Part shown: positions 1 through 64,000 of the stretch, piece by piece
How the letters are laid out: every line of letters begins with the position of its first letter
Numbering within the stretch: the first letter of the stretch is position 1
Virus record (IMG/VR): IMGVR_UViG_3300045988_130116
Length of the DNA stretch: 64,000 nt
Source of the DNA: a virus
Reading direction: 5' to 3' (one strand)
Program-made: the position numbers and the translations under genes
Notes under the pieces: generated by a model
What the model saw: the letters and a program-made list of their open reading frames with translations, nothing else
Database searches by the model: none
Told to the model about the DNA's origin: nothing

Positions 1-471
1 ATCTAAAACTTGTTGACTACTCATAGAAGTAAATTTATCGGCAGGTACAATTTTCTTACCTCCTACCAATATCTCCTTGTTTATATCAATAGCTAACTTC
101 TCTGAAACTTCTTCTATTAGATTATATTTGATTACTTCATCCAAATGTGAATAGAAATTTTCTACATTGGCTAACTCCTTAATCTTTTTAAACTCTTTTG
201 CTCCTCCATAGTCCTCAAAATCTTGAGTTAATGCTTCTGAAAGTTTAAGGAAATTAATAACAGTAAATTCATTAACTTCCCTATATCTTGTAGATAATTC
301 AGAAACTAATTTAAAATAAAATTTATTCTTAGGAGTAGAAAAATCATCTTCTATTAAAGGTGTTTCACTTATTAAACTTAAATCTTGAAGAAGGCATGAT
401 ATTAACATTTTTTCAGCAATCTCTTTTTGTTCATTCATTACTTCACATTCTACATCTAATGCTCTCGCCAT
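1..471 (-). CDS. replicative DNA helicase (DnaB-like), N-terminal part; CDS continues past window start
   Basis: Own translation from ATG 471..469 with GGAGG upstream: MARALDVECEVMNEQKEIAEKMLISCLLQDLSLISETPLIEDDFSTPKNKFYFKLV..., open to position 1. Resembles the DnaB N-terminal domain pattern. Confidence 0.45.
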   Translation of the reverse strand, partial: MARALDVECEVMNEQKEIAEKMLISCLLQDLSLISETPLIEDDFSTPKNKFYFKLVSELSTRYREVNEFTVINFLKLSEALTQDFEDYGGAKEFKKIKELANVENFYSHLDEVIKYNLIEEVSEKLAIDINKEILVGGKKIVPADKFTSMSSQQVLD

Positions 472-483
472 TTTACTACCTCC

Positions 484-1026
484 TTATAGAATATCCATTA
501 AACCTCTTTTTACTTTCTTCCTTTTAACAACAGGTTTTTTAACTTCTGTTTCCACTTCTATATTAGAACCGATATCTTCATATTCTGTTGTATCTTTAAT
601 TGGCTTACCTGATCTACTAAAATAATCTTTTATCTCTGAACGTATAATTGCAAATATATATAAAATCTTTTGATACTCATTCATATCTCCGTTGACCAAT
701 TTCTTGTCTAAAGACTCTTTTATATATTCTCCTTTATCTAAAAGAAATTTATTTACCTGTCTCCTAGAATATCCTACATCGTATATTTTTGCAAATTCTT
801 TATTTTTTGTATTATTAATACAGGTATATCCTATAATCTTGTCAAAAAGAATTTGATTTTCTCTAAGCAACTCTGTATTCTTTTCATGTTCTCTATATTC
901 TTCTTCTGAACAATAATATTGATTTTTCTTTTTACCATTTTTATCTATCTTAGGGAAATTAAACGCTACATCTGTTGTTAAAGGTTTCCCACATAATTTA
1001 CATTTACATTTATAAATTTTTGTCAT
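484..1026 (-). CDS. hypothetical protein, N-terminal zinc-ribbon-like Cys cluster
   Basis: 180-aa ORF; AAGGAG SD 9 nt upstream of ATG; KCKCKLCGK..YYCSEEEY. Confidence 0.6.
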   Translation of the reverse strand: MTKIYKCKCKLCGKPLTTDVAFNFPKIDKNGKKKNQYYCSEEEYREHEKNTELLRENQILFDKIIGYTCINNTKNKEFAKIYDVGYSRRQVNKFLLDKGEYIKESLDKKLVNGDMNEYQKILYIFAIIRSEIKDYFSRSGKPIKDTTEYEDIGSNIEVETEVKKPVVKRKKVKRGLMDIL

Positions 1027-1055
1027 TAATTATTCTCCTTTCTATATAAATTATA

Positions 1056-2039
1056 TTATATTTTTATATTATTATTTAAAATCTCTTTTATATTTTCATA
1101 ATCATAATACCAAATTTCTAATAGTTTAATATTATTATCTCTTGCATATTTTTCCTTTCTTCTATCGTGTTCTTTTTGTATTATAAAATTTTTTTTATTT
1201 TCTTGAAGATGTTCTACAAACTGTTCATGTTGTATCCCTTGATATTCAATTAATAAATTATATTTAGGTAAATAAAAATCATAAGACAACAAGCCATTCC
1301 CTACTCCTATTAAACGTTTAAACGTTTTTTGTTGCTTAAATTCTATTTTATTGTTTATCAACCATTCTTTTATTCTTTGTTCTCCTTTACTAGAAGTACA
1401 ATTTATGCATTTCATGGAACGATTTTTACTCGTAATATTACTTAAAGCTGTTTCAAATTCCTCTCCACAATCTTCACAATAAAACTTAATTTTCTGTGCA
1501 CTACAAGGAGTAACTTCAAAAGGAGATTTTGTATTAGACTTGCTCCAATATTTAGCCATTTGTGGACATAAATAACCAAATGAATCTTTAGGGTGTAAAT
1601 GTTTACCTTTATGACTACAATAAGGACACCTATTCCCATTATAAAAATTATTACAAGTAAGTTTATAGCTCCCATGATAATCTGTTTTATCACATTTAAT
1701 CCAAACTTTTTTATTACTTGCTCTATATATTAAATAAGGATTATCGGTATTTTTATCCCAATCCCAGTATTTATTTAATGGTTCTTTTAGTTCTTGTTGG
1801 ATGTAATAAGCTAAACTATTTTCATATTTATTACAGCAATTCGAGCAATTTATACCTTTTTTAAAAGAACTTGGTGTAGTATCATATTTTCTACCACAAT
1901 AAGGACATTGTACTCTTATATAAGTATGTGTTTTACTTTTATTTTTATTTTCTATCGTAATCTCGCTACTTTTATAAGTACCTATATATTTATATCCTTT
2001 ATCTTCTACTATTTGTCTATGTATTTTATTATCATACAT
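1056..2039 (-). CDS. homing-endonuclease-like protein: 2 zinc-ribbon repeats (DUF4379-like) plus C-terminal Vsr/DUF559-like nuclease motif
   Basis: 327-aa ORF with repeats YW.W.KN..P......S.KKVW.KC....HG.Y...C..F..G.RC.YC. C-terminus is GEQRI..WL....LSYDFYLP.YNLLIEYQG.QH. Paralog of 6301..7527. Confidence 0.6.
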   Translation of the reverse strand: MYDNKIHRQIVEDKGYKYIGTYKSSEITIENKNKSKTHTYIRVQCPYCGRKYDTTPSSFKKGINCSNCCNKYENSLAYYIQQELKEPLNKYWDWDKNTDNPYLIYRASNKKVWIKCDKTDYHGSYKLTCNNFYNGNRCPYCSHKGKHLHPKDSFGYLCPQMAKYWSKSNTKSPFEVTPCSAQKIKFYCEDCGEEFETALSNITSKNRSMKCINCTSSKGEQRIKEWLINNKIEFKQQKTFKRLIGVGNGLLSYDFYLPKYNLLIEYQGIQHEQFVEHLQENKKNFIIQKEHDRRKEKYARDNNIKLLEIWYYDYENIKEILNNNIKI

Positions 2040-2049
2040 ATAACCCCTC

Positions 2050-2433
2050 CTATTCTAATCCTCTGTATTTTATTTTATCTAAAGTATGTATCTCTCCGTT
2101 ATTAAATCTACATACAGAACATTCCATTTCATCAGCAATATTAGAACATTGAATATCATAACATCGGATTCCATGTTTCTTTATTTCATTTAAAGGCAAT
2201 TCTGATATACCCCAATAATCCCCATATAAATTTACTTCTATTAATCTCTGATTACATTCTATAATATCTAATTTTTCTTCTTTTACTTTATGAAAAATAA
2301 CAGGGCAAATATCACAATCTATGTTATATTTAACACATAAAATATCATCACAGTTTACATAATTTTCTTGTTGTCTATATTTTTTAGGTAATATTGGAAC
2401 GAACATTTCTCCTATTCTAACTTTCTCACTCAT
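2050..2433 (-). CDS. Cys-rich hypothetical protein (tandem paralog 1)
   Basis: 127-aa ORF; cassette promoter 2459..2487 upstream; alignable with 2539..2919 (PI.PKKY....C.DILC....IDC..CP). Confidence 0.6.
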   Translation of the reverse strand: MSEKVRIGEMFVPILPKKYRQQENYVNCDDILCVKYNIDCDICPVIFHKVKEEKLDIIECNQRLIEVNLYGDYWGISELPLNEIKKHGIRCYDIQCSNIADEMECSVCRFNNGEIHTLDKIKYRGLE

Positions 2434-2458
2434 ATTAATCTCTTCTTTCTATATATTA

Positions 2459-2487
2459 ATTATATCATATTTTAATATTGTTGTCAA
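2459..2487 (-). promoter_or_regulatory. cassette promoter TTGACA-17-TATAAT
   Basis: Minus strand ACTTGACAACAATATTAAAATATGATATAAT; drives 2050..2433. Confidence 0.75.
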
Positions 2488-2538
2488 GTATTTTTTTTGA
2501 TTTTTATTATTTACATTTTTTTAGATATTTTAATCCCG

Positions 2539-2919
2539 TTAATCTATTTCTCTCCAAATTATTTTTTCTAAAGAATAAGTTTTATCATCATTAAATTTAC
2601 AACATTCACAATCAATTTCTTCTTTCATACAGAAACATTGTATATCACAACAATCTATTCCATTTTCTACTATATCTTTTAAAGTTTTATTTGTTATGCT
2701 CCAAAATCCCTCACACAATCTTATTTCTACCAATTTTTCATTAGTATTAATAATACACATATCGTTGTCATGGATTTTTCCAAAAGCCATAGGACAGTCT
2801 TCACAGTCTATGCAAAAACCTTCACATAAAATATCCTCGCAGCATATAAATCCTTTTTCAAATTGATATTTTTTTGGTACTATAGGGATTAATTTTTCAT
2901 TTATTTCAATCTTTCTCAT
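2539..2919 (-). CDS. Cys-rich hypothetical protein (tandem paralog 2)
   Basis: 126-aa ORF; AGGAGAA SD; paralog of 2050..2433. Confidence 0.6.
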   Translation of the reverse strand: MRKIEINEKLIPIVPKKYQFEKGFICCEDILCEGFCIDCEDCPMAFGKIHDNDMCIINTNEKLVEIRLCEGFWSITNKTLKDIVENGIDCCDIQCFCMKEEIDCECCKFNDDKTYSLEKIIWREID

Positions 2920-2940
2920 ATTATTTTCTCCTTTCTTTAT

Positions 2941-2968
2941 TAAAAAGGGTAGATATTTCTACCTACCC
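2941..2968 (-). terminator. possible intrinsic terminator after ERF gene
   Basis: Minus strand GGTAGAAATATCTACC followed by CTTTTTAAT. Confidence 0.4.
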
Positions 2969-2977
2969 AATTAATTA

Positions 2978-3562
2978 TTATAAGCTTCTTCTTGATGATT
3001 TTGGTTTAGTAACAGGTTTTGTTTCCTCTTCCTCTACTATTAAATCACTCGCATCGGTATCATCTTCGCTAAATGATAATCCTAATAATGAAGTTATTTG
3101 ATATCTTTTTAAATATGTCATTAATGACCCATAACCCTGTGCTTCTAATTTAGGGGGTATTAAAGATATTGAATTACTCTCTATAAATTGCCCTGTTTCA
3201 ACATGAATTAATCTAGTTTTAATACATATAGAATTTTCTTTTGTTCCACTTATAGGAAATTGCACTAAAATTAATCCTTGGTCATTTAAAATAGGTCTAG
3301 TTACATTTAATATTTGAGATAAACTAGCATAACTAGATTCGTGAAAAGGATTCTCTGCATCTTTTTCTACTGTTGTAAAATGCTTATGAAATCCTGCCAA
3401 AGCCTTATATAACTCTGTGGTATTATCACTAGAATAAAATTGAACATCTGAATTACCTATTTGTTTATTAACATTGAATTTACATTTACACTCCATATTT
3501 GCCTCCTTTAAAGGGTGAGGGATTTCCTCACCTAATATTTTCTCATTAATTACATTTTCCAT
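2978..3562 (-). CDS. erf: ERF-family single-strand annealing recombinase
   Basis: 194 aa with FHESSYASLSQILNVTRPILNDQGLILVQ ... GSLMTYLKRYQITSLLGLSFSEDDTD, which matches the ERF core pattern. Confidence 0.75.
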   Translation of the reverse strand: MENVINEKILGEEIPHPLKEANMECKCKFNVNKQIGNSDVQFYSSDNTTELYKALAGFHKHFTTVEKDAENPFHESSYASLSQILNVTRPILNDQGLILVQFPISGTKENSICIKTRLIHVETGQFIESNSISLIPPKLEAQGYGSLMTYLKRYQITSLLGLSFSEDDTDASDLIVEEEETKPVTKPKSSRRSL

Positions 3563-3582
3563 GTTTATCTACTCCTTTCAAA

Positions 3583-4587
3583 TTAAAATGGCACTTCGTC
3601 TTCGGCTACTTCTACTTCTTCGCCTTCTACTTCTTCGCCTTTTTCTTTTTTAATATCGTCTACTTTTTCTTGAAGTTTTTCAATTCTTTCATCTATTGCT
3701 TGGTGCATCAATTCTATATAATGAGAAGTGAATGGGAAGTCCTCTTGACTAGGAACAGTATAGCAAAATTCTTCTTCTTCTCCTTCTTCAAGGTCGTCAT
3801 ATACTGGTTTTATATATTCATTATTGTCGTCTAAAGTCATAATTGGAGCAGAACAATTAGTTAATTCAAAATAAGTTTCAATTTGAACCCTATTTTTAAC
3901 TGATTTACCTATACCTCTGCTTTTCTTAGCTTTAGCTACAGATTTAATAAAATCAAATTCTATATAAAGTATGTCTCCTACTTTAAGTTCTTCTTTAATA
4001 TATTCGGCATATTCTTCATTGTGAGTTCTTATTTTCATTATAAATCCATTTACTTTATCTTCTTTTTCTTCCTCATTATAATAAGCATAATTATTAACCA
4101 ATACATTTAGTTCTAAAGCATTACCATCAATATCAGTTACATCTTCATAACCTTCAAGCATACAATAAATCATACCTTTAGAGCCTTTAGTAATAGGGAA
4201 TTTACTATCTTCTTGAGTGGTACAGAATACTCCCCCTACTCTAGTTCCTCTGTCAACAAGCTCTCCTTCTTTAGTAACATATTTATTTTCGTCAAATTTA
4301 ACTAAACAGTTAACTATTTCTCCTTCTCCGTCATCTTCAACTGTTCTACACTCTGAATAAAGTTTTTTCATTTTAGCATATGTTTTATTTGTATTTCCAT
4401 TACCAGAGTATTTCCTAATAAAGAAATCAACATCAGTTGACTTCCCTTCTTCTGTTTCAACTTCCATAACAAATCTAATGGCTTCATCTTTTTTACCTTT
4501 ATTAGTTATTGCTCCGTTTTTAATTGCTAAAACTTCACCATTTACATATCCTTCGGAATATCTCACTCTTTTCTCTTTATCTGCCAT
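3583..4587 (-). CDS. single-stranded DNA-binding protein (phage type) with acidic C-terminal tip
   Basis: 334 aa; C-terminus EEVEGEEVEVAEDEVPF resembles the SSB D-D-D-I-P-F tip; immediately upstream of ERF; cassette promoter 4619..4647. Confidence 0.55.
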   Translation of the reverse strand: MADKEKRVRYSEGYVNGEVLAIKNGAITNKGKKDEAIRFVMEVETEEGKSTDVDFFIRKYSGNGNTNKTYAKMKKLYSECRTVEDDGEGEIVNCLVKFDENKYVTKEGELVDRGTRVGGVFCTTQEDSKFPITKGSKGMIYCMLEGYEDVTDIDGNALELNVLVNNYAYYNEEEKEDKVNGFIMKIRTHNEEYAEYIKEELKVGDILYIEFDFIKSVAKAKKSRGIGKSVKNRVQIETYFELTNCSAPIMTLDDNNEYIKPVYDDLEEGEEEEFCYTVPSQEDFPFTSHYIELMHQAIDERIEKLQEKVDDIKKEKGEEVEGEEVEVAEDEVPF

Positions 4588-4618
4588 ATTATCATTCTCC
4601 TTTCATATTTACATTTTA

Positions 4619-4647
4619 ATTATATCATATTTTAATAATGTTGTCAA
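4619..4647 (-). promoter_or_regulatory. cassette promoter TTGACA-17-TATAAT
   Basis: TTGACA 4647..4642, TGn-TATAAT 4624..4619; drives 3583..4587. Confidence 0.75.
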
Positions 4648-4650
4648 GTA

Positions 4651-5061
4651 CTATTCACAAGATTTTTCAATTTCTTTTTCTATTATCTTTTTAGCCATTC
4701 TTAATTTACAAAGTTTATACCCTTTATTAACATCAAAAGTGTCACTAGGGTGGACTTTTGAGGACACTTTACCATAAGTAGGAGACTCCATCACCACCAT
4801 TTCTCTGTTATATCTCCACTTAACAGGGACTTTTTTATTGGCTATATTAATTACATCTGTTCTCCAATCTGTCCAAGCTATTGTGAACAGTTTATCTACC
4901 ATATCTCTATCTACTAACATAAGTTCTATAGAATTCCCCTTTTTTAAGGCTAATTCATACCCACTACAATGATTAAGCGTTTCTACCATTTTGAAATCAT
5001 ATAATACATATGTTTCTTTAGTAATAACATTTACTAATTTATCACCATGTTTAAATTTCAT
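4651..5061 (-). CDS. hypothetical protein
   Basis: 136-aa ORF; own cassette promoter 5095..5123. Confidence 0.6.
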   Translation of the reverse strand: MKFKHGDKLVNVITKETYVLYDFKMVETLNHCSGYELALKKGNSIELMLVDRDMVDKLFTIAWTDWRTDVINIANKKVPVKWRYNREMVVMESPTYGKVSSKVHPSDTFDVNKGYKLCKLRMAKKIIEKEIEKSCE

Positions 5062-5094
5062 ATTATTATCTCCTTTCGCCTTTTCTATATTTAT

Positions 5095-5123
5095 ATTATA
5101 CCATATTTTAATAATGTTGTCAA
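5095..5123 (-). promoter_or_regulatory. cassette promoter TTGACA-17-TATAAT
   Basis: Drives 4651..5061. Confidence 0.75.
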
Positions 5124-5125
5124 CC

Positions 5126-6274
5126 CTATTTAAATAAGTTTTTAAAAATATTTTCTAATACCGGAACGGCAATACTATTACCTATTTGTTTATATAATTG
5201 GGTGTCAGAGGTTGGTACATTTTTGGCTTTATAAAAATCATCATCTTCAAATCCCATTAGTCTCCAACATTCAAGTGGAGTTAATCTTCTGATTTTAAAG
5301 TTAGTAACAACTTCTCCATCTATTACCAAAGGTTGTCTCCACCCTCCTTGCATAGTGTCTAAAGTAGGAGATATAAATTCTTTATCATAAATACTTCCTG
5401 CTTGATGTCTTCTATCACCCTCATCAAATACCCCACCTAATCTAACTGGAGAAACTTCTATAATCTGTTTAGGTTGCTTATAATCTCTCGCAGAAAGAGT
5501 TGAGATACATTTATTGGGATTATATACCCAAGCAGAGGTACAATTGCGATATTTAACATTACCATTTTCATCGCATGGGTGTAGAGCAGTTGTCCCTAAA
5601 ACCTCTAAGCATTCATTATTTAATCTATCTTGAGGGAATTTAAAAAATCTATCTTGCATTTCTTGAGATAAATAATATTTGTCTTCAACTGAATCTTCTA
5701 ATATATCTTTAAGTTTTAATTCTAATGGAAATCCTTGAGGAAATTCAAAAGTATGCTCATCATCTAATATGCTAACAACATAAATACGTTCTCTATTTTG
5801 AGGTAACCCAAAATCTTTTGCATTTAATATCTTATAATAAGAAGTATATCCAACTTCTTTTAAATCTTCTATATATTGATTAAAATTATGTATATGTTTT
5901 TTACTTATTACGTTTTTAACATTTTCCCAAACAACATATTTGGGTTTAACTTTTTTAATTATATCTACACTGTACCACATAAGACTACTTTGTGTTCCAC
6001 TCCCTTTATCTCCTCCTTTACCTTTACCAGCCACAGAGAAGCTAGTGCAAGGTGACCCATGTACGATAATATCAATATTTTAAGGTAATAACTCTACATC
6101 TATTGAACTTACATCACCTAAATTTAAATTCTCACCTACTCCATGTATTGCACAGTAACTTTTAATTGCAAATTTATCTATCTCACTAAATCCAACTAAA
6201 TCATAATCCACATTAGCATTTTTAAGTGCTTTTTCAAATGCACCTATCCCACTAAAAAGACTAAGTAATTTCAT
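5126..6274 (-). pseudogene. DNA (cytosine-5)-methyltransferase interrupted by one in-frame TAA (6080..6082)
   Basis: Motif I LFSGIGAFE lies in the 6080..6304 ORF (likely start ATG 6274, AGGAG SD). Reading the same frame across the TAA gives NIDIIVHGSPCTSFSVAG (motif IV). Downstream motifs are ENVKN, QNRERIY and GNSIAVPV. Confidence 0.8.
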
Positions 6275-6300
6275 AACATCACTCCTTTTTAATAGTGTTG

Positions 6301-7527
6301 TCAAGGGGACAATCCCCTCGACAAGTTATTTAAAATTTCTTCTATATTTTCATAATTATAATACCAAATTTCCAACAATTCGATATTATTATCTTTTGCA
6401 TATTTTTTCTTTCTTCTATCATGCTCTTTTTGTATTTCAAAATCTAACTTTGATTGATGAAACCCTTTTATAAATTTCTCATGTTGTTTCCCTTGATATT
6501 CTATTAATAAATTATATTGAGGCAAATAAAAATCATAAGAAAGATTTCCATTTCCTATTCCTGTTAAATATTTAAAAGTTTTTTGCGATACAAATTCTAT
6601 ATTATTATCTGTTAAATATTTATTAATTTTTTGTTCTCCTTTGCTAGAAGTACAATTTCTACATTTCATAGAACGGTTCTTTGATACTACAGTCTCTAAA
6701 GCTGTTTCAAATTCCTCTCCACAATCTTCGCAATAAAATCTAAATTTTTTCCTACTTTTAGGGGCAACTTCAAAAGGAGATTTTGTATTAGATTTACTCC
6801 AGTATTTAGCTTTTTGAGGATATAAATAACCAAATGAATCTTTTGGGTGAATTTTTGCCTTATGACAATAAGAACATCTTTTACCACTATGAAATTTATC
6901 ACAACTAATTCTATATCCTCCGCTGTCATTATGATATTTTTTATTCTGACATAGTATCCATATCTTCTTCATACTTCTAGGAGCTAACTCCCAAGGGTTT
7001 AAAGTGTTTTTAGGACTCCAATACTTAGTTAAAAAATCTTCTCCAAATGTATTTATGCCCCATTGAGCAAAGGAATCTTTAGGATGTACTTTCATTTTAT
7101 GACAATAAGAACATCTTTTACCACTATGAAAATGATTACAACTAACCTTATAACTCCCATGATAATCTTTTTTATCACATTTAATCCAAACCTTAATATT
7201 TTTACTTTTACTTATTAAATAAGGATTAACAACATTCTTTTCCCAATCCCAATATTTATTTAAAGGTTCTTTTAACTCTTGTTGAATATAGTATGCAAAA
7301 CTATTTTCATATTTATTACAACAATTTGAACAGTTTGCTCCTTTCTTAAAAGTAGCTTTATCTATATCGTATTCTTTTCCACAATATAAACATTTTACTC
7401 TAATATATATAGATTTTTTATTTTTATTTCTATTATCTAATGTTACTTCATTTCGATTATAACTTCCTATATATTTATATTCTTTTCTATTTATTAATTC
7501 TTCTTCGTGTTTTTTATTATAATACAT
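6301..7527 (-). CDS. homing-endonuclease-like protein: 3 zinc-ribbon repeats plus C-terminal Vsr/DUF559-like nuclease motif
   Basis: 408 aa; paralog of 1056..2039 with one extra repeat; C-terminus SYDFYLPQYNLLIEYQGKQH; abuts the C5-MTase gene. Confidence 0.6.
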   Translation of the reverse strand: MYYNKKHEEELINRKEYKYIGSYNRNEVTLDNRNKNKKSIYIRVKCLYCGKEYDIDKATFKKGANCSNCCNKYENSFAYYIQQELKEPLNKYWDWEKNVVNPYLISKSKNIKVWIKCDKKDYHGSYKVSCNHFHSGKRCSYCHKMKVHPKDSFAQWGINTFGEDFLTKYWSPKNTLNPWELAPRSMKKIWILCQNKKYHNDSGGYRISCDKFHSGKRCSYCHKAKIHPKDSFGYLYPQKAKYWSKSNTKSPFEVAPKSRKKFRFYCEDCGEEFETALETVVSKNRSMKCRNCTSSKGEQKINKYLTDNNIEFVSQKTFKYLTGIGNGNLSYDFYLPQYNLLIEYQGKQHEKFIKGFHQSKLDFEIQKEHDRRKKKYAKDNNIELLEIWYYNYENIEEILNNLSRGLSP

Positions 7528-7565
7528 ACAATTTATTTCCCACCTTATTCCCTGCCCTTTATTTA

Positions 7566-8039
7566 TTACTTATAATAAATTACATAGCAAGTTCTTTTCT
7601 TTACTCCCATATTATTAACTCTTCTATAATATCTTTTATTACTTTCGCCTTTAATTCTAGGAACATATATATCTAATTTGAAAGGGGTGTTTAATTTTCT
7701 GCCTCCCCTATCAGCCACTTTTTTCATACCATAGCCTTCGATATATATGTTTCTTCCTAATGCCCAATAATTATTTGCTATTGTCTTACTATTTAGTTTT
7801 CCTAAAGAACCATAACCTGCATAGCCACCATTTTCACTAGCCAAAGAAGTATAATGGTATATTTTACAAGTAATTTTTCTTACCTTTCTAACTTTCTTTC
7901 CTGTTCTTTGAGTCCAATATTTAGTGCTTGTTTTTGAATAAGCATCTATATAACTGTCCGAGGGACAATAACCTATACTTCCAAGCACTACTCCTATCGC
8001 TAATCCTACTGCTAATATTTTCTTTTTAATTCTTCTCAT
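7566..8039 (-). CDS. secreted protein with 3D-domain-like (MltA/RlpA-type DPBB) C-terminus
   Basis: 157 aa; signal-like MRRIKKKILAVGLAIGVVLGSIG; GRNIYIEGYGMKKVADRGGRKLNTPFKLDIYVP resembles the 3D-domain motif. Confidence 0.5.
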   Translation of the reverse strand: MRRIKKKILAVGLAIGVVLGSIGYCPSDSYIDAYSKTSTKYWTQRTGKKVRKVRKITCKIYHYTSLASENGGYAGYGSLGKLNSKTIANNYWALGRNIYIEGYGMKKVADRGGRKLNTPFKLDIYVPRIKGESNKRYYRRVNNMGVKKRTCYVIYYK

Positions 8040-8091
8040 TTAATCACCTCTATAAATTTATTTTCCCACCCACCAATCCCATAATACTTAT

Positions 8092-8649
8092 CTATCTTTT
8101 TACATTTCTTAACTCATTAATTACATCATCAAAGAAGTCATTCATTCCTGTTTCTGACACTCTAATTACGCCAAAAGGAGTTACAAAGCGTTGCATATCT
8201 TTTTTATCAGATTTTTTAGATTCACCAACAAGTCTAACACTATTTTCTGTATGATTACAAATCATTTCTTTCCCATCAGTCATTAATATAACTCCGCTTT
8301 TAGGTTCAAATAATACAAATTTTGCTTTTTTCCATGTATCATTACCTACAGAAAATTCAACATCTGTTCCTAATTCTATTTTACTCCAGTCAGTCTTACT
8401 TTCTTCTTTTTCTCTATCCCATACTAATTTACCAACTTCATTAAATACTTTCATTATATCTTTTTTACTATCAAGTTTATGATTCATTTTTTTATCGTAT
8501 TCATTGTTAAAGGCTTTAAAGTATATATCCTTACCTTCTTTTAAAGGCTCTCTTATTGCCATTATATCTCCATTAAATATAAAGTATTTTTCGTTTGCCT
8601 TTTCTTCTCTTAATACCACTCTAAAATTTCTTCCATAAGTTTCTATCAT
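8092..8649 (-). CDS. hypothetical protein (paralog family with 9488..10126 and 10400..10804)
   Basis: 185 aa; shared DIMK.. and DW.K.E.G.DVE segments; cassette promoter 8683..8711. Confidence 0.6.
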   Translation of the reverse strand: MIETYGRNFRVVLREEKANEKYFIFNGDIMAIREPLKEGKDIYFKAFNNEYDKKMNHKLDSKKDIMKVFNEVGKLVWDREKEESKTDWSKIELGTDVEFSVGNDTWKKAKFVLFEPKSGVILMTDGKEMICNHTENSVRLVGESKKSDKKDMQRFVTPFGVIRVSETGMNDFFDDVINELRNVKR

Positions 8650-8682
8650 ACTATCACCTATCCCTTTCTTTATTATACTTAT

Positions 8683-8711
8683 ATTATATCATAAACTCAT
8701 ATTGTTGTCAA
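8683..8711 (-). promoter_or_regulatory. cassette promoter TTGACA-17-TATAAT
   Basis: Drives 8092..8649. Confidence 0.75.
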
Positions 8712-8734
8712 GTGTTTTTTGAAAATTTTTCCAT

Positions 8735-8890
8735 TTATTTTAAATCATTAATATTAAATGAAAAATCTTTACACTTATCTCTAAGATTGACAATTCTAAT
8801 TAATGGTCTGTTTTTTATGCAATATCCTTTAGTGATTTTATCCCTACTTCTAAATCTTATGAAATAATCACACATCCAACATCTTTGCAT
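8735..8890 (-). CDS. small Cys-containing protein (51 aa, below ORF-track cutoff)
   Basis: Own translation MQRCWMCDYFIRFRSRDKITKGYCIKNRPLIRIVNLRDKCKDFSFNINDLK; GGTGA SD directly upstream. Confidence 0.45.
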   Translation of the reverse strand: MQRCWMCDYFIRFRSRDKITKGYCIKNRPLIRIVNLRDKCKDFSFNINDLK

Positions 8891-8899
8891 ATTATCACC

Positions 8900-9427
8900 T
8901 TAATAACATTCTTCTTCAAAAGAATCAAAATATAGTTGCCCATCTATTATACCTGCCCAGGCATAACAGTTTATATCACAACCAGGAGAATGGAACCCTC
9001 CTATGTATTGGAGTTTCAAATCTACGTTAAATTTTTTATTAACAAGGTCAATAACATCATCTATTGTTTCAACCTCATCTAATATATAATCACAAATTCT
9101 TCCGTCTTCCCTGTCTAAAAATCTTTCTACCCAATTTTTTACTTTTTCAAGTTTATTAGGAACTTTTTCTACAAGCACCCATTTTTTAGTTAAAACAGGT
9201 ATTTGACAAACTTCATTACATTCTATTATATCATCAGAATACTCAAATGGTGCTTCGTTTTGGCTTTCAGAAAGTCCTTCACTATATTCTGCTCTATAAT
9301 ATATTCCTTCATGTTCAAATATCATAGCCTTATGACTACTCCACCTACTTTGCCCTATTTCAAATATGTCTTTGTAATCTCCGTTCCATAACCTTTCTTG
9401 TAAATCAACTTTTTTAAACTCTTTCAT
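8900..9427 (-). CDS. hypothetical protein
   Basis: 175-aa ORF; cassette promoter 9449..9477; GGAGTGGTGA SD. Confidence 0.6.
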   Translation of the reverse strand: MKEFKKVDLQERLWNGDYKDIFEIGQSRWSSHKAMIFEHEGIYYRAEYSEGLSESQNEAPFEYSDDIIECNEVCQIPVLTKKWVLVEKVPNKLEKVKNWVERFLDREDGRICDYILDEVETIDDVIDLVNKKFNVDLKLQYIGGFHSPGCDINCYAWAGIIDGQLYFDSFEEECY

Positions 9428-9448
9428 ATCACCACTCCTTATATTTAT

Positions 9449-9477
9449 ATTATACTACTTTCTAATAGTATTGTCAA
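9449..9477 (-). promoter_or_regulatory. cassette promoter TTGACA-17-TATAAT
   Basis: Drives 8900..9427; no TG extension in this copy. Confidence 0.7.
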
Positions 9478-9487
9478 GTGTTATTTG

Positions 9488-10126
9488 TTAAAATCTACTA
9501 TGTTCTAATGTCCCTTCTGATTGTAGTAGTTCTTGAAGTTTATTTATAACCTTTTCATCTTCTACTCTAAACGATACTATCTCATCTTTACTCCCTTTAA
9601 CGGGGAAAAGTACTGTTGGGCATCTATCTGTCTTTCTAAAAGGCAAAGACTTAGGCTCTTTTTTATCTATAGAAAGCGTTTTGATTTTCTTGTTTTTAAG
9701 TCTTACAGCCTTGCTAGTGCGATTATAAATTATACCCTTTTTAGTAACTATTTTTATGTTATTATTTGCTTTTTCATAAAATACAAATTTTGCATCATTC
9801 CATTTATTATTTTCAAAATACTCAACATCTTCTCCTATTTCTACTTTAGTCCAATCAGTATCTCTTTCAAATAATAAAGTATCATCTATATCATATATCT
9901 TCATAATATCTAGTAAGGGCGTTTCTTTATGATTAAATTCATCTGTATAACCATTTACACTTGCTACAACTCTACTATCATAAGGGTTAAAAAGAGATGC
10001 CTTATTTTTTAGTAGATGTAATCCTACAACCATGTCCCTTACAATATAGTAAACTTCCCTACTATCGTTTCCTTCTTTAACTCTTATTTCTACTTTCATA
10101 CCACTCTTTAAATCACTTAATTTCAT
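9488..10126 (-). CDS. hypothetical protein (paralog family with 8092..8649 and 10400..10804)
   Basis: 212 aa; DLKSGMKVEIR..YYIV..DEFNHKE..DIMKIYD..DWTKVEIGEDVEY. Confidence 0.6.
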   Translation of the reverse strand: MKLSDLKSGMKVEIRVKEGNDSREVYYIVRDMVVGLHLLKNKASLFNPYDSRVVASVNGYTDEFNHKETPLLDIMKIYDIDDTLLFERDTDWTKVEIGEDVEYFENNKWNDAKFVFYEKANNNIKIVTKKGIIYNRTSKAVRLKNKKIKTLSIDKKEPKSLPFRKTDRCPTVLFPVKGSKDEIVSFRVEDEKVINKLQELLQSEGTLEHSRF

Positions 10127-10159
10127 TTTATCACCCCTTGTTTATTTTTATTTTATATT

Positions 10160-10381
10160 TTATTTATTAGTTTCTTTTAGTCCCATCAGAAATTCTAATT
10201 CCATTAAAATTTTTTCATTACATTTATCACAAATAAAATAGGAGTCTTTTATATCAGTATTCAATTTTAAAAAATTTATTTCTTCTTGTGATAATTTATC
10301 ACTAATTTTATTTAAATCAAATATACTAAAATATTCTCCACATATATCACACTTTGTATTTTTATCATAGTAATGACTCAT
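10160..10381 (-). CDS. small zinc-ribbon protein
   Basis: 73 aa; CDICG...CDKC. Confidence 0.55.
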   Translation of the reverse strand: MSHYYDKNTKCDICGEYFSIFDLNKISDKLSQEEINFLKLNTDIKDSYFICDKCNEKILMELEFLMGLKETNK

Positions 10382-10399
10382 TTTATCACTCCTTTTAAA

Positions 10400-10804
10400 T
10401 TATTTATAGACACACTCCGCCCAATACTCAAATCCTGATAAATCTTCTGATAATGTTTTATGTCTGAATGGAGCAGGAACACAACAAACAAATATTCTTT
10501 CAACCCATTCATCCTGTTTTGAATTTCTTACTCTAACTTGTGTTCCTGCGGGAGCAGGATTCCAAATTTCATTTCTTACCCAAATAGGAGTTCCTTCTGA
10601 ATCCTTTATTATCATTATATCTTTTGTTTTAAGTTCTTTATTTGTAAAATCATCATTATAGTGACCAAGAATATTTATAGCACTTCCAACAAATTTAAGA
10701 GTTAAACCTTTTTCTCTTATATAACAAGCTCTTTCAACTATATAATACTTATCACCATTTCTTAATGTAAAACCCATTCCACTTTTTATATCTTGTTTAT
10801 TCAT
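10400..10804 (-). CDS. hypothetical protein (N-terminal module shared with 9488..10126)
   Basis: 134 aa; DIKSGMGFTLRNGDKYYIVE..NDDFTNKELKTKDIMIIKD. Confidence 0.6.
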   Translation of the reverse strand: MNKQDIKSGMGFTLRNGDKYYIVERACYIREKGLTLKFVGSAINILGHYNDDFTNKELKTKDIMIIKDSEGTPIWVRNEIWNPAPAGTQVRVRNSKQDEWVERIFVCCVPAPFRHKTLSEDLSGFEYWAECVYK

Positions 10805-11064
10805 TATTTATCCACCTTTACCTTTCCATTAGAATCATATACAGGAGACATAATCGCTTTATTATCTCTTATCCCTATATAATAATGCACACCTGTTTCT
10901 TTATCTACATACTCCGATATTCTTATTCTTCGTAATCTTCCTTTATCTGCTATCTTTATAAATCCACTATCAGAATTTACGGTTTCTTCTTCCATAGATA
11001 CACAACCTATCATACTCACTCCTAGTATACATAATAAACCTAAACTAATTATTTTCTTTATCAT
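10804..11064 (-). CDS. small lipoprotein
   Basis: 86 aa; signal plus lipobox MIKKIISLGLLCILGVSMIGC. Confidence 0.6.
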   Translation of the reverse strand: MIKKIISLGLLCILGVSMIGCVSMEEETVNSDSGFIKIADKGRLRRIRISEYVDKETGVHYYIGIRDNKAIMSPVYDSNGKVKVDK

Positions 11065-11091
11065 TTTATCGCTCCCTTTTATTTTAATATA

Positions 11092-11448
11092 TTACCACTC
11101 TTCCTTATCTTTTATATATATTATTTCTTTTTTGCTCATTTTTATTTCACTACAAGTTAAATTATCTAATTCTTCTTTAAGAAAGTCTATAAATTCTTCT
11201 TCTGTCATGTTTCTAATCTTATCATTATTTTGAGTGAATACTTTCATTATATCTGAATAACTTGGCACACTAAATGAATACGTTCCGCCAAATTCCATTT
11301 CTAAAATATTCTTTTCTAATATTATTTCCATGTAATTTGTATAATGTCCATTATATCCACAAGTGGGGCAACCACAATTATCACATATCATATCATCACA
11401 TATATCTATTATACCACCGTCTATCATTTCAACTAAATATTTGCTCAT
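11092..11448 (-). CDS. hypothetical protein
   Basis: 118-aa ORF tightly packed with neighbours. Confidence 0.55.
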   Translation of the reverse strand: MSKYLVEMIDGGIIDICDDMICDNCGCPTCGYNGHYTNYMEIILEKNILEMEFGGTYSFSVPSYSDIMKVFTQNNDKIRNMTEEEFIDFLKEELDNLTCSEIKMSKKEIIYIKDKEEW

Positions 11449-11449
11449 A

Positions 11450-11812
11450 TTACCACTCCTTTACATATTCTTCTATAAGAAGATTGATATAGTCTGAAAT
11501 AGAATTTATTCCTCTGAACTCATAATAAGATTTTATACTAAAACTATCTTTATCTTTTTCATTTATCATAAAAAGGCTAAGACTATTTTCGCATAACTCT
11601 ATTTCTAAATAATTATTCCCTTTCTCATATTCTAGTTGGATAGTACTAGCCCCTGTAGGGAAAACCTCGGGTTGTATTGTTAATTCTTTAAGAACTTTCT
11701 TCGTTAAATCTAAAGTTCCTTTAGGAATTGGATTAGCACCATACAAATTCCAATTTTTCTTAAAACTATACATTTCATCAACTTTATTTAAATTGTATTC
11801 TAACTTTGTCAT
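11450..11812 (-). CDS. hypothetical protein
   Basis: 120-aa ORF; cassette promoter 11890..11918; hairpin 11829..11848 in the leader. Confidence 0.6.
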   Translation of the reverse strand: MTKLEYNLNKVDEMYSFKKNWNLYGANPIPKGTLDLTKKVLKELTIQPEVFPTGASTIQLEYEKGNNYLEIELCENSLSLFMINEKDKDSFSIKSYYEFRGINSISDYINLLIEEYVKEW

Positions 11813-11889
11813 AAATTCCCCTCCTTTACCTAGTCCAAAAGGACTAGGTTATATTTAAAATAATATGATAAATTTATGATTATACTTAT

Positions 11890-11918
11890 ATAATATCACA
11901 TTTTAATAATGTTGTCAA
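11890..11918 (-). promoter_or_regulatory. cassette promoter TTGACA-17-TATTAT
   Basis: Drives 11450..11812 and downstream genes. Confidence 0.7.
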
Positions 11919-11947
11919 CTATTTTTTAGGAACACCACAAGACAATT

Positions 11948-12731
11948 TTAATCGTTTATATCTACTGTATAAGAATACATAGCATTATATAAATTTTGAG
12001 GAATAGATTCTTTATAATAATCTGCTACTTCTTTAATATATTCTTCTTTAAATTTTTTATATACTTCAAATGCTTTTTTAGGAGTATCATAATAACCTAA
12101 ATGTACCCTTATTTGTTTATTTTCTTTAAAATCATAAGTGCTACAACTACTTGAGTATTTATTATATTTTTTCAAGTTTAACTCCTATTGGTAGTTTACC
12201 TCTATTTTTATTGCACTTAGTAAAAAGTGTGTTTATTCTTTGTGGTGCAAAAATACAAGTTTTCGGTGAATAAGTTTTATTATTCTTTATTAAAATATCT
12301 TTATCTAAATGCATACACTCATTTTTAATTTCATAATAGTTGTCATAATACCAATTAGCAAAATTTTGAAAATTATGCCATTCTTCACATACTTCACAAC
12401 CTTTGTAATATGTATGTTTTTGTTTAAGCCTTTCATTATAACATCTATTTAACATACTTCTCCAAGTTGTATAGCATCTAGTAAACTTGCCATTTATTTT
12501 ACTCTTATATTTACCTTCGCCTAAATATCCTATATTATATACGGTTGGTTCATAAGGGCATCTAATTTCCCCTTTTGAAAAATATTCATATTTTCTATGC
12601 TTTATCGTGTAATTATATTGAGGAAAATAAACATCTATATCTCGACAACTATTATATTTAACTATTATCATTTTACTTCCGAAGTTATTTAATTTTTCTT
12701 CGCCTGTTCTATTTAATTTATGCATAATCAA
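11948..12731 (-). pseudogene. AP2-domain homing-endonuclease-like gene split by a 1-nt frame change in an A6 run (about 12165..12170)
   Basis: The 12162..12731 ORF ends ..RGKLPIGVKLEKI*. The 11948..12175 ORF continues in the +1 frame as ..NKYSSS..IRVHLGYYDTPKKAFEVYKK (AP2-like). Removing one A from GAAAAAAT fuses the two. Confidence 0.55.
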
Positions 12732-13480
12732 ACCTCTAATTGTGCTGTTCTATTTTTTTTCTTAGGAGATTTGCAAGATAATTTTCCTTCAGGACACACT
12801 CCATTTACACATGGGGCATCAATATTATTAAATAATACAGGTGATACCTCTCTGCATATTTCTAACATTTTCTCTGCTAATTCCCTAATTTCTTCTTGAG
12901 CTCTATGACAACATCTTTTACTAAAGAAATTATATAAACTTCTAACATTCATAGTAACTATTATCTTAGTCTCACAAGCATTAGGTAAAACATATCTAGC
13001 ATTTTCATTTGCCACTTTAGTAGAACTCATACCATAAGTAGGGTAATCTACATCTTCAACATATTGTTTTATACTTCCTTGCCATTTTAAATACATTGAA
13101 TGAATTAAGTGCATATCGTCTTCATATTCTTTAACTGCATCTTCTCCCATACATTTAATTACATTAGGAGTTATAAACTCAAAATTGTCTACATCCTCTT
13201 TTACATATCTTTGAGACTGTTGAGAATAACTAGCAATTCTATGTCTTACTAATTGGTGAGTTAATGCTCTTGACACTCCTTCTACTGCAAATGAAAAACT
13301 ACAATGTTCTAATGGAGATTCATGTCCCATATCTGCTAATTGTTTTATAAATCCTTTTATCTTTTCTTCTGATAAATTTTCTTCTAATTCGTCAATTTCT
13401 ACTGGACTATAACATAACTTACCTGCCATAGCAATTACTTTCTCAAAGTCTTTAGTATACCCTATTAATTTAACCTTCAT
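12728..13480 (-). CDS. thyX: FAD-dependent thymidylate synthase ThyX
   Basis: 250 aa; ThyX signature LVRHRIASYSQQSQRY (RHR..S....S.R); HESPLEH. Confidence 0.9.
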   Translation of the reverse strand: MKVKLIGYTKDFEKVIAMAGKLCYSPVEIDELEENLSEEKIKGFIKQLADMGHESPLEHCSFSFAVEGVSRALTHQLVRHRIASYSQQSQRYVKEDVDNFEFITPNVIKCMGEDAVKEYEDDMHLIHSMYLKWQGSIKQYVEDVDYPTYGMSSTKVANENARYVLPNACETKIIVTMNVRSLYNFFSKRCCHRAQEEIRELAEKMLEICREVSPVLFNNIDAPCVNGVCPEGKLSCKSPKKKNRTAQLEV

Positions 13481-13517
13481 TTAATCAATCCTTTCTATAT
13501 TAAATTATTTTAATCAT

Positions 13518-13994
13518 TTATAATAAATATCGAAAACTAGGCATATCATCGCTAGAAGTCCACATACAAGGTGCACGAAGACCTCTATAAAAATCCTTAC
13601 ATATAGAAGTAAGTCTTTCAGATACCCCTTCTCCAGTCATAAAATCTTTATTTATATCTTCATAACTTACCCTTTTTAAAACAGTGCAATCATTTTCTAA
13701 CCACAATCTTATAGAAGCTATTACATCTTTATACCTTATTACTCTTTTATCATTCTTTTGATTTTGTAATATTTCTAAGTTCTCTTCTATTTCTTCTTTT
13801 ATTTTCTCTATTGGTTTTTCAGTTATAATATATTTTGAATTATCTATACTAGCATAAACAGGATAATCACAACCTGTATATTCTTTGTATATCTTTAAAA
13901 ACTCCTTCGATATATTATACCAATAAGCCTTATAAGGAGACCCATCGCATTCATAACAATTTTCTAATTTCCTCTTTATATTAACTATACGCAA
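13518..13994 (-). CDS. KEY-G-D-P family paralog (unknown function)
   Basis: 158 aa; LKIYKEYTGCDYP ... NDKRVIRY; closest to 14863..15342. Confidence 0.6.
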   Translation of the reverse strand: MRIVNIKRKLENCYECDGSPYKAYWYNISKEFLKIYKEYTGCDYPVYASIDNSKYIITEKPIEKIKEEIEENLEILQNQKNDKRVIRYKDVIASIRLWLENDCTVLKRVSYEDINKDFMTGEGVSERLTSICKDFYRGLRAPCMWTSSDDMPSFRYLL

Positions 13995-13996
13995 CT

Positions 13997-14332
13997 TTAT
14001 TCACCCTCCCTTATAACATCAAATATATAATGATTACAGGATATATCTCCTATAAAATTTCTTAATATACATTTGTGTTCTTTAACTCTCTCATCTTTAG
14101 AATATAATGTTAACTCATTTAAACTTTTAGTTAATCTATTCATTTCTTCAATAAAATCACGCCTTCCTACAACTGTTCTATTTATTATTTTTATTTGAGG
14201 GAAGTCTTCTCCTATATATTCTTTATAAATTTCTTTAAAGGAACTCTCTTCCACAGAAGAACTTCTATCCCATACTTGGCATCTCCAATTAATTCTATTA
14301 TCAGTATCTATTTTATCTATATAGCATATCAT
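13997..14332 (-). CDS. KEY-G-D-P family paralog (unknown function)
   Basis: Track ORF 13997..14380. ATG 14332 preferred: GGAAGGA SD, and it avoids overlap with 14334..14669. Contains FKEIYKEYIGEDFP ... SKDERVKEH. Confidence 0.55.
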   Translation of the reverse strand: MICYIDKIDTDNRINWRCQVWDRSSSVEESSFKEIYKEYIGEDFPQIKIINRTVVGRRDFIEEMNRLTKSLNELTLYSKDERVKEHKCILRNFIGDISCNHYIFDVIREGE

Positions 14333-14333
14333 A

Positions 14334-14669
14334 TTATTCGTCCTTCCATAACATATAAACAATCTTATTTGCAAGTCCATTTTGGATTATATCTATCTCA
14401 TAAGACACCTGATCAACTCTTCTGTCATGAATTTGTTTCTTTAAAGAACCCATTTGTTCTCCAATAACCCCATTTAAAATTATTAAAACTTCTTCTAATT
14501 CCAAATACTCTTCTCTCATTTTAAATGAAGGGTAATCTCTTCCAAAGTATTCTTTATATAATTCAACTATTTTATCACTTTGTGTTCTTGATATATTATC
14601 CCTTATAGCCTCTAAGATAATTTCCCCTTCAATCTCTTTATATTTAATTCCGTATAATTTTTCAACCAC
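14334..14669 (-). CDS. KEY-G-D-P family paralog (unknown function)
   Basis: 111 aa; VELYKEYFGRDYP; cassette promoter 14693..14721. Confidence 0.6.
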   Translation of the reverse strand: MVEKLYGIKYKEIEGEIILEAIRDNISRTQSDKIVELYKEYFGRDYPSFKMREEYLELEEVLIILNGVIGEQMGSLKKQIHDRRVDQVSYEIDIIQNGLANKIVYMLWKDE

Positions 14670-14692
14670 ATTATCAACTCCTTTATATTTAT

Positions 14693-14721
14693 ATTATATC
14701 ATATTTTAATATTGTTGTCAA
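14693..14721 (-). promoter_or_regulatory. cassette promoter TTGACA-17-TATAAT
   Basis: Drives 14334..14669 through thyX. Confidence 0.75.
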
Positions 14722-14847
14722 CTATTTTTTACGTTTAATTATGTAAGTTTGTGGATTAACTTTATTATATTCTCTAATGACTTCTGTCTCTCTTTCATCT
14801 AAGAAACAATATATTGTAGCTAATATTACTATTGAAATAAAATACAC
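14722..14847 (-). CDS. small membrane protein (41 aa)
   Basis: Own translation from GTG: VYFISIVILATIYCFLDERETEVIREYNKVNPQTYIIKRKK; GGAGGTGG SD. Confidence 0.35.
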   Translation of the reverse strand: MYFISIVILATIYCFLDERETEVIREYNKVNPQTYIIKRKK

Positions 14848-14862
14848 TGTACCACCTCCTTC

Positions 14863-15342
14863 CTAACAACAATCATTAAACATCGTCTCATACTCTGTTG
14901 TAATAAATTCATACAAACTATTATTTAAATCTTGAAAAGACATAAATCTAGCTTTAAGTATCTCAATTTTCGTTGTTTTACCACTCATGAAAGTTTTATC
15001 AATTTCATTAAATGAAACCTTATTTAAAATAATATAACCACTTTCTAATGCTAAAAGTATATGCCCTATACAATCTCCCAACATTAAAACTCTTTTATCA
15101 TTGGTATATTGTCTTAATACATTTAAATTTTCTTTTATTTCTTTTTCTACTTCTTTTATGGATTTTTCAGTTATAATTTGTTCTCCCATTTCAACCTTTG
15201 CAAACTTAGGATAATCACAACCAGTATAGTCCTTATATACTTTTAGAAAAATATCCTTTTTACTATCCCAATAAACTTTATCTATTGACCCTCTACACAT
15301 ATAAGAATCATTTAATTTTTTATATACTCCTAATATATACAC
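14863..15342 (-). CDS. KEY-G-D-P family paralog (unknown function)
   Basis: 159 aa, GTG start; LKVYKDYTGCDYP ... NDKRVLML; promoter 15366..15394. Confidence 0.6.
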   Translation of the reverse strand: MYILGVYKKLNDSYMCRGSIDKVYWDSKKDIFLKVYKDYTGCDYPKFAKVEMGEQIITEKSIKEVEKEIKENLNVLRQYTNDKRVLMLGDCIGHILLALESGYIILNKVSFNEIDKTFMSGKTTKIEILKARFMSFQDLNNSLYEFITTEYETMFNDCC

Positions 15343-15365
15343 CTCATCATCACCTCCTTTCTTAT

Positions 15366-15394
15366 ATTATATCATAAATTAATAATATTATCAA
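15366..15394 (-). promoter_or_regulatory. cassette promoter TTGATA-17-TATAAT
   Basis: -35 variant TTGATA; drives 14863..15342. Confidence 0.65.
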
Positions 15395-15591
15395 CTGTTT
15401 TCTGATTTTATTTCTTTAACTTTTGCTTTTGCATAACCGTCCCTTACAGTTTTTATCCCATTAAACTCATACTTAGAGCAAGAGTAATAAAATATATCGA
15501 ATATCTCTCTATTTTTTCCTCTTCTTTTTTTACATATATTGTGTCTTCCTGTTTTTAAATAAGAACAAGTCATACAAATTTTTTCTTCCAT
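15391..15591 (-). CDS. small Cys-rich basic protein
   Basis: 66-aa ORF; CMTCSYLK...ICKKRRGK...YYSCSKY. Confidence 0.5.
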   Translation of the reverse strand: MEEKICMTCSYLKTGRHNICKKRRGKNREIFDIFYYSCSKYEFNGIKTVRDGYAKAKVKEIKSENS

Positions 15592-15592
15592 A

Positions 15593-15946
15593 TTATACCA
15601 ACAACCTTTCTAAATTTTTTTCTTCTACTTTTAGATTAAGCATTTTAGCAACACCTAAAATACCTGTTGTAGTCCATCTTAAACTTATATACCCTCCTCC
15701 AAAGTTGTCTATACCCCCTACAAGTTTTACAAAGTCTCTGTCCATATTTAAATTAGGATACCATTGGTTATTAACTCTGCTTAAAACTTTATATTTTCTT
15801 GCCATTAAAATTTCAAAATCAGTACCAGAAGAAAATCCAAATAGATTTCCCACCTGTCTTGAAGTAAATAATTTATTACTATTTTTAAATTTTTGTAACC
15901 AGTCTAAATTATGTTGTATTTCAATATCAAATTTCTTTTTTATCAT
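15593..15946 (-). CDS. hypothetical protein
   Basis: 117-aa ORF packed between neighbours. Confidence 0.55.
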   Translation of the reverse strand: MIKKKFDIEIQHNLDWLQKFKNSNKLFTSRQVGNLFGFSSGTDFEILMARKYKVLSRVNNQWYPNLNMDRDFVKLVGGIDNFGGGYISLRWTTTGILGVAKMLNLKVEEKNLERLLV

Positions 15947-15956
15947 ATTTTACCTC

Positions 15957-16631
15957 CTAAGCACGTCTTTTCATTTTTTCTAAAGCCCTTCTCATTATTC
16001 TACTAACCTGCATTTGACTTACCCCGATTTGTGATGCTACTTGTTGTTGGGAACGATTATTATAAAAAATTTCCTCTATAACATATCTTTCTCTTTCGCT
16101 TATAACACTAAGTAAATATTCTATATATATATTTGTATCAAAATCCTCTTCATAAGGGGGTATTAAAACATCTGCATATGTACTTCCTTCTTCGCCTTTA
16201 TCTTCAATTCTACAAGGTTTATCAAGTGAAGCAACTCCAAAAGAAATATCCCTGATCTCTTTTACCTCATCAACGCTTAAACCTAATTCCTTGGCTATTT
16301 CTTCTATCGTCATATAGGGAAGCATAGATTCTATTTTATATTTGTTTTGAGTTATCTTTCTCCCATAAAAAATTCCCCTTTTTTTACCTCTAAATTCTCT
16401 TCGTATGCCGCCCAATATATAAGGAACGGCATAAGATGAAAATTCATAACCTTTGCTTTTATCATAAGTATCAACACATTTGATTAAGTTCATAAGCCCT
16501 ATTTGTTTTACATCATCATAAGTATAATCATATGTATTAAATAGTCCCAATCTTTTATTTATTACATAGTCTACTAATTTCATATTTTTAATTATAAAAT
16601 CATCTTTTTCTTTTTTATTTTTAAAATTCAT
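15957..16631 (-). CDS. sigma-70 family RNA polymerase sigma factor (1 of 3 in window)
   Basis: Region 2-like MNLIKCVDTYDKSKGYEFSSYAVPYILGGIRREFR; region 4 HTH SQQQVASQIGVSQMQVSRIMRRALEKMK. ATG 16631 preferred (GGAGTGAGG SD); track start is 16640. Confidence 0.85.
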   Translation of the reverse strand: MNFKNKKEKDDFIIKNMKLVDYVINKRLGLFNTYDYTYDDVKQIGLMNLIKCVDTYDKSKGYEFSSYAVPYILGGIRREFRGKKRGIFYGRKITQNKYKIESMLPYMTIEEIAKELGLSVDEVKEIRDISFGVASLDKPCRIEDKGEEGSTYADVLIPPYEEDFDTNIYIEYLLSVISERERYVIEEIFYNNRSQQQVASQIGVSQMQVSRIMRRALEKMKRRA

Positions 16632-16665
16632 ATACCTCACTCCCCATAAATCTATAATCTTATTT

Positions 16666-17187
16666 TTACAATCTTATTCGTTTTAAATCTTTATCAAATT
16701 TAAAGCCTATAATCTTACTTGTGGTTGCTAAATAATAAAGACTGCTAAAATTGACTCTCGTATTGCTACCTTCGGCTTTAAATAATTCATTCATTTCATC
16801 TATTACAACGTCTACACTCACAGAATTATCTTTATCTGCCAATCCTAAATGTCTTTGATATAATATTATCGTAAACATAATTTGTCTTAAAGATTCATTA
16901 AATTTTTCTTCTTCCTCAAATTCTTTAGTTGGGGTTTTATCTGACACATAATAATAACCTTCCTTACCTACGACTTTAAGCACTTGAGGTATAGTCATAC
17001 CATTAAACCAACCATACTTCAAAGTATTACTATATATGTCTTCATATCCTATATCACCTTTTCTAAGTTCTTCAAAATCATTTCCTTTGACCATAAGCAT
17101 CCACTCATGTGGGACTTTACAATCAAACTCTATAAAGAAATCATCAGTTAAAAATAAATTATCCCTTTTAAATGTACATTTTTTCAT
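16666..17187 (-). CDS. hypothetical protein
   Basis: 173-aa ORF; AGGAGG SD. Confidence 0.6.
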   Translation of the reverse strand: MKKCTFKRDNLFLTDDFFIEFDCKVPHEWMLMVKGNDFEELRKGDIGYEDIYSNTLKYGWFNGMTIPQVLKVVGKEGYYYVSDKTPTKEFEEEEKFNESLRQIMFTIILYQRHLGLADKDNSVSVDVVIDEMNELFKAEGSNTRVNFSSLYYLATTSKIIGFKFDKDLKRIRL

Positions 17188-17204
17188 AAATAAAACCTCC
17201 TTAA

Positions 17205-17618
17205 TTATTTTTTCATTTTACTAATTATTGCAGTTAGTTCATTAAATAAATCTTCTTTAAAAAATAATATACTTCCGTCAGAACCGTCATTGATATTGCA
17301 AAGAACACAAGGAAAACTAATTCTGTTTTCGGCTTTTTCTTTTACCTCTTTTACATTAGAAACTTCAAAGTAATCCAAATAAGCATATAAAAACATGTCT
17401 AATTGCTCTTTGTCATAAAATTTATAAGATTCAATTACATCATCTTTAAAAAATCTTGTATCAACCTTTAGACTATTAACATTATTCTCTAAGATGTAAT
17501 TCATAAAATCATAACTGTTATATAAATAAGCAGATTCTTTTGTTTCAAATTCATGTCCGTCTTGAGTAACATAAGTTACCTTTTTAATCTCTTTTGTTTT
17601 TATATTATAATCTCTCAT
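17205..17618 (-). CDS. hypothetical protein
   Basis: 137-aa ORF; GGGGTGG SD. Confidence 0.6.
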   Translation of the reverse strand: MRDYNIKTKEIKKVTYVTQDGHEFETKESAYLYNSYDFMNYILENNVNSLKVDTRFFKDDVIESYKFYDKEQLDMFLYAYLDYFEVSNVKEVKEKAENRISFPCVLCNINDGSDGSILFFKEDLFNELTAIISKMKK

Positions 17619-17619
17619 T

Positions 17620-17772
17620 TTACCACCCCGACTTATGTATTAATGTTAATAATGTTACAATTAAAAGACAGAATGTATACCCATTCATAAAATCTATTGT
17701 CAAAACACCATTTCTACAACCAATAAGACTTATTATAGTTATTATTATTAACAAAACTATATATCCAATCAT
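17620..17772 (-). CDS. small hydrophobic membrane protein (50 aa)
   Basis: Own translation MIGYIVLLIIITIISLIGCRNGVLTIDFMNGYTFCLLIVTLLTLIHKSGW; AAGGAGAAA SD; cassette promoter 17799..17827. Confidence 0.5.
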   Translation of the reverse strand: MIGYIVLLIIITIISLIGCRNGVLTIDFMNGYTFCLLIVTLLTLIHKSGW

Positions 17773-17798
17773 TTTCGATTTCTCCTTTCTATATTTAT

Positions 17799-17827
17799 AT
17801 TATATCATATTATCAAATTGTTGTCAA
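17799..17827 (-). promoter_or_regulatory. cassette promoter TTGACA-17-TATAAT
   Basis: Drives 17620..17772. Confidence 0.75.
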
Positions 17828-18301
17828 GTGTTTTTCATCTTTTAAAATTTTATCTCTTATTTTCATAAGCACTATACCAAGTCTATTTTCTCCAATCCAC
17901 ATACCATATTTTCGACTATAGGTCATTCCCCAAACTCTATCTGCATGGCAGTTCCCTTCCACTAACTCCCTTCCATTTGTACTTAATAATTTTGTTTTAA
18001 GAGTTTCATCTTGTATAAATTTTTGATAACATATATCAAACATAACATTGTCTTTTACCTCTTCCCAATCCTCTCTTAAAAGTAATTGTCTGCCTAGTCT
18101 TTTTGATTGAGCAGGTCTTTCCATTTCAAATTCTTTAACTCTACTCCAACATTTTTCTGCATGGTAAGGGGCTTCTGAATTTGTAAATTTATATCCTTTG
18201 TATTCAAAAGTTTTCCCTTCATAGAAATTACTTAAAAAGAGATACTCTCCTCTAAATTCCATAATAGCTGTAGCTTCGTTTTTAATTACATATTGTTTCA
18301 T
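17813..18301 (-). CDS. NADAR (YbiA/DUF1768) family protein
   Basis: 162 aa; FRGEYLFLSNFY..F.NSEAPYHAEK ... DW..VK..VM....QKF.QD..LK.KLL.T....LVEGN..D..WG; own cassette promoter. Confidence 0.8.
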   Translation of the reverse strand: MKQYVIKNEATAIMEFRGEYLFLSNFYEGKTFEYKGYKFTNSEAPYHAEKCWSRVKEFEMERPAQSKRLGRQLLLREDWEEVKDNVMFDICYQKFIQDETLKTKLLSTNGRELVEGNCHADRVWGMTYSRKYGMWIGENRLGIVLMKIRDKILKDEKHLTTI

Positions 18302-18325
18302 ATTATTACTCCTTTCTATATTTAT

Positions 18326-18354
18326 ATTATATCACATTATCAAAGTGTTGTCAA
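18326..18354 (-). promoter_or_regulatory. cassette promoter TTGACA-17-TATAAT
   Basis: Drives NADAR gene 17813..18301; overlaps the last codons of the sigma gene (..NTLIM*). Confidence 0.75.
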
Positions 18355-19045
18355 GTGTTTTTTTCATTTTTTTTAAAATTTTTCCAATATGTCTACTTAT
18401 ATATACTTGATTACAACCATACATTTCTCCTATTTCTTTTTGAGTTTTATTCTCATAAAAATATAAAGTTATTAAATCTCTTTCGTTCTTAGGCAATATA
18501 TTTAATAATTGTTTTACAATCATTTTGTTATGTAATTTTTCTATAGAATCTTCTGAATCTGCTATCATATCTCCAACAGTTGTATCTTCTTCATCACTAT
18601 TAACGGATTGATTTAAAGATGTTAACCCACCTATTAAAGAATATACCCTATTTAAATCCTGTAGTCTTACATCTAATATTTTACAGATTTCTTCGTTAGT
18701 TATATAGACATTTTTTCTTTTTAATCTATTAATTTCTCTTAATAAATTCATGTCAACTTCACTTAATCTATTCATTCTATTCCTAACAATAACTTTTTTA
18801 GAAACTTTATCTAAAGAAGTTATACCGTAAGTATAAAAACTCAAACCTCTTTCAGTATCAAATCTCTTAATACATCTTAATAAAGCTAAATTAAGTTCTT
18901 GTTCCATATCCTCTAAGTCAAAAGCTTGTATTCCTGTTTTCCTTACTCTTCTCATTTCATGTTCTACAATTACTTTATATTCATTAAATAATTCATTTAA
19001 AGCCTCATTATCGCCATGTTGTGCTTTTAAAAATAATTCCTTCAT
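18332..19045 (-). CDS. sigma-70 family RNA polymerase sigma factor (2 of 3)
   Basis: 237 aa; LALLRCIKRFDTERGLSFYTYGITSL; region 4 KTQKEIGEMYGCNQVYISRHIGKILKKMKK. Confidence 0.8.
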   Translation of the reverse strand: MKELFLKAQHGDNEALNELFNEYKVIVEHEMRRVRKTGIQAFDLEDMEQELNLALLRCIKRFDTERGLSFYTYGITSLDKVSKKVIVRNRMNRLSEVDMNLLREINRLKRKNVYITNEEICKILDVRLQDLNRVYSLIGGLTSLNQSVNSDEEDTTVGDMIADSEDSIEKLHNKMIVKQLLNILPKNERDLITLYFYENKTQKEIGEMYGCNQVYISRHIGKILKKMKKTLDNTLIM

Positions 19046-19073
19046 TCTACTTCTCCCTTCATCTTATATATTA

Positions 19074-19102
19074 ATTATATCATATTTTAATATTGTTGTC
19101 AA
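19074..19102 (-). promoter_or_regulatory. cassette promoter TTGACA-17-TATAAT
   Basis: Drives sigma gene 18332..19045. Confidence 0.75.
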
Positions 19103-19563
19103 GTATTATTTTGAATTTTATCCATGTATTCATTACACAACTTATCTGCCTGTATATTCCCATAATTATCTGAATGTCCTTTTACCTTAACAAATTTTAT
19201 ATCTTTGAATTGAGATTTTAATTTAATTAATTCAATCCATAATTCTTTATTTACTACTGGATTTTTAGAAGCATTTTTCCAATCTCTTTTAATCCACCCT
19301 TCATACCATTCCGTTATCCCCTTTTTAACATAGTTACTATCCAAGTATACTATTATAGGTATGTTCTTATTCTTAATAGCTTTTAAACCTTCTATACAAC
19401 CTGTTAATTCCATTTCATTATTAGTTGTATTCTTCTTACCTCCACATATGCTCTTTGAATGATTTTTATAAACCATATAGCAACCCCAAGCACCTATGTT
19501 TGAGTTTTTACCATTACCTCTACACCCACCATCAGTCCAAAGTTCAATAACTTGTTTAAACAT
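19099..19563 (-). CDS. rnhA: ribonuclease HI
   Basis: 154 aa; LWTDGGCRGN..NNEMEL..YLDSNYV..W...W.....K.V.N.ELW......VKGHS...GN..AD.L. Confidence 0.9.
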   Translation of the reverse strand: MFKQVIELWTDGGCRGNGKNSNIGAWGCYMVYKNHSKSICGGKKNTTNNEMELTGCIEGLKAIKNKNIPIIVYLDSNYVKKGITEWYEGWIKRDWKNASKNPVVNKELWIELIKLKSQFKDIKFVKVKGHSDNYGNIQADKLCNEYMDKIQNNT

Positions 19564-19583
19564 TTATTTACCTCCTATCTTAA

Positions 19584-19612
19584 TAAAAAAAGGAAGAATA
19601 ATTATTCTTCCT
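19584..19612 (-). terminator. intrinsic terminator after 19616..19885
   Basis: Minus strand AAGGAAGAATAATTATTCTTCCTT followed by TTTTTTTT. Confidence 0.7.
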
Positions 19613-19615
19613 TGT

Positions 19616-19885
19616 CTAGTTCAGTTTATCTCTCTTATCAAAATAAGCCTTCTGCATATCAAGAGAAAACTGAATTTCTTCTTCCGTCATATCTTTTACT
19701 TTATTATTAATAAAAATTCGTTGGTATAAATGCCCTCTAATATTTATCTCTCTGTCTAACATTACTTCTGCTTTGTCTCCAAATCTTCTAATAACAGTAC
19801 CACATATTCCTTCTTCTTCATCGTAATACACATTACAGAATAATTTAATTTCTAAAGGACTTACATAAACTCTTTCTTTTGTCAT
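19616..19885 (-). CDS. hypothetical protein
   Basis: 89-aa ORF; cassette promoter 19959..19987; terminator follows. Confidence 0.6.
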   Translation of the reverse strand: MTKERVYVSPLEIKLFCNVYYDEEEGICGTVIRRFGDKAEVMLDREINIRGHLYQRIFINNKVKDMTEEEIQFSLDMQKAYFDKRDKLN

Positions 19886-19958
19886 CTTCTCACTCCAAAT
19901 GATGGCTTATATAGGAGTCTAAAGCCATCTAATTATAGTTATATTAACTCCTATATAT

Positions 19959-19987
19959 ATTATACTGAATTTTAAAAATATTGTCAA
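19959..19987 (-). promoter_or_regulatory. cassette promoter TTGACA-17-TATAAT
   Basis: Drives 19616..19885; leader carries alternative hairpins 19901..19954. Confidence 0.75.
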
Positions 19988-19990
19988 TAA

Positions 19991-20461
19991 TTATTTAAAA
20001 AAATTTATTATTTCATTATATATTTTTTCAACCATACTATCTACATTTACACTAGAGGTTTTTCTTTTCTTTATAACATCTTTTATATCACATGATGTTA
20101 CCCCTAATATGGAAGCATTTCCAACTTCTATAGTAAAGAAACTTGTCGCAGAAGCAGGCTCTATTCCTCTATTAGGTCTTAATTTTATATTGCCTAAATT
20201 TTTCTTGCTTCCTATACCTGAATCTATAGCTACTATTTTTTTATCTTCGTTTTCAAACATAACTTTTAAACATTCTTCTATATAATTTTTCCCATCAATA
20301 GGCTTTTCTACTGTCCCATAAACAGTAAATCCTGCTTCTTTTAATTTACTCCCTAATCTTGGGGCAAAGCTATCTAAAGGATATTTAGGGCAACCTATAC
20401 ATAAAAATACTAAGTCTTCTTTATTACATAACACCTTTTTTATATTCCCTATTATCTTCAT
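19991..20461 (-). CDS. YyaC-like (DUF1256) putative spore-protease-family protein
   Basis: LVFLCIGCPKYPLDSFAPRLGSKL...VYGTVEKPIDGKN...IVAIDSGIGS resembles B. subtilis YyaC (vCIGTDRSTGDSLGPLVG). ATG 20461 with AGAGGTGA SD preferred over track start 20536. Confidence 0.65.
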   Translation of the reverse strand: MKIIGNIKKVLCNKEDLVFLCIGCPKYPLDSFAPRLGSKLKEAGFTVYGTVEKPIDGKNYIEECLKVMFENEDKKIVAIDSGIGSKKNLGNIKLRPNRGIEPASATSFFTIEVGNASILGVTSCDIKDVIKKRKTSSVNVDSMVEKIYNEIINFFK

Positions 20462-20472
20462 ATTATCACCTC

Positions 20473-20799
20473 TTAAATATATTGATATATTAACATATGG
20501 AAACCTTTTCCAGTTCTTATAAAATTTTGACACCAAGTTTCCATGTTAATATTTAATTCATTTTCTTCTAACTGTGCTATTTTCATTATGGCATCAGAGG
20601 GAATTTCTTCATAGAATATTCTCTCAAAGCCTTCCTTAGCTTTTTCATATTCTTTATTAAGTATTTGTTCCTTGACTTCGTTAAAAAATCTCTCTGTTTC
20701 TTCTACAGCCTTTTGTCTTGCCTTTATATTCTCTGTATATTTTAATAATTTTTCTAAACCCTCACCTTCAACAAACTTTAACTTTTTAGTGACCCTCAT
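20473..20799 (-). CDS. hypothetical protein
   Basis: 108-aa ORF; GGAGGGG SD. Confidence 0.55.
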   Translation of the reverse strand: MRVTKKLKFVEGEGLEKLLKYTENIKARQKAVEETERFFNEVKEQILNKEYEKAKEGFERIFYEEIPSDAIMKIAQLEENELNINMETWCQNFIRTGKGFHMLIYQYI

Positions 20800-20815
20800 A
20801 TTCCCCTCCTGTTAA

Positions 20816-21736
20816 TTAATTATATTTATTCTTATATAATAATAGTGTATCCATAGAAAATGCACTAATATTATGTTTTCGCTTAAAATCTCTAATAGTA
20901 GAGTTATTCCATATTGTATTATTAGCTATTGTTTCTTCGTGCATCTTGTATATAACTCCCCCTATATATAACTTTTGTGGCTTTAATAATACGTCATATT
21001 CTGCTAATGAATCATTTAAATTAGCAATTCTAGTTCTTAACCCATTAAATGTCATTCTATTTAAACCCATACCATTATTTCTTTGAGGTTTACTTCTTAC
21101 AATATAAGGACTGTTTACATTTAATTTATAAGTTTCATTTGAAGTTCCTTCTATATCCCCTAATTTATAGTAAGAAATTTCTTCGATAGCAGATTGACAA
21201 TATTCTCTTAATATTTCATCCATTTCTATTATCTTATTTCCAACAATTATTTCATTCTTAGAGAAATCAACATCAGTTACTTTGATATTTGTTATATCAT
21301 CAAACCTTTTATCTTTTAACCCATACCAAATTCCATAAACTAGGAATTTATCTTGTGAATTAATAAATTGTTCGCATATAGCAATTATTTCATCTTTAGT
21401 ATAAATACCTTCATTATCTTTTATTATTTTATTAGGTGGTACATTTGAAAACTTTGTAGGTATATTAAGTACATCATTAAATATTTTAGTGAAGTCATTT
21501 ACTCTTATAGTTATACTTTGATAAGAATCTATTCTACCACAATGAATTATCAAAAAGTCGTTTATCTCTTCTAATGTTGCCCTAGTTATATTTTCCCCCT
21601 CGTTTACTACAAGTTTACCTTGTTCTGATAAGTAACTTATTAATCTTCTGTAATTAGCCCTAACACCTATTTTTGATGCTTCGTTCCAATTCTCTGTTGC
21701 CTTCTCTATTGTCTCATAATTTTTTAAGTTTAACAT
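20816..21736 (-). CDS. hypothetical protein (weak resemblance to tyrosine-recombinase N-terminal/core-binding region; catalytic residues not recognised)
   Basis: 306-aa ORF; cassette promoter 21790..21818; SD separated from ATG by hairpin 21745..21765. Confidence 0.55.
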   Translation of the reverse strand: MLNLKNYETIEKATENWNEASKIGVRANYRRLISYLSEQGKLVVNEGENITRATLEEINDFLIIHCGRIDSYQSITIRVNDFTKIFNDVLNIPTKFSNVPPNKIIKDNEGIYTKDEIIAICEQFINSQDKFLVYGIWYGLKDKRFDDITNIKVTDVDFSKNEIIVGNKIIEMDEILREYCQSAIEEISYYKLGDIEGTSNETYKLNVNSPYIVRSKPQRNNGMGLNRMTFNGLRTRIANLNDSLAEYDVLLKPQKLYIGGVIYKMHEETIANNTIWNNSTIRDFKRKHNISAFSMDTLLLYKNKYN

Positions 21737-21789
21737 ATTCTTTTGAGGTGGAATGTTACCACCTCACCTCCTTTCTTTATTATACTTAT

Positions 21790-21818
21790 ATTATATCATA
21801 AACTCATATTGTTGTCAA
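21790..21818 (-). promoter_or_regulatory. cassette promoter TTGACA-17-TATAAT
   Basis: Drives 20816..21736. Confidence 0.75.
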
Positions 21819-21854
21819 GTGTTTTCTTGAAAATTTTTATGCTATTTTACTTAA

Positions 21855-22853
21855 TCATCTTTGCAAAACTTTTTTATTTATTGACATAACTAATTCAGAT
21901 ATTTTTTTCTCATTTATTTTTTTAGGCAATACACTATTTTCTTTAGCATACTTAAATTTTTCTTCTAAATTATTTGCTATTTCAAATATTTCTTCGTAAG
22001 TATATTTCCCATTTCTTATATCTAACAATAATTCTTTTTCATCTTCTCTGTATGTTCTAACGCCTTTACCACTTAATATGTCTGTTCCCATTAAATATAA
22101 ACGAACTAAATGCATTGAATGTTTCAATAGATGCAATTCGTCTTTCTTTTTGTTACGATGGTTTAATTTCCCATACTGCTTAACAACCTCTCCCATTTCA
22201 TTCAACATACATTTTAAATCTCTTAACGGATAATGATTTAAATTTATGTCTATCATTATCTCTTTATCATAGTCTTCTTTTAAAGAACTATCTATATATA
22301 ATTTCAAATCCTTATCCATATGTTGGTAAGATATCTCAAATGTGTTCATTCTTTTTTGAATAGATTCTAATAAATGTTTCTCTTTTTCAGATTGAGTATA
22401 GCTATCTCTAGCCATAGCGTTTTTCAACCTTCTTAATTGATTTTGTGAATACCCTAAAAATGCACCATAAACTGCATCACTACTTAAAAATATCTCTACA
22501 TTATCTTTTAACATTTTCCCCTCTTCTGTCATTATAAAAGTGTCTTCTTCTCTTGTCCCTAATATTTCTATTACATTAGGATTAGAATTACATAATAAAT
22601 TTATCATTTGTTTCAACGGATATATTACTGTATCTGAATCTGAAGGAGTATATGGCTTATTTTTACATTTCATACTTAATATTTCATCCTTAGAATTTAA
22701 ATATATACCTCTTAAATCAATGTCAGAGCCTTCTACATTCGTTCCATAGGCATATGAGCCACCATAAGTTAGTAAACATATAGGATTTTCTTTTGTAAAC
22801 CTATCGGTTCTTATAAAGTCATACTCTTTGTTCTTTAATAATAAATTATTCAT
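21855..22853 (-). CDS. nucleotidyltransferase (Pol-beta superfamily, RlaP/PF10127-like)
   Basis: LLTYGGSYAYGTNVEGSDIDLRGIYL motif; ATG 22853 after AGGAGAGGG SD (track start 22862 is GTG). Confidence 0.65.
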   Translation of the reverse strand: MNNLLLKNKEYDFIRTDRFTKENPICLLTYGGSYAYGTNVEGSDIDLRGIYLNSKDEILSMKCKNKPYTPSDSDTVIYPLKQMINLLCNSNPNVIEILGTREEDTFIMTEEGKMLKDNVEIFLSSDAVYGAFLGYSQNQLRRLKNAMARDSYTQSEKEKHLLESIQKRMNTFEISYQHMDKDLKLYIDSSLKEDYDKEIMIDINLNHYPLRDLKCMLNEMGEVVKQYGKLNHRNKKKDELHLLKHSMHLVRLYLMGTDILSGKGVRTYREDEKELLLDIRNGKYTYEEIFEIANNLEEKFKYAKENSVLPKKINEKKISELVMSINKKVLQR

Positions 22854-22868
22854 AATTAACACCCTCTC

Positions 22869-23474
22869 CTAAAGAATATATTTTTTATCGAAAGTATTTC
22901 CGTATCTTTTTAATATCTCCATCTCTAAATCTTTAGATATAAAGTTATTATTTCTTATATTCATTTTTCTAGCACCTTTATTAACACATTCATTCTTTTT
23001 TTGCATATAACTTTTCTTAGCTATATAGCGTTCTAAGATATAAGGATTAGAACTTTTCTTTTTATTACAGTCTTCACAGATTAATCTTAAATTATTAAAG
23101 TTCCAACATTGTTCCCACAATTCTTCTACAAGTCTTAAATCATCAACTCCGTATTTCTCTTTAGCCAATTTCTTAAAGAAAGCTTTAGGTATTTTATGGT
23201 CTACTGTTATTTCATTTCTTCTTATTTTTTTACCACATTTAGGGCAAATATAGTATTTACCTTTAAATCTATTTTTTACAGTTCTAGTAGTTACCAACTC
23301 TTTTTTAACTATATTAGCATAATTCTTGTCATCAAAGACACAGTCTTTTCTTTTAACGATTGTGTCTTCTCCTTCTAATATCACATAACTGTCTTCTGTT
23401 TCCCCTATTATAGTAGCTTTTCTTACCTCATATCTTCTGTTACTCTTATTAAAAAATACATACCACTTTTTCAT
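22869..23474 (-). CDS. HNH endonuclease
   Basis: 201 aa; CPKCGKKI..ITVDHKIPKAFF ... NLRLICEDCNKKKS. Confidence 0.8.
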   Translation of the reverse strand: MKKWYVFFNKSNRRYEVRKATIIGETEDSYVILEGEDTIVKRKDCVFDDKNYANIVKKELVTTRTVKNRFKGKYYICPKCGKKIRRNEITVDHKIPKAFFKKLAKEKYGVDDLRLVEELWEQCWNFNNLRLICEDCNKKKSSNPYILERYIAKKSYMQKKNECVNKGARKMNIRNNNFISKDLEMEILKRYGNTFDKKYIL

Positions 23475-23498
23475 TCGGTTTCCCCCTTTAAATTTATC

Positions 23499-23948
23499 TT
23501 AATATTTTTCCATTATTAATTGTTTTAATTTATAAGCATTTACTAAATTAATACTATCTTCATTCATTTGATTTATTAAAGAATCACATTCATTAATTAA
23601 TAAATCTTTATTTATATTGTTTATTATCATTTCTGTCATGATACCTAATCCGTAAGTAACTTGACATTCTTCTAATCCATAAGCTGAATTATCATAATAA
23701 TTATTTAGGATATCTCCTGTTATATCGTTATATTCTTCTGTAAATTCACCTCTACTTTGTTTCGCTATTTCAATAGCTTGTTCCCTGTCTGTATAACAGG
23801 TAGCACGATTAGAACCAAAATGCATACCTGTTAAAAACAATGTTAGACAAAGTAGCGTACAACCTATAAGTTTTAACCCTTTCTTCTCTTCTTTTATAAG
23901 TTGTTTCATAAAATTATTTTTACTCTTTTTATTTGTATTCTTATTCAT
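23499..23948 (-). CDS. membrane-anchored hypothetical protein
   Basis: 149 aa; basic N-terminus then LKLIGCTLLCLTLFLTGMHFG TM segment; cassette promoter 23979..24007. Confidence 0.6.
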   Translation of the reverse strand: MNKNTNKKSKNNFMKQLIKEEKKGLKLIGCTLLCLTLFLTGMHFGSNRATCYTDREQAIEIAKQSRGEFTEEYNDITGDILNNYYDNSAYGLEECQVTYGLGIMTEMIINNINKDLLINECDSLINQMNEDSINLVNAYKLKQLIMEKY

Positions 23949-23978
23949 ATTACCCTCTCCTTTTCTTATTATACTTAT

Positions 23979-24007
23979 ATTATATCACATTATCAAAGTG
24001 TTGTCAA
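23979..24007 (-). promoter_or_regulatory. cassette promoter TTGACA-17-TATAAT
   Basis: Drives 23499..23948. Confidence 0.75.
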
Positions 24008-24427
24008 GTGTTTAATATAATTTTTTCTTATTATTTCGTATTTTTTTAAACTTGGAAACGCTACTACAATTTCTCCAAATCTATCTATTATATCGTCTTC
24101 ATTTATAAAAGACACTATCTCTCCAACTGCATCTTTAGGAACTCCTAGCACCTTTTCACACGCCTCTCTAAGAACAACTTTATCTCCTTTATTCATTCCA
24201 TCTTTACTATCTATTGTCTTTATAGGATTAAAATGTTTAGCCCAGACTTCAAATTTTTTGTGTTTATAAGATATTAATGGAGCTACTATTATATCTCCAT
24301 CATCTATATCTATGTTAAACATATTTTCATCTTCTCTAGTCATAGTGACAATACAAAGATTGTCACTATTAGTTATTCTATAAACGTTGCGACCACGCCC
24401 TATTATTACATCACCTATATTAAACAT
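23993..24427 (-). CDS. hypothetical protein
   Basis: 144-aa ORF; its last codons (HLTTL*) lie inside the next cassette's -35 element. Confidence 0.6.
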   Translation of the reverse strand: MFNIGDVIIGRGRNVYRITNSDNLCIVTMTREDENMFNIDIDDGDIIVAPLISYKHKKFEVWAKHFNPIKTIDSKDGMNKGDKVVLREACEKVLGVPKDAVGEIVSFINEDDIIDRFGEIVVAFPSLKKYEIIRKNYIKHLTTL

Positions 24428-24441
24428 ATATTATTACCTCC

Positions 24442-25368
24442 TTACTCTCCCACCATTATTAAATAACGATTAACTAAATGTTGTATAAATTTAACATTAG
24501 AATTCATTGACGGACAGTTTGACTCATATATAAGGTCAGATTTTCCGTTAAGAAATATTCTTTTAACCTCTTCATAGATATTGCTAGGAACATTTACTCC
24601 GTATTTATCAAAAGCTTTATCAAATTTGTCTCCGTCAAATCCATCTCTTCTTTCAAGAACATACACTAAACTTATTAAAGCGCTTGTTACTCTATTTTTA
24701 TCTGTCATTGATTCACCTATACTATAAAGATTTCTAGCACAATTTAGAAAGAACTCTTTTACATCAGTCGAATCTGCTTTAGGATTCATATGACTAAATA
24801 TGTTAAAATCATTCAATGAACTGGCTATATTATAGCTTTTTAATTCTAAGGCTAGTTTAACTCCATACATTTTATCTTCGTTTGACATATTTGTCACAAG
24901 GTCAAGTACTGATGGAGTATTTGAAATACCAAATCCTTCATATCTCAAGTAACAATATTCATACATAGTTTTTTTGTCATTATTTGACTCCACAAAAGAA
25001 GCCTCTCTATTATTAATATCTCTACCATAAACTGTTTTATATATAGAATCAGAGAATATAAATCCTTTTCCATCTAAGGCAATTCTATTTAAACTAAAAG
25101 CTTGTTTCTTTAAGTATGCACTTAGGACTCCTTTTCTTAGTCTTAATTTCCCTAATTCTGTTTCTAAGTAATACCCTCTATTATCTCTTTTAATCATATC
25201 TCTAATAGGAGTAAAATCTTCTACTAAAAGTTTGAAGTGACTTAAACTTATATCTTTATAGAAAAGGAATCTTCTCACTCCTTTGTCTACTGCATAAGTC
25301 TTTGTATAAGGATTTAATTTTTTTATTCCTTTTGATACTACACTCATAATTTTTTGTTCTTTGTTCAT
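24442..25368 (-). CDS. hypothetical protein
   Basis: 308-aa ORF; cassette promoter 25400..25428. Confidence 0.6.
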   Translation of the reverse strand: MNKEQKIMSVVSKGIKKLNPYTKTYAVDKGVRRFLFYKDISLSHFKLLVEDFTPIRDMIKRDNRGYYLETELGKLRLRKGVLSAYLKKQAFSLNRIALDGKGFIFSDSIYKTVYGRDINNREASFVESNNDKKTMYEYCYLRYEGFGISNTPSVLDLVTNMSNEDKMYGVKLALELKSYNIASSLNDFNIFSHMNPKADSTDVKEFFLNCARNLYSIGESMTDKNRVTSALISLVYVLERRDGFDGDKFDKAFDKYGVNVPSNIYEEVKRIFLNGKSDLIYESNCPSMNSNVKFIQHLVNRYLIMVGE

Positions 25369-25399
25369 ATTACCCTCTCCTTCTTCTTTATTATATTTA

Positions 25400-25428
25400 T
25401 ATTATATCATATTTTAATAGTGTTGTCA
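25400..25428 (-). promoter_or_regulatory. cassette promoter TTGACA-17-TATAAT
   Basis: Drives 24442..25368. Confidence 0.75.
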
Positions 25429-25477
25429 AGTACTATTTAGAAATATCTTTAATTTTTTTACATTTAAGAAAGACTTC

Positions 25478-25576
25478 CTAAAAGTTATCTTTCTCAATTA
25501 TGATTTTCTTATTTTTTAATTTAGGTTTTAATTTATTAATCGGTATAAACTTTATGTTCTTATTCAATTTTAACAT
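25478..25576 (-). CDS. possible small basic peptide (32 aa)
   Basis: Own translation MLKLNKNIKFIPINKLKPKLKNKKIIIEKDNF; AAAGGAGAAG SD. Confidence 0.3.
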   Translation of the reverse strand: MLKLNKNIKFIPINKLKPKLKNKKIIIEKDNF

Positions 25577-25747
25577 ACTCTTCTCCTTTCTTTATTCTTA
25601 TATAGATAGATATATAGTTTAGATAGGTCATAAATTTTTTACTTTTATAGGGTAACAATGTAGCATTTTCAACGGTTTGAGGTGCTTTCCAATACTCATA
25701 AATTTTTTATTTTTATAAAATGAAATGGCTAAATTTCAACGTTTCTT

Positions 25748-25784
25748 AAAAATAATATAAAATTAGCACCCATAAGAGTGCTAA
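25748..25784 (-). terminator. intrinsic terminator after primase gene
   Basis: TTAGCAC-TCTTATGG-GTGCTAA then TTTTATATTATTTTT; the stem includes the stop codon. Confidence 0.6.
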
Positions 25785-27307
25785 TAAAATAATTGATAAG
25801 TATTGCATAAACCTTTGTTGCCTTTTATTTTGTCAACTATTATAAGTTTAGCGTCAATTAAGTTTGATAAAATTTTAGGTATATTATTTGTTTTTATTCC
25901 TGTTAGATAAGATATATCTTCAAGAGTAACGGTTGGATTATTTGCCATTAAATATCTTAAAGCGATAGCAACCTTCAAGTCATTATCTTTTATTAACTTT
26001 TGCATTTTAAACACGAATAAATTTGTATTTAAATGCACTATTTCTTTATTGTACTTTTCAAAATCAAAATTATAAGTATAAAGTTCTGTCGGTTTTTTAG
26101 AACCGTCTATTTGTTGTTTTGTACTATATACTATATTTTTTTCTTTTAGATTTTTTAAAACTTTAGATATAGTCGGTTTGCTTATTTTTAAGTATTCAGA
26201 TATATCTTCTTTAGTAAAAAATTTTGTATTACAAACCTTTAATAACGCCATCACAGTTAATTCTGTTCCAGTTAATATTTCTAACATAAGTTTTTTCTCC
26301 TTACCTTTTACTGTTTGATAATTTATTATATGTTTTTTTGTCAATCCCATTACTTTATTATCTAAAGATATATCTGGTAACACAAATATATCATCAGAAG
26401 TAATATTTTTATATTTACATTTTAAGCTACATAATTTTTGTCCTGTCTTTATACAACAAGGTTTTATAAAAGAAGGATTCTCATATATACTTTTAACAAC
26501 TTTTTTAATTTCATTCTTAGACAATCCTTCTTCGCAGTTACTATTAAACTCGTAAGCATACTGTAAAGCCTTGTGTTCGCTTAGGTTAGCGTATTTACAA
26601 ACACTAGATATAAACATCAATGATTCATTTCTAAACCCCTTAGAAGCTCCATGACGGACTATTTGATTAAAACAGAATAAGTCTTCTACATTATCAACCG
26701 TCATATCAGTATTATTCTTTTTAAGTTCTATTACCCTATGATTTTTTAAGGTTTTTAAATCATATCCTCTTATCGGATTTCCATTTGTAACAATGGAAGC
26801 ATATTTATTTACTTTAAAGTTTTTAGTAAAAGGAACTCTTATTATCTGAGTACTGCTACAAGCCTTTATATCGGCTTCAAATAGGCTTGTAATATGCCTA
26901 TTGACTTCTACTATATCCTTAATAGGGTAAGAACCTTCTAGCTTAAAATATAAGTGCCAACCTCTACCACTATTGACAACCATATGTGTGAATAATCCTA
27001 TCCTTTTACACATATAATATATTTCTGATATAGGTAAATCTTCTTCATCTATATCTACTACTATAACATTCCTATTTAATAAAAGCTCTGTTTTATAAGC
27101 CTCTGTAACAGTTGTTGCTAGTCCTATATAGCAACTATTGTGTTTATACTTTTCTATTAAAGCTAGTCCTTCCTCATATGTATTAAAAAATACTTGTTTA
27201 TTAAAATTGGTATTAGGATTATTAATCCAAAGATATCCTTTTTCAATATTATTATTTTCTAATGTTGGAAGAACAAATTTTAAATAAGTTAATATTTTCT
27301 TTTCCAT
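25781..27307 (-). CDS. AEP-type primase / replication initiator with C-terminal winged-helix domains
   Basis: 508 aa; VIVVDIDEED (DxD), NSGRGWHLYF, IIRVPFTKN; C-terminal MarR-like FTKEDISEYLKISKPTISKVLKNLKEKNIV. Confidence 0.7.
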   Translation of the reverse strand: MEKKILTYLKFVLPTLENNNIEKGYLWINNPNTNFNKQVFFNTYEEGLALIEKYKHNSCYIGLATTVTEAYKTELLLNRNVIVVDIDEEDLPISEIYYMCKRIGLFTHMVVNSGRGWHLYFKLEGSYPIKDIVEVNRHITSLFEADIKACSSTQIIRVPFTKNFKVNKYASIVTNGNPIRGYDLKTLKNHRVIELKKNNTDMTVDNVEDLFCFNQIVRHGASKGFRNESLMFISSVCKYANLSEHKALQYAYEFNSNCEEGLSKNEIKKVVKSIYENPSFIKPCCIKTGQKLCSLKCKYKNITSDDIFVLPDISLDNKVMGLTKKHIINYQTVKGKEKKLMLEILTGTELTVMALLKVCNTKFFTKEDISEYLKISKPTISKVLKNLKEKNIVYSTKQQIDGSKKPTELYTYNFDFEKYNKEIVHLNTNLFVFKMQKLIKDNDLKVAIALRYLMANNPTVTLEDISYLTGIKTNNIPKILSNLIDAKLIIVDKIKGNKGLCNTYQLFY

Positions 27308-27339
27308 TGCCTCTTCTCCCAGTTCGATATTCTAATTCT

Positions 27340-27368
27340 ATTATACCAAAAATTACTAATGTTGTCAA
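27340..27368 (-). promoter_or_regulatory. cassette promoter TTGACA-17-TATAAT
   Basis: Drives primase gene 25781..27307. Confidence 0.75.
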
Positions 27369-27373
27369 GTGGT

Positions 27374-27757
27374 TTATTCTTTTTCATTTAAATAAATCTT
27401 TTTAAATAATTGTAACATAGGCAATGAATCAACTAAAGCCCCTTCAGTTATTCGCTTATCTTTTTTATATGCTATCAAAATTTTAAAATGTTTTAATAAT
27501 AAATCTCTCAACTCTTTGTGGGTATATGGAACTTTTATAATATATTCATATCTCCCCATATCGTTTTTAGGATTAATTTCTACAATTTTAGCAGTAGGAT
27601 ATTCTTCTCCTATGTATTCTTTATATATTTTTTCAAACGCTAAAAAACCTTCTACCTTCTCTACTCTATAATTCCTAATACTGTTGGGGCTTTTATATAA
27701 ATATTCTCCATCTTCTGCTTTACCTAAAAAAATCCAGTTAGGATAGAATGTTATCAT
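27374..27757 (-). CDS. KEY-G-D-P family paralog (unknown function)
   Basis: 127 aa; FEKIYKEYIGEEYP ... YKKDKRITEG; own cassette promoter. Confidence 0.6.
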   Translation of the reverse strand: MITFYPNWIFLGKAEDGEYLYKSPNSIRNYRVEKVEGFLAFEKIYKEYIGEEYPTAKIVEINPKNDMGRYEYIIKVPYTHKELRDLLLKHFKILIAYKKDKRITEGALVDSLPMLQLFKKIYLNEKE

Positions 27758-27791
27758 ATTACCAACTCCTTTTCTTATTATATATATATAT

Positions 27792-27820
27792 ATTATATCA
27801 TATTATCATAATGTTGTCAA
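27792..27820 (-). promoter_or_regulatory. cassette promoter TTGACA-17-TATAAT
   Basis: Drives 27374..27757. Confidence 0.75.
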
Positions 27821-27828
27821 GTATTAAA

Positions 27829-27857
27829 ATAAAAAAAATCATGCATTAGGCATGATT
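27829..27857 (-). terminator. intrinsic terminator after amidoligase pair
   Basis: AATCATGC-CTAAT-GCATGATT then TTTTTTTATTTT. Confidence 0.7.
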
Positions 27858-28907
27858 AAGTAGATCAGGAATAACTAAATCTTTAAAGGTTGTATTTTCA
27901 TTTATATCTGTTTCTAATAAGGCTAAGATAAATTCTATATACTTATATATCCTATTAGCATCTAACGTCCCCTTGAACCCTCTAAATTCTATTGTATCTT
28001 TATTGGTTAGGTTTATCATTCTTCTTCTTCCGAATGATTCTGAACTAAAAATTATTTCATTGGCTATTCGTGTATCAATTTTCTTATCTTTATAAGTGTA
28101 AAATTCTGCATATGGAGTTTCCCTTCCACAGAAATCTATAACATCTTTTTTATTGTTCTCTAAGAACATTATTATTTGTGGAAGTTTCTTTACAACTTCA
28201 TCAGTTTTAGTAACATGAATGTGTAACCCACATCTATCTGATGTATACATTATCTTTTTTAATTCTGATGTTATTTGTTCTATAATTCCATTATTTTTTA
28301 TAAATTCATAGCTTAAAGGATTAGTTATTGTTTCAAACCCATCCTCTAAAGAACCGTCTCTTTCAAAGCAACATAATGTTCTTGTACTTTCAGAAAACAT
28401 TTTCTCTATACTTGGTCTTTCATCTTGGAAGGAGACTTCTTCATCTTCATTTAAAGATGAATCTAAAGAGTATTCAGATTCTATTTCTAATCCAAAGAAT
28501 ATCCCATTCAAAGGATTACCATAGAGTTTTTTAGGAAAATCATGTTGGTTATGATATCCTCCGATATTTGTGTTTTCAACATCTTTTTCCTTCATACAAT
28601 CTCTGCATAGTTCACTACAAATATCATCTTCGTAAGCTAATTCTCCACATTCACGACATATCATAAATTGGTATGATACACAATCACAAATAAGTCCTCT
28701 AGTGTTTTTTATTTTTGCCATATGGGTAAGTTTCCCTTCTTCGTACAGTTCATATCTTTTATGATATATGCACCAATATACTTTATTATCTTTTATAAGT
28801 TGTTCTAAATAATCTATACACACAGGAGAAGATGAATCCTCTCCTGCTATATAAACCTCTGTAAATACTTCTTTCCCACACTTACATTTTTTTACCATAT
28901 TAATCAC
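27846..28907 (-). CDS. amidoligase (Amidoligase_2 / GS-like COOH-NH2 ligase) with N-terminal Cys-cluster zinc ribbons
   Basis: 353 aa; GIFFGLEIESE..DGSLEDGFETITNP..YEF...RCGLHIHVTK...INLTNKDTIEFRGFKGTL; paralog of 28912..29964 and 40626..41852. Confidence 0.75.
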   Translation of the reverse strand: MINMVKKCKCGKEVFTEVYIAGEDSSSPVCIDYLEQLIKDNKVYWCIYHKRYELYEEGKLTHMAKIKNTRGLICDCVSYQFMICRECGELAYEDDICSELCRDCMKEKDVENTNIGGYHNQHDFPKKLYGNPLNGIFFGLEIESEYSLDSSLNEDEEVSFQDERPSIEKMFSESTRTLCCFERDGSLEDGFETITNPLSYEFIKNNGIIEQITSELKKIMYTSDRCGLHIHVTKTDEVVKKLPQIIMFLENNKKDVIDFCGRETPYAEFYTYKDKKIDTRIANEIIFSSESFGRRRMINLTNKDTIEFRGFKGTLDANRIYKYIEFILALLETDINENTTFKDLVIPDLLNHA

Positions 28908-28911
28908 CCCA

Positions 28912-29964
28912 CTAAAATACTAAGTTTTCTTTAAATAAATCAAACCCACTAACTTTTTCTAAGTCTTTAAATGTAGGTCTCTCTGTTATACTGAATAGAT
29001 GTTCTATATTTTCAACTAAAGCTAGGATAAATTCAATATAACCATAAACTCTTTTAGCATCTAATGTTCCTGCAAAACATCTAAATTCTATTGTGTGTTC
29101 ATTAGTAAAGTTTATACACATATGTCTTCTTCCTTGAGGTCTTAAACATATTCTCTCGGCTTCATAGGCAGTTAATAAGTTTTCTTCTGTATAGAAGTCA
29201 CACCATTCGGTAAATGAATCATAAGTTCTTCTTGAAAAATCAACTATATCATTTTTATTGCTTTCTAGGAAAGATAAGATTAACGGCATAGCTTTTACAA
29301 CTTCATCAGTTTTAGTAACATGAATGTGTAACCCACATCTATCTGATGCATACATTTCATTACCTCTAAGAGTCTCTAATATATCTTCTACTACGAAGTT
29401 ATTTCTCATAAATTCGTAACTCATAGGATAAGTTATTGTTTCAAAACCGTCATCTAAAGAACCGTCTTCTTCAAAATAAACTTTGTCTGAACCTACTTTA
29501 TCTTGTACTGATAAGGCTATAAGATTTCTATCTAAATCACAATCATAATCTCTTTCAGATTCTATTTCTAATCCAAAGAATATACCATTTGAAGGAGTTC
29601 CATGAAAATGTAATTCTTGACCATGGTGATAGTGATAATATTTAATTACTTTTCTTTCTTCGTAACAATGACTACAAAGAACATCATCTCCCATAACATA
29701 TTCGTCTCCTTTTCTCATAGGTCTACCACATTCGTCACAAGTTATATAGTTTTCATCGAATGCTTCTTGACACATTACTCTACAATTATCGTAAACATCA
29801 GTTATTTCAACTCTATTTTCTATTGGTTCGTAATCTCTATGTTCTTCACAATAGAAGTATCTTTCATCTAAACAATCTACACAGAACCATTCTCCGTTTA
29901 ATTTAACCATTTCATATCTATTTTCTTCTTTCCCACAAACTGAACACATCATTTTATTTTCCAT
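28912..29964 (-). CDS. amidoligase (Amidoligase_2-like) with N-terminal Cys-cluster zinc ribbons
   Basis: 350 aa; GIFFGLEIESE..DGSLDDGFETITYP...RCGLHIHVTK...INFTNEHTIEFRCFAGTL; cassette promoter 29996..30024. Confidence 0.75.
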   Translation of the reverse strand: MENKMMCSVCGKEENRYEMVKLNGEWFCVDCLDERYFYCEEHRDYEPIENRVEITDVYDNCRVMCQEAFDENYITCDECGRPMRKGDEYVMGDDVLCSHCYEERKVIKYYHYHHGQELHFHGTPSNGIFFGLEIESERDYDCDLDRNLIALSVQDKVGSDKVYFEEDGSLDDGFETITYPMSYEFMRNNFVVEDILETLRGNEMYASDRCGLHIHVTKTDEVVKAMPLILSFLESNKNDIVDFSRRTYDSFTEWCDFYTEENLLTAYEAERICLRPQGRRHMCINFTNEHTIEFRCFAGTLDAKRVYGYIEFILALVENIEHLFSITERPTFKDLEKVSGFDLFKENLVF

Positions 29965-29995
29965 TCTATCCTCTCCTTTTCTTTATTATACTTAT

Positions 29996-30024
29996 ATTAT
30001 ATCACATTATCAAAGTGTTGTCAA
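29996..30024 (-). promoter_or_regulatory. cassette promoter TTGACA-17-TATAAT
   Basis: Drives amidoligase pair 28912..29964 and 27846..28907. Confidence 0.75.
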
Positions 30025-30049
30025 GTGTTTTTCTTGTTTTTCTTCTTTC

Positions 30050-30421
30050 CTACAAACTTAACATATCTATATCAACAGGTAAAAGTATTTTATCCATATC
30101 AAAATCATATTTAAAGAACCAACTTACATCACCTCTTGTTTTTGTTATCCTTTTATCGTTTTTATATTTTTTTATTTCTGTTGCTCTTTCTTTGAATTTA
30201 TCAGAATATGCTTGTAAATCATTTATTGTCATATTTTCAATTACATATGTATTATAGATTATTTGCTTCATTTTTATTAATTTTAAATCTTCTCCTATGT
30301 ATTCTTTAAATAATTCTTCAAAGGTATTCATTGCTTCACCTCGTATCCCGTAATTATAATCCCACTCTTTTATGAAAACATTGTTCCCTTGTTGTGTTGC
30401 ATTGTATAAAACGATTATCAT
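30050..30421 (-). CDS. KEY-G-D-P family paralog (unknown function)
   Basis: 123 aa; FEELFKEYIGEDLK ... YKNDKRITKT; own cassette promoter. Confidence 0.6.
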   Translation of the reverse strand: MIIVLYNATQQGNNVFIKEWDYNYGIRGEAMNTFEELFKEYIGEDLKLIKMKQIIYNTYVIENMTINDLQAYSDKFKERATEIKKYKNDKRITKTRGDVSWFFKYDFDMDKILLPVDIDMLSL

Positions 30422-30442
30422 TCAATCACCTCCTTTTATATA

Positions 30443-30471
30443 TATTATATCATATTATCAAAGCGTTGTCA
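30443..30471 (-). promoter_or_regulatory. cassette promoter TTGACA-17-TATAAT
   Basis: Drives 30050..30421. Confidence 0.75.
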
Positions 30472-30485
30472 AGTGTTTTTAGATT

Positions 30486-30860
30486 TTATTCTTTTATTAT
30501 TACAGGTATTATTATTGGTTTTTCTCGTGCAAAATAATCTATGAAATAACCAACATTCCCCATAAATCTTTTATCTTTTTTATATTTTTTTATATTTTGT
30601 AAGTCTTCACAGAATGCTTTAGAAAGCGTTTCTATATCTTTTATTTCTTTATTTTTTATTGTATAAAAATCAGGATTTTCTTCTATTATTTCCATTTCTA
30701 AATACTCTAAATTCTTATCTCCATATTCTTTATAAAGTTTTTCTAATCTTTCTTCGTCTTTCCAATTTAAAATATGTCCGTACGCCCATTTGCTAATTAT
30801 TATTCCATCAGTAGGTAATCCTATTTTTTGAATCGTGTAATCAAAAATTTTAATTATCAT
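30486..30860 (-). CDS. KEY-G-D-P family paralog (unknown function)
   Basis: 124 aa; LEKLYKEYGDKNLE ... YKKDKRFMG; own cassette promoter. Confidence 0.6.
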   Translation of the reverse strand: MIIKIFDYTIQKIGLPTDGIIISKWAYGHILNWKDEERLEKLYKEYGDKNLEYLEMEIIEENPDFYTIKNKEIKDIETLSKAFCEDLQNIKKYKKDKRFMGNVGYFIDYFAREKPIIIPVIIKE

Positions 30861-30893
30861 ATCATCAACTCCTTTATTTCTTATTATACCTAT

Positions 30894-30922
30894 ATTGTAT
30901 CATATTATTATACTGTTGTCAA
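30894..30922 (-). promoter_or_regulatory. cassette promoter TTGACA-17-TACAAT
   Basis: Drives 30486..30860. Confidence 0.7.
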
Positions 30923-30941
30923 GTGTTTTTCTAAAAAAAAA

Positions 30942-31400
30942 TTATTTTTTTTCACATTCACATTTAAGATTATTCTTTAGAACATTATTAAATCTTGTTA
31001 TTTTCCTTTGTTCTCCACAAATATGCTCCAATATACAAGGCTTCATATACCCATTAAAAGACACTATCTTCCATTCATCATGGTATTTATCGGATAGTTT
31101 TTTACGAGCTTTCTCAAGCCTTATATCGTGTTTATATTGTTCTTCTTTGAGTGTTATTTTTTCTTTTAATTTAACAACTCTATCTTTTTCATCCTTGCAT
31201 ATATGGTTAACAAAGGGCAAAGTAGATATATATTTAATATTTCTCTTAAATACATACTCTTTACATTTAGGACATTTAAACCAAGCATAATAATCTTGAT
31301 TATACTTTACTTCACTAGGTTTTAAATCATTTAATTCATTATCCCACCAAGTAGTCATTGAGGGATAAACTCCCTCAAAACTATTTGAATATTCTATCAT
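30942..31400 (-). CDS. zinc-ribbon protein (single DUF4379-like unit)
   Basis: WWDNELNDLKPSEVKYNQDYYAWFKCPKCKEY. ATG 31400 after AGGTGA preferred, because the cassette -10 at 31419..31424 leaves a very short leader. Track start is 31409. Confidence 0.55.
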   Translation of the reverse strand: MIEYSNSFEGVYPSMTTWWDNELNDLKPSEVKYNQDYYAWFKCPKCKEYVFKRNIKYISTLPFVNHICKDEKDRVVKLKEKITLKEEQYKHDIRLEKARKKLSDKYHDEWKIVSFNGYMKPCILEHICGEQRKITRFNNVLKNNLKCECEKK

Positions 31401-31418
31401 TATTATCACCTCACAATT

Positions 31419-31447
31419 ATTATATCATATAATTACATTGTTGTCAA
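31419..31447 (-). promoter_or_regulatory. cassette promoter TTGACA-17-TATAAT
   Basis: Drives 30942..31400 with an unusually short leader. Confidence 0.7.
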
Positions 31448-31448
31448 G

Positions 31449-32387
31449 CTAAATTACATCAAATAAAGGATTAGAATTTGATAATTCTTTAAGTTTATCC
31501 TTATCACTATTGAAGTAATGATTAAGAGTAGTTGTACTGCTAGAGTGTCCCAGTTCTTTTCTAACAACGTCTAAGTTCTCACTTGAACCATTTATCATTA
31601 CTGATGAATGACAGGCTCTTAGGGCGTGAGTATTAATTTTATCAAGCCCTGCATTAGTGGATACCTTGTTAATAATTCTAAGAATATCTCTTGAAGATAT
31701 TTTTCTACCTGTTTTAGATAAAAATAATATATCTCCATCTTTTGAAGTAGGTCTATAATTATCTATATAGTAATTTAAGTCTTCTAGTATCTTATTATTA
31801 AGATAAACTATTCTAGTCTTAGAAAACTTAACTCCACCTTCTTCTGCCCATCTAGTCAATATTGTTTCTCCTGTCTCTAGGTTAACATCTTGTATTCTTA
31901 GATATTCTAACTCTGCACATCTTAATCCATTAGATAATAATATAGCTACCATTAAATGATTTCTAAAAGATAATTTACTATCATTTTTATGACTATTTGT
32001 GTACTTTAAAAGAGTGATGGCTTCACCCTGATCTACTACTCTTTTATCTTTGACATTTCCGTTACTTCTAGGTATCGTCCTAGCAGTATTAGTAGTGCAA
32101 TACAATTCTCCTATCATATAAGTATACAATCTACTTAATACGGCTATTCTCTTGTTTATAGTAGCCGATTTAAGTCCTTGTTTTTCTAGTTTAGATAACC
32201 ATTTTATGGAGTATTCACTACTTCTTATTTTGGCTATATTCTCAAATGTAGCCTTTTCTGTATCTCCTTCAAACATATAATCTATCATTTCTTCTAGTAT
32301 TGCTTTATAAGAAGATACAGTTAATTTCTGATTAGCACCTTGAATTTCTGTAAGATATTCTAAGAATAAATTTAAATCTTTATTCAT
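31449..32387 (-). CDS. tyrosine recombinase / integrase (XerC/D-like)
   Basis: LRCAELEYLRIQDV..., THALRACHSSV, LGHSSSTTTLNHYF (R..H..R..Y catalytic pattern). ATG 32387 after AGGAGGGG preferred; track start is 32408. Confidence 0.9.
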   Translation of the reverse strand: MNKDLNLFLEYLTEIQGANQKLTVSSYKAILEEMIDYMFEGDTEKATFENIAKIRSSEYSIKWLSKLEKQGLKSATINKRIAVLSRLYTYMIGELYCTTNTARTIPRSNGNVKDKRVVDQGEAITLLKYTNSHKNDSKLSFRNHLMVAILLSNGLRCAELEYLRIQDVNLETGETILTRWAEEGGVKFSKTRIVYLNNKILEDLNYYIDNYRPTSKDGDILFLSKTGRKISSRDILRIINKVSTNAGLDKINTHALRACHSSVMINGSSENLDVVRKELGHSSSTTTLNHYFNSDKDKLKELSNSNPLFDVI

Positions 32388-32388
32388 A

Positions 32389-32739
32389 TTAACCCCTCCT
32401 AATATCATTAATAAACATTACTGTTTTTCCGTCTCTTAAACATCTATTAAAGAGACTTCTATATCTTTTTAATTTTTTGTCATTCTTGTAACGATTTAAC
32501 TCTAGTAAAGTTTTATTAACACTTTTTACATGGTTGTCAAACTCTTCTTCTGATTCTTCTATATAAAGTCTATCCTTTTCACTTCTAAGATTCAACATCT
32601 TAATCTCTCCAATATATTCTTTGCATAATTGTTCTAATGCCTTTTCTGATTCTAAACTTGTAAGTCTATTTACTCCCCATGCAGATAAATATAATTCATG
32701 TTTATCTGATATAAACACATTGTCTGTAATAAAAATCAT
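32389..32739 (-). CDS. KEY-G-D-P family paralog (unknown function)
   Basis: 116 aa; LEQLCKEYIGEIKM ... YKNDKKLKRY. Confidence 0.55.
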   Translation of the reverse strand: MIFITDNVFISDKHELYLSAWGVNRLTSLESEKALEQLCKEYIGEIKMLNLRSEKDRLYIEESEEEFDNHVKSVNKTLLELNRYKNDKKLKRYRSLFNRCLRDGKTVMFINDIRRG

Positions 32740-33035
32740 ATTAACCCCTCCTTTATTTCTATTCTTTGAAGTTTTACAATGTGTATTTTGCTATAAGTTT
32801 CCAGTGTTTGCTTTAATTGAAAATTGTTCCTAGTATTAATAAGTATTTCTGATATCTTATTAGGAGAGTCTGAATCTTCTTGAGACACTCTTCTTATCTC
32901 TTCTTTAAATATTTCTTTTGCTTTTTTATAAGTATCACTAGGCTCTAACGTAACCACCTCTATAGAGGATACTTTGTAATCGTTATACCAGTCAAATTTT
33001 ATTAAAGTATCTACAGTCACTTTATATATTTTCAT
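32736..33035 (-). CDS. hypothetical protein
   Basis: 99-aa ORF; cassette promoter 33069..33097. Confidence 0.55.
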   Translation of the reverse strand: MKIYKVTVDTLIKFDWYNDYKVSSIEVVTLEPSDTYKKAKEIFKEEIRRVSQEDSDSPNKISEILINTRNNFQLKQTLETYSKIHIVKLQRIEIKEGLI

Positions 33036-33068
33036 ATTATCAACTCCTTCATTTCTTATTATATTTAT

Positions 33069-33097
33069 ATTGTATCATATTATCAGACTGTTGTCAA
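33069..33097 (-). promoter_or_regulatory. cassette promoter TTGACA-17-TACAAT
   Basis: Drives 32736..33035, 32389..32739 and the integrase. Confidence 0.7.
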
Positions 33098-33103
33098 GTG
33101 TTT

Positions 33104-33149
33104 TAATAAAAAAATAAAAAAAATCTAGCATATTAAATACACTAGATTT
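33104..33149 (-). terminator. intrinsic terminator after 33158..33523
   Basis: AAATCTAG-(13 nt)-CTAGATTT then TTTTTTATTTTTTT. Confidence 0.6.
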
Positions 33150-33157
33150 CTTGTAGA

Positions 33158-33523
33158 TTATCCTCTTAATACAACATCAAACAAATCTGTTAAAGGCTTA
33201 TCGTTTAAACCTAACTTAGTCACTTCTTTGAATAGAGGTATAAATTGTTCTAATATAGACTCTTTACTATCTTTATCTTCAATAGAGTATTCTATATTAG
33301 ATAATCCGTCTACTAATACAACTGTATTCTTACCCTCAACCTCTGCATATTCATCATAACAGTTGTCTATTGCCTCTCTAAAACTATTCTCAAAAGCTTT
33401 AGATTGAAGTTCTTGTGTTACTAGTGTCCTTTTAGTTTCTTCTGTCTCATGAACTGCTACAGCTCCGAAAAGACATATTAAACATATTGTTATCCCCATT
33501 ACTGCAAAATATTTATTAATCAT
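33158..33523 (-). CDS. membrane-anchored/secreted hypothetical protein
   Basis: 121 aa; N-terminal hydrophobic segment YFAVMGITICLICLFGAVAV; terminator follows. Confidence 0.55.
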   Translation of the reverse strand: MINKYFAVMGITICLICLFGAVAVHETEETKRTLVTQELQSKAFENSFREAIDNCYDEYAEVEGKNTVVLVDGLSNIEYSIEDKDSKESILEQFIPLFKEVTKLGLNDKPLTDLFDVVLRG

Positions 33524-33536
33524 ATTCCCATCTCCT

Positions 33537-33881
33537 TTAGTCTTCTAACATAAAATTTATTTCTGATATTGCCCACTCATAGCCAAACCATGCTATTTTA
33601 TTTGTATCTAATTCTAACAATCTTGATTCTTCTTGTATGGATTCATTTAATACATTGAATATTTCATCCATATGTTCTATAAAGAATTTCTTTGTGTCAG
33701 TGTAGTATATAAGGCTTGTCACGATACCACTGGAGCACCCATACGTTAAAACATCTCGAATATATAATTTAGTCTCTTCTTCCCCTTCGTCTTTTATTTT
33801 ATCAAGAAGTTCTCTAACAACCTCTTTTAGTAAAACACTATCAGTCTCTTTTAATATTTTATTTAATTTTTCTTTTAACAT
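33537..33881 (-). CDS. hypothetical protein
   Basis: 114-aa ORF. Confidence 0.55.
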   Translation of the reverse strand: MLKEKLNKILKETDSVLLKEVVRELLDKIKDEGEEETKLYIRDVLTYGCSSGIVTSLIYYTDTKKFFIEHMDEIFNVLNESIQEESRLLELDTNKIAWFGYEWAISEINFMLED

Positions 33882-33919
33882 ATGTCAAAACCCCTTTCTT
33901 AAAACAATATCTTAACATC

Positions 33920-34249
33920 CTAATATTCTATATAATTAGGATTTATTACTTTTTGCAATTCTTCTATCATGTTTGTTAAAGTTGTTCTATTTATTCTCTT
34001 AGTACTTTCTAAATAGAACAATATTTTATTAGCACATTTAGTTCCATTTAGACAAGCTTCTTCTAAATTTCTTATTCCGTCCCAAGCTATATCTCTTTCA
34101 TATTCAACTGTTTCTACGCATTTTTCTGCTTTTCTTATAGGCTCTTCGACTGCTTTTCTTACATCATTGCCTAGATTATCTTCCACATAATCTAAAATAT
34201 CCTCTTCACCTCTAAGTACCACCAATTCATTATTAACAAATATATTCAT
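33920..34249 (-). CDS. hypothetical protein
   Basis: 109-aa ORF; cassette promoter 34284..34312. Confidence 0.55.
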   Translation of the reverse strand: MNIFVNNELVVLRGEEDILDYVEDNLGNDVRKAVEEPIRKAEKCVETVEYERDIAWDGIRNLEEACLNGTKCANKILFYLESTKRINRTTLTNMIEELQKVINPNYIEY

Positions 34250-34283
34250 ATTACCGACCTCCCTTTATTTCTTATTATACTTA

Positions 34284-34312
34284 TATTATATCATAAAATA
34301 ATAGTGTTGTCA
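34284..34312 (-). promoter_or_regulatory. cassette promoter TTGACA-17-TATAAT
   Basis: Drives 33920..34249 and downstream. Confidence 0.75.
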
Positions 34313-34317
34313 AGTGT

Positions 34318-34350
34318 TTTTAGAAAATAGCTAAGAGATTTTCTTAGCTA
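34318..34350 (-). terminator. possible intrinsic terminator after 34348..34668
   Basis: 10-bp stem ATAGCTAAGA/TCTTAGCTAT then TTTTCTAAAAA. Confidence 0.5.
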
Positions 34351-34668
34351 TCTAACTCCTATACCGTTACAGAACGGACAGTCTTCGTCTTGGTATATTC
34401 CAGTACCTTTACAAGCCTCACAACGTCTCTTAACCCCTAATCCTGTTTCATTTAGGTAATAAGTAACTCTCTTACCTATTTCTGCATTACAGTTGTAATA
34501 ACTGTATTCATTAGTCCATTTTTCTAATTCTGCTTCACTAGATATAGTTAACCATGTAGGTGACATCCAAACCCCTTTAGGGTTCATTTTAGAAGGTAGC
34601 AAACCTACCCTTACACTACCTTCTTTTTTTATTAATCTTTTTATATCTGTTTTAGTTATTTTCTTCAT
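34348..34668 (-). CDS. hypothetical protein with C-terminal DnaJ-type CxxCxGxG zinc finger
   Basis: 106 aa; CEACKGTGIYQDEDCPFCNGIG. Confidence 0.6.
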   Translation of the reverse strand: MKKITKTDIKRLIKKEGSVRVGLLPSKMNPKGVWMSPTWLTISSEAELEKWTNEYSYYNCNAEIGKRVTYYLNETGLGVKRRCEACKGTGIYQDEDCPFCNGIGVR

Positions 34669-34701
34669 ATTACCAACTCCCTTATTTCTTATTATATATA
34701 T

Positions 34702-34730
34702 ATTGTATCACACTTTAACAATGTTGTCAA
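34702..34730 (-). promoter_or_regulatory. cassette promoter TTGACA-17-TACAAT
   Basis: Drives 34348..34668. Confidence 0.7.
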
Positions 34731-34737
34731 GGATTTT

Positions 34738-35064
34738 TTAGTATTCTTCGCTATAAATATCGTACCAAGTGTTATACGGATAATATCTTTCAAATATATG
34801 ATACTTCCAATTATACTTATAGTCCTTGCCTTTAACGTTGTCTTCTGTTATGACCATTAACTCCTGTTCTTCGTTAGAAGTAGTTATACCCATGATTCTT
34901 ATAGCTTCGCTATATCCCTTCCAGTGTCTGTCGTCTTTTATCTTAATTAACTCTATCTTCGTTACCTTGCTACATAAGCAGCCGTATTCAAACCCTAATG
35001 GTTTAGTTTTATATCTTGTTAACCTCTTGCTTAAAGCCTCGTATTCTTTTCTTATATCTAACAT
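34738..35064 (-). CDS. hypothetical protein
   Basis: 108-aa ORF; cassette promoter 35128..35156 with leader hairpin 35089..35110. Confidence 0.55.
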   Translation of the reverse strand: MLDIRKEYEALSKRLTRYKTKPLGFEYGCLCSKVTKIELIKIKDDRHWKGYSEAIRIMGITTSNEEQELMVITEDNVKGKDYKYNWKYHIFERYYPYNTWYDIYSEEY

Positions 35065-35127
35065 ATTATCACCCTCCTATATTTTTATTAAGGGAAGTTG
35101 CCTTCCCTTATCTCTTACTATACTTAT

Positions 35128-35156
35128 ATTATATCATATTATAAGACTATTGTCAA
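35128..35156 (-). promoter_or_regulatory. cassette promoter TTGACA-17-TATAAT
   Basis: Drives 34738..35064. Confidence 0.75.
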
Positions 35157-35975
35157 CTATTTTTGAAAAAAATCTAATATTTTTTGTGAAGTTTTATTTA
35201 TAATATCTAAAGAATCTTTTAACTCTTTAAGTTCTTTGCCTCTGCTCCAACTTGCAACATAACCAAAGCTATAATCGTCTGTATTAAGTCCTAACCCTCT
35301 GCAAACTATATAAGCTATACTTTCTGCTTGAACTTCTTTAGTTCTTCTATCAATCCCATCATCAAGGTTACAATGTAATATACTATGTGCTAATTCATGG
35401 ATAATTGTTTTTAGTTTGTGAATATCGTCTAAAGATTCTTTTATATGAATATCGTTCATAAGAACATCGTAATATCCATTAGTAGAACCTTCATTTAGGC
35501 TTTTATCTATTGTTATAGCAACCTCTGTATTATTTAAAGCATAATTGATTAGGGATTTAATCTCATCACTATTCTCTTTTAATTCTGTTGCTAAAGAAGG
35601 TTTATCTCCTTCAACTTGAGTGATATCAAATACATTTCCTAATTTAAAGTATAAATGATTTTTTACCACTTCTTCTCCGTCTTCTTCTACTATTGTATTA
35701 TATTTAACTGGGCAAAGTATCTTTAAGGCTTTAGCACCCTTCTTAATCTTAAACCCTAGTCTATTCCAAGTTGTAAAACTAGCAACTTGACCTGCATTAG
35801 GATTTTGTAGCATTATTAAAATTATATTTCCATAACTGTAATTATGGAATTTGCTACAGAAGTCTAGGTATTCTTGATATTTACCACTTTCAAATACCTC
35901 TTTAACTCCACTTTCTAAATCTTGCATGAATTTATTAACCTCTTGTTTCTTTTGTCCTGTTTTTTTATATCTCAT
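35157..35975 (-). CDS. ArdC-like protein (ssDNA-binding N-domain plus HExxH zincin)
   Basis: 272 aa; YSYGNIILIMLQNPNAGQVASFTTWNRLGFKIKKGAKALKI; IIHELAHSILH. Confidence 0.65.
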   Translation of the reverse strand: MRYKKTGQKKQEVNKFMQDLESGVKEVFESGKYQEYLDFCSKFHNYSYGNIILIMLQNPNAGQVASFTTWNRLGFKIKKGAKALKILCPVKYNTIVEEDGEEVVKNHLYFKLGNVFDITQVEGDKPSLATELKENSDEIKSLINYALNNTEVAITIDKSLNEGSTNGYYDVLMNDIHIKESLDDIHKLKTIIHELAHSILHCNLDDGIDRRTKEVQAESIAYIVCRGLGLNTDDYSFGYVASWSRGKELKELKDSLDIINKTSQKILDFFQK

Positions 35976-36008
35976 ATTATCAACTCCCTTATTCTTTATT
36001 ATATTTAT

Positions 36009-36037
36009 ATTATATCATATTATAAGGTTGTTGTCAA
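36009..36037 (-). promoter_or_regulatory. cassette promoter TTGACA-17-TATAAT
   Basis: Drives ArdC-like gene 35157..35975. Confidence 0.75.
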
Positions 36038-36046
36038 GTGATTTTA

Positions 36047-36086
36047 GAAAAAAAATAAAAAAATATAGTGGAATAAATCCACTATA
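36047..36086 (-). terminator. intrinsic terminator after 36082..36345
   Basis: TATAGTGG-ATTTATT-CCACTATA then TTTTTTTATTTTTTTT. Confidence 0.7.
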
Positions 36087-36345
36087 CACTTAACTCTTTT
36101 ATTTTATTCTCTATTATCTGTTCTATAGGAAGACTATTATTTTTACTTATAATTGTTAATTCTATTCCTTCATTTACTACAGGTTTATTATCTATATAAG
36201 GTATAACGTATGCTTCATCATCTAAACATAAAACATATTTTATATCCTCTGACCCAAACTCTAGCCCTGTATAAAATATATCATACATGGTTATAATTTC
36301 TTCTCTTATCACTTCGTCTTTTAGCAGTTTTATATATTTATCCAT
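36082..36345 (-). CDS. hypothetical protein
   Basis: 87-aa ORF; terminator overlaps its stop codon. Confidence 0.5.
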   Translation of the reverse strand: MDKYIKLLKDEVIREEIITMYDIFYTGLEFGSEDIKYVLCLDDEAYVIPYIDNKPVVNEGIELTIISKNNSLPIEQIIENKIKELSV

Positions 36346-36601
36346 TCTTATTCACCCCTCTTACCGTTTTTAAAGCAATACTCTCTTCATTGTCTATATC
36401 TATACCTTCTGATTTTAGAACGTCTTTAACAAGGTTCGTGCCGTTTCTAAACTTATAATCCTCAAATAAGACTTCTGCATCAACTCCTGTTATTATTCCC
36501 AGATCATTTATCATATCGTATATTAGGTTATGTAGGAACATAAGATGTTCTTGCATAGATAATTCATTCGGGAATATTATTTCCTCTTTGCACCTTATCA
36601 T
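36338..36601 (-). CDS. hypothetical protein
   Basis: 87-aa ORF; AAAGGAGGT SD lies inside upstream mini-ORF 36603..36668. Confidence 0.5.
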   Translation of the reverse strand: MIRCKEEIIFPNELSMQEHLMFLHNLIYDMINDLGIITGVDAEVLFEDYKFRNGTNLVKDVLKSEGIDIDNEESIALKTVRGVNKNG

Positions 36602-36602
36602 G

Positions 36603-36668
36603 CTATTTACCTCCTTTAATAAGGTTAATTTTCTTTCTTAGATTTATTCTTTTTCTCAATTTTATCAT
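36603..36668 (-). CDS. possible 21-aa basic leader peptide
   Basis: Own translation MIKLRKRINLRKKINLIKGGK; GAAGGAGGT SD. Its last codons encode the SD of 36338..36601. Confidence 0.3.
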   Translation of the reverse strand: MIKLRKRINLRKKINLIKGGK

Positions 36669-36684
36669 ACCATTACCTCCTTCT

Positions 36685-36713
36685 ATTTTATCACACTTTA
36701 AGGTTGTTGTCAA
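36685..36713 (-). promoter_or_regulatory. cassette-type promoter TTGACA-17-TAAAAT
   Basis: TG extension present (TGTGATAAAAT); drives mini-ORF 36603..36668 and 36338..36601. Confidence 0.6.
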
Positions 36714-36715
36714 CC

Positions 36716-37303
36716 CTAAAGTGTTATTATTCTTCCAGTTGCTACTTCTTTAGCAACTAAGTTAGCAGTTCTATGACAAGTAGGACGATATCTTAAAAGT
36801 AAACTCTTGTTTAGTCTATTTCTCTTAGCTACCACCTTACCACATTCGCTACATATTATATGGTATTTATAAACTGGAGCAACAGGTACATTAACTACGC
36901 TATTATTAATAGCAACGACTGGATTAGCTTCTCTGTATTTCTTCATATAGTCTGTAGTTTTAGTTCTGTTATCTCTTACTCCATACATTCTACAAAATCT
37001 CTTCCAAGTATCATTGTGTCCTACTGGTTTTCCGCAGTATATATTTGCTAATACATGAATTACTTCATGATGAATAGTATCTATAACATCGCTTTTTTCT
37101 CCGTATTCAAGATACTTTTTATTGAACGTAAACTTTACAGGCTTCCCGTTAGCATTTAGATAACTAACTTGCCCCAAAGTTCTAGTCATTCTGGAAGATA
37201 TATTTATAGGAGTATTTTTTATATACTCTAAAATCAAGTCTCTATGTTCTTCTTTCATGCTATTTACAAAATCCACCATTTCTTTTCTTATCATTTCTAC
37301 CAT
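36716..37303 (-). CDS. SprT-like zinc metalloprotease with C-terminal zinc ribbon
   Basis: VIDTIHHEVIHVLANIY...GHNDTWKRFC; CSECGK...CH. ATG 37303 after GAGGGGG preferred; track start is 37321. Confidence 0.65.
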   Translation of the reverse strand: MVEMIRKEMVDFVNSMKEEHRDLILEYIKNTPINISSRMTRTLGQVSYLNANGKPVKFTFNKKYLEYGEKSDVIDTIHHEVIHVLANIYCGKPVGHNDTWKRFCRMYGVRDNRTKTTDYMKKYREANPVVAINNSVVNVPVAPVYKYHIICSECGKVVAKRNRLNKSLLLRYRPTCHRTANLVAKEVATGRIITL

Positions 37304-37337
37304 ATTATCAATCCCCCTCATTCTTTATTATACTTAT

Positions 37338-37366
37338 ATTATATCACATTATCAAAATGTTGTCAA
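37338..37366 (-). promoter_or_regulatory. cassette promoter TTGACA-17-TATAAT
   Basis: Drives SprT-like gene. Confidence 0.75.
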
Positions 37367-37419
37367 GTATTTTTTTTAATTTTTTTTGAGAATTTTTAAG
37401 ATAACCTTCGAGTCTTTTG

Positions 37420-37611
37420 TTAAAATTCTAATTTATCATTTAACCACAATTTGTAGTTTTTTACTGTAGCTAGTTTATAAGCCTCTTCCATCATTCCATC
37501 TACATCATCACCTTCTTCATCTTCATGTCTTATAAAAACTTCTTGAATTAAAAAGTCCATAAATTCCTCAAAGTCTGGTTGGCTTTGTAAGTTTTTCTTT
37601 GTTATTTTCAT
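37420..37611 (-). CDS. small acidic hypothetical protein
   Basis: 63-aa ORF; cassette promoter 37644..37672. Confidence 0.5.
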   Translation of the reverse strand: MKITKKNLQSQPDFEEFMDFLIQEVFIRHEDEEGDDVDGMMEEAYKLATVKNYKLWLNDKLEF

Positions 37612-37643
37612 TTTTAATCCCCCTTATTTTTTATTATATTTAT

Positions 37644-37672
37644 ATTATATCATATATTAATAACATTGTCAA
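37644..37672 (-). promoter_or_regulatory. cassette promoter TTGACA-17-TATAAT
   Basis: Drives 37420..37611. Confidence 0.75.
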
Positions 37673-37682
37673 GTATTATTTT

Positions 37683-37822
37683 TAAAGATACTAAAATTTT
37701 TATCATTCATTTTATAAAGATACTAAAATGATTATCATTTAATAAAGTTACTAAAATAGTCATCATCTCAAACATTATTTAACTATACTTAATATATCAT
37801 CATTCTAAGTCTATTATCATTC
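37683..37822. repeat. iteron-like direct repeats AAAG(A/T)TACTAAAAT-N3-5-ATCAT (3 copies) plus ATCATTCT half-sites
   Basis: Copies start at 37683, 37715 and 37743. ATCATCATTCT and TTATCATTCT lie at about 37796..37822. Confidence 0.7.
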
Positions 37823-37944
37823 TGTAATTTGATGTATTGTTGATATATATAGATATAATATTATTTAAGTATTTCAATATACCTAAAATACCCCCGTATT
37901 TAGATTTTAAGCATATTGTAACACTTAAACAAGTAATTACATTA

Positions 37945-37972
37945 ATACCAAAGGCTATGCTTTTACATAGCC
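37945..37972 (-). terminator. possible terminator after GATase-like gene
   Basis: GGCTATG-TAAAAG-CATAGCC then TTTGGTATT (weak T tract). Confidence 0.35.
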
Positions 37973-38025
37973 CTCGATACCTGTAATTTACCGTCTCCGT
38001 TCTCTCTTGTAGTTATACTTATAAT

Positions 38026-39036
38026 CTACCATATTTTATACACCTTTTCACCAGTCATAGTAAGTCTTCTTTCATCATAGTTAACTCTGTATAACCAACA
38101 ATCGTTATCAATAACGTATTTATCTTGATAAGTGTAAAGATACATACCGCTTACTAATTCGACAAACTCATCAGTTAATGGAGTTTTATCTGCTAAAGCC
38201 TCTATGAAGTCTAATTTATCCATACGTTTATTTTCTACAAAGAAAGCTTGGAAATAGTCTTCAAAGTTATCAAAATAAAGTGCAGGGTCATCAACTATAT
38301 CGTCATAAGAAGGTGATAAATCTTTTTTTACTTTTTCAGCAGATTTATAATTAAATTTTACATATTTTTTTGTGTTTGTGTCCCAATAATATCCGTAGTC
38401 ATCATCCCATTCATGGTCATAACTATAAGGATTAGAAAAACTTTTATTATAGTAATATTTATCCCAACTTCTAGGTTCATAAGAATCGTTAGAGAATATC
38501 CAACCTTCTTCTTTTTCTATGAAGTCTCCATATAATTCTATTTCTCCATTAGATTTAAGAATACAGAATTTACCGTTGCCCTTCATTTCTTTAGCTAAAA
38601 CATCTTTATTATTAAGTCTCCATAAGCTAAATACATCATCTAATATAAATCTTTGTGTGTCACTCATTTTTTCTTCCCAAGCATATTTACCTATAATACC
38701 ATTGTGAACGATACCTGATCCACAATTTATTTCAGTTTTTCTTAATTTTTTCAATTTGTTAGTTATTGGGAATGGATGGCAAGTTTCCTTACTTATTCCA
38801 CCACTTGTTGAAATTCTAAAGTGCATTACTAAATTCTTTTCTTCAAGATGTTTATTATCCCAAAGTTCTTCTAGTCTTTCAATATATTTGTCTACATCAA
38901 AGAACCCTTTTTCTATGTGAACCTTATTATTGTCCACAAACATGAATCCTGCTCCGTCAGAATTATGAAGGAAACAGTTTTTTACATACTCTTCATTTAA
39001 TTTATACCCTTTTTCTTTTACAGCTATTATACACAT
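38026..39036 (-). CDS. class II (Ntn) glutamine amidotransferase-like protein
   Basis: 336 aa starting MCIIAV (Cys2 nucleophile); NSDGAGFMF, HFRISTSGG..CHPF, IVHNGII; cassette promoter 39080..39108. Confidence 0.7.
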   Translation of the reverse strand: MCIIAVKEKGYKLNEEYVKNCFLHNSDGAGFMFVDNNKVHIEKGFFDVDKYIERLEELWDNKHLEEKNLVMHFRISTSGGISKETCHPFPITNKLKKLRKTEINCGSGIVHNGIIGKYAWEEKMSDTQRFILDDVFSLWRLNNKDVLAKEMKGNGKFCILKSNGEIELYGDFIEKEEGWIFSNDSYEPRSWDKYYYNKSFSNPYSYDHEWDDDYGYYWDTNTKKYVKFNYKSAEKVKKDLSPSYDDIVDDPALYFDNFEDYFQAFFVENKRMDKLDFIEALADKTPLTDEFVELVSGMYLYTYQDKYVIDNDCWLYRVNYDERRLTMTGEKVYKIW

Positions 39037-39079
39037 TCCACATCACTCCTTTTAATATCTCATTTCTTACTATACTTAT

Positions 39080-39108
39080 ATTATATCATAAATTAATACT
39101 GTTGTCAA
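39080..39108 (-). promoter_or_regulatory. cassette promoter TTGACA-17-TATAAT
   Basis: Drives GATase-like gene 38026..39036. Confidence 0.75.
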
Positions 39109-39149
39109 GTGTTTTTTGATTTTTTTTAAAACTTTTTTATTTTTTTTTA

Positions 39150-39177
39150 TTGACTTATAAATATAATATAGTATAAT
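39150..39177 (+). promoter_or_regulatory. plus-strand promoter TTGACT-16-TATAAT preceded by T-tracts
   Basis: TTGACT 39150..39155, TATAAT 39172..39177. Divergent from 39080..39108 and convergent with 39411..39439. Confidence 0.5.
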
Positions 39178-39183
39178 AATATA

Positions 39184-39308
39184 TGTAGTAAATAACAAGT
39201 GTGCTTAATGTTTCACTTAAAGATAAAATTAATATTCCTTAAATTATATATTAAATTAATGTTACACTTGTTATTTATTTATTCTATTTATTATTGTTTA
39301 TTTTTTTT
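39184..39308 (+). ncRNA. candidate small RNA (promoter, long hairpin, T-run)
   Basis: 14-bp stem 39189..39202 / 39264..39277 (TAAATAACAAGTGT / ACACTTGTTATTTA), followed by a T-rich tail ending in T8 at 39301..39308. No ORF. Confidence 0.3.
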
Positions 39309-39321
39309 GCATTATTTTTAC

Positions 39322-39397
39322 ATAAAGTCGAAGGATTTTTTGAGTCCTCCCCTCTTTGTGCAAAATAAAGTCGAAGGATTTTTAGGGTCTTACCCCC
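39322..39397. repeat. tandem direct repeat (2 units of about 33 nt)
   Basis: ATAAAGTCGAAGGATTTTTTGAGTCCTCCCCTC at 39322..39353 and ATAAAGTCGAAGGATTTTTAGGGTCTTACCCCC at 39365..39397. Confidence 0.8.
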
Positions 39398-39410
39398 TAT
39401 TCATACTTAT

Positions 39411-39439
39411 ATTGTATCATAAATTAATAGTGTTGTCAA
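39411..39439 (-). promoter_or_regulatory. orphan cassette promoter TTGACA-17-TACAAT (no ORF downstream)
   Basis: Full cassette, but the leader runs into the tandem repeats at 39322..39397 and I found no SD/ORF. Confidence 0.6.
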
Positions 39440-39721
39440 GTGTTTTTTTATATATTCCTATGATTTTTTTATTTTCTATGGAATTGAAAAAATTTTTCTA
39501 TATGATTTTTTTATTCTTATATAGGAAAATATTTTTCTTTTTAATTGAACACTTGAACATATGTTCATATATTCAATTTTCCATATGAATATATATTCAT
39601 ATATTGTCAACCTTAATAAATAAAGTAAATTTTAAAAATACTTAATTTTATTAAAGTTCTGTATTCCATTGTAAAGAGTTATAAAAAAGAATTGATATAA
39701 TATATCATTAAGATGTTAACG

Positions 39722-39760
39722 CCTCTTAAATTGGCGTATAGAAGGTATTTTAGTTATATT
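39722..39760. repeat. 39-nt dispersed repeat, copy 1 (CCTCTTAAATTGGCGTATAGAAGGT...)
   Basis: 38/39 identical to 40025..40063; the core GGCGTATAGAAGGT is also at 40220..40233. Confidence 0.8.
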
Positions 39761-40024
39761 CTATATTATTAAATTAAAACATTGAATTGACTTTATTTTT
39801 TAAATTGACTAGAATTATTTGAATTGTTTATACAAACGTGAATTTTCTGACAATTCAAAATACTCTTATTTCTTCTATATATATTATAACATTTTTGACC
39901 TAAAAAGTCAAGGAAAAGTTTTTGACACTATTCGACAATATTATACAAAAAAACAACCGTTCTATTTTAGCGTGTAAAAGGCTTTAAAAAGTTTTTAATA
40001 CTAATATATAGCTAATAGCTAAAA

Positions 40025-40063
40025 CCTCTTAAATTGGCGTATAGAAGGTGTTTTAGTTATATT
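40025..40063. repeat. 39-nt dispersed repeat, copy 2
   Basis: CCTCTTAAATTGGCGTATAGAAGGTGTTTTAGTTATATT. Confidence 0.8.
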
Positions 40064-40210
40064 GGATAATTTAATATATTGTAAAATACGATATTTTATA
40101 TATGTATATTGTATACAAATATAGGTATATGCTAAAATATCCTTATATTTCAATTTTAAAGAGTTAGTATATATTAATCATATATTTATATTAAGATGTA
40201 TTTATAAGTG

Positions 40211-40233
40211 TCTTAAAAAGGCGTATAGAAGGT
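40211..40233. repeat. dispersed repeat, copy 3 (diverged)
   Basis: TCTTAAAAAGGCGTATAGAAGGT; shares upstream ATTAAGATGT with copy 1. Confidence 0.7.
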
Positions 40234-40297
40234 TATTATTTTAAGATTTTTAAAAATATTACTGTAATTTATTCAAATTATAAAAAGTGACCTAAAA

Positions 40298-40559
40298 TGA
40301 TAATCATTATCATTTATAATATTGTATAAAAACTTGTTTAATGTATACAAGTTGTTTCTTTATAAGAGTATTTAAAATTTAAATTATTTCCGAGTAGGCC
40401 GCTTTTTTCTAATTAATAATCATTCTCAATTAATAATTATTTTCATCAGGAAGGACCGCAGTCTAATTGAAAATTATTTTCAGTTGATAATTATTATCAT
40501 AAATTCTGATCATCTGAGGGTCCGCAGTGAGAATTGATATTAATTGAGAATGATTATCA
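40298..40559. repeat. Fur-box-like 7-1-7 palindrome cluster A
   Basis: TGATAATCATTATCA 40298..40312 (perfect), TAATAATCATTCTCA 40414..40428, TGAAAATTATTTTCA 40468..40482, TGATAATTATTATCA 40485..40499 (perfect), TGAGAATGATTATCA 40545..40559. Interleaved GC cores GGACCGCAGT 40453..40462 and GGTCCGCAGT 40519..40528. Confidence 0.8.
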
Positions 40560-40575
40560 CCTCTGGTTACTTCTG

Positions 40576-40607
40576 AAAAAAAAATACCTTTGGAAAAATC
40601 CAAAGGT
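40576..40607 (-). terminator. intrinsic terminator after 40626..41852
   Basis: ACCTTTGG-ATTTTT-CCAAAGGT then ATTTTTTTTT. Confidence 0.7.
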
Positions 40608-40625
40608 TTAAAGTAAGTTATTTAA

Positions 40626-41852
40626 TTAAAAAGTGTCATTTAAATAGTGAGATAGATATATATCTAAATTTTGATATTCTTCAAGGTTATTATCAATTAT
40701 TTCTCTAATCTTATATTTATTGTTAGTTTTATTAATATCATTAAATAATAGTAATTTAATTAACTCTATATTTGCAAATATATTTCTAAAAGATAAAGTC
40801 CCCTTAAAAAGTCTAAATTCTATTGTAGAGTAGTTATTAAAATTAATTATATGATATCTATCTCCCCACTTGTTTTCTAATGCTATATTTTCCAAGTTAC
40901 CTAAACTAGTGTCATAAAATGGAGACCATCTATTAAAACGACCTATATCCCTTTGACTATAGTCAAATATAAAGTCCTTGTTTAATTCCATAAATTGAAG
41001 AATATCTATCATTCTACTTTTTACAAAATTATTTTTAGTTATATGAATATGACCTCCACAAGAAGAATCTATATCAAAGTTAGCGCATTTTAAAAATCTA
41101 GTCATTTTTGGAATTACATCGTATGCAACATTAAAGCCTAACGGTTGACTTATAAACTCTATACCATTATTTAACGACCCATCCTCTTCTATATGGAAAT
41201 ATTTTTGCCAATTAAAATTATTATTGTCACAAATTTGTATAAAATCATTTATACATTCATTTATATTTGAGCGTGTTATTACCTCTAATTCAAGTCCTAA
41301 AAATACGCCTTCTTTACTCTCTCCAATAGGACTATATTCTCCATCCCATTCATGATAACTGTATACAAAGTCGTTGCAAGTCTCACAGTAGCAATCAATA
41401 CAATAAAACTCTCCATCCCCTTCATTATAATATAAGTCTTCTATATCGATAGCCTCTTCACAGTTGTAGCAATAATTCCACGCCTCACTCCTAGAAGAAT
41501 AACAATAAGTATTGCATTCAACCTCAACAAATTCATCGGTAGAGGCTTCTAATTCGTGATGGAAATCGCAATAATCAATATAATATCTTAAAGAAAAATC
41601 GTTAATACAGTCTCTACATCCGTCGAATATATTTATATAGATATTGTCTTCTAATACATGGATTTCTTCTATATCGTCTATTATTTCAACGTCGTTGATA
41701 TCGTCTTTATTATCTAATTCATTGATAGAGTCCATTATATTCTCCATATAAGGACAAGTATTACAAGAACAACTACCTTTTAAATTTTTCATAAATTCAA
41801 CGCTAAAATTATTATTTTCTAATACCTCAACTAATAAACTATTATTTAACAT
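40626..41852 (-). CDS. amidoligase (Amidoligase_2-like), third paralog, long Cys-rich N-terminus
   Basis: 408 aa; GVFLGLELEV...DGSLNNGIEFISQP...CGGHIHITK...INFNNYSTIEFRLFKGTL. Confidence 0.7.
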   Translation of the reverse strand: MLNNSLLVEVLENNNFSVEFMKNLKGSCSCNTCPYMENIMDSINELDNKDDINDVEIIDDIEEIHVLEDNIYINIFDGCRDCINDFSLRYYIDYCDFHHELEASTDEFVEVECNTYCYSSRSEAWNYCYNCEEAIDIEDLYYNEGDGEFYCIDCYCETCNDFVYSYHEWDGEYSPIGESKEGVFLGLELEVITRSNINECINDFIQICDNNNFNWQKYFHIEEDGSLNNGIEFISQPLGFNVAYDVIPKMTRFLKCANFDIDSSCGGHIHITKNNFVKSRMIDILQFMELNKDFIFDYSQRDIGRFNRWSPFYDTSLGNLENIALENKWGDRYHIINFNNYSTIEFRLFKGTLSFRNIFANIELIKLLLFNDINKTNNKYKIREIIDNNLEEYQNLDIYLSHYLNDTF

Positions 41853-41917
41853 ATAATTTTACCTCCTAATTATTTATTATAGTTAGGGAATTTTTAAAGG
41901 TATTCCCTAAAAACCTT
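41850..41917 (-). promoter_or_regulatory. duplicated 5' region with hairpin, copy 1 (upstream of 40626..41852)
   Basis: Minus strand AGGTTTTTAGGGAATACCTTTAAAAATTCCCTAACTATAATAAATAATTAGGAGGTAAAATTATATG; 8-9 bp stem at 41883..41910. Confidence 0.6.
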
Positions 41918-41925
41918 TTATAAAA

Positions 41926-42564
41926 TTATTGATTATTGTTTAAATAATCATTATATAATTTTTTCCAATAATTCCATATACAACAACAACAATTTGAAAA
42001 ATCATTATTTTTACATTCGCAATATTTTTTTGGAATTTCTATACCTTCTTTTTGGTATGCTCTAATTAAACAAGTCGATTCTTTCTCAAAGGCTTGATTA
42101 ACATAACTAGAAAAGAATCGGTCATTCCTTAAATATAGAGGGTCACAAATACAGTTTAGGTCATTTTTAAAAGTAGATATTTTTTCAATTTCTTTACTTA
42201 CAAATATTGAAAAATTCATTTTTTCACCATAACCACAAATGCAAGTATTTTCATTTATCCACAAAAATTTGTGAGGTAATACTTCATAACGATTATGTTT
42301 ATTACAATATTCCATAAAATACCATCCATTATATTCCATACAGTTTTTACATTCCATAAAAACATTTACTTGTTTTATATTTTCTTTATCGTCATACATA
42401 TAGCAATTTACTATTTTATTATTAGTGCTTTTATTTTCTAATAAATTGTTTAAAATATTACAGTTATTACACTTGCAAAAAGCCTCACTTTCAAGTTGTT
42501 TAAAGACTTGTATATCTAAATTTAAGCCTTCTAATAAACTTACTAATTCTTTATTGTTTAACAT
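41926..42564 (-). CDS. Cys-rich protein homologous to the N-terminal region of 40626..41852 (no amidoligase domain)
   Basis: 212 aa; MLNNKELVSLLEGLN..C.C..C versus MLNNSLLVEVLENNN..C.C..C; duplicated about 65-nt upstream region. Confidence 0.6.
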   Translation of the reverse strand: MLNNKELVSLLEGLNLDIQVFKQLESEAFCKCNNCNILNNLLENKSTNNKIVNCYMYDDKENIKQVNVFMECKNCMEYNGWYFMEYCNKHNRYEVLPHKFLWINENTCICGYGEKMNFSIFVSKEIEKISTFKNDLNCICDPLYLRNDRFFSSYVNQAFEKESTCLIRAYQKEGIEIPKKYCECKNNDFSNCCCCIWNYWKKLYNDYLNNNQ

Positions 42565-42627
42565 ATAATTTTACCTCCTAATTGTTTTATAGTTAGGGAA
42601 TTTATAAAGGTATTCCCTAAAAACCTA
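42562..42627 (-). promoter_or_regulatory. duplicated 5' region with hairpin, copy 2 (upstream of 41926..42564)
   Basis: About 90 percent identical to copy 1 by eye; stem at 42593..42620. Confidence 0.6.
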
Positions 42628-42647
42628 ATTTTAAAAATATTGTCAAC

Positions 42648-42824
42648 TTATAAATAATAAATTTCATTTAAAGTGTCTATTATATAAGATACATTTAATC
42701 CACTTTGAACGCCTACAAAGTCCGTAATATCCATTAATTTTAAACTAATAGGATTTTTAAAAGTTACTATTAAAGCTACTATTATGCAAATTGTTTTTAC
42801 TATTCTATTTATTTTTTTATTCAT
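42648..42824 (-). CDS. small membrane/secreted protein (58 aa)
   Basis: Own translation MNKKINRIVKTICIIVALIVTFKNPISLKLMDITDFVGVQSGLNVSYIIDTLNEIYYL; GGGAGGG SD. Confidence 0.5.
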   Translation of the reverse strand: MNKKINRIVKTICIIVALIVTFKNPISLKLMDITDFVGVQSGLNVSYIIDTLNEIYYL

Positions 42825-42840
42825 ATAAAGCCCTCCCTTT

Positions 42841-43197
42841 TTATTTTACTTTGCAAAAATCGTAAATTTTTTCTTGTCTTGTTCTATAATAGCAAGTTAA
42901 AATATTGCCACCAGTTAAACTTAAAACTACCATCAAAGTGGCTTGTTTACCTTCTATTATATCGTCTTTACGGTTACCGATGGTTAATACCTCCTCCATC
43001 GTACCCTTCTTTTTTTTGTTTTCCCTTATTTCATATAATAGGATTTTTCCATTTTGGGCTACGCTTCTAATGTATTCTTTATCTATAAAAACTGTATTTC
43101 TTTTTAATGCATGATAGGAAACATAAAAGCTTTTTTTTCTAGCGTTATCAAGTTTTATTTTATCTTTTTTATTTAAGTCTTTATATCTATACTTCAT
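42841..43197 (-). CDS. hypothetical protein
   Basis: 118-aa ORF; GGAGGGG SD. Confidence 0.55.
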   Translation of the reverse strand: MKYRYKDLNKKDKIKLDNARKKSFYVSYHALKRNTVFIDKEYIRSVAQNGKILLYEIRENKKKKGTMEEVLTIGNRKDDIIEGKQATLMVVLSLTGGNILTCYYRTRQEKIYDFCKVK

Positions 43198-43208
43198 TTT
43201 ATCCCCTC

Positions 43209-43574
43209 CTATTTAACAAATATACATCTTTTATAGACTGTACTTGGTCGCCAATTTCTACCATCCGATGTACAGTAAACAACTTTATGACTTCTTGAAA
43301 ATTCATATAAACTTTTTAAGGTAAACTCTTCATTAGTATTTTTAATTCTAACTCTAGCACCTATTGTAATTCTTGGGTCATGGTCAATAGTTAAACATTC
43401 ATATTCTTTTTTATCCATGAATTGATTTTCTACTTTAAATATTAATTCTATTTTGTTTTCTTCATTTATTAAGTTACTTATACACTTTCCAAAGTACATC
43501 CCTTTTTCTTCTAATTCATGAATTTGTTTTCTTATTTCTTTTTTATTTAATCCTATTAATTTTATATATTTCAT
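43209..43574 (-). CDS. hypothetical protein
   Basis: 121-aa ORF; AAGGAGGAAA SD. Confidence 0.55.
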   Translation of the reverse strand: MKYIKLIGLNKKEIRKQIHELEEKGMYFGKCISNLINEENKIELIFKVENQFMDKKEYECLTIDHDPRITIGARVRIKNTNEEFTLKSLYEFSRSHKVVYCTSDGRNWRPSTVYKRCIFVK

Positions 43575-44623
43575 TTTATTTCCTCCTTATTATTTATTTT
43601 ACTTATTCACTTTTATAAAATTATTGGTCACTAGAATTGTAACCGATATAATTAAGATTTTTAAAGAATGGATTTTTTAATATTATTGTCAACTCTTATT
43701 ATGTTATCTTATTATGTATTATTTAATTGTTAATATAATAGTAACACAAAAAAGTATAAAATACAACTTACAATTGATACAACTTTTTAAAAATGTTATT
43801 TACATATGATATTAAAATAAGATGGAAATTAATATTTGTATATGAAAAATATCCAAAAACTAGCACGTTTTTTTGTTAGGCAATTTATAAAAAAATTATT
43901 TACAAGTGATAAATAAAAATCAAATAAATTTTATCAAATAGTAAGTATTTTTTTATAATGCTTTACAAAAATTTACCATGATTTCTGAAAAATTTATATT
44001 TTTAAAATATATTGTTTATCAAAAATCACTTGTTAGTTTACAAGTGTTTAGATTTTTTACTCTATTTTTATATTTGTAAATTAAAAATAATAAAAATTTT
44101 TACATTATAATTATTATAGTTATTTTTAGAAAAATATAAAAAAAAATTATTTTATTTGTAAGTGTTTTATAGTATAATATTGAATAATTGTAAATTATAC
44201 CTATCTTTATATATATAAATAAAAAGATGTTAGAATAAAGATAGTTAAAAAGGTCATGATTTTATTAATTATCGTATTTCATTAGCTCAAATGTATAACG
44301 TTATAAGGCTTTTGGTGTGCTATCGTTCTGAATAACACGAACTATTATTTGTTATAATTCGGAAATGTATGTATCAAGGTAATTTACGACTTTATTCAAC
44401 ACTAATCGACGCTTCTGTACGCCCTTGTGAGGCGTTCTAAAAAGTTGCCTTTATATTCTATCGTACGATTTTAAAAGTACATTTAACCTTATGAACGCCT
44501 ATATAAGAATAGGCAAGAATAAATTAACAAGTAACAACAAGAATATGTTGCAAGTTGTTAATTATAACTTGCAATTATTATACAATTTATTTCATAGTTA
44601 GATAGTAGGAAATCAGGAAGAAT

Positions 44624-44930
44624 GTAAATGATAATGGCTCTCAACTGCGGTCCATGAATAGTTGAGAATGATTATCGCCACAGACTGCGGTCCATGAATA
44701 AGCGTAAATGAAATCCATTATCAACTGATATTGTATTCTCAATTGAGAATGATTATCGAATGATTCAAAGTACCAACTTACAATTGTATACCACTATACA
44801 AGTTTTTGGAATTACTATAATTCCTATTAAAATAGTATGATATTATCATAATGATAATGATTAATGTATACAATGTAAATGATAATCGTTATCGACTGCG
44901 GTCCATGAGTAGGTGAGAATGGTTATCGAA
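44624..44930. repeat. composite repeat cluster B: [TGATAAT-type box][ACTGCGGTCCATGArTA][TGAGAATGrTTATCG]
   Basis: Boxes at 44629..44643, 44663..44677, 44709..44723, 44744..44758, 44852..44866, 44880..44894 and 44914..44928. ACTGCGGTCCATGA cores at 44644..44660, 44684..44700 and 44895..44911. Confidence 0.8.
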
Positions 44931-45180
44931 TGGTAAAAAGTAACAACTTGTATACAAAATACAATATGTTTATATTTGTTTTTGTATACACTACAATTCA
45001 TAGTGGAATAGCAGAGAATAGAATAAGTATTAATTGATAATGTTTCTTAAATAAGTTAATGTTTTAATTAATAATAATAATAGAATAATAATAATATTAT
45101 TTTGATAATCAAAATATTTGATAATCATAACATTATCAATATGATAACTAAATTATACAATATACATAATTGCCAACTTG

Positions 45181-45460
45181 TTTTATTAATACAATATGTT
45201 TATATATACTATTGTATACATTAATATTATAGTATGTTATATTGTCTTATATATATTATAACGTACTGTACTATTGTATTGTATAGTATAGTATACGATA
45301 TATTATGTATATATGTTATACTATTATGTATTATATTTGTATATGTATTATTATATACGTATTGCATATGTATATATAGTATGTATTGATGTATTATATA
45401 TGATGTATTATTGTATTGCATTGTTATATATAGTATGTATTATATAGGTATATATGTTAT
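45181..45460. repeat. GTATA/TATAC-rich low-complexity tract
   Basis: About 280 nt built almost only of T, A and GTAT/ATAC words. The ORF called here is a compositional artefact. Confidence 0.7.
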
Positions 45461-45496
45461 ACCAATGCATTGGTCACTTGATAGGTATAGCAAAGG

Positions 45497-45906
45497 TGAG
45501 AACGATTATCGATTGATAGCCTTGCATTTTTTGGTTAACCATTTTTGTATTTTGGGTTAACGTATTTTTTTATTGGAATGTATGAATAATTGAATATGTT
45601 TTTATATGAATATGTATTCATGTATTTGGGGATTTTTGGGTTGAATAAGTTCCTTCATTTTTACACGACAAAAAAATTTTTTCCTTCATTGACTAATCAT
45701 TCGATAATCATTCTCACCCTCATTTAATTAAGCTTCTTATATGAATTTGATAATCATAATCAACTACAATTTTTTTCTTTATATATCAAATATTTTTCCA
45801 TTCAAATATTTTGATTATCAAAGTATTTAATGTCGGATAATAGTATTGTTATAGGTCATTAATAGGGGGGATGTTTCATAATACTTGATAATGATAATCA
45901 TTCTGC
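45497..45906. repeat. Fur-box-like cluster C
   Basis: TGAGAACGATTATCG 45497..45511; CGATAATCATTCTCA 45702..45716 (inverted orientation); TGATAATCATAATCA 45748..45762; GATAATGATAATCATTCTG 45887..45905 (17/19 to the classical Fur box), followed by CTGCGGCCCC. Confidence 0.75.
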
Positions 45907-45947
45907 GGCCCCTAGCTACTACACTCAAGCACCATTTTTTCTCAAAG

Positions 45948-46056
45948 CACCATTTTTCACACCATTTTCCCATTATCTCCAATCAATCCTTCCACCTCCA
46001 CAACACCCCAAATATCCCTTTTTCAACCCTTCATATCTCATTAAAAACAATTAATT
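45948..46056 (+). other. 109-nt G-free, C-rich tract with 3x CACCATTTT
   Basis: Counted by eye: no G between 45948 and 46056. Contains GCACCATTTTTT, GCACCATTTTT, ACACCATTTT and CCACCTCCAC. Confidence 0.7.
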
Positions 46057-46344
46057 GTATTAAACGAAAGAATAACAACAGTAATTATATATAGTTCCCA
46101 AATATAGGTAAATACAATAAAACAACCTTTTACATATACATAACATTGTATACAATAAAAGATTAAAGTCTCAATAAACACAACAAAAATGATATTAAAG
46201 GTAGGGGAGGGGTGGTTTGCATACTTTTTCTAAAGTTGAATAATAATGACCTTCTGTGTGCCATTTTAAGAAGATAAAATCAATAAGTTAAGTATTTGTA
46301 TTAAGAGTATTTTTTAGGTATATTAGAGAGGAAATATAAAAGGG

Positions 46345-46380
46345 CAAAAAAAAAGAGGAAAACATTTTCAGTTCTCCTCT
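46345..46380 (-). terminator. intrinsic terminator ending the 51.9->46.4 kb leftward block
   Basis: AGAGGAGAA-CTGAAAATG-TTTTCCTCT then TTTTTTTTGCCC. Confidence 0.65.
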
Positions 46381-46387
46381 GGAATAT

Positions 46388-46612
46388 TTACCAATTATCT
46401 TGACCACATCTAATATAACAGTAATGTGAATTATCACACATATATATTCTTTCTTTTTTATTACGAGACTTATATCTCCAAGGTTTCCCACATTGAGGGC
46501 ACATACCATGATTCCATCTTCTTTTCTCAAGTTTACTAAGTATGAGATATAATACTATAAGAAGGATTATCCATACTATAATTACTTGAGGTAGTATATT
46601 TGCTAATGTCAT
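46388..46612 (-). CDS. membrane-anchored Cys/His-rich small protein (tandem paralog)
   Basis: 74 aa; TM then RRWNHGMCPQCGKPWRY...C.N.HYC. Confidence 0.55.
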   Translation of the reverse strand: MTLANILPQVIIVWIILLIVLYLILSKLEKRRWNHGMCPQCGKPWRYKSRNKKERIYMCDNSHYCYIRCGQDNW

Positions 46613-46848
46613 TATTTTCTCCCATCTACATTATAATAAATTTCACACCAATGACCATGATTACAGGTATAAACTCTTTCTCCTCTTTTATTTTCATATA
46701 CATATCTCCAAGGTTCATTATGATAACTACACATACCATTGTTCCATATTTTCTTATCCTCATATCTTCTTATTAAAGAGTCTATTATGTTTACAATTAT
46801 AACTCCAATTAAAGTTCCACCCATTGTACATAATACTGTTTCTATCAT
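46612..46848 (-). CDS. membrane-anchored Cys/His-rich small protein (tandem paralog)
   Basis: 78 aa; TM then KIWNNGMCSYHNEPWRY...CNHGHWC. Confidence 0.55.
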   Translation of the reverse strand: MIETVLCTMGGTLIGVIIVNIIDSLIRRYEDKKIWNNGMCSYHNEPWRYVYENKRGERVYTCNHGHWCEIYYNVDGRK

Positions 46849-46859
46849 TTACATCACTC

Positions 46860-47399
46860 CTAATCTAAATATTTTTCTAAATTTAAATAATTTGCAACAT
46901 CTTCTAGCGATTTAAAATATTTACCACCATTTCTTTCTACCATAACACCAACTTTGTCTAAAGATTTCATTTGTGCTTCATTAAATGTTAGCTTTGGAAG
47001 AGGTAATTCTGTAAAATCACAAATTGGATTCCTATCTTCGGTTAACACGCAAAATACGGTTTTATTGGGTCTTTTATTTGAATCATCTACGACTTCTGCG
47101 ATACTATAAACTCCTGTCATTCTAGGTGTTATTACATATAAACAATAATCACACGTCTCTCTTTGTTTTAATTCTTCTTGATAACATTCTTCTGTCCAAT
47201 CATCTACTACTGGGTTAAAATAATCTATATTAAGCATTGGTATTAATTTGTCTCTCCAAGTAGACTCATTACAAGTTCCACCTAGAAATACTTTCTTATA
47301 ATTTTTACCTGTATATCCTTTGCCCCCACAGAAACAACAAGTCTCTCTTTGAAATCCCAGTTTCCCAGTTCCTTCACAATGTTTACATATTTCTTTCAT
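46860..47399 (-). CDS. nucleoside 2-deoxyribosyltransferase-like protein with N-terminal DnaJ-type zinc finger
   Basis: CKHCEGTGK..CCFCGGKG, then KKVFLGGTCNESTWRD...NPVVDDW...YSIAEVVD (Nuc_deoxyri_tr2-like pattern). Confidence 0.45.
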   Translation of the reverse strand: MKEICKHCEGTGKLGFQRETCCFCGGKGYTGKNYKKVFLGGTCNESTWRDKLIPMLNIDYFNPVVDDWTEECYQEELKQRETCDYCLYVITPRMTGVYSIAEVVDDSNKRPNKTVFCVLTEDRNPICDFTELPLPKLTFNEAQMKSLDKVGVMVERNGGKYFKSLEDVANYLNLEKYLD

Positions 47400-47442
47400 T
47401 GCATATACCTCCTAAAAATACTTTTTTCATATTCATCTCTCC

Positions 47443-47757
47443 TTAATCTAAATCTATACCTAATTCTTTACATTTCGCTCTAACGTATTCTATTGATACA
47501 TACTCGTCTTTGCCTTTTGTATAAAAAACTTCATTTCCTTCAAAGGCACATCTCCAATTAAATCCTTCTCCATTTGAATATTTTATTAAATTATCATAAT
47601 AATCCTCAAAACACCAACTATAGAAACGAGGACAACAAGGTTCTGCAACACTATAGATACCTTCATTTTGTAAAGATATTCTATATGATTCTTGTTGTTC
47701 TTTATGTGATTTACATTCTATTATAAAATCTGAATAAGCTTTTTCTTTACTAATCAT
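47443..47757 (-). CDS. hypothetical protein
   Basis: 104-aa ORF. Confidence 0.55.
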   Translation of the reverse strand: MISKEKAYSDFIIECKSHKEQQESYRISLQNEGIYSVAEPCCPRFYSWCFEDYYDNLIKYSNGEGFNWRCAFEGNEVFYTKGKDEYVSIEYVRAKCKELGIDLD

Positions 47758-48199
47758 TATTTATCTCCTTTAGCCATTTACTGGCATCTAGTTTATTATT
47801 ATATCTCTCTTTATTTTCTAATAGGTGAACAAATGCTTTAAGATAGGTCTCAAATGTCTCCTTCACAGGAAAGTTAATTATCGTCAAATTATCGCCATTA
47901 TACTCAAAATTTAAAGTTATAACTACAGAATTATTCCATTTACCATCAAAAGATTCGCAATTAAAATGTTCATAATTACAATGTTTTAAAGAGCTAATAT
48001 CAATATTCTTTTCTATTCCCTGTTCTCTTTTAATTTTATTTCTTTTCCTAATTTGTTCTGACCTACATTCTCTACAATAAGATTGAGGTACTATCTTACC
48101 ATTAGGTTTGAATCTAAACCCGAATAACTCCATTATCTTGTCTTCTCCCAAAGCTGACTTTCCGCAACAAGGACACTCTGCATATTTCCCATGTGGCAT
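47750..48199 (-). CDS. zinc-ribbon hypothetical protein
   Basis: CPCCGK...CRECR; ATG 48199 after GAGGAGGAG preferred (track start 48217). Confidence 0.55.
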   Translation of the reverse strand: MPHGKYAECPCCGKSALGEDKIMELFGFRFKPNGKIVPQSYCRECRSEQIRKRNKIKREQGIEKNIDISSLKHCNYEHFNCESFDGKWNNSVVITLNFEYNGDNLTIINFPVKETFETYLKAFVHLLENKERYNNKLDASKWLKEINND

Positions 48200-48200
48200 A

Positions 48201-48635
48201 TTATATCTCCTCCTCATATTCTGTAAATATATCTACTATATAAAATCCACATAAGCTAACATATGTAAATTCATATATTTTATCAGAATTCTTTTCATCT
48301 ATTAATGCTGAATCTTTAGGGGTAATAAACATACTTCCGTTTTCAGATTCATACCAAAGAGGAATTCTCTTTTTAGCACATTTTTTAATAGTCTCAATAT
48401 CGCAATCTACAACAAGACTAAATTCATTAAAAGAACATTTCAAACTATCATCATTATAGAACCTTCTCATAAAAATATATTTTCTTGTACTGTCTTTAGG
48501 GGTTGGAGATTCCTTTTTATCATTTTTAATTAAGGCATTAGATAATGTATTTATTATATTATTATTAAATTCAAAATCATTTAATGCCTTACCCGCAAAA
48601 TTCATATCATCTAATTTTTTACCTAAATAACTCAT
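48201..48635 (-). CDS. hypothetical protein
   Basis: ATG 48635 after GAGGAG preferred (track start 48650). Confidence 0.55.
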   Translation of the reverse strand: MSYLGKKLDDMNFAGKALNDFEFNNNIINTLSNALIKNDKKESPTPKDSTRKYIFMRRFYNDDSLKCSFNEFSLVVDCDIETIKKCAKKRIPLWYESENGSMFITPKDSALIDEKNSDKIYEFTYVSLCGFYIVDIFTEYEEEI

Positions 48636-48646
48636 ATTATCGCTCC

Positions 48647-49228
48647 TCAAACTATTGAATATTTTATACTCTTAGTGCAATTCCCATTTTTAATATACTC
48701 TTTTCTTATTAAATTATTGGTTTCTAAGAAGTTGGTTATTTTCGTTATCTTATTCAAATTCGTACTACTTCCAGAAGCCAACCCTATATTATCACATATG
48801 TAATTTCTAGTAACTATCTTACTTCCATTCTTACATATCATTTTTAACAACATATAAGTCTTTATAGTTGCAGAATCTCTATTTCTTAAAAGTATTTTAA
48901 TAATGTTGTCATCTATTAATATATATCCTTTACTGTTTTTATTGCTATAAGAAATAGTATATGTATTTTCTTTTTTTATTTTTTTTACCTTAATTAATTT
49001 TTTGTGTTTGGTTGACATTTTCATTAAAGATTTATATGTGGTTGCCCATGATTTGTGGCTTATCTTCTCTATATCTTCTTTTTCATTTCTTATAGTTCTG
49101 CTATCTATTGATATATTCTTTTTCTTTAAGTTATTTGTTCCAAAACAAGATGCTACCATTAGAGCATGGTAATCACAGTTTTTATCTTTAAGAAATTCTT
49201 TTTCAATTATTACTGGTATTTTTTTCAT
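48647..49228 (-). CDS. hypothetical protein
   Basis: 193-aa ORF. Confidence 0.55.
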   Translation of the reverse strand: MKKIPVIIEKEFLKDKNCDYHALMVASCFGTNNLKKKNISIDSRTIRNEKEDIEKISHKSWATTYKSLMKMSTKHKKLIKVKKIKKENTYTISYSNKNSKGYILIDDNIIKILLRNRDSATIKTYMLLKMICKNGSKIVTRNYICDNIGLASGSSTNLNKITKITNFLETNNLIRKEYIKNGNCTKSIKYSIV

Positions 49229-49253
49229 GATATAATCCCTTTCTTTGTATTTA

Positions 49254-49616
49254 TTATCCCCTTATACTAACTATTTCAAATTTAAGCATAAGATTTGAAA
49301 CTTCACCATTCAATATCTTTATAATTTCTCCGTCAGGTATTCTACAAGTATATGTTAATACTTTATTAGTTTTGCTTCCATCATCTGATATAAGAGCGTG
49401 TATAAGTCTTATATAAAAAAGATTATCTCTAAAATAATAATGTTTACGGATTATTTTTAAAAGACATTCATATTGTTCTTTTGTTAAGACTTCATTATTT
49501 ATTTCAAGATAAAGTTTATCTTCTTTTTTAACAATCTTGTACCAATTTATATTATTAAATTCTACTCCGTTAATCATAGCTTCACAATTTTTACAAGTAT
49601 AATATTTATCGTTCAA
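49254..49616 (-). CDS. hypothetical protein
   Basis: 120-aa ORF. Confidence 0.55.
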   Translation of the reverse strand: MNDKYYTCKNCEAMINGVEFNNINWYKIVKKEDKLYLEINNEVLTKEQYECLLKIIRKHYYFRDNLFYIRLIHALISDDGSKTNKVLTYTCRIPDGEIIKILNGEVSNLMLKFEIVSIRG

Positions 49617-49631
49617 TATATCATCTCCAAT

Positions 49632-49874
49632 CTAATTACCATCTATAAATTCAATTCCATTACCATTTAGAACATGAATATTATCATCAAATTCATCTTC
49701 CTCTACATCAATTTCTTCAAGTCTCAATTTTATGTATTTATCTCCGTCATAAAAAGAATACACCGGAGATTTATTATCAATCATTATTTTTATATTTGTC
49801 TTTAATTCTTCATTTGTCTGCAATTCTTTGATTAAATTATCATAACCTTGAACATAAAGCAGCTTATTCTTCAT
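49632..49874 (-). CDS. hypothetical protein
   Basis: 80-aa ORF. Confidence 0.5.
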   Translation of the reverse strand: MKNKLLYVQGYDNLIKELQTNEELKTNIKIMIDNKSPVYSFYDGDKYIKLRLEEIDVEEDEFDDNIHVLNGNGIEFIDGN

Positions 49875-50151
49875 CTTCTATCACCACTTCTGTCTCTTCT
49901 TCAAATTGAGGAACTAACATTACTTTATGTTCCTTACCATTCCATTTTACTGTCTCTAATTTTTCATACCAAGCATCTGTTATATTTGCTTTTCTTAGTT
50001 CTCCACTGCCGTCATCAAATTTAAGGTTTTCTAAAAGATAATCCATAAATTCACCTGCTGTTTCATCTGCTTCTGCCTTAAAGAAATCTGCATATTTTGT
50101 TTTATCTTGTTCGCTTGTTACTATAACATAATGATATAAATATTTTTCCAT
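49864..50151 (-). CDS. hypothetical acidic protein
   Basis: 95-aa ORF. Confidence 0.5.
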   Translation of the reverse strand: MEKYLYHYVIVTSEQDKTKYADFFKAEADETAGEFMDYLLENLKFDDGSGELRKANITDAWYEKLETVKWNGKEHKVMLVPQFEEETEVVIEDEE

Positions 50152-50418
50152 TTAATCCTCCCAATTAACTTTTATTTTAAACTCATTTGGTTGCAAATCT
50201 TCATCTACTTTTACAGGTATACCTTCAAAAGTCTTTATATAACCGTTTACAACTTTATTATAATCTTCAATATCATCTAAATTTAAATCGTCTGCAAAGA
50301 AGTTTTTATTATCTTCTTTACTTATAAATATTTCTATAGAAGTCCCAAGACCGCTGTGTGTTTTTAAAATATCCTCAGCGTCTACTAAGGCTCTAAAAAT
50401 ATTAACCATTTTATTCAT
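50152..50418 (-). CDS. hypothetical protein
   Basis: 88-aa ORF. Confidence 0.5.
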   Translation of the reverse strand: MNKMVNIFRALVDAEDILKTHSGLGTSIEIFISKEDNKNFFADDLNLDDIEDYNKVVNGYIKTFEGIPVKVDEDLQPNEFKIKVNWED

Positions 50419-50641
50419 TCTCTTCTACTCCTTTTGGTATTACATGATATTTATTAAATAAGAAATCGACTAAACAACCTATATATGTCTCTAAAGGACA
50501 TATTCTGTCACATTCTTTATTATTCTCACAATAATCATTAAATCTTTTATTAAATACTTCTTCAGTTGTAAAATTCTTAATCTCTTTAATGTTTATTTTA
50601 TCGCCATCTTGTTCAAATGTACATAAAACTTTTTCATTCAT
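50411..50641 (-). CDS. hypothetical protein
   Basis: 76-aa ORF. Confidence 0.5.
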   Translation of the reverse strand: MNEKVLCTFEQDGDKINIKEIKNFTTEEVFNKRFNDYCENNKECDRICPLETYIGCLVDFLFNKYHVIPKGVEENE

Positions 50642-50650
50642 TTACATCAC

Positions 50651-50977
50651 CTATCTTAAATAATTATTCATAGATTCGCATGAATCGCAAGTCACTGTAG
50701 CCGCATATATCTCTTTATCAAAAAGTCTTTTTAATACACACTCTAAATCGTCTATAAGTAATTTATCAAAATTACTTAATCCTCTAAGCTTTTCTTTAGA
50801 ATTAATTGAACTAAATGAAATTGGATCAGGAATATCTAATCCCATTTCATTAGCCGTATCTTTAATCATTCTTCTTTGTGTTTCACTACAACAAATTATA
50901 GGATATTTAAATTCAGCAGATTTTTTAATAAGATATGTTGTTTTTCCTCTACCTCTATTCATTTGTATTATTTCCAT
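50651..50977 (-). CDS. small P-loop-containing protein
   Basis: 108 aa; Walker-A-like NRGRGKTTY. Confidence 0.5.
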   Translation of the reverse strand: MEIIQMNRGRGKTTYLIKKSAEFKYPIICCSETQRRMIKDTANEMGLDIPDPISFSSINSKEKLRGLSNFDKLLIDDLECVLKRLFDKEIYAATVTCDSCESMNNYLR

Positions 50978-51206
50978 TGCATCTACCCCTTTTTATAAAT
51001 TCTACATCATAAACTTCCCAACCCCATAACACATCAAGAAAATACATTAACAGGGATTGACCTGGCTCTACATAATGATTAAATCTATAAGTAACTTTAG
51101 TCTTCTCTAACCATATAAGTTTACCATTTACTACTCTAGGTAAAATATTATTACGAGTACGAATTTTCATATCCCCTCTATGAGGGGTGTTCATTTTAAA
51201 TCTCAT
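50955..51206 (-). CDS. hypothetical protein
   Basis: 83-aa ORF. Confidence 0.45.
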   Translation of the reverse strand: MRFKMNTPHRGDMKIRTRNNILPRVVNGKLIWLEKTKVTYRFNHYVEPGQSLLMYFLDVLWGWEVYDVEFIKRGRCNGNNTNE

Positions 51207-51882
51207 GTATTAACTCCTTTCTTAAATCTTTCATTATTCTACGTTCTTTCATAGCCAATGTGCTTCTCTTTATTCCTAAAGAATCTGCCAACTGTTGTTG
51301 TGTACATTTTTCGTATCCATTTAACCCATATCTTCTTTCTATAAGAAGTTTATTGTCTTCTGATAGCATATTTAATATTTTATTAACCAATTCTTTAGTT
51401 TCGCTTATTCTTATATTTTTATCAAAATCAACTTCTTCTTTAAGAAAACCTTCAAAAGAATTGTCGTTTTCTTCGTTCTTTGAAATTTCTGCATTAAAAG
51501 AAACCGTTTTTATATTTCTTTTTTCTCTATTAAAAGCATTAATTAATTCATTTTCTATACTTCTGTAGAAATAAGAGATTGGTTTTTTATCTTTAGAAAT
51601 CGGAATCTTATTTATCCCTTCCATAAGCCCTAACATTCCTGTCGCCATTAAATCCTCTTTAGAATAATTGTTTATATAAAAATTACTAGATATACTTGCC
51701 ACTAGGGGAGTGAAATTGGCAACTATAGTCTCATAATCTTTATTCATTAAACAATTATCTATTTCTTTTTTGGATAAATATTTTCTCAACGAACCACCTC
51801 TCTTTAAAGTTCTTATACTATAATTATAACCATTTTTAGATTTTTTATTCATTTTTTTGTAATATTTGGCTAATAATGTCAA
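51196..51882 (-). CDS. sigma-70 family RNA polymerase sigma factor (3 of 3)
   Basis: GMLGLMEGINK...SYFYRSIENELINAF; region 4 TQQQLADSLGIKRSTLAMKERRIMKDLRKEL. Start is uncertain (TTG 51882 or ATG 51852); I saw no clear SD for either. Confidence 0.7.
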   Translation of the reverse strand: MTLLAKYYKKMNKKSKNGYNYSIRTLKRGGSLRKYLSKKEIDNCLMNKDYETIVANFTPLVASISSNFYINNYSKEDLMATGMLGLMEGINKIPISKDKKPISYFYRSIENELINAFNREKRNIKTVSFNAEISKNEENDNSFEGFLKEEVDFDKNIRISETKELVNKILNMLSEDNKLLIERRYGLNGYEKCTQQQLADSLGIKRSTLAMKERRIMKDLRKELIHEI

Positions 51883-51926
51883 AATTTTTTTAATTCCATT
51901 AAACGCTATTTATTCAAGCACAAAGT

Positions 51927-52036
51927 CAAATAAAGACCCTTACTGCCACCAAATAAAGACCTCTATTTTTTGGCTTTTCAAAATTCCAAATAAAGACCTC
52001 TTACAAGAGAAAATAAAGACCTCTACAAGAGAAAAT
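51927..52036. repeat. four direct repeats AAATAAAGACCYCT in the divergent control region
   Basis: Cores start at 51928, 51951, 51988 and 52011 (spacing 23, 37, 23). The last two are followed by (T)ACAAGAGA. Confidence 0.8.
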
Positions 52037-52519
52037 ACTGGTTCAGTAATGTATGTATATTATATATTTAATATTAAATAATAATATATAAATATATTAT
52101 TATTTTTGCGAAGCTATCGCTCCGGTACATCTTTTTCTTGGTATTTTTTTCTTTTAATTTAATCCTTATAGTTTAAACGAGATTAATTCTTAACTTGTCG
52201 CATAGCATACGCAAACACTATTTTTAAAATTTTTATTTTTTTTCTTTTTTTTTGAATAAAGAGTAAAATTCATGGTATATTAAGAGTATAAGAACAACTG
52301 AAAGAATCAATTATTTAATATCTTATGGTGTCTTCTTATAGAGCAAACAGTGTCAATTATTTTTCCGTTATATTTGGTACATAGACGAAAATAAAAAAAT
52401 ATTTTTAAAAAAAATGAATATATTTCTTAAAACTGGATATAATATTATTAGGGAGTTAAAAAACTTAATATCTGAGTTGACAACATTCTGATAATTACAA
52501 TCAGAAAGTAGGAAAGATA

Positions 52520-53722
52520 TTGTTAGCAAATTACACGTTTAAAGGGAAGATAGATGGCAAGTCTATTAAAGACTATCAAAACAAAATAGATTTAAGTGTT
52601 AAAACAAGCCAAGAGATAATCGACCAAGTGAATAAAATTTTAAATATAGAAGAGATTAATGGGGTTCAGTTTAATGGTGATTTATTTTGGCAAGTTATTT
52701 GGGACGAAGGAGTTTGTAAAGCAGATATAAATACAAACGAATTATGTTGGAGCAATACAGAAGTATGCAAAACACTAGAGATATTAGCATCGTACATACT
52801 TATGAAAGACGATAAAGAAAAAAGAAAAGAATGTAAAATGTATGATGATTACAAATTAACAAAAAGAGCAGAAAAAGATAGGGAAAAGGTTTGTCAGATT
52901 GGAGTTAACGAAGATGATGAGGTTGTAGTTCTTAAAGATGTAAAAAATTATAAAAAATACAAGAAAACTACTGTTAATAAATCTGACATTAAAGAATATT
53001 CCGAACTTAAATGTTATGATGACTACAAGGAATATATGAAAACCTTATTCCATGGTGAAAATGCCAAAGAGAATAGACTTGAGCTGATAGAAAGACTAAA
53101 GAATAAGGGTTATGACATTTCTAATGGTAAACTTTATAAATTTGTTAAAACCACACTTCCAAGTATATCAGAAGATATGTTAAGTGTTAAATTAAGTAAA
53201 ACACAACCAATTAAATGGAAACAACCACTTAGAGACAGTCATCAATCATTTAATTTTGAAATGTTGGATATGTTTGACCCTCAACAAGTTAAATATGCTT
53301 TAGTAACTGATAAAAATTTAGAATTTTCTACTAGAAATGAGTTTTGTATAACTCTTGACGAAATTATTAAAAAAACACACCTTACTAAAAATCAAAAGAT
53401 AATATTAAACAAGTGGAGAAAAGATTGGCAAGTAGTTAAAATAGCAGAATATATGCAAGTAGATGTTGCTTATGTATCTAGGGAAATTGACACAATAGCT
53501 AAAAAAATAAGTAATGCCTACATAGACGAATATGAAGAACAATATTATTATATGAATTTAGTTAAGGGAACTTATAAGAAATGCTCTTGCTGTGGAGAGA
53601 ATAAGTTGGTAAAGCATTTTAATAAACATTCTGTAAAGAATGGAGAAATAATATATATGAGTATTTGCTCGGATTGTAGAAAAAAACACCGAGAAAAAAA
53701 AGAAAGGAAGAGGAAAAGATGA
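52520..53722 (+). CDS. hypothetical protein with sigma-region-4-like HTH and C-terminal zinc ribbon (possible late regulator)
   Basis: 400 aa, TTG start; LTKNQKIILNKWRKDWQVVKIAEYMQVDVAYVSREIDTIAKKI; CSCCGE...CSDCRKK. Confidence 0.55.
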   Translation: MLANYTFKGKIDGKSIKDYQNKIDLSVKTSQEIIDQVNKILNIEEINGVQFNGDLFWQVIWDEGVCKADINTNELCWSNTEVCKTLEILASYILMKDDKEKRKECKMYDDYKLTKRAEKDREKVCQIGVNEDDEVVVLKDVKNYKKYKKTTVNKSDIKEYSELKCYDDYKEYMKTLFHGENAKENRLELIERLKNKGYDISNGKLYKFVKTTLPSISEDMLSVKLSKTQPIKWKQPLRDSHQSFNFEMLDMFDPQQVKYALVTDKNLEFSTRNEFCITLDEIIKKTHLTKNQKIILNKWRKDWQVVKIAEYMQVDVAYVSREIDTIAKKISNAYIDEYEEQYYYMNLVKGTYKKCSCCGENKLVKHFNKHSVKNGEIIYMSICSDCRKKHREKKERKRKR

Positions 53723-54006
53723 AAAAGAAAGATTTAATAAAAAGAGTAGCAGATAAATGTGATTATTCTCAAAGACAAGTAGAAGAAATGTATGACGTTC
53801 TTAAAGATGTTGTAGAGGACGCTATAGCAGATGGTGAAGAATTTAAATTATTAGGCTTTATAAAAATAGGAACTAAAAAATTAAGTCCTAGAAAAGGTAA
53901 AATGACTAATAGATTTGGTGAAGTTGTAGAATGGGAAAGAACAGAAGAAATTACTGTTCCAACTGTAGGATTAACTAAATATATAACTAAACGTTTTAAA
54001 GAGTAA
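53719..54006 (+). CDS. HU/IHF-family DNA-binding protein
   Basis: 95 aa; MKKKDLIKRVADK...QVEEMYDVLKDVVEDAIADGEEFKLLGFIKIGTKK..PRKGK. Confidence 0.75.
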   Translation: MKKKDLIKRVADKCDYSQRQVEEMYDVLKDVVEDAIADGEEFKLLGFIKIGTKKLSPRKGKMTNRFGEVVEWERTEEITVPTVGLTKYITKRFKE

Positions 54007-54224
54007 TATAGAACTTTAAAAAATGGATAATATGAGCTTATAGACACACACAGCTAATTTTACATATAACAAGCTACTTTTGGTAAGAGTTAAGTTACTT
54101 GTGTCTAGTAATTTTTCATATTATCCTCCAATTTTATTATACTTAGGCGATTACCGCAATTATTTTATAAAGGAAATTAAAAACAAATTTTTATAACTAG
54201 ATTAATACATCGCCTAGCGAATAT

Positions 54225-54291
54225 GGATATATAGTTTAACAGGCAAAATACTTACCGGAAAAGAGTTATAGGTTCGAGTCCTATTATATCC
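54225..54291 (+). ncRNA. tRNA-like element 1 (non-canonical; anticodon arm cannot be folded canonically)
   Basis: Hand fold: 7-bp acceptor GGATATA/TATATCC, T arm ATAGG-TTCGAGT-CCTAT, D arm GTTT-AACAGGCA-AAAT. Only 67 nt, and the central 34 nt is too short for a standard anticodon arm plus variable loop. Confidence 0.5.
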
Positions 54292-54489
54292 TCATGATAT
54301 AACCCCCTTTCAATTATATTATTATACTTAAAGACACATACAGCAATTTTTAAATACTTTATTTTATAAAAAACAATTTATATTAACTTAAATAGAATTT
54401 CATAAATACCTCCTTTGATTTAATGATATGTAAGAATGTGTCTTGTAATACCTCCTATAGGACTACTGAACGGGAAGTAGTCCTAATAT

Positions 54490-54558
54490 GACAAGGTGGA
54501 GTAATGGAAACTCGTTAGATTAATTCTAAAGATGTAGGTTCAAATCCTTCCCTTGTGA
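54490..54558 (+). ncRNA. tRNA-like element 2 (non-canonical; 15-nt anticodon arm)
   Basis: Hand fold: acceptor (G)ACAAGG/CCTTGT(G) with a 1:72 G-G mismatch, D arm GAGT-AATGGAA-ACTC, T arm GTAGG-TTCAAAT-CCTTC. The anticodon arm TTAG(A)-TTAAT-(T)CTAA is 2 nt short, and the loop contains UUAA. Confidence 0.5.
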
Positions 54559-54606
54559 ATATTTAACATTTTACCTTCTTTCTACCCCTCTTTTGAGGGG
54601 GCTTAT

Positions 54607-54681
54607 GCTGGTGTGGCTCAATGGCAGAGCAGCTGACTTGTAATCAGCAGGTTGTAGGTTCGACTCCTATCGCCAGCTCCA
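54607..54681 (+). tRNA. tRNA-Thr (anticodon UGU), CCA encoded
   Basis: Hand fold: acceptor GCTGGTG/CGCCAGC, D arm GCTC-AATGGCA-GAGC, anticodon arm GCTGA-CTTGTAA-TCAGC, T arm GTAGG-TTCGACT-CCTAT, then T-CCA. Confidence 0.9.
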
Positions 54682-54739
54682 AACAATTTATAAAAGATAT
54701 TAACAGCATAATTAAAATAGTATCTTGAGAGGTGATAAT

Positions 54740-56200
54740 ATGAATAAAACGTTACTTAAAGAATTAAAAAAGGCAACTAATTATACATATACAGAAAATG
54801 GTGGCTTAACACATAAAAGTACTTTAAATAAATGTTATGATTTATTTGCTTTTGGTGGAGCATCAAGAGGGAAAGGCGAAGAAGATATATTAGATATGTT
54901 TTATGATACTTTAAGAGAAGACAAACTGTTAGCGATGAAATTATTGTTTTACATTAGAGATGTAAGAGGTGGGTTAGGAGAGAGAAGAACTTTTAGAATT
55001 ATTCTTAAATCTTTAGCGAATTCTCATCCTTATTTAATTGAAAAAAATATAGATTTAATCCCCTTTTATGGTAGATATGATGATTTATTAGTATTATTCG
55101 ACACTAAATGTGAAGATAAGATGATTAACTTAATAGCTAAAACATTAATAGATGATTGCAGAACTAATCAGCCAACATTGTTAGCTAAATGGTTACCTAG
55201 TGAAAATGCCAGTTCTAGTGATTCTAGGAGACTTGCTAGAAAGTTAGCTAAAAAGCTTTCTCTTACTAATAGAGAGTATCGAAAGACATTATCTAGTATA
55301 AGAAATAAAATAAAAATTGTTGAAAATTTATTAAGCGAAAAAAAATATAATGAAATAGAATTTGATAAATTACCTAGTAAAGCAGGATTAAAATATAGAG
55401 ATGCTTTTTTAAGACATGAGGAATTATGTACTAGATATGTAGAGTTTATTGATAATAAAAATAGTAAAATAAATGCTAAAACTTTATATCCATATGACAT
55501 AATAAGAAATGTTTGGAATTGTGAGACTCATGAAAGAAAGGTGCTTGATAAATACTGGAAAAATTTGCCTGATTATTTTGATGGTAAACCTTGTAGTATA
55601 TTGCCAGTAATAGATAATTCGGGGTCAATGACTTGGAATTTAAATGGTGGCGTAATTCCAATAGATGTAGCAGTTTCTTTAGGAATATATTGTGCAGAGA
55701 GAAATCTTGGAGATTTCCATAATCACTATATTAGCTTTAGTAGAACTCCTAAATTAGTGGAAATAAAAGGCAACAATATAGTTGAGAAAACTTTAAGTGC
55801 AGTAAAAAATGTTCTTTATGAGAATACTAATATAGAAGCAGTGTTTGATTTAATATTAAAAACTTTAAAGAAAAGTGATTTATCAGAAGAATGCTTGCCT
55901 AAACACATTGTTATAATTTCTGATATGGAATTTGATGAAGGAACTAGATGTAACGATAGTGTAACATTAATGGAACGTATTAGAAAAGAATGGGCAAAAG
56001 AAGGATATACAATGCCAAACTTAGTTTATTGGAATGTGTGTTCTAGGAGAAACAATATATCAGATTTAGGAGCAGATAATATTACTTATGTAAGTGGTTG
56101 TACTCCAATGATATTTAAGAGCATTATGAGTGGTAAAAATGGTATGGATTTAATGTTAGATACATTAAATAGTGATAGATATTCAAGTATAAGAGTATAG
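54740..56200 (+). CDS. DUF2828-like helical domain plus vWA (MIDAS) protein; Ro60/TROVE-like architecture
   Basis: YTENGGLTHKSTLNKCYDLFAFGGA...LLFYIRDVRGGLGERRTFR (DUF2828 pattern); vWA MIDAS VIDNSGSM ... ISDMEFD; ATG 54740 after GAGAGGTGA. Confidence 0.65.
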   Translation: MNKTLLKELKKATNYTYTENGGLTHKSTLNKCYDLFAFGGASRGKGEEDILDMFYDTLREDKLLAMKLLFYIRDVRGGLGERRTFRIILKSLANSHPYLIEKNIDLIPFYGRYDDLLVLFDTKCEDKMINLIAKTLIDDCRTNQPTLLAKWLPSENASSSDSRRLARKLAKKLSLTNREYRKTLSSIRNKIKIVENLLSEKKYNEIEFDKLPSKAGLKYRDAFLRHEELCTRYVEFIDNKNSKINAKTLYPYDIIRNVWNCETHERKVLDKYWKNLPDYFDGKPCSILPVIDNSGSMTWNLNGGVIPIDVAVSLGIYCAERNLGDFHNHYISFSRTPKLVEIKGNNIVEKTLSAVKNVLYENTNIEAVFDLILKTLKKSDLSEECLPKHIVIISDMEFDEGTRCNDSVTLMERIRKEWAKEGYTMPNLVYWNVCSRRNNISDLGADNITYVSGCTPMIFKSIMSGKNGMDLMLDTLNSDRYSSIRV

Positions 56201-56214
56201 AGAGGAGATATAAT

Positions 56215-56490
56215 ATGAAAAAAGTGTTACAATTAGATTTTAAAAATGCAAGTATAGAGGAAGGTTCAAATGGAAAACAGGTTGTCGAATACGATAAAGA
56301 ATTGTTACCTTTGTATACAAGAAGTTTAGATAAAGTGTTGGAAGATATAGAAGAAGAACAAGAGTTGCAACTTAAATTAAATATAAAACTTCCTCTTTCT
56401 CAATTTAGATTGCTCACTGATTTCCTAGTAGATTGTTCAGATTTAAACTTATTCGATTTGCAAATAAAATCAGTAGAACAAGATGACTAA
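56215..56490 (+). CDS. hypothetical acidic protein
   Basis: 91-aa ORF; GAGAGGAG SD. Confidence 0.55.
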   Translation: MKKVLQLDFKNASIEEGSNGKQVVEYDKELLPLYTRSLDKVLEDIEEEQELQLKLNIKLPLSQFRLLTDFLVDCSDLNLFDLQIKSVEQDD

Positions 56491-57646
56491 TATGGAAAAG
56501 TATAATACGAAACAAAAAGAACAGATGATTAAATTGTCCCTACAAAAATTAAGTGGGGACGATGAAGTAGATTGGGAAGATATAATAGATAGTCTAGGAA
56601 TAAGTTTACATAAAGATACTTTAAGACGATGGGCAAGAGGAATGCAGATTTATGATGAATATCTTAAAGAAACAAAACGCAAGTCTGTAAGAGACGATTC
56701 AGAAAAAACAATAAAAAAAATATTAGAATTAAAACAACAAAGAATTTTATTATCTGATGAAAAGAGATATGTAAATGAGAGACTTAGAGAACTAACAAGA
56801 GTAGAAGATTTCTATAAGAAGCTAGAAGATAAAATATCAAGTAGCGACCCTGTTCAACTAAGAGAGATTGAGTTTAGTGATAAAACGAATGAAGCAGTAT
56901 TAATGTTATCTGATTGGCATTATGGAATAGAAGTTGACAACAAAGTTAATAAATTCAATTCAGAGATAGCAAATAGTAGAGTTTCTGAATTAGCGGGTAA
57001 AGTTATAAAACATTGTAAAATAAATGACGTGAGTAAATTAAATATATTTTGTTTAGGAGATTTAATATCTTCTGAAATTCACACTATTATTAAAATGGAA
57101 AATAGAGAAGATTTATCTACTCAAATATATGAAGTAAGTGAACTTCTTTCAAAATTTATAGAGACAGTATCGAAAGTTGTTCCGATAGAAGTTACATTTA
57201 CTTTTGGAAATCATGAGAGAACGGGATTAAAAGACTTATCTAAAGATAGCGATAATTTTACAATTCTTATAGAAAAATATGTTATGCTTCTTTTAAGGGA
57301 TAATGAGAATGTTATTATCAATAGTAGTGAAACAAATTCAGATATTATATATAAAAACATTATGGGAAATGACTTTGTTGGAGTTCATGGACATCAAGAA
57401 AAAAGAAAAGGTGTTGCTCCTGATTTAAGTGCAATCCTGAGTGGTAGAAATGTCGATTATGTATGCATGGGGCATTTACATTCTCAATGTAATTATATTG
57501 ATAATACATCAGAAGTTTTTATAAATGGAAGTTTATGTGGCACAGATGCCTATGCTTATGGGAAGAGATTGTTTTCTCCCCCTAGTCAAAAGTTATTGAT
57601 AGTTAATGACGAAGGTGTTGAATGTATCTACAATATTAAAGTTTAG
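56483..57646 (+). CDS. calcineurin-like metallophosphoesterase (Mre11/SbcD-type motifs)
   Basis: 387 aa; LSDWHYG, CLGDLIS, FGNHER, VHGHQ, CMGHLH. Confidence 0.75.
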   Translation: MTNMEKYNTKQKEQMIKLSLQKLSGDDEVDWEDIIDSLGISLHKDTLRRWARGMQIYDEYLKETKRKSVRDDSEKTIKKILELKQQRILLSDEKRYVNERLRELTRVEDFYKKLEDKISSSDPVQLREIEFSDKTNEAVLMLSDWHYGIEVDNKVNKFNSEIANSRVSELAGKVIKHCKINDVSKLNIFCLGDLISSEIHTIIKMENREDLSTQIYEVSELLSKFIETVSKVVPIEVTFTFGNHERTGLKDLSKDSDNFTILIEKYVMLLLRDNENVIINSSETNSDIIYKNIMGNDFVGVHGHQEKRKGVAPDLSAILSGRNVDYVCMGHLHSQCNYIDNTSEVFINGSLCGTDAYAYGKRLFSPPSQKLLIVNDEGVECIYNIKV

Positions 57647-57659
57647 TGAGGATTACGAT

Positions 57660-58322
57660 ATGGCAAATAAGAATGAAGAATTAAGTAGAGAAATATATAT
57701 AAGCGGTGAAATAAATAACGAAATGGCAGCAGAGATAATTGCTCATTTAAAAAAGATAAATGATGAAGATTTAGATGTTTATGAGAAAAATCAAACTTTA
57801 AATGAAAAAAATCAATTACCTTATAAGCCTATAAGTCTTACAATAAATTCTCCGGGAGGAAGTGTAATGGACGGGTGTGCGATAATGAACACTTTAGAAT
57901 CTTGTATTGCTCCTGTTCATACTCATGGTATAGGAGAAGTGTCTAGTATGGCAGTTCATATTTATGCTTGTGGAGAAGTTAGGACAGCAGGAGATTTAGT
58001 TACATTTGGGCTACATGGAACTGGTGGCGGTACTTGTGGTTATACTAAAGAAATGATAAGTTCATTGACTCATTGGAAGAAATTAGAGAAAAAGTTAAAT
58101 GATAGACTTTTAGAAGACACAAAATTAACACAAAAAGACTTAGATGCTTGTGAAACTTGTTTAACGTTTTATGATTATGACGAAGCCTTGGAAAAAGGTT
58201 TGATAAATACAGATTTGTATGATGATGAATTTCTTAAAGAAATAATAGACGGATTAAATGTGTCTGACAAAAAAGAAGAAACAAAAGTGATAAAAACAGA
58301 AACAGAGGTAAAAGAAGATTAA
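57660..58322 (+). CDS. ClpP-family serine protease (candidate prohead maturation protease)
   Basis: YISGEINNEMA...LTINSPGGSVMDGCAIMNTL...GEVSSMAVHIYACG; ATG 57660 after GAGGA (track start 57606). Confidence 0.8.
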   Translation: MANKNEELSREIYISGEINNEMAAEIIAHLKKINDEDLDVYEKNQTLNEKNQLPYKPISLTINSPGGSVMDGCAIMNTLESCIAPVHTHGIGEVSSMAVHIYACGEVRTAGDLVTFGLHGTGGGTCGYTKEMISSLTHWKKLEKKLNDRLLEDTKLTQKDLDACETCLTFYDYDEALEKGLINTDLYDDEFLKEIIDGLNVSDKKEETKVIKTETEVKED

Positions 58323-58540
58323 TTCTTTTTACATAAAATGCGAGTTCATATCATTTCATTTTGATTAGAATAAAGGTTAATAGAATCCATGTTTATTGGC
58401 GAAACATGGGTTCTCTTTAGTCTTTATTTAGACTAACATATATCTCCCTTGTTAGTGGTATGGTTGCTATTCCTCGTAGCCATACCCATTAATAAGGAAA
58501 TAAAATCATATATTGATAATCTATTATTATCAAACCATTT

Positions 58541-58571
58541 AATAACTACCCTTCGGGGTAGTTATTTTTTT
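58541..58571 (+). terminator. strong intrinsic terminator (11-bp stem, TTCG loop, T-run)
   Basis: AATAACTACCC-TTCG-GGGTAGTTATT then TTTTTT. Confidence 0.85.
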
Positions 58572-58591
58572 ATAACAAGAGAGGTGATAAA

Positions 58592-59536
58592 GTGAAAAAG
58601 GAAAAATCGCAAAAATTAGCTAAGAGAGTATGCCCTTATTGTGGAGAAGAAAAATTTGTATCTAGGGATTTCTATGGTTCAGAAAGCCTTATGTATTCTA
58701 ATGAAAAAAGACACCTTATTTGTAAAAACTGTATGAATATTAGATACAATTTCTTTTTAGCTAAATGTGACGGAGACGAATTATTAGCTTTAAGAAGAAC
58801 TTGTGATAACTTAGACATTGTATTTGATGAAGGAATAGTTAATAGAGTTGAAGGTCAAGACGGCTCTTTGTTCTTGAATTATATGAAAACAATAAATACT
58901 AATTCTATCCTTAGAAGTTTAAGTTCATTAGATAGCCCTATGTTTAATGAAATGCATTCAAAGCCTAATATAGAGGATTTGGTTGTTAATAATGATATAG
59001 TTATGAAATGGGGAGATGGATTTACTAAAAGAGAATACCAACAGTTAGAATATATTTATTCTGAATATATGGAAGAGTATAAACCTAAAGACTTATCAAC
59101 TAAAAAGATACTTAAAGATTTAAGTATGACAGAGCTTCTTAGGGAAAGAGCTAGATTAAAAGGTGACGACAAGACATACGATATGTATACAAAGCTACTT
59201 TCTAAAAGTAGAGCAGACGCAAATATACAACCTAATCAAAATAAAGACGAAGATGATGAAAAATATATATTTGGTATGATGATGAAGATATATGAATTAA
59301 AGAAACCAGTAGTTAAGAGACTTAAAGAATATCAAGATGTTGATTGGATTGAAAGATATATAATGAGGTTTTTATTTAAACCATTAGCAGTAGCTTTAGG
59401 ATTTGGTTCAGCTAATTACTCTTTAGAAGAAGGAGATGCGGGAATACAATTAGATGAAAAAATTGAGAGAGCTATACAAGCCGTTAAGGAGGAAGAAGAA
59501 GAGGAAAAGGCGAAGAGGAAGAATGGTGACAGCTAA
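58592..59536 (+). CDS. candidate terminase small subunit (by position; N-terminal zinc ribbon)
   Basis: 314 aa, GTG start after GAGAGGTGA; CPYCGE...CKNC; directly upstream of and overlapping TerL. Confidence 0.4.
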   Translation: MKKEKSQKLAKRVCPYCGEEKFVSRDFYGSESLMYSNEKRHLICKNCMNIRYNFFLAKCDGDELLALRRTCDNLDIVFDEGIVNRVEGQDGSLFLNYMKTINTNSILRSLSSLDSPMFNEMHSKPNIEDLVVNNDIVMKWGDGFTKREYQQLEYIYSEYMEEYKPKDLSTKKILKDLSMTELLRERARLKGDDKTYDMYTKLLSKSRADANIQPNQNKDEDDEKYIFGMMMKIYELKKPVVKRLKEYQDVDWIERYIMRFLFKPLAVALGFGSANYSLEEGDAGIQLDEKIERAIQAVKEEEEEEKAKRKNGDS

Positions 59537-61308
59537 TGGAAGAAAGGAAATATATGGAAACCGAGTATGAGGATAGAGGTAATTTAACAGGAGATTCCAA
59601 AGAAGATTTACTTATAGGAATAGGTGAATATTGGGGTTGTTTTTATTTAGCTAATCCTCATAGATTTGCTATGGATTATTTGAAGTATAAATTACATATA
59701 TTTCAACAGATATTACTGTATTTTATGATGAAAAGTGACCAGTTCGTATTTATTGCGAGTAGGGGTCTGGGCAAATCATTTCTTACGGCAGTATTCTGTA
59801 CAGTTATATGTATATTAAAACCCGGAACAAAAGTTATAGTCTGTGCTAAACAAAAGAAACAAGCAGAGAAAGTACTGACCGAGAAGATACTTGGTATATT
59901 ATATCCTCAATCATATGCTTTAAGGAAAGAAATAGATTATAGAGGAATTAAGTGCAACTCTAATCAGGTATTAATACCATTTAAAAATGGTTCTTCTATA
60001 GAAGTACTTGCCAGTTCAGAGAACTCAAGAGGTGCAAGATGTAATGTTTTAGTAATGGACGAGTTCCGTATGATAAATGAAACAATAGTTAGAAGTGTTT
60101 TATCTCCATTTGGTGCAGTTCCAAGACAAGCCGGATATTTAACTAATCCTAGATATTCTTTTTATCGTGAAGAGAATAAAGAATTGTTCCTAAGTTCAGC
60201 ATGGTATAGCGACCATTGGAGTTACTCTAAGTGGAAAACAACAGTTAAAGATATGCTAACTAAATTTGATTCCTTTGCTTGTAATATTCCTTTTACCTGT
60301 TCTTTAGAACATGGATTAAATACTAAGAAGAAAATGGAAAGAGAAATGGATGCAGAAGGTATGAACTATGCATCTTTTTTAATGGAATACTGTGCAGTAT
60401 TCTTTAATGAAGCTGATGATGCCTTCTTTAAATCTTCTATTATTAATCCTTGTAGAGATACACTTGATGTATTTTACCCTCCTACTTCTGAAGAATGGAT
60501 ATCAGAGAAGAAGAAAAAGAAATCCGAACAATCATGGTATATGCCTAGAGTTAACGGTGAGATAAGAATTATGGCTTGTGATATCGCCTTAGCTAAAGGT
60601 GTAGCAAACGATAACTCCAGTTTCTTATTAATGAGAATGATACCTGATAGAGGTAAGTTTAAACGCCATGTTGTATATATGGAAGCACACAATGGTATGG
60701 CGGCTAAACAACAGGCTATAAGAATAAAACAATTATTCTATGATTTCGGGGCAGATAAACTTATTATAGATACAACTGGTGTCGGAGAAGCAGTTTGGGA
60801 ATTCGTCAGAGAAAGTAACTATGATGAAGAGAGGGGAGTCAGATATGATGGATTTACTTGCTTTAATGATGATAATAGAGTAGATGATTTATCTAAAAGA
60901 ACTGGCTTACCTTTTGTTTATTCAATGCAGCCTAATAGTGAAGTCAACAGTAGAATAGCAGTAAGTGTAAGAAAATTATTAGCAGATAAAGATTTAATAC
61001 TTCCTATGAATGATAGAGAAGCAAAAATATTAGTAACTGAAAAAGTGTCTAGTTTAGATTTAGATTTAGAAGAGGCGGCTTACAGAGAAGCTAGATTACT
61101 AGCTCCGTTTGTTCAAACAACTATTATGGTTAATGAAATGATAAGTTTGAACCATGAAAGCAAAGAAGGGAAAATAAAACTTTTTGAAAGAGGGGCAAAT
61201 AGAAAAGATAGATATTCTTCATTAGGATATGCCGTATTCTTGAGTAATTTAATTGCACAAGAAGAAGGTTTCGGTGATGACGATGACGATATCTTATTCT
61301 TAGTTTGA
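59536..61308 (+). CDS. terL: terminase large subunit
   Basis: 590 aa; Walker A IASRGLGKSF, Walker B NVLVMDEF, C-terminal nuclease-like MACDIAL...IIDTTGVGE. Confidence 0.8.
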   Translation: MEERKYMETEYEDRGNLTGDSKEDLLIGIGEYWGCFYLANPHRFAMDYLKYKLHIFQQILLYFMMKSDQFVFIASRGLGKSFLTAVFCTVICILKPGTKVIVCAKQKKQAEKVLTEKILGILYPQSYALRKEIDYRGIKCNSNQVLIPFKNGSSIEVLASSENSRGARCNVLVMDEFRMINETIVRSVLSPFGAVPRQAGYLTNPRYSFYREENKELFLSSAWYSDHWSYSKWKTTVKDMLTKFDSFACNIPFTCSLEHGLNTKKKMEREMDAEGMNYASFLMEYCAVFFNEADDAFFKSSIINPCRDTLDVFYPPTSEEWISEKKKKKSEQSWYMPRVNGEIRIMACDIALAKGVANDNSSFLLMRMIPDRGKFKRHVVYMEAHNGMAAKQQAIRIKQLFYDFGADKLIIDTTGVGEAVWEFVRESNYDEERGVRYDGFTCFNDDNRVDDLSKRTGLPFVYSMQPNSEVNSRIAVSVRKLLADKDLILPMNDREAKILVTEKVSSLDLDLEEAAYREARLLAPFVQTTIMVNEMISLNHESKEGKIKLFERGANRKDRYSSLGYAVFLSNLIAQEEGFGDDDDDILFLV

Positions 61309-61323
61309 TATAAGGGTGATGGT

Positions 61324-62121
61324 ATGGAATTAAATAAAGTTTATTGTATGGATAATTTAGAATTGTTAGAGCAGCTACCTACTGGCTCTATCGACCTTAT
61401 ATATTGTGATATTCTTTATAACACAGGTAAAATTTTTAAAGATTATAATGATAATCTAGGAACGGTAACACAGGCTATGAAATGGTATCGACCAAGATTA
61501 TTTCAGATGAAAAGAGTTCTTAAAAGTACAGGATTAATTTATCTTCAATGCGATTATAGATTAGTTCATTATTTAAAAGTAGATATGGATTGCATTTTTG
61601 GAATTGATAATTTCAGAAATGATATTATTTGGAATTACGGAGGACAATCTAGGAGTAAAGATATAAGCTGTAAACATGATAATATATTAAGATATTCTAA
61701 TGGAGACAAGTATGTTTATAATACACAATATCAACCTTACACTGAAAGGACACTAAAAGAATTTAGACATAGAAACGAAAAAGGAGAGTTATGTGTTCGT
61801 ACTTGCAGAAGAGACAAAGATGGTAACAAAGTTTATTATTATACTCCTAAGAAAGAAGGAGCTAATATAACCGATGTGTGGGACATTAAACCTTTATCTC
61901 CTTCAAGCAAAGAGAGATCAGGATATGATACTCAAAAACCTAAAGAGTTATTAGAGAGAATAATTAAATCATCTTCTAACGAAGGAGATGTGGTTGCTGA
62001 TTTTTTCTGTGGCAGTGGTACAAGTTTAGTTGTAGCTAAAGAATTAGGCAGAAATTATATAGGATGCGACTTAAACCCTAAAGCAGTAGAAATAACAAAT
62101 AAAAGATTAGAATTAATATAA
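61324..62121 (+). CDS. N6A/N4C-type DNA methyltransferase-like protein with atypical motif IV (DILY instead of DPPY)
   Basis: 265 aa; DLIYCDILYNTG; TQKPKELLERII...VVADFFCGSGTSLVVAKELGRNYIGCD. Confidence 0.7.
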   Translation: MELNKVYCMDNLELLEQLPTGSIDLIYCDILYNTGKIFKDYNDNLGTVTQAMKWYRPRLFQMKRVLKSTGLIYLQCDYRLVHYLKVDMDCIFGIDNFRNDIIWNYGGQSRSKDISCKHDNILRYSNGDKYVYNTQYQPYTERTLKEFRHRNEKGELCVRTCRRDKDGNKVYYYTPKKEGANITDVWDIKPLSPSSKERSGYDTQKPKELLERIIKSSSNEGDVVADFFCGSGTSLVVAKELGRNYIGCDLNPKAVEITNKRLELI

Positions 62122-62196
62122 AGAGTGAATATGCAAAAATAATATGGCATATGAAGAACGAAATAAAATAGAAGAAAGGATTGGTGATTATTTGAT

Positions 62197-63001
62197 ATGA
62201 TAAATTTAAAGAATTTAACTAAAGGAGGTGATTTCAACTCATATGGATGCTCTGATTATGTTTTATTTCAAGGTGATTGTTTAGAAGTAATGGACTATTT
62301 AATAGAACGTGAAATTAAAGTAGATATGATATTAACAGACCCTCCATATGGTTGAAATTGGAACTATAGCTTGTAAATGGGATAATATAATTCCCTTTAA
62401 TGAAATGTGGGAAAGAATAAATAATTTAATAAAAGATAATGGAGCTATCTGTTTGTTTGGGAATGAACCATTCACCAGTTGTTTAATAACAAGTAATTTA
62501 AAAGGATTTAAATATAGATGGGATTGGGATAAAAAAATACCAAGCGGCATGGGATATGCTAAATATAGACCAATGCAACAAACAGAGGATATTTGTGTTT
62601 TTACTAAAAACGGAGAAAAAACAATTTATAATCCTCAAATGATTAAGAGGGATAAGCCTATAAAAAGTGGAGGAAATACAAAACAAGCAAGTGCTTATAG
62701 TGGGTTTAAATGCATGGGTGATGGGAAGGAATATAAAAAAACTTACGAATATAAAAATCCTATAACTTTAATAGAATTTAATAAAATTAGAAGGGGAAAT
62801 GTTCATCCCACACAAAAGCCAGTTGATTTACTAGAATATCTAATAAAAACCTATACAAATGAAAATGATTTAGTATTAGACTTCACAATGGGCTCAGGAA
62901 GCACTGGAGTAGCTTGTCTAAACACTAATCGCAAGTTTATAGGCATTGAATTAGATGAAGAATATTTTAATATAGCTAAAGAGAGATTAAATTCAATATA
63001 A
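62197..63001 (+). pseudogene. N6A/N4C-type DNA methyltransferase split by a +1 frame change right after DPPYG (TGA 62353..62355)
   Basis: Own translation 62197..62355: MINLKNLTKGGDFNSYGCSDYVLFQGDCLEVMDYLIEREIKVDMILTDPPYG*. The +1 frame ORF 62348..63001 continues as EIGTIACKWDN...HPTQKPVDLLEYLI...LDFTMGSGSTGVAC. Confidence 0.75.
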
Positions 63002-63014
63002 GGAGTTGATATAT

Positions 63015-64000
63015 TTGAGTGAAGATGTAAAAAAAGAAAATATTGATTCTTATGATGCTTATGATTTTTCCGAAGACCTGTTGTACAGTTTAAAAACTTA
63101 TAATTCCCAAATTTCAACAATAAGAGACAATAGTGTAAGAGTTAAAAATAATATAAGAAAAATGTTAAGTAATCAAACAAATAATCAATATACGGAAACA
63201 GAACTTCAAAAAATAGGAGATATGCTTACTAAAAAGAACGGTCAGCTAAAGGAATTAATTACCTATAAATCTAATTTACTTACTTATGACCACTATATAA
63301 TGCCATTAGATGCTAGTAAGTATAAAACAGAAGAAAGTATAAAAGAAGCTAGAAGAAAAGCTTCGAAACAAGTAGAAAAATACAATCTAAAATATAACTG
63401 TAAATGGATTGCACAGGATATTATAGAATATGGAGAAATTTATTTATCTTTGGTTAAAGGTAAAAATAATTATTTATTTTTTAAATTCCCTAGAGAGATG
63501 TGTATGATAACTCAAAAGACTGGTAATATGGTCTCTAAATTTGCTATAAATTTAGGATATTTAAATTCTACTAATTATTATACATTCCCACAAGACATAC
63601 AAAATTTATATTGGGATTATCAAGAAGGTAGACTGGATAAAAGAAGAATTATAAAAAATTCATGGTATCAAATGACAGAGGTCACTTATATGGCTTTTAC
63701 ATTAGATGAATGGCAAGAAAAAGGTACTCCATATTATTCTTATTTATTTGATAGTTTAGCGTCACTAGAAGAATTATCAGATTTAGTTAATTTAAATGCC
63801 TATATAGATAGTTTTAGATTATTACATCAGAAACCTGAGCTTGACGATAGAGGTCAATTAAAAATGGAAAGAAAGAAAATATTAAACTACCATAATTCAT
63901 TAAAAAGTTTAGTTCCTTATGGTTATTGTACTTTAACTTCTCCTTTAGATTTAAAATTAATATCTAGTGATGGAAATAGTTCTAGTATACTTGATGCTAA
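63015..64000 (+). CDS. candidate portal protein (by position), CDS runs off window end
   Basis: Own translation from TTG 63015 (AAGGAG 8 nt upstream) stays open to 64000. It follows the TerL/MTase cluster. No portal motif recognised. Confidence 0.45.
   Translation, partial: MSEDVKKENIDSYDAYDFSEDLLYSLKTYNSQISTIRDNSVRVKNNIRKMLSNQTNNQYTETELQKIGDMLTKKNGQLKELITYKSNLLTYDHYIMPLDASKYKTEESIKEARRKASKQVEKYNLKYNCKWIAQDIIEYGEIYLSLVKGKNNYLFFKFPREMCMITQKTGNMVSKFAINLGYLNSTNYYTFPQDIQNLYWDYQEGRLDKRRIIKNSWYQMTEVTYMAFTLDEWQEKGTPYYSYLFDSLASLEELSDLVNLNAYIDSFRLLHQKPELDDRGQLKMERKKILNYHNSLKSLVPYGYCTLTSPLDLKLISSDGNSSSILDA

What the first reader, a model, noticed from the sequence alone, without database searches (positions are those of the whole stretch)
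2459..39439. 31 copies of a near-invariant consensus promoter plus leader cassette arming individual early genes
On the minus strand I located 31 copies of one cassette.

Cassette structure:
- an A-rich upstream tract
- ACTTGACAAC, giving the -35 TTGACA (30/31 exact; one copy is TTGATA)
- a spacer of exactly 17 nt in every copy, ending in TG-N in most copies (extended -10)
- TATAAT (25/31 exact; the others are 4x TACAAT, 1x TATTAT, 1x TAAAAT)
- a conserved leader (ATAAGTATAATAAGAAA-like)
- a strong GGAG-type SD and the start codon

Each cassette precedes a single gene or a very short operon. Several cassettes overlap the last codons of the upstream gene, for example ..HLTTL* at 23993 and ..NTLIM* at 18332.

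Repeated strong early promoters are known in large virulent Firmicutes phages. Even so, the copy number, the fixed spacer and the conserved leader suggest a portable expression module that may also act as recombination homology for shuffling accessory genes. The rightward (late) genes lack it entirely.
Basis: partly seen in the sequence, partly recalled or inferred. Interest (0 to 1): 0.7.

Follow-up and report, generated by a model that had tools for sequence, protein, structure and literature searches.

The report
Repeated early promoter cassettes in phage
An uncultivated large phage related to Bacillus SPbeta and C. difficile phiCD211 places 31 near-identical copies of a textbook host-type promoter plus ribosome-binding leader in front of its early genes; this is a larger version of a known design and probably also serves as the binding site of the phage's master repressor.

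Summary
There are 31 minus-strand copies of TTGACA-N17-TATAAT (at most 1 mismatch; 2.4 expected by chance) between 2459 and 39439, and none on the plus strand. Each sits in a conserved core of about 50 bp, followed by a short unstructured leader, an SD and a start codon.

Substitutions between orthologous copies in related phages spare exactly the positions a housekeeping sigma factor reads: the -35, the TG, T-12/A-11/T-7 and +1. They are therefore host sigma-A-type early promoters.

The phage is not a virulent SPO1-like phage. Its terminase is 53% identical to phiCD211 and 35% to SPbeta. Directly behind cassette 21818 it encodes a 306-aa member of the MrpR/YopR/SroF family, the SPbeta master repressor. 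In SPbeta, MrpR binds SPBRE, a repeated element that I show is a sigma-A-like promoter with a conserved spacer.

The cassette is best read as an expanded SPBRE-like promoter/operator. Repressor binding is inferred, not shown.

Recombination at cassettes does occur: there is one clean cassette-to-cassette gene indel and two SD-to-SD indels. However, indels are no more frequent at cassette junctions than at other gene junctions, and gene order is collinear.

Verdict: new member of a known kind; moderate interest.

The parts
2459..2487 (-). cassette promoter core (-35 to -10); drives 2050-2433 (127 aa) and downstream genes
4619..4647 (-). cassette; drives 3583-4587 (334 aa; its syntenic counterpart in L112 carries PF27337 YorF), ERF 2978-3562 and 2539-2919
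5095..5123 (-). cassette; drives 4651-5061 (136 aa)
8683..8711 (-). cassette; drives 8092-8649 and an operon reaching the C5 methylase genes
9449..9477 (-). cassette (no TG); drives 8900-9427 (175 aa)
11890..11918 (-). cassette (TATTAT); 71-nt structured leader; drives 11450-11812 and 5 more genes
14693..14721 (-). cassette; drives 14334-14669 and an operon that includes ThyX 12728-13480
15366..15394 (-). cassette (TTGATA -35); drives 14863-15342
17799..17827 (-). cassette; drives 17620-17772 and an operon that includes sigma factor 15957-16640
18326..18354 (-). cassette overlapping the stop of the upstream sigma-factor gene (NTLIM*); drives the NADAR-domain gene 17813-18301
19074..19102 (-). 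cassette; drives sigma-factor gene 18332-19045
19959..19987 (-). cassette (no TG); 67-nt structured leader; drives 19616-19885
21790..21818 (-). cassette; leader with a hairpin and a 10-codon mini-ORF; drives the MrpR/SroF-like gene
20816..21736 (-). MrpR/YopR/SroF-family protein (306 aa), the candidate master repressor that reads the cassettes
23979..24007 (-). cassette overlapping the upstream stop (KHLTTL*); drives 23499-23948, HNH 22869-23474 and the nucleotidyltransferase 21855-22862
25401..25429 (-). cassette; drives 24442-25368 (308 aa)
27340..27368 (-). cassette; drives 25781-27307 (508 aa; PriCT-1 plus winged-helix, replication-initiator-like)
27792..27820 (-). cassette preceded by a terminator hairpin at 27857-27837; drives 27374-27757
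29996..30024 (-). cassette; drives amidoligase-like genes 28912-29964 and 27846-28907
30444..30472 (-). cassette; drives 30050-30421
30894..30922 (-). cassette (TACAAT); drives 30486-30860
31419..31447 (-). cassette; drives 30942-31400 (DUF4379 zinc-finger protein)
33069..33097 (-). cassette (TACAAT); drives 32736-33035, 32389-32739 and the Xer-like tyrosine recombinase 31449-32408
34285..34313 (-). cassette; drives 33920-34249 and two further genes
34702..34730 (-). cassette (TACAAT); drives 34348-34668
35128..35156 (-). cassette; 57-nt structured leader; drives 34738-35064
36009..36037 (-). cassette preceded by a terminator hairpin at 36087-36063; drives the ArdC-N/M78 gene 35157-35975
36685..36713 (-). 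cassette (TAAAAT); drives a 21-codon mini-ORF, then 36338-36601 and 36082-36345
37338..37366 (-). cassette; drives the SprT-like gene 36716-37303
37644..37672 (-). cassette; drives 37420-37611 (63 aa). This gene plus one cassette is missing in relatives 128445 and 138989 (cassette-to-cassette indel)
39080..39108 (-). cassette; drives 38026-39036 (336 aa)
39411..39439 (-). cassette (TACAAT) with no ORF downstream; faces about 300 nt of noncoding sequence
39883..39911 (-). separate promoter-like site (TTGACT-17-TGtTATAAT) with unrelated flanks; not a member of the cassette family

Best explanation
Each cassette is a complete expression module of about 90 bp, read by the host housekeeping (sigma-A/sigma-70-type) RNA polymerase immediately after infection or induction.

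Its parts, in order, are:
- an A-tract (a proximal UP-element-like sequence);
- TTGACA, then a 17-nt spacer ending in TRTGn (the -16 region plus extended -10), then TATAAT;
- an AT-rich discriminator with a T(-1)A(+1) start;
- a 12-29-nt unstructured purine-rich leader;
- a GGAG-type SD and the start codon.

Thirty-one co-directional copies with few terminators between them give every early gene or short operon its own strong start. Among their products are the first phage sigma factors, which would then take over transcription of cassette-free genes.

The phage belongs to the SPbeta/phiCD211 group. Behind one cassette it encodes an MrpR/YopR/SroF-family protein: a catalytically degenerate tyrosine-recombinase fold that, in SPbeta and phi3T, binds as a monomer to a long asymmetric box repeated at early promoters. 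I therefore infer that the conserved asymmetric sequence around the -35 and in the spacer (GACAACAnTnTTAAAATATGATAT-like) is also the operator through which this repressor silences all the promoters in the lysogenic or plasmid state. On this reading the cassette is an expanded, consensus-strength equivalent of SPBRE.

Recombination between cassettes, or between their SD/leader parts, occasionally adds or removes gene-plus-cassette units. This is a side effect, not their main role.

Status of each step:
- Shown: the anatomy, the non-randomness, the promoter-type constraint, the presence of the repressor family, and examples of unit indels.
- Inferred: transcription by host sigma-A, repressor binding, and a temperate lifestyle.
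For: Promoter:
- 31 copies against 2.4 expected, all on the coding strand; position-specific conservation.
- In 98 orthologous copies in relatives that are 90-99% identical, the -35 shows 3/588 substitutions and the -10 shows 10/594, against about 6.9% in the upstream flank.
- In relatives that are 77% identical, T-12 and A-11 are unchanged and T-7 differs once (1/22); the TG is largely kept (T 0/21, G 3/21) and +1 is unchanged. Spacer positions 9-13 change at 43% and the flank at 25%.
- Leaders are unstructured: 25 of 30 are 12-29 nt with MFE near 0.
- A sigma-factor gene lies directly behind cassette 19102, and there are four sigma-factor genes in all.

SPbeta-like context:
- TerL is 53% identical to phiCD211 and 35% to SPbeta-like phages.
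- A YorF-family neighbour is present in L112.
- phiCD211-type phages are large extrachromosomal temperate phages (PMC5786514).
- Ant/anti-repressor genes are present in relatives.

Repressor (window 20816-21736):
- All 8 homologue clusters carry the precomputed family PF22823 MrpR_C_cat.
- phmmer finds phi3T SroF, E=0.005.
- BLASTP against YopR is collinear, E=0.009; hhalign gives E=0.001.
- The seven best Foldseek PDB hits are all SroF, YopR or MrpR, E=1.6e-5 to 1.1e-4.
- GLK replaces the GLR arginine and there is no HxxR box (my reading of the sequence).

Precedent:
- MrpR binds SPBRE at 10 early promoters (PMC10516654).
- SroF reads 24 of 26 bp as a monomer at many sites across the genome (bioRxiv 10.1101/2025.11.27.690993).
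- My alignment of the 10 SPbeta sites shows that SPBRE is TAGACA-AATACAAAAAATATGTA-TATAAT, that is, a sigma-A-like promoter whose spacer is the conserved part.

Spacer constraint:
- A relative whose repressor is only 62.5% identical (L112) still has ACAnnnTTAAAATATGA in most of its 13 cassettes.
- Unrelated phage arrays (L051, L088, L081) keep only TTGACAA, TG and TATAAT, with free spacers.
Against: - There is no experimental TSS or binding data.
- The spacer is not strongly constrained between orthologues: positions 9, 11-13, 15, 17 and 22 vary at or above the neutral rate. Orthologous spacers in the window and L112 differ at about 8/17 positions. An operator would therefore have to tolerate much variation or rely mainly on the -35-proximal ACA and the TTAAAATATGA half.
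- The cassette and SPBRE share only an AAAATATG stretch, offset by 1 nt.
- phiCD211, which has a homologue of the repressor at 28% identity, shows no such cassette family in the 37.5 kb examined.
- Sequence-level homology to MrpR is weak (E of 1e-2 to 1e-3), and the structural model has a mean pLDDT of only 68.
- No integrase/att, arbitrium or Sar gene was identified in the window, so a temperate lifestyle is inferred only.
- Spacer similarity within a genome could be kept by gene conversion alone.
Confidence: 0.55

Rival explanations
1. The cassettes are plain strong sigma-A early promoters and nothing more. Conservation outside the hexamers reflects common descent by duplication, AT-rich spacer preferences of the host polymerase, and gene conversion between copies. 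The MrpR-like protein acts elsewhere or is unrelated to them.
For: - The orthologue substitution pattern is exactly that of a sigma-70-type promoter, and the middle of the spacer is hypervariable.
- Identical spacer sub-families (3+3+2 identical 29-mers) point to duplication or conversion.
- Unrelated phage contigs carry similar dense arrays, for example 20 in 5.7 kb in L051, so strong promoter arrays arise without any specific operator.
Against: - The same spacer half, TTAAAATATGA, and the ACA after the -35 persist in a lineage whose proteins are only about 62% identical. Unrelated arrays have free spacers.
- An MrpR/SroF-family gene sits behind a cassette.
- In SPbeta the equivalent repeated promoter element is the proven repressor site.
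Confidence: 0.33
2. The cassettes are PeSL-like mobile regulatory cassettes, whose main evolutionary role is to provide homology for inserting, deleting and exchanging accessory genes.
For: - Window 37380-37610 (a 63-aa gene plus one cassette) is absent from contigs 128445 and 138989. These carry a single chimeric cassette with the upstream flank of cassette 37672 and the leader of cassette 37366.
- Indels at 2.9 kb and 5.06 kb add or remove a small ORF, with or without a cassette, between duplicated SD/leader sequences.
- 28 of 31 cassettes carry stops in all three frames, so they can follow any ORF.
- The PeSL precedent includes the same topology (PMC2839356).
Against: - Of about 25 distinct indel or replacement events, about 11 involve no cassette junction.
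- Single-site insertions fall at cassette junctions in about 5 of 12 cases, and cassette junctions make up about 42% of junctions, so there is no enrichment.
- Gene order is collinear in all relatives.
- Other agents explain many differences: TnpB-type insertions, an intein-like insertion and DUF4379 genes.
- Only about 4-5 cassettes have the adjacent stem-loop that defines PeSLs.
Confidence: 0.15
3. The cassettes are promoters for one of the four phage-encoded sigma factors rather than for the host sigma-A.
For: Four sigma-factor genes lie in the window.
Against: - The motif is the exact housekeeping consensus with a 17-nt spacer, TG and an A-tract.
- A cassette drives a sigma-factor gene itself (19102 to 18332-19045), so at least that copy must fire before the factor exists.
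- The genes lacking cassettes (40-64 kb) are the natural targets of the phage sigma factors.
Confidence: 0.05
4. The copies are a MITE-like transposable element that spread through the genome.
For: Many near-identical short copies are present.
Against: - There are no terminal inverted repeats.
- All copies are in one orientation and precisely placed 12-29 nt (in most cases) upstream of start codons.
- No presence/absence polymorphism of a bare cassette with target-site duplication was found among about 25 indels; the cassettes travel with genes.
Confidence: 0.02

Closest known systems
SPBRE (SPbeta repeated element) with its repressor MrpR/YopR/SroF in Bacillus phages SPbeta and phi3T
   Same: - It is a repeated, asymmetric element at the promoters of many early operons of a large phage of about 130 kb.
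- It coincides with a sigma-A-like promoter: TAGACA-17-TATAAT with an ATATG before the -10.
- The phage encodes an MrpR/SroF-family protein with a tyrosine-recombinase fold.
- The terminase and a YorF-like gene are related.
   Different: - There are 31 or more copies in 37 kb, against 10 in 134 kb.
- Here the hexamers are perfect and the spacer is only partly conserved. In SPBRE the spacer is the invariant part and the -35 is degenerate.
- Sequences share only AAAATATG, offset by 1 nt.
- The cassette also includes a conserved leader and RBS.
- Late transcription here appears to use phage sigma factors. No YonO-type polymerase was seen, although only this window was examined.
- Repressor binding is untested here.
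PeSLs (promoter-early stem-loops) of T4-type phages RB49 and phi1 (Arbiol et al. 2010, PMC2839356)
   Same: - They are repeated strong sigma-70-type early promoters with an AT-rich upstream region, an SD and a start codon, lying between small accessory ORFs.
- An ORF flanked by two elements in one phage is replaced by a single chimeric element in a relative (compared with their Fig. 3).
   Different: - There is no integral stem-loop terminator; only about 4-5 of 31 have one nearby.
- The host type is Gram-positive-like and the phage lineage is different.
- No enrichment of breakpoints at cassettes was detected.
- Mini-circles were not tested.
Early promoters of the host-takeover module of Bacillus phage SPO1, and the early promoters of T5 and T7 (named from my own knowledge)
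   Same: They are clusters of near-consensus host-sigma promoters with strong RBSs in front of many small early genes, followed by a cascade of phage-encoded sigma factors.
   Different: - Those phages are virulent and unrelated.
- Their promoters do not share a conserved spacer or leader of this extent.
- No MrpR-type repressor is involved.
Morons of lambdoid phages (Hendrix and colleagues; named from my own knowledge and from the discussion in PMC2839356)
   Same: They are single accessory genes carrying their own promoter, inserted between neighbouring genes.
   Different: - Morons are heterogeneous units, each with its own promoter and terminator.
- Here one promoter family serves all units, and most units lack terminators.

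Membership tests
Housekeeping sigma-70/sigma-A promoter, extended -10 class | -35 TTGACA and -10 TATAAT hexamers separated by 17 +/- 1 nt | tested here: met
   24 copies match 12/12 and 7 match 11/12. All have a 17-nt spacer.
Housekeeping sigma-70/sigma-A promoter, extended -10 class | TGn immediately upstream of the -10 (TRTG -16 region of Gram-positive promoters) | tested here: met
   G in 29/31 and T in 30/31, with a purine before it (A21/G8).
Housekeeping sigma-70/sigma-A promoter, extended -10 class | Evolutionary constraint concentrated on the -35, T-12, A-11 and T-7 | tested here: met
   T-12 and A-11 are unchanged (0/22 each) and T-7 differs once (1/22) in the 77%-identical relatives. 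The flank changes at about 25% and the mid-spacer at 43%.
Housekeeping sigma-70/sigma-A promoter, extended -10 class | Transcription initiates 6-8 nt downstream of the -10 with host holoenzyme | not testable with these tools
   This needs dRNA-seq, 5'-RACE or in vitro transcription. The sequence offers a conserved T(-1)A(+1) at the expected place.
SPBRE / MrpR(SroF) promoter-operator system of SPbeta-like phages | The phage encodes an MrpR/YopR/SroF-family protein (tyrosine-recombinase fold, catalytically degenerate) | tested here: met
   Window 20816-21736:
- PF22823 is recorded on all its homologues.
- SroF is found by phmmer, E=0.005.
- The top 7 Foldseek hits are SroF, YopR or MrpR.
- GLK replaces GLR and there is no HxxR box.
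Sequence-level scores are weak.
SPBRE / MrpR(SroF) promoter-operator system of SPbeta-like phages | A long asymmetric element repeated at many early promoters across the genome | tested here: met
   31 copies with a conserved core of about 50 bp and no dyad symmetry.
SPBRE / MrpR(SroF) promoter-operator system of SPbeta-like phages | The element overlaps the -35/-10 spacer of a sigma-A-type promoter | tested here: met
   One search shows this for SPBRE. In the window, spacer positions 6-8, 10, 14, 16 and 18-21 are conserved within the genome. The TTAAAATATGA half is kept in the divergent relative L112.
SPBRE / MrpR(SroF) promoter-operator system of SPbeta-like phages | Sequence similarity of the element to SPBRE or Phi3TRE | tested here: not met
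   One search compared: only AAAATATG is shared, offset by 1 nt. Homology of the elements themselves is therefore not shown.
SPBRE / MrpR(SroF) promoter-operator system of SPbeta-like phages | The repressor binds the element and represses the promoters in lysogeny | not testable with these tools
   This needs EMSA, ChAP-seq or reporter assays.
PeSL (T4-type promoter-early stem-loop cassettes) | Strong sigma-70-like early promoter with an AT-rich upstream region, an SD and a start codon | tested here: met
PeSL (T4-type promoter-early stem-loop cassettes) | An integral stem-loop (terminator/attenuator) within or next to the promoter | tested here: not met
   minus-strand terminator-like hairpins lie directly upstream of only two cassettes (27820 and 36037). 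By eye, weaker hairpins precede 33097 and 34313.
PeSL (T4-type promoter-early stem-loop cassettes) | Indels between close relatives are bounded by two elements, leaving a chimeric element | tested here: inconclusive
   There is one clean case (37380-37610) and two SD-to-SD cases. There is no enrichment over other gene junctions.
MITE | Terminal inverted repeats and target-site duplications; bare-element presence/absence polymorphism | tested here: not met
   there are no TIRs, the orientation and distance to start codons are fixed, and no bare-cassette indel was found.

The most novel reading that the evidence does not exclude
The cassette array is a genome-wide promoter-operator grid. More than 30 consensus-strength host promoters are each switched off by one monomer of an MrpR/SroF-type repressor in a plasmid-like prophage of an uncultivated gut bacterium. 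The same cassettes also act as docking sites at which units of accessory gene plus cassette are captured and lost. The result would be an integron-like gene-capture platform built from a repressor-controlled promoter. This would extend the SPbeta/arbitrium-type repressor beyond Bacillus phages and would explain how a temperate phage can afford dozens of maximal-strength promoters.
Probability: 0.3. Interest if true: 0.6.

Novelty: new member of a known kind. Interest (0 to 1): 0.4.

Why it matters
If the operator inference holds, the MrpR/SroF way of silencing a prophage is not a Bacillus curiosity. In that scheme, a monomeric recombinase-fold repressor reads a long box embedded in many early promoters. 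It would then operate in a wide group of large phages of about 130-140 kb, related to phiCD211 and found in low-GC anaerobes, with the number of controlled promoters tripled.

The array has practical uses:
- It is a natural library of 31 graded variants of a maximal sigma-A promoter plus leader for low-GC Gram-positive hosts.
- It marks the early (anti-defence, takeover) gene set of an uncultivated phage lineage.
- The set of close relatives (90-99% identical, mosaic) makes a good system for measuring how often regulatory repeats mediate gene gain and loss.

Tried and rejected
1. Megablast of 8 kb of the array against 50,697 phage records gave no match, so the phage is not a sequenced isolate.
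2. Rfam at gathering thresholds found only three tRNAs and no known leader RNA.
3. I first took the tyrosine recombinase at 31449-32408 as the MrpR candidate and rejected it. It aligns to XerC/XerD/XerA with the RHR and Y motifs present and has no similarity to YopR.
4. The local Pfam copy (PF22823.1) does not hit the 306-aa protein even at E=10. The family assignment therefore rests on the precomputed PF22823.3 hits of its homologues plus structure and PDB evidence.
5. phiCD211 was examined for a comparable cassette. It has 10 promoter-like sites in 37.5 kb but no conserved family.
6. A test for enrichment of indel breakpoints at cassettes found none relative to gene junctions.
7. A search for operator-like spacers outside promoters found none.
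8. The MITE reading was rejected.
9. A test for compensatory changes in the hairpin of the repressor-gene leader showed that the hairpin is kept in L112 but has no double-sided covariation.
10. The pattern scan of genome contigs mostly returned single chance or host promoters. Only one 'Candidatus Melainabacteria' MAG holds the phage, so the host remains unknown.

Full report
**1. Observation**

A search for TTGACA-N17-TATAAT with at most 1 mismatch finds 35 sites, all on the minus strand. Dinucleotide-preserving shuffles give 2.4 +/- 1.5.

- Three sites are an 11-bp-offset reading inside three cassettes.
- One site (39883-39911) has unrelated flanks.

A position matrix gives the conserved core: AAAAAcAC-TTGACA-ACAnTaTtAnAATaTGA-TATAAT-ATAArTATAataA. 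Mean pairwise identity is 75% in this 50-nt core and 34-35% in the 50 nt on either side. Spacers are 71% identical, against 31% for random 17-mers.

The median distance from the -10 to the start codon is 32.5 nt. Five cassettes overlap the end of the upstream ORF. In 28 of 31 there are stop codons in all three frames. Fourteen cassettes serve one gene and the rest serve 2-6 genes. No copy lies on the plus strand or among the minus-strand genes at 40-52 kb.

**2. What the sequence says they are**

Every element of an ideal Gram-positive housekeeping promoter is present:
- an A-tract abutting the -35;
- TTGACA, a 17-nt spacer, a TRTG -16 region / extended -10, and TATAAT;
- an AT-rich discriminator, with a conserved T-A step 7 nt after the -10.

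Assuming a start at that A, 25 of 30 5'-UTRs are 12-29 nt long and essentially unfolded (MFE about 0). They are purine-rich and end in GGAG-type SDs. Five cassettes have long structured leaders or a mini-ORF (11918, 19987, 21818, 35156, 36713).

**3. Evolutionary test**

The window has no close match among sequenced phages. Pattern scans recovered several related uncultivated contigs:
- IMG/VR 3300045988_128445, _157017, _138989 and _135958, at 90-99% identity;
- 3300014039_000019, 3300012344_000015 and contigs binned into a 'Candidatus Melainabacteria' MAG, at about 77% identity.

I projected alignments onto cassette coordinates.

| Region | Close relatives (98 orthologous copies) | 77%-identical relatives |
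|---|---|---|
| -35 hexamer | 3/588 substitutions | 6/126 |
| -10 hexamer | 10/594 | 16/132 overall; T-12 and A-11 0/22 each, T-7 1/22 |
| TG and +1 | not computed separately | T 0/21, G 3/21; +1 0/21 |
| Spacer positions 9-13 | not computed separately | 43% |
| Spacer positions 14-21 | not computed separately | 16% |
| Upstream flank | about 6.9% | about 25% |

The 77% group represents only about 7-8 independent cassettes. This is the signature of recognition by a sigma-70-family factor. It argues against a repeat that is conserved merely because it is young.

**4. Not unique**

The same pattern scan hit phage contigs with no detectable nucleotide similarity to the window that also carry dense arrays. 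L051 has 20 in 5.7 kb; L088, L081, L083 and L075 carry them too.

These arrays share the A/T-rich upstream tract, TTGACAA, TG, TATAAT and an ATAAGTA-like start region, but their spacers are free. Arrays of near-consensus early promoters are therefore a recurrent design in uncultivated phages of such hosts.

**5. What phage this is**

- The large terminase (59536-61308) is 53% identical to C. difficile phiCD211/phiCDIF1296T and 35% to SPbeta-like Bacillus phages.
- phiCD211-type phages are large extrachromosomal temperate siphoviruses (PMC5786514).
- The early region encodes ERF, ThyX, a C5 methylase, ArdC-N/M78, SprT-like, NADAR, amidoligase-like and PriCT/winged-helix proteins, a Xer-like recombinase with intact motifs, and many ORFans.
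- Four sigma-factor genes are present: 15957-16640, 18332-19045, 51196-51882 and 52520-53722. One lies directly behind cassette 19102, which is what a host-sigma to phage-sigma cascade would look like.

**6. The repressor lead**

The 306-aa gene at 20816-21736 lies directly behind cassette 21818. It had no hit in the local Pfam copy but matched a PHROG annotated as integrase. Further evidence:
- All eight homologue clusters (61-97% identical) carry the precomputed family PF22823, MrpR_C_cat. One search confirms that PF22823 is the C-terminal domain of SPbeta YopR.
- phmmer against PDB sequences finds only phi3T SroF, E=0.005.
- BLASTP against YopR is collinear over 195 residues, E=0.009; hhalign gives E=0.001.
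- An AlphaFold2 model (pLDDT 68) has as its seven best PDB matches SroF (9rgl, 9rd5), YopR (8bpz, 8bj6) and MrpR (8a0a), with E=1.6e-5 to 1.1e-4. These rank ahead of true recombinases.
- GLK stands where recombinases have GLR, and there is no HxxR box (my reading). This fits the loss of catalysis described for MrpR.
- Homologues at 28% identity occur in the phiCD211 family and in Brevibacillus phage Sundance.

**7. The precedent**

In SPbeta, ChAP-seq placed MrpR on ten promoter regions that carry SPBRE, the 'SPbeta repeated element', and MrpR represses PaimR and PyosX (PMC10516654). In phi3T, SroF binds as a monomer, reads 24 of 26 bp, and has many sites across the genome (bioRxiv 10.1101/2025.11.27.690993).

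I aligned the ten SPbeta regions. SPBRE is TAGACA-AATACAAAAAATATGTA-TATAAT followed by an SD. It is therefore a sigma-A-like promoter whose spacer, rather than its -35, is invariant.

The window's cassette has the same architecture with the emphasis reversed: perfect hexamers and a partly conserved spacer. The two share only AAAATATG, offset by one base.

**8. Is the spacer functional here?**

For:
- A relative whose MrpR-like protein is only 62.5% identical (L112, ENA ERZ11466742 NODE_35, 137,851 bp) has 13 cassettes in 21 kb with spacer ACAnnnTTAAAATATGA. This is the commonest spacer type in the window.
- The unrelated arrays have free spacers.

Against:
- Orthologous spacers differ at about 8 of 17 positions between the window and L112.
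- Mid-spacer positions are hypervariable.
- phiCD211 shows no cassette family.
- There are no operator-like sites away from promoters.

I rate promoter function at about 0.9. I rate the additional operator role at about 0.45, and the combined statement at 0.55.

**9. Recombination**

Chaining alignments between the window and its relatives gave about 25 distinct indel or replacement events.

One is a textbook cassette-to-cassette event. Window 37380-37610 (a 63-aa gene plus one cassette) is replaced in contigs 128445 and 138989 by a single cassette that has the upstream flank of cassette 37672 and the leader of cassette 37366. Two others (2.9 kb and 5.06 kb) add or remove a small ORF, with or without a cassette, between duplicated SD/leader sequences.

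Against a dedicated recombination role:
- About 11 events involve no cassette junction.
- Single-site insertions fall at cassette junctions in about 5 of 12 cases, and such junctions are about 42% of all junctions.
- Order is collinear throughout.
- Many differences are due to other agents: four TnpB-type insertions, an intein-like insertion and DUF4379 genes.
- Only two cassettes have a scanned terminator hairpin directly upstream, so the defining stem-loop of T4-type PeSLs (PMC2839356) is missing.

The cassettes can serve as recombination homology, but the data do not show that this is frequent or selected.

**10. Verdict**

The feature is real and highly non-random. It is a family of host-sigma early promoter/RBS cassettes in a new, uncultivated relative of SPbeta/phiCD211-type phages. 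It is most plausibly the counterpart of SPBRE, controlled by an MrpR/SroF-family repressor.

The unexpected addition is the link to the SPbeta repressor system. I classify it as a new member of a known kind, with interest 0.4.

Noticed in passing
window 21737-21789 (leader of the MrpR-like gene); L112 9951-10000: The leader behind cassette 21818 is atypical. A strong SD is followed by a GTG-initiated 10-codon mini-ORF whose stop overlaps the ATG of the repressor gene. A GAGGTGG...CCACCTC hairpin lies between the SD and the ATG. A hairpin is kept at the same place in the divergent relative L112, but without double-sided compensatory changes.
   Followed up: partly
relative contig IMG/VR 3300045988_138989: L053 2905-4242 and 5119-6475, L070 2458-3793, L049 2846-4110 (window-equivalent sites 19896/19931, 20806/20816, 23484/23490, 33898/33899): There are four insertions of about 1.3 kb, absent from the window. 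Three encode 372-406-aa proteins that, by my own reading of the sequences, look TnpB/OrfB-like (C-terminal zinc-finger CxxC...CxxC); one holds only a fragment. No family search was run on them. IS200/IS605-type elements may be colonising intergenic sites of this phage lineage.
   Followed up: partly
window 5126-6304 (-); L077 2553-3617: The C5 cytosine methylase is split by an in-frame stop (..ELLP*NIDIIVHGSPCTSFS) just before the catalytic PC motif. At that motif, relative 138989 carries a 1,065-bp insertion encoding a 303-aa protein that looks like an intein or homing endonuclease (it ends ..NGCIAHNC).
   Followed up: partly
window 1056-2039 and 6301-7527 (-): Two paralogous genes for DUF4379 treble-clef zinc-finger proteins (about 78% nucleotide identity over parts) are precisely absent from most close relatives. 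A third, small DUF4379 gene lies at 30942-31400. They behave like free-standing mobile genes.
   Followed up: partly
window 43600-46300: About 2.7 kb has no convincing ORF. It is very AT-rich and has a local reversal of GC skew at 44-46 kb. It contains several repeat families (GAGAATGATTATCG-like; ACTGCGGTCCATGA in 3 copies; TGTATACA-centred palindromes). It is a possible replication origin or partition/regulatory region.
   Followed up: no
window 39105-39404 (-): Cassette 39439 has no ORF behind it. The 300 nt up to the next cassette contain two copies of AAAAATCCTTCGACTTTAT and fold better than shuffles (z = -2.9). This is a possible cassette-driven noncoding RNA, and the region is conserved at 93-99% in relatives.
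   Followed up: partly
window 54225-54292 (+): A third tRNA-like gene was found by Rfam (49 bits) but not by ARAGORN. It lies next to tRNA-Leu(TAA) and tRNA-Thr(TGT).
   Followed up: no
window 15957-16640, 18332-19045, 51196-51882 (-), 52520-53722 (+): There are four sigma-factor genes in 64 kb, including a 400-aa one (phrog_5767) at the head of the rightward genes. This suggests a multi-step transcriptional cascade. The promoters they recognise were not sought.
   Followed up: no
window 41877-41925 and 42587-42635; also 41817-41875 and 42529-42587: A different repeated upstream element of about 110 bp (hairpin TAGGGAAT..ATTCCCTA plus SD region) precedes two paralogous genes (40626-41852, amidoligase-like, and 41926-42564). 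These genes share an N-terminus and lack the cassette.
   Followed up: no
cassettes 18354, 24007, 30024, 37366 and others: Six cassettes have TTGATA in the spacer, placed 17 nt from a second TATAAT that lies 5 nt after the first, giving an overlapping second promoter 11 bp downstream. Thirteen cassettes have an exact second TATAAT at about -1 to +5. This could equally act as a sigma-dependent promoter-proximal pause element.
   Followed up: partly
L009, L027, L107 (contigs CALEJY010000004, _329, _250): The whole related phage (contigs of 81.6, 29 and 25.7 kb) is binned into a 'Candidatus Melainabacteria' MAG (SRR1747039_bin.65). This is either mis-binning of a low-GC phage or a hint that the host is a gut melainabacterium carrying it at about one copy per cell.
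   Followed up: no
L051 (IMG/VR 3300035520_000608), L088 (3300045988_136890), L081, L083, L075: Phage contigs with no detectable nucleotide similarity to the window carry even denser arrays of consensus promoters, up to 20 in 5.7 kb on both strands. Each is followed by an ATAAGTR-like start region and a short ORF.
   Followed up: partly
L111 19142-19605 (phiCD211, just downstream of the gene next to its MrpR-like gene): There are about seven copies of AAATGACCGTATATTCTCCGTACTTAACA-like repeats in 460 bp of phiCD211. They are candidate binding sites or iterons and were not examined.
   Followed up: no

Follow-up and report, generated by a model that had tools for sequence, protein, structure and literature searches.

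A preliminary description of the 64,000-nt stretch of viral DNA analysed here (IMGVR_UViG_3300045988_130116; hereafter the window) had listed eight short open reading frames (ORFs) with two shared motifs, and all eight, here m1 to m8, are present on the minus strand and encode proteins of 111–159 aa. An operon is headed by m3 (14334..14669; 111 aa, GTG start) and continues through m2 (13997..14332; 111 aa), whose ATG lies 1 nt past the m3 stop and whose orthologue in the relative L001 is also called as 111 aa, to m1 (13518..13994; 158 aa, TTG start). Upstream of this operon lies m4 (14863..15342; 159 aa), which like m1 is a long form; in m1 the core domain is followed by a hypervariable C-terminal tail that begins after a conserved EDI[ND]K.FM.GE motif. 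The remaining members occupy intergenic positions that we refer to as slots: m5 (27374..27757; 127 aa) lies in slot C, flanked by the second amidoligase gene and the Rep/primase gene, m6 (30050..30421; 123 aa) and m7 (30486..30860; 124 aa) lie in slot B, and m8 (32389..32739; 116 aa) lies in slot A, directly upstream of a tyrosine recombinase gene (31449..32387, minus strand) that is co-transcribed with the gene or genes of this slot. A 99-aa ORF (32736..33035, minus strand) that travels with a family member precedes m8.

The eight genes are true paralogues. BLASTP, profile hidden Markov models (HMMs) set against shuffled sequences, hhalign and AlphaFold agree that the shared motifs reflect homology rather than composition. 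Transitive BLASTP links join m1 to m4 (E = 5.8e-36), m6 to m7 (1.7e-12) and m2 to m5 (2.5e-09). In leave-one-out HMM searches the members scored 30.0–62.6 bits, with E = 1e-8 to 9e-19 (m1, 8.6e-19; m2, 3.5e-12; m3, 1.1e-08; m4, 3.2e-14; m5, 1.6e-11; m6, 6e-13; m7, 6.8e-09; m8, 5e-09), compared with best scores of 5.4–10.0 bits for 200 shuffled controls per member. When the family profile was aligned with hhalign to all window ORFs of at least 60 aa, exactly these eight reached 98.5–100% probability and no ninth member emerged; the runner-up, at 8092-8649 (27%), was rejected because both motifs are missing from it. The 99-aa ORF is not a degenerate member either (0.1%), and the small ORFs at 33.1 to 35.1 kb gave no hhalign signal as remote members.

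Family genes lie behind a repeated promoter cassette

The earlier claim that most members have private promoters holds for five of the eight, each with a consensus promoter directly upstream on the minus strand: m3 (14693..14721, serving the m3-m2-m1 operon; perfect consensus), m4 (15366..15394; TTGATA-17-TATAAT with an extended TG), m5 (27792..27820; perfect consensus), m6 (30444..30472; perfect consensus) and m7 (30894..30922; 11 of 12 consensus positions). It does not extend to m2 and m1, which belong to the m3 operon, or to m8, which stands behind the 99-aa ORF in an operon that also includes the recombinase gene and has its promoter at 33069..33097 (minus strand).

These promoters are strong and of the sigma-A type, as had been proposed, but they are part of a genome-wide cassette rather than a trait of the family. 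About 30 copies of one ~75-nt cassette, consisting of a sigma-A consensus promoter, a leader and a ribosome binding site (RBS), are present; every transcription unit opens with it, including those of replication and nucleotide-metabolism genes. Between 2.4 and 39 kb there are 24 perfect TTGACA-N17-TATAAT sites, all of them on the minus strand, for which the expected number is 0.09, and the promoter spacer and leader are also conserved among copies. Terminator-like hairpins lie ahead of some cassettes, such as those of m5 (27837-27857, just upstream of the promoter) and slot A, though not of all. From the promoter sequence and by analogy with phage SPbeta, we infer that the family genes are transcribed early.

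The family was found in one phage lineage of the human gut

A family profile search over 1.84 billion representatives returned only 41 clusters, and every match whose context was examined lay on syntenic contigs of a single phage lineage; the family comprises about 38 subtypes at 60% identity or less. Phages of this lineage have genomes of about 145 kb, come from the human gut and are related to the C. difficile phage phiCD211 and to SPbeta-like phages, and the phage studied here is probably a phage-plasmid of human-gut Clostridia. No family member was found in phiCD211 when its six-frame translation was searched with the profile HMM (best E 0.087). The exact m6 protein is found on 239 contigs, and a search of GTDB genomes with m6 gave no match; the lineage is common in human-gut metagenomes, yet is without a cultured representative. 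On the host side, the sole organism label is the NCBI designation 'uncultured Clostridium sp.', while the Rep/primase protein matched one GTDB MAG contig binned as Melainabacteria, which we read as a mis-binned phage contig. A tblastn search with m5 against 50,697 phage records gave no match even at E = 10, and megablast of the region yielded only one 72-nt HNH fragment against phages and nothing against plasmids.

Fixed slots hold different members in closely related phages

In relatives whose flanking genes are 97–100% identical, the fixed intergenic slots hold different members or none, and the assortment is particular to each phage genome. Slot C is either empty in relatives or occupied by a member that shares only 34% identity with m5; m7 is missing in L011, L020 and L024; and m8 is swapped for other members in L009, L010, L003 and others. 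Hybrid promoters mark two independent indels: in L011, where both m7 and m6 are absent, the upstream flank of the m7 promoter is fused to the amidoligase promoter, and in L003, which has no m5, a hybrid promoter lies at the junction. The promoters described as private thus also serve as recombination substrates. Such junctions show, at the level of sequence comparison, that the assortment of members changes by recombination between repeated promoter cassettes. Non-family ORFs are shuffled likewise, and an HNH homing endonuclease gene in the region also shifts position among relatives.

At slot A, a member of about 30% identity takes the place of the upstream one, with the recombinase itself still 98–99% identical, and the replacement is bounded upstream by the promoter/RBS at 33069..33097 and downstream by the RBS of the recombinase gene. 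The coupling of m8 to the integrase gene, as previously described, stands insofar as the two genes are adjacent and co-transcribed; they do not overlap, since the recombinase gene most likely starts at ATG 32387, 1 nt past the m8 stop, with its RBS falling within the last part of m8. In 18 of 18 related loci, which represent about 9 distinct configurations, the gene just upstream of the recombinase gene is a family member, and this might point to a link with recombination. Members would then be accessory or architectural factors in DNA transactions; for instance, they could assist the recombinase in directionality or resolution, or serve as DNA-binding specificity subunits that differ between subtypes in the site recognised. 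The shared transcript, the position of the recombinase RBS and the basic character of m5 and m8 (pI 8.9 and 8.5) are consistent with such a role. However, a specific partner would be expected to co-vary with the recombinase, in contrast to the swaps seen at slot A; furthermore, the remaining six members have a pI of 4.9–6.4, other members adjoin thyX, amidoligase and Rep genes, and phiCD211 has annotated integrases yet no family member. On this evidence we consider a function in DNA transactions unlikely.

Family proteins resemble no known sequence or structure

The preliminary description did not recognise the family, and none of the sequence or structure libraries tried contained a match. 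When the eight proteins of the window and 35 members of the family were searched against Pfam-A, PHROGs v4, NCBIfam and PADLOC, nothing reached curated cut-offs, and no curated family in these libraries was matched by more than one member; a PDB sequence profile search with the family also gave nothing. Foldseek comparison of the m6 and m4 models with PDB, and of one model with BFVD, found no significant match (E ≤0.001 or TM ≥0.5), all matches having E ≥0.45 and TM ≤0.28. These weak matches were enriched for ferredoxin-like folds (BLUF, RRM, NIPSNAP, Cas2), and the nucleotide-binding N-terminal domain of Legionella lpg1496 recurred among them, again below significance.

Several known classes were considered and rejected. 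A GIY-YIG nuclease, prompted by the string KEYIGE, has neither a Pfam match (PF01541) nor the GIY partner motif in its favour, and the family Y-x-G sits at the C terminus of predicted helix 1, not on a strand. An HUH Rep or relaxase was considered because of a Y-x-x-Y in a helix and a beta-alpha-beta-beta-alpha-beta string; there is no conserved His column in 36 subtypes and no Rep or TnpA among the Foldseek matches. Type II toxin-antitoxin systems form obligatory two-gene operons, whereas only m8 has a recurrent non-family partner; other members are monocistronic with promoters of their own or, in the case of m3, m2 and m1, make up an operon of family genes only.

AlphaFold models were obtained with high confidence for m6 (pLDDT 95.3, pTM 0.87) and m4 (pLDDT 87.1, core above 90), and the two proteins, 16% identical, agree in the order of their secondary-structure elements, which in both includes beta-alpha-beta-beta-alpha-(alpha-alpha)-beta. 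Both models resemble ferredoxin-like alpha+beta domains in this order of elements, with no significant match to them, and differ in adding an N-terminal beta-meander and two inserted helices. All eight proteins are hydrophilic (GRAVY -0.3 to -0.7; pI 4.9-8.9), and the models suggest small, soluble alpha/beta proteins whose predicted fold has no detectable relative.

Across 36 subtypes, conservation is confined to two polar motifs, YKEY-G-(E)-x-x-P and Y-x-x-D-K-R, in which the conserved positions (Y38, K39, E40, Y41, Y86, D89, K90 and R91) are all polar or aromatic. In the AlphaFold model the first motif, which lies 36–48 residues in rather than the 45–60 given earlier, forms the end of helix 1 and the second precedes helix 3. 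This pattern of conservation is compatible with a catalytic or small-molecule pocket at the YKEY/DKR site, in which case members would be small enzymes or sponges for signalling nucleotides or similar ligands, as might also be suggested by the recurrence of the lpg1496 domain among the non-significant matches. However, all structural matches fall at the E and TM values given above, and the placement of Asp-Lys-Arg at a helix start and of Tyr and Gly at a helix end makes a purely structural role equally plausible; we regard the pocket as improbable.

The family genes are under purifying selection, with whole-gene dN/dS of 0.10–0.57. Variation inside orthologue groups is patchy. Because all values are below 1 there is no gene-wide positive selection, and whole-gene dN/dS gives no signal of an arms race.

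Family members may act in host takeover or counter-defence

We favour, with a probability of roughly 40%, the reading that members serve host takeover or counter-defence as accessory immediate-early effectors. Much of the pattern from which such a role had been proposed is borne out, in that the family is unrecognised, diversified and multi-copy, lies behind strong, apparently early promoters and shows slot turnover of an accessory type; the absence of gene-wide positive selection speaks against it. The early region also encodes an ArdC-like anti-restriction protein, roughly 2.4 kb upstream of m8, and an SprT-like protein. As effectors, members may act as stoichiometric binding proteins in which the constant motif pair would engage a shared partner or ligand, or hold the fold together, while each subtype's own target would be set by variable parts of the protein, namely the N-terminal strands and the stretch that follows motif 2, allowing the phage to keep its repertoire matched to the strains it meets. 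That the slot occupants belong to one family and carry a conserved charged site argues for a single biochemical activity or partner common to all, not for a set of unrelated inhibitors, and the combination of an invariant polar site with a variable scaffold would also fit the 'specificity subunit' alternative raised in the preliminary description.

The same variable slots amid conserved genes resemble prophage defence hotspots, and members could instead benefit the lysogen as superinfection exclusion, defence, toxin-antitoxin or abortive-infection modules. Another slot in L003 is occupied by a pair with about 30-33% identity to the 99-aa ORF and its member, in the manner of two-gene modules. 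Most members, however, have no partner gene, PADLOC found nothing recurrent in 35 members, the hydrophilic character of all eight proteins speaks against this reading, and the cassette that they share with replication and nucleotide-metabolism genes would be silent in lysogeny by analogy with MrpR and SPBRE of SPbeta (PMC10516654). A benefit to the lysogen therefore seems doubtful. That members are selfish genes of a new class of free-standing homing endonuclease, spreading to intergenic sites, would accord with their presence/absence polymorphism, their own promoters and the mobile HNH gene nearby, but is very improbable given that no nuclease motif, family match or conserved His was found, that the 'YIG' lies at a helix end and not on a strand, that promoter-repeat recombination fully explains the mobility and that non-family ORFs are shuffled in the same manner.

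Within the favoured reading of takeover or counter-defence effectors, a more specific proposal can be put forward tentatively, as possible though less probable than the general one. The unseen fold may represent a single-scaffold, swappable immediate-early arsenal of about 40 subtypes, in which the constant YKEY/DKR site would engage a common host machine or ligand, variable surfaces would neutralise strain-specific defence or host factors, and about 8–10 members per phage-plasmid would be assembled by promoter-cassette recombination. In any case, eight early genes make up one family that the libraries do not recognise, with confident models and no known structural match. Were members to prove effectors of counter-defence or takeover, the family would offer inhibitors for Clostridial systems from a new source. 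For experiments, the comparative data define a target: fixed slots, about 38 naturally occurring variants, two motifs that do not vary and a visible exchange mechanism.

Comparison with known phage systems

The host-takeover modules of SPO1-like phages and the terminal-repeat 'Tre' genes of Twort-like phages are series of short early genes in which each gene, or every second one, has its own very strong host-type promoter and RBS. The family genes are similarly short and apparently early, with strong promoters; the SPO1 and Twort genes, however, are mostly mutually unrelated, and no sequence similarity of the family to genes of these modules was detected. Anti-CRISPR and anti-defence loci likewise carry variable small genes at a fixed position by a conserved gene, behind a strong early promoter, and differ between near-identical phages. 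Variable small genes in fixed slots of near-identical phages, with an ArdC-like gene nearby, are what we observe here, but anti-CRISPR loci hold unrelated proteins, whereas the occupants of these slots are all homologous and have no match to solved anti-defence structures.

In SPbeta, the element SPBRE is repeated in many promoter regions and MrpR is the master repressor (Kohm et al. 2023, PMC10516654). The cassette described here is comparable as a conserved element repeated at many promoters of a large temperate Firmicutes phage, a likeness that concerns the regulation of the family and not its function. A tyrosine-recombinase-like protein encoded at 20816-21736 (phrog_5830 'integrase', 1.6e-16) is a candidate of the MrpR type: its L001 orthologue, 99% identical, has a precomputed match to PF22823 (MrpR_C_cat), a Pfam scan of the window protein gave no PF22823 match, and BLAST to SPbeta gave no direct sequence match.

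The hyperplastic regions of T4-type phages contain small non-essential early ORFans behind conserved strong sigma-70-type PeSL promoter cassettes; close relatives differ by insertions, deletions and replacements that arise from recombination between the cassettes (Arbiol et al. 2010, PMC2839356). As in those regions, a strong sigma-70-like promoter is repeated through the variable regions examined here (24 perfect sites vs 0.09 expected), and cassette recombination is evident from the hybrid promoters at two indels and the promoter-bounded swaps. Unlike the T4 case, the phage is a temperate one of the phiCD211/SPbeta type with a Gram-positive host, the cassette reaches as far as the start codon, taking in the leader and RBS, with a stem-loop at some copies only, and most occupants of the slots examined belong to a single protein family instead of being unrelated ORFans. 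Promoter-cassette exchange would extend the PeSL idea from T4 to temperate Firmicutes phages, and the single-scaffold arsenal, if true, would give the PeSL shuffling of T4 a Gram-positive counterpart in which a dedicated family supplies the effectors.

Eight paralogous ORFs form one family

All eight ORFs are present as the preliminary description reported, and all are on the minus strand: a tandem array of m4 (14863..15342), m3 (14334..14669), m2 (13997..14332) and m1 (13518..13994), followed by m5 (27374..27757), m6 (30050..30421), m7 (30486..30860) and m8 (32389..32739). The proposal that they are homologous holds up well. BLASTP joins the members transitively, and leave-one-out HMMs give every omitted member 30.0-62.6 bits (E = 1e-8 to 9e-19), whereas composition-preserving shuffles, 200 for each member, reach 5.4-10.0 bits at best. 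When every ORF in the window was aligned to the family profile with hhalign, exactly these eight were recovered, at 98.5-100% probability. The next-best candidate for a ninth member (8092-8649, 27% probability) was rejected, as neither family motif is present.

These proteins constitute a real paralogous family without a known relative, in which two constant polar motifs sit on a variable scaffold. No match to Pfam, PHROGs, NCBIfam or PADLOC recurred among 35 members, and a profile search of PDB sequences returned none. Searched exhaustively with HMMER, 1.84 billion cluster representatives yielded only 41 clusters, all of 65-180 aa, and those for which context was fetched all lie on syntenic contigs of one phage lineage, that of the window. 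Phage phiCD211 has no member (best six-frame HMM E of 0.087).

Conserved residues and predicted fold

All sequences pooled fall into 38 clusters at 60% identity. Among 36 full-length representatives, the positions conserved in at least 70% of sequences (m6 numbering) are Y38, K39, E40, Y41, G43 and P47 of the first motif (YKEY-G-P) and Y86, D89, K90 and R91 of the second (Y-x-x-DKR), along with moderate conservation at a few hydrophobic positions. Y41 and D89 occur in all 36, and R91 in 35 of them. The first motif lies 36-48 residues into the protein, somewhat earlier than the 45-60 originally estimated. Within large orthologue groups the central hairpin and motif regions are constant. Variation is focused on the strands at the N-terminus, on helix 1 where it starts and on the segment past the second motif or, for the long forms, on the C-terminal tail. 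The m6 and m1 groups, for example, number more than 60 alleles each. Members are hydrophilic, with pI values from 4.9 to 8.9, and are neither DNA mimics nor uniformly basic proteins.

The AlphaFold2 model of m6, built on a 35-sequence alignment, has a mean pLDDT of 95.3 and a pTM of 0.87, and an independent run for m4 (16% identity to m6) gave the same element order with core pLDDT >90; confidence is low (pLDDT ~60) for the additional C-terminal tail that the long forms, m1 and m4, carry. The modelled chain opens with four short strands at its N-terminus and runs on through helix 1, a beta-hairpin, the long helix 2 and two short helices to a last strand; this order bears out the N-terminal beta-like segment noted initially. 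In the model, the first motif lies at the close of helix 1 and the second in the loop ahead of helix 3. Foldseek searches (m6 against PDB and BFVD, m4 against PDB) gave no match at E <=0.001, and every TM-score was <=0.34. The weak matches are enriched in ferredoxin-like alpha+beta domains (BLUF, RRM, NIPSNAP, Cas2), and we read the predicted element string, beta-alpha-beta-beta-alpha-(alpha-alpha)-beta, as compatible with a ferredoxin-like fold, a reading of secondary structure and not a demonstrated relationship.

A repeated promoter-leader cassette

Perfect TTGACA-N17-TATAAT sites number 24 in the window (0.09 expected), and every one is on the minus strand, between 2.4 and 39 kb. Allowing <=1 mismatch, about 30 copies of a ~75-nt promoter-leader-RBS unit occur on this strand across 2459-39439 (e.g. 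14693-14721, 30444-30472 and 33069-33097). Beyond the hexamers of these strong host-type promoters, similarity extends to an A-rich CAC flank upstream, to the spacer, to an extended -10 and to the leader, which has the form ATAAGTATAATAAGAAA-GGAG-N-ATG; the "private promoters" ascribed to most members thus belong to a single early promoter-leader cassette that is repeated genome-wide. Five of the eight members have their own copy, m3-m2-m1 form one operon and m8 lies behind a 99-aa ORF (32736..33035, minus strand). As a correction to the suggested translational coupling of m8 to the tyrosine recombinase gene (31449..32387, minus strand), the recombinase ATG is most likely at 32387, one base past the m8 stop codon; the recombinase RBS falls within the end of m8.

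Family members turn over slot by slot

We compared 18 related loci centred on the recombinase. Just upstream of this gene, the window and L011 carry the 99-aa ORF and m8, and L009, L010 and others carry a 113-aa member with only ~33% identity to any window member, despite a recombinase 98-99% identical and a next gene 100% identical. Two members occupy this position in L003, L002 and L023; L012, L013 and L022 have one full member and a 47-aa remnant from the family. The remnant, between the full member and the recombinase (L012 9632-9775, L013 7900-8043), shows in-place decay of a cassette. Between the zinc-finger gene and the first amidoligase gene, the contents are m7 with m6, m6 by itself or two other members; L011 has nothing there, and L003 has a 97-aa ORF, a 130-aa member and m6. 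From the second amidoligase gene to the Rep gene, m5 is found at 54-100% identity, replaced by a 34%-identical member, or absent (L003, L024). The gap between m4 and m3 holds only a 46-aa ORF in the window and, in L001, an additional member of 120 aa.

At the recombinase slot, DNA homology covers the shared promoter, RBS and ATG, stops directly behind them and restarts at the recombinase RBS. L011, without m7 and m6, has a hybrid promoter whose upstream flank comes from the m7 promoter and whose spacer and leader come from that of the amidoligase gene; in the hybrid of L003, without m5, the upstream half is from the m5 promoter and the -10 and leader are from that of Rep. Units of one gene and one promoter are therefore gained, lost and replaced through recombination between promoter cassettes. 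Now and then, ORFs from outside the family are moved by this route too. The 99-aa ORF, which has no family match, accompanies a member both in the window (32736-33035, minus strand) and in L003 (11896-12189, ~33% identity), at a different slot in each, and the pair may be a two-gene module.

Pairwise dN/dS among family orthologues is 0.10-0.57, compared with 0.02 to 0.59 for neighbouring genes, where enzymes are lowest; the family is thus protein-coding and under purifying selection, somewhat relaxed. Its diversity arises mainly from cassette replacement and allele exchange, as in L010, where m6 is 72% identical between flanks of 98-100%.

Phage lineage and gene content

The window (G+C ~27%) is encoded on the minus strand up to ~52 kb and then on the plus strand through the structural module. 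Just past this switch lie tRNA genes (54225-54681, plus strand), three by Rfam and two by ARAGORN (Leu-TAA, Thr-TGT). The large terminase is 53% identical to those of C. difficile phages phiCD211 and phiCDIF1296T, a group described as large "plasmidial" siphoviruses (PMC5786514), and ~35% identical to those of SPbeta-like Bacillus phages. Close relatives are human-gut metagenomic contigs of 141-155 kb, one copy being labelled "uncultured Clostridium sp." at NCBI. A 508-aa PriCT_1 and winged-helix "primase" (25781-27307, minus strand) is 50% identical to Rep of small Paraclostridium sordellii and C. difficile plasmids, so that the element is probably a phage-plasmid with plasmid-type replication. 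A 2.7-kb stretch (43600-46300) without any ORF >=70 aa has a local GC skew change, AT-rich iterated repeats (21-25 nt, ~7 copies, 45286-45455) and a 40-nt repeat (44624-44715), and may be an origin or partition site.

A tandem pair of Amidoligase_2 paralogues, each with an N-terminal zinc-ribbon region (27846-29964, minus strand), is accompanied by a probable third amidoligase (40626-41852), predicted because its L003 homologue carries PF12224, and by a protein (38026-39036) that faintly matches class-II glutamine amidotransferases. As a set they might make up an early-region system for peptide ligation or tagging. Near the tandem array are two phage sigma-70-family factors (15957-16640 and 18332-19045) and a DUF1256/YyaC-type spore-protease-like gene (19991-20536), all on the minus strand; phiCD211 also has the last. 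An HNH homing-endonuclease gene is located downstream of thyX (12162-12731, minus strand), and L001 has an HNH_3 gene (10621-11301) between m1 and thyX; the HNH gene looks like an independently mobile endonuclease. Over 72 nt there is 86% identity to an HNH gene of Bacillus phage pW2.

Possible functions of the family

The most economical reading, to which we assign a probability of roughly 0.4, is that members are accessory immediate-early effectors of host takeover or counter-defence, early expression being inferred. The early region also carries, at its head, genes for an ArdC-like anti-restriction protein (35157-35975, ArdcN and Peptidase_M78 domains) and a SprT-like metalloprotease (36716-37321), both on the minus strand. 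That only one charged site is conserved speaks for a partner or activity common to the members, and against a set of inhibitors that each act on their own.

It is unlikely that members are cofactors of the recombinase or another DNA-transaction factor: one lies upstream of the recombinase in 18/18 loci, but the member at this place is exchanged while the recombinase stays the same. An improbable alternative is that members act through the YKEY/DKR site as small enzymes or ligand sponges, and it is similarly doubtful that members are defence or toxin-antitoxin modules benefiting the lysogen. Selfish genes resembling homing endonucleases are very improbable.

Comparison with known systems

In SPbeta, promoter regions contain the repeated SPBRE element, which is bound by MrpR, a repressor with a recombinase fold (PMC10516654). 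The window likewise combines repeated promoters with a tyrosine-recombinase-like protein (20816-21736, minus strand; phrog_5830 "integrase", 1.6e-16) that is 28% identical to phiCD211-group proteins. Our Pfam scan of this protein gave no match; its 99%-identical L001 orthologue has a precomputed PF22823 MrpR_C_cat match. By analogy, it is a candidate master repressor of the repeated promoters, offered as a lead only.

Shuffling of variable early ORFan genes through promoter cassettes is already known, and the same mechanism has been described for the PeSL cassettes of T4-type phages (PMC2839356); in the window's lineage, too, cassettes mediate gene gain, loss and replacement. What is new here is the setting, a temperate phage-plasmid of Gram-positive bacteria; a cassette reaching through the leader up to the start codon; slots occupied mainly by one orphan family whose confident models match nothing; and a recombinase operon always headed by a family member.

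Follow-up and report, generated by a model that had tools for sequence, protein, structure and literature searches.

What three diverged amidoligases and one glutaminase-like protein might accomplish together in a single phage is the question raised by the 64,000-nucleotide stretch of viral DNA analyzed here in full (the window, IMG/VR record IMGVR_UViG_3300045988_130116). The virus is a large phiCD211-like phage of Clostridia, and its closest isolated relatives are phages of Clostridioides difficile. Sets that combine a COOH-NH2 ligase with a class-II glutamine amidotransferase (GAT-II) were reportedly predicted in phages by Iyer, Abhiman, Burroughs, and Aravind (Mol Biosyst 2009), a prediction that is now 15 years old and apparently has never been tested experimentally. 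The literature searched, which is an incomplete sample, gave only annotations and citations of that prediction, in agreement with a preliminary description of this DNA according to which neither substrate nor product has been established. A paper on polyvalent proteins does not mention amidoligase or GAT domains, and a 2026 Klebsiella paper that mentions amidoligases deals with an ATP-grasp enzyme and has no bearing here. The set in the window is an added case of a known family whose function is so far predicted only, and the two-gene pair is very common on phages and mobile elements. The reading we favor, at a probability of roughly 0.45, is that ligase and GAT constitute a glutamine-dependent amidotransferase with the glutamine synthetase (GS) fold, which would amidate carboxylates on targets chosen by zinc ribbons.

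The preliminary description placed two adjoining amidoligase genes at 27846-29964 and a third paralog at 40626-41852, and both placements are borne out (Table 1). The open reading frame of A2 (28912-29964, minus strand) encodes 350 aa. The longest frame of A1 (27846-28907, minus strand) encodes 353 aa, and the true start is probably the ATG at 28898, which gives a protein of 350 aa, because a GGGGTG ribosome-binding site precedes this codon and the ortholog P0013 begins with MVKKCK. A1 and A2 share 43% identity along their entire length (E 1e-70), and A3 is 31% identical to A2 (E 3e-30). The motifs quoted previously can be read directly from the translations: GIFFGLEIESE and RCGLHIHVTK occur in both tandem proteins, accompanied by DGSLEDGFETITNP and INLTNKDTIEFRGFKGTL in A1 and by DGSLDDGFETITYP and INFTNEHTIEFRCFAGTL in A2. 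Membership in the amidoligase family, which the preliminary description had staked on profile searches, holds for all three paralogs, as Pfam recovers PF12224 (Amidoligase_2) with 32.3 bits for A1, 30.1 for A2, and 38.5 for A3, each above the gathering score of 22, and all three match PHROG amidoligase families. No NCBIfam model matches the ligases, and a nucleotide search with the tandem pair against isolated phages returned no match.

Table 1. Positions of the genes and control elements of the amidoligase-GAT set in the window
Feature	Position	Strand	Description or basis
Amidoligase A1	27846..28898	-	Degenerate first zinc ribbon, two more ribbons, GS-like ligase domain; start probable
Amidoligase A2	28912..29964	-	Three zinc ribbons (residues 1-105), linker, GS-like ligase domain (about residues 122-325)
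Terminator closing the A2-A1 operon	27837..27857	-	Intrinsic, from terminator scan; A1 stop codon in hairpin loop
Promoter of the A2-A1 operon	29993..30024	-	TTGACA, 17-nt spacer, TG-extended TATAAT, then AAGGAGAGG RBS
Class-II (Ntn) GAT-like protein	38026..39036	-	Conserved residues, relatives, fold
GAT promoter	39077..39108	-	Same conserved type as the A2-A1 promoter
Terminator 3' of A3	40586..40607	-	Intrinsic, from terminator scan
Amidoligase A3	40626..41852	-	408 aa; PF12224 38.5 bits; basal paralog (tree)
Palindrome upstream of A3	41883..41910		Perfect, TTAGGGAAT-N10-ATTCCCTAA, then CTATAAT
N4	41926..42564	-	212-aa Cys-rich paralog of the A3 N-terminus; no ligase domain
Second palindrome copy, upstream of N4	42593..42620		

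Comparison of predicted structures places the ligase domain in the fold class of GS, YbdK, and glutamate-cysteine ligase (GCL), the last being, with GS, the structural reference proposed at the outset. The AF2 model of A2 (pLDDT 93.6) is matched by Foldseek to YbdK (2e-6), GS (4e-4), and GCL (5e-4) with probabilities of 0.98-1.00 at a TM of only about 0.37; the matched structures are PDB 1r8g, 1tt4, 2gwc, and 3ln6 for YbdK/GCS2/GCL and 8fbp, 5dm3, and 4bax for GS. Alignment of 30 homologs identifies G131-x-E133-x-E135, D167-G-S, E175, H213-x-H215, R246, R280, N285, and E293-x-R295 as invariant, and these residues fall on predicted beta strands. Missing active-site residues would have spoken against the assignment; instead, A1, A2, A3, and all relatives checked retain each of the invariant acidic, His, and Arg positions, and no candidate catalytic residue is lost from any of the three paralogs. 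Their pattern corresponds to the metal- and phosphate-binding residues Glu129/131, His269/271, and Glu357/Arg359 of GS. The best explanation of these conserved positions and of the model is that all three paralogs are competent catalysts, namely ATP-dependent ligases of the carboxylate-amine (or carboxylate-ammonia) type.

The resemblance to characterized enzymes is one of fold and motif set. YbdK, GCS2, and GCL, the best fold matches, share with the phage ligases the motif set GxExE, ExxT, TxP, GxHxHV, and TxExR, and in Escherichia coli YbdK the counterparts GIELE, ELAT, THP, GQHVHV, and TVEVR can be picked out by eye. The phage proteins nevertheless show no significant sequence similarity to YbdK, have a smaller core, and carry a zinc-ribbon N-terminus, whereas YbdK has no GAT partner. 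Alignment of the family profile with E. coli YbdK by hhalign gave a probability of 4.8%, with an aligned segment that consists of GxHxHV alone and is not significant by itself. GS belongs to the same fold class as the A2 model, and the Pfam family Gln-synt_C does not match the ligases. GS itself uses ammonia in its free form and assembles into dodecamers whose active sites lie between subunits.

The proposed partner, described earlier as an Ntn GAT-like gene at 38026-39036, is upheld in that identity by its Met-Cys start and its class-II GAT fold. The glutaminase domain spans residues 1-190, and a disordered linker rich in Tyr and Asp (191-212) connects it to a beta-rich C-terminal domain without assigned function. 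The N-terminus reads MCIIAV, with Cys2 directly after the initiator Met and invariant in 28 sequences; His72-x-Arg74, Thr77, His111-Asn112-Gly113, and Asp126-Thr127 are likewise invariant. The protein has kept the Cys2 nucleophile, an HxRxxT motif, the oxyanion pair Asn-Gly, and the Asp of SDT; R74, N112-G113, and D126 are the residues expected to bind glutamine. Its AF2 model, an Ntn alpha-beta-beta-alpha fold, matches the glutaminase domains of GlmS, GFAT, and PurF (E 1e-5, probability 1.00), and the GlmS and PurF domains agree with the phage protein in both fold and catalytic residues. Against the Pfam class-II GAT families it stays below threshold, with 16.2 bits for GATase_4 and a cut-off of 23; a relative, P0233, passes with 27.5 bits. 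P0233 directly follows two amidoligases, and in L007-L009 the GAT family of the window comes after two ligases. Similarity between the window GAT and the GATase_6/7 partners of distant ligases is not significant by BLASTP, and the two groups are linked only via the invariant residues shared in a joint alignment, a joint HMM, and the fold.

It is the arrangement of these genes across many genomes that turns two family assignments into a functional proposal. The zinc-ribbon amidoligase architecture has 23,816 representatives at 50% clustering. Among 160 related loci, 141 have a same-strand GAT no more than 500 nt away, which lies downstream of the ligase in 138 of these 141 with a median gap of 1-3 nt; when only the 143 evaluable loci (those with at least 1.5 kb downstream) are counted, the GAT adjoins the ligase in 131, an association tighter than the preliminary description had stated. 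Mycobacterium phage Marvin (gp105-gp106) and OM43 phages show this pairing too. A single ligase is present in 151 of the 160 loci. Near-obligate pairing of genes that abut or overlap leads to a concrete biochemical hypothesis, that of a GS-fold glutamine-dependent amidotransferase. The window ligases resemble the Amidoligase_2 (PHROG 2443) plus GAT-II sets in that they pass the family threshold and co-occur with a class-II GAT, and the window differs in having three ligases per GAT, a GAT that is unlinked, and an extra copy of the N-terminus only. A3 lies upstream of the GAT in the canonical ligase-then-GAT order, but 1.6 kb of ORF-free DNA intervene, and A2-A1 are 8 kb from the GAT; this phage is atypical for a ligase-GAT set.

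According to the favored reading, the GAT would hydrolyze glutamine and supply the ammonia, while the ligase would use ATP to phosphorylate a target carboxylate that is then converted to an amide. Together they would make up a glutamine-dependent amidotransferase of two subunits, with a GS-type enzyme as its synthetase. A1, A2, and A3 would all work with the one class-II Ntn amidotransferase of the window, a single GAT serving three ligases of different target specificity. Amidation with glutamine-derived ammonia is favored over the attachment of a peptide or amino acid tag. The logic is that of AsnB and of MurT/GatD, in which a glutaminase feeds an ATP-dependent, carboxylate-activating partner. 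The synthetase part differs in each case, being a PP-loop domain in AsnB, a Mur-ligase in MurT, and a GS fold in the proposed phage partner, and GatD is a class-I GAT, whereas the phage GAT is class-II. To our knowledge, the combination of a GS-fold synthetase with a class-II GAT has not been described. Several points count against an amidotransferase: enzymes of the GS fold as a rule take free ammonia or an amine as substrate and are not known to dock a GAT, the GAT of the window adjoins no ligase, and none of 10 long family members examined is a ligase-GAT fusion protein.

A further difficulty is that residues that bind free glutamine would equally fit any gamma-glutamyl amide, which would allow the GAT to act as a hydrolase instead of donating ammonia. 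The ligase might then couple glutamate through its gamma-carboxyl, or some other amino acid, to an amine borne by a metabolite, a polyamine, or a protein, with the GAT later removing or processing the product. Precedents for gamma-glutamyl conjugation exist among YbdK/GCL-type enzymes and GS-like gamma-glutamyl-amine synthetases, and analogous pairs are EgtA with EgtC in ergothioneine synthesis and PuuA with PuuD in putrescine use. Such chemistry agrees with YbdK as the closest fold match, followed by glutamate-cysteine ligases, and with GATase_4, a family that includes EgtC and YafJ, as the nearest Pfam family of the window GAT. One phage match to the GAT is annotated as gamma-glutamyl cyclotransferase, and published phage annotations list amidoligase alongside gamma-glutamyl cyclotransferase, a pairing in other phages that points in the same direction. 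A translationally coupled operon of two genes that makes and breaks one bond would, however, be futile without intervening steps, and no genes for such steps are conserved nearby. Nor do the window ORFs of at least 150 aa include a gamma-glutamyl cyclotransferase or an ATP-grasp protein, and in Firmicutes elements the partner GATs have their best scores with the glutaminase domains from the true amidotransferases GlmS, PurF, and AsnB. On balance, gamma-glutamyl conjugation appears rather unlikely.

The N-terminal regions bear on what the targets of these enzymes may be. They had been described as packed with CxxC pairs, and this stands insofar as each protein has three Cys4-type ribbons; it fails for the first ribbon of A1, which is degenerate, with CxC where CxxC is expected and Cys31 replaced by Tyr. 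In A2, CxxC occurs at residues 7, 28, 76, and 97 and CxxH at residue 39, and ten N-terminal Cys positions are invariant or nearly so in 30 homologs. Fold and profile matches of the N-terminus are LIM-like and weak: a profile search of PDB sequences gave weak LIM and RING matches to the N-terminus alone and left the ligase domain unmatched, while A2 scores 18.4 bits against LIM (PF00412; threshold 22.9) and A1 and A3 do not match it. The LIM domains of PINCH, LMO2, and FHL2 are likewise tandem Cys-rich zinc modules of similar size. Whereas LIM is a two-finger unit (C2HC-C4), the phage ligases have three CxxC...CxxC ribbons and occur in a bacterial and phage context, and the resemblance, as modeled, is at the level of the fold only. 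Some of the 10 long family members examined carry BspA-type LRR repeats (LRR_5) or additional zinc ribbons, and the zinc-ribbon fusion is a widespread architecture that is not special to this phage. Most likely, the ribbon module of A1, A2, and A3 selects a macromolecular target.

Modules of protein-interaction type, LIM-like here and LRR in relatives, would also suit a PafA-like tagging system in which the GS-fold domain would attach a small phage-encoded protein or peptide by its carboxylate to lysines of target proteins. The zinc ribbons would hold tag or target, and the GAT-like protein, as a hydrolase, would prepare the tag (for example, by deamidation of a terminal Gln) or remove it. PafA and Dop are GS-fold enzymes, which fits this scheme in principle, and candidate tags can be named: a four-member family of small proteins, two of them ending in Glu, flanks the tandem ligases, and a DUF960-like small protein is encoded directly upstream of the ligase in 47 of the 160 loci. 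The flanking proteins, however, have no conserved C-terminus and no Pfam or PHROG family match, and neither they nor DUF960 are universal beside the pair; the GAT alone is universal as a partner, and it plays no part in known tagging systems. The Pfam family Pup_ligase does not match the ligases (E up to 0.01), and PafA and Dop are not among the fold matches listed, which leaves tagging quite unlikely.

Zinc ribbons often bind nucleic acids, and another class of target would be a carboxylated DNA or tRNA base or a precursor of peptidoglycan or teichoic acid, amidated or aminoacylated by the pair for the sake of superinfection exclusion or protection of the phage nucleic acid. For the amidoligase of phiEco32, the 2009 analysis is said in the secondary literature to have proposed modification of a cell-wall receptor. 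DNA methylases and nucleotide enzymes abound in the phage, and a weak fold match to the TiaS-tRNA complex (rank 24, probability 0.69) points toward nucleic acid, but it is not significant. No known hypermodification genes are adjacent, inspection of the translations reveals no obvious hydrophobic leader, and the 160 related loci show no conserved glycosyl- or Mur-type partner. A substrate in the envelope or in nucleic acid seems very unlikely.

The control regions suggest when the set would act. A near-consensus, extended -10 promoter is present in 30 copies, each of them on the minus strand and within the interval from 2.4 to 39.4 kb, and these include the promoters of A2 and of the GAT, the former agreeing with the consensus at 12/12 positions. 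Because copies of this host-type promoter drive both, A2-A1 and the GAT are probably early genes that would be expressed immediately at infection, with A3 expressed separately. Their neighborhood contains anti-restriction-type genes (ArdC-N/M78, SprT), which, together with early expression, suggests a host-directed or counter-defense role; PADLOC returned no match for any of the five proteins tested. A bolder form of the favored reading, for which we would claim only modest odds and which we regard as unlikely, is an undescribed class of glutamine-dependent amidotransferase in which a GS-fold subunit takes the place of a PP-loop, Mur-ligase, or ATP-grasp subunit in activating the carboxylate and amidates host-protein carboxylates early in infection, in this phage with three specificities and one shared glutaminase. 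Side-chain or C-terminal carboxylates would be changed from Glu to Gln or from Asp to Asn, the targets would be picked by swappable zinc-ribbon or LRR modules so that host factors or defense proteins are disabled, and phages and integrative elements would fire the pair within the first minutes of entry. If the targets are indeed host proteins or defense components, this would represent a new post-translational chemistry of takeover. The zinc-ribbon amidoligase and GAT-II pair is among the larger uncharacterized enzyme systems of phages and integrative elements of gut Firmicutes, and this phage, with three diverged ligases, one glutaminase, clean promoters, and a well-defined, probably early operon, offers a three-way comparison of specificity in one system.

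The three ligases of this phage are a lineage-specific expansion, and an independent tandem duplication of the ligase exists in another phage. Residues fixed differently between the A1 and A2 ortholog groups cluster at positions 246-290 and within the zinc ribbons and spare the catalytic core, which lends some support to the suggestion of the preliminary description that the three copies may act on three different acceptor substrates. That the norm is one ligase per GAT, that A1 has lost a zinc ligand (C31Y), and that N4 is truncated and absent from a relative could be read as signs that the extra copies are redundant or decaying, with A3, the neighbor of the GAT, as the only functional ligase. 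We consider this highly improbable, as A1 and A2 retain every catalytic residue, are kept as a pair in related phages of 130-143 kb at 43-99% identity, and have a strong promoter and a terminator of their own, and as the duplication in the other phage arose separately.

A3 and N4 differ from the remaining members of the set in their control elements. A3, whose ortholog in L013 is 53% identical and has the same layout, appears from its upstream sequence to be under control separate from that of A2-A1 and the GAT, and the palindrome ahead of it may serve as an operator or as an alternative promoter. The ORF-free stretches contain no match to Rfam. N4 matches A3 by BLASTP over residues 1-118 (E 1e-10), has no Pfam or PHROG match, and is missing from L013. 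The palindrome has only two copies in the window, one ahead of A3 and one ahead of N4, and N4 is a recent partial duplication that took in the control element.

By its sequence the window DNA is that of a phage, in which three intact amidoligases, a lineage-specific expansion, accompany a single glutamine amidotransferase. Besides a large terminase, a ClpP-type protease and DNA methylases, it encodes ThyX, RNase H, an ERF recombinase and three sigma factors; GC content is about 27%, and from 0.5 to 52 kb nearly all long ORFs are encoded on the minus strand. The terminase is 53% identical to those of phiCD211 and phiCDIF1296T, 131-kb phages of Clostridioides difficile, and the IMG/VR contigs L016 and L017 (132-141 kb) are near-identical to the window phage (98-99% identity).

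The two adjacent amidoligase genes of the preliminary description, A1 and A2, are both present on the minus strand, and the four motifs quoted for them are found in each translation. The third paralog that it proposed, A3, is also confirmed: all three proteins surpass the Pfam Amidoligase_2 gathering score, and all match PHROG amidoligase families. A1 and A2 share 43% identity (E 1e-70). For A1, the ATG at 28898 is a more likely start than that of the longest ORF because it follows a GGGGTG ribosome-binding site and the ortholog begins with MVKKCK. Residues invariant in an alignment of 30 homologs (G131, E133, E135, D167, G168, S169, G173, E175, P180, G211, H213, H215, R246, R280, N285, T291, E293, F294 and R295 in A2 numbering) are all retained in A1, A2, A3, their orthologs and distant relatives. 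In the AlphaFold model of A2 (pLDDT 93.6, pTM 0.83), beta strands carry ExE, E175, HxH and ExR. The fold is of glutamine synthetase (GS)/YbdK type, and among solved structures the model best matches YbdK (2e-6), glutamine synthetases and glutamate-cysteine ligases (GCL). The E. coli YbdK sequence has the same motif series (GIELE, ELAT, THP, GQHVHV, TVEVR), and profile-profile alignment alone gave no significant match between it and the ligase profile. By likeness to GS, the conserved residues would be metal- and phosphate-binding. The two refutation checks set out in the preliminary description, by profile search and by structural model, both leave the amidoligase assignment standing.

The N-terminal regions of these proteins have ten cysteine positions that are (near-)invariant among 30 homologs, arranged as three CxxC...CxxC units inside about 105 residues. 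The second ribbon is CxxH in the clade of A1, A2 and A3, and the first is degenerate in A1, with C31 changed to Y in the window copy only. This module resembles LIM domains and is not a LIM member; the likeness is weak by sequence (18.4 bits, sub-threshold; PDB profile E 0.007) and recurs at the fold level, where the A2 model matches LMO2 and PINCH. A word-indexed search gave 775 relatives, mostly of 360-370 aa and with about 90% coverage of A2, and an exhaustive profile search gave 23,816 representatives (50% clustering), 6,193 of them at E <= 1e-30; from this family size and coverage, the zinc-ribbon fusion is a widespread architecture. Genome matches are nearly all Clostridia MAGs, and some relatives, from Oscillospiraceae and other Bacillota, carry the NCBI label "amidoligase family protein." Among ten longer members, two have C-terminal BspA-type LRR repeats, one has extra double zinc ribbons, and none is a ligase-GAT fusion. 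An abundant gut phage of 67-76 kb (L007 4660-8957; also L008 and L009) has longer amidoligases in tandem, 527 and 498 aa in length, and immediately after them a GAT belonging to the same family as that of the window. By a neighbour-joining tree of the ligase domain this tandem is an independent duplication, and its second ligase retains the last zinc ribbon only.

The preliminary description also pointed to an Ntn glutamine amidotransferase-like gene, here termed GAT. Although its Pfam GATase_4 score is below threshold, the assignment is backed by conserved residues, relatives and fold. Its 1,914 relatives have Cys2, HxRxxT, HNG and SDT in common; in a joint alignment the GATase_6/7 proteins that partner distant ligases also have the first three, but show P[K/E]T where the window family has SDT. 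The GAT model (N-domain pLDDT >90) matches the glutaminase domains of GlmS, GFAT and PurF (E 1e-5), and in a gut phage of 67-76 kb that is common, a relative, P0233, comes directly after a tandem pair of amidoligases. The association of amidoligase and class-II amidotransferase was quantified in a census of 160 related loci, half of them viral and half genomic (80 each), with ORFs called and HMMs built from our own alignments; these loci, being the best matches to A2, sample the zinc-ribbon subfamily and not all of PF12224. A same-strand GAT ORF lies <=500 nt from the ligase in 141 of the 160 loci, and in 131 of the 143 with >=1.5 kb downstream. GAT is downstream, not upstream, in 138 of the 141, and the median gap is 1-3 nt. 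Coupling is near-obligate in loci of this subfamily. Of the 160 loci, 151 have a single ligase and four have tandem ligases. The order of ligase then GAT is also found in Mycobacterium phage Marvin (gp105 then gp106) and OM43 phages. Several other genes neighbour the pair (examples at L126 9701-9988, L109 12221-12790 and L049 2007-2390). Within L016-L175, a DUF960-like protein (~95 aa) is directly upstream in 47 loci and a small serine recombinase directly downstream in 57; a DUF3846-like protein (~128 aa) is a neighbour in 16 loci, and in the related protein P0053 DUF3846 is fused to the ligase.

Most simply, the translationally coupled ligase-GAT pair is a two-subunit enzyme, in which the Ntn glutaminase would free ammonia and the GS-fold subunit would phosphorylate a carboxylate using ATP and then amidate it. 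The main rival is gamma-glutamyl conjugation by the ligase, with the GAT-like protein as a hydrolase, for which EgtA with EgtC and PuuA with PuuD are precedents. The standing of YbdK and GCL as top fold matches, the GATase_4 affinity of GAT and the listing of amidoligase with gamma-glutamyl cyclotransferase in published phage annotations favour conjugation, but a make-and-break pair, being coupled, would be futile, and no gamma-glutamyl cyclotransferase gene was found among window ORFs of at least 150 aa. For the two-subunit enzyme, variation in the zinc-ribbon and LRR modules is an argument that the targets are macromolecular, and the early promoters and the anti-restriction-type neighbours (ArdC-N/M78, SprT) argue for a host-directed role; Pup-like tagging and envelope or nucleic-acid modification are possible, with little in their favour. 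Differences fixed within the A1 and A2 ortholog groups are concentrated at residues 246-290 (14 of 45 positions) and in ribbons 1 and 2, with none at residues 166-210. This pattern is consistent with a shared catalytic core whose specificity differs between the paralogs, and lends mild support to the earlier idea that the paralogs may use different acceptors.

A 2009 comparative-genomics study is said to have made a prediction on the family, since cited. That substrate and product are not established agrees with our literature search, which gave only genome annotations and citations of that prediction; no substrate, product or structure for the family was found in the literature searched, most subscription journals lying outside its coverage. 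The initial observation is confirmed and its interpretation supported. The window adds a new and enlarged example to a known, experimentally uncharacterised system, unsurprising to specialists yet a well-defined way into a long-standing open question. Added here are the near-obligate GAT coupling, the family size, the finding that all three copies have intact active sites, the expansion of the ligases in this lineage around one shared GAT, and the operon and promoter structure.

In the ligase-domain neighbour-joining tree A1, A2 and A3 form one clade, with A3 basal. A3 is upstream of GAT, the canonical order, with 1.6 kb without ORFs and its own terminator between them; on our reading A3-then-GAT is ancestral, and A2-A1, 8 kb away, derives from it by dispersal and later duplication. 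Relatives of 143 kb keep the whole layout (A3, gap, GAT, SprT, ArdC, further genes, integrase, A2, A1). The duplication that gave N4, a Cys-rich paralog of the A3 N-terminus, also took in A3's upstream element; N4 was not found in one relative compared.

A conserved intergenic element of ~70 nt occurs in 30 copies, all on the minus strand at 2,456-39,439. It carries a strong RBS and a near-perfect extended -10 sigma-70/sigma-A promoter (TTGACAAYA-N11-TGATAYAATATA), in which a 17-nt spacer separates TTGACA from a TG-extended TATAAT, and the 30 one-strand copies define a putative large early regulon. The SprT, ArdC-N/M78 and primase genes each have a copy directly upstream, as do GAT and A2, the first gene of the bicistronic A2-A1 operon, at whose end a hairpin terminator overlaps the A1 stop codon. 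A3 and N4 are preceded instead by a perfect palindrome with 9-nt arms (TTAGGGAAT-N10-ATTCCCTAA), which may be the operator of a distinct regulatory class. Host RNA polymerase would thus transcribe A2-A1 and GAT as early genes, and A3 would belong to the other class. The interval between A3 and GAT has no convincing ORF and is conserved in the relative L013 (~71% identity). Within it lie two orphan early-type promoters, and the one at 39408-39439 has a direct repeat, AAAAATCCTTCGACTTTAT, close by on its downstream side. An Rfam scan of the interval gave no match, and it may be a small RNA or regulatory region. A second ORF-free stretch, AT-rich and marked by a sign change in GC skew, has two segments conserved in L013 (~73% identity) and likewise matches nothing in Rfam; it may serve as an origin or in regulation.

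Coordinates of features in the window
Feature	Position	Strand	Remarks
A1	27846-28907	minus	longest ORF; adjoins A2
A2	28912-29964	minus	350 aa ORF
A3	40626-41852	minus	31% identity to A2
N4	41926-42564	minus	212 aa; duplicate of A3 N-terminus only, E 1e-10
GAT	38026-39036	minus	starts Met-Cys
Element copy	29993-30024	minus	directly upstream of A2
Element copy	39077-39108	minus	directly upstream of GAT
Further element copies	37335-37366, 36006-36037	minus	
Palindrome	41883-41910, 42593-42620		upstream of A3 and of N4; only two copies in window
A3-GAT interval	39040-40625		
Orphan promoters	39408-39439, about 39883-39911		
Second ORF-free stretch	~43600-46300		conserved: 45829-46388, 44353-44597
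Small paralogs	27374-27757, 30050-30421, 30486-30860, 32389-32739	minus	116-127 aa
ArdC-N/M78	35157-35975	minus	
SprT-like	36716-37321	minus	
RlaP	21855-22862	minus	
DUF2828/DUF7788	54725-56200	plus	
Calcineurin-like phosphoesterase	56483-57646	plus	
Three tRNA genes	54225-54681	plus	
Sigma-70-family factors	15957-16640, 18332-19045, 51196-51882	minus	
NADAR domain protein	17813-18301	minus	
Nucleoside 2-deoxyribosyltransferase-like	46860-47399	minus	
DUF4379 proteins	1056-2039, 6301-7527, 30942-31409	minus	treble-clef zinc fingers

Four small paralogs flank the tandem amidoligases and the integrase and are kept in the 142-kb relative L001. They have a KEYIGE motif in common, and their YKxDK(R) motif is invariant. 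Glu is the last residue in two of them, and none of the four has a Pfam or PHROG match. Between GAT and the tandem amidoligases, and syntenic in relatives, are the SprT-like gene and one that joins ArdC-N to an M78/IrrE-type peptidase; both genes have an early promoter of their own. An RNA-repair-like set comprises RlaP (a polymerase-beta family nucleotidyltransferase), a DUF2828/DUF7788 protein, a calcineurin-like phosphoesterase and three tRNA genes, two of which ARAGORN assigns as Leu-TAA and Thr-TGT. The three sigma-70-family factors, the NADAR protein and the deoxyribosyltransferase-like protein suggest that transcription is controlled in several stages and that the phage has functions in ADP-ribose or nucleotide conflict. 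The DUF4379 trio is another expanded zinc-finger family of this phage.
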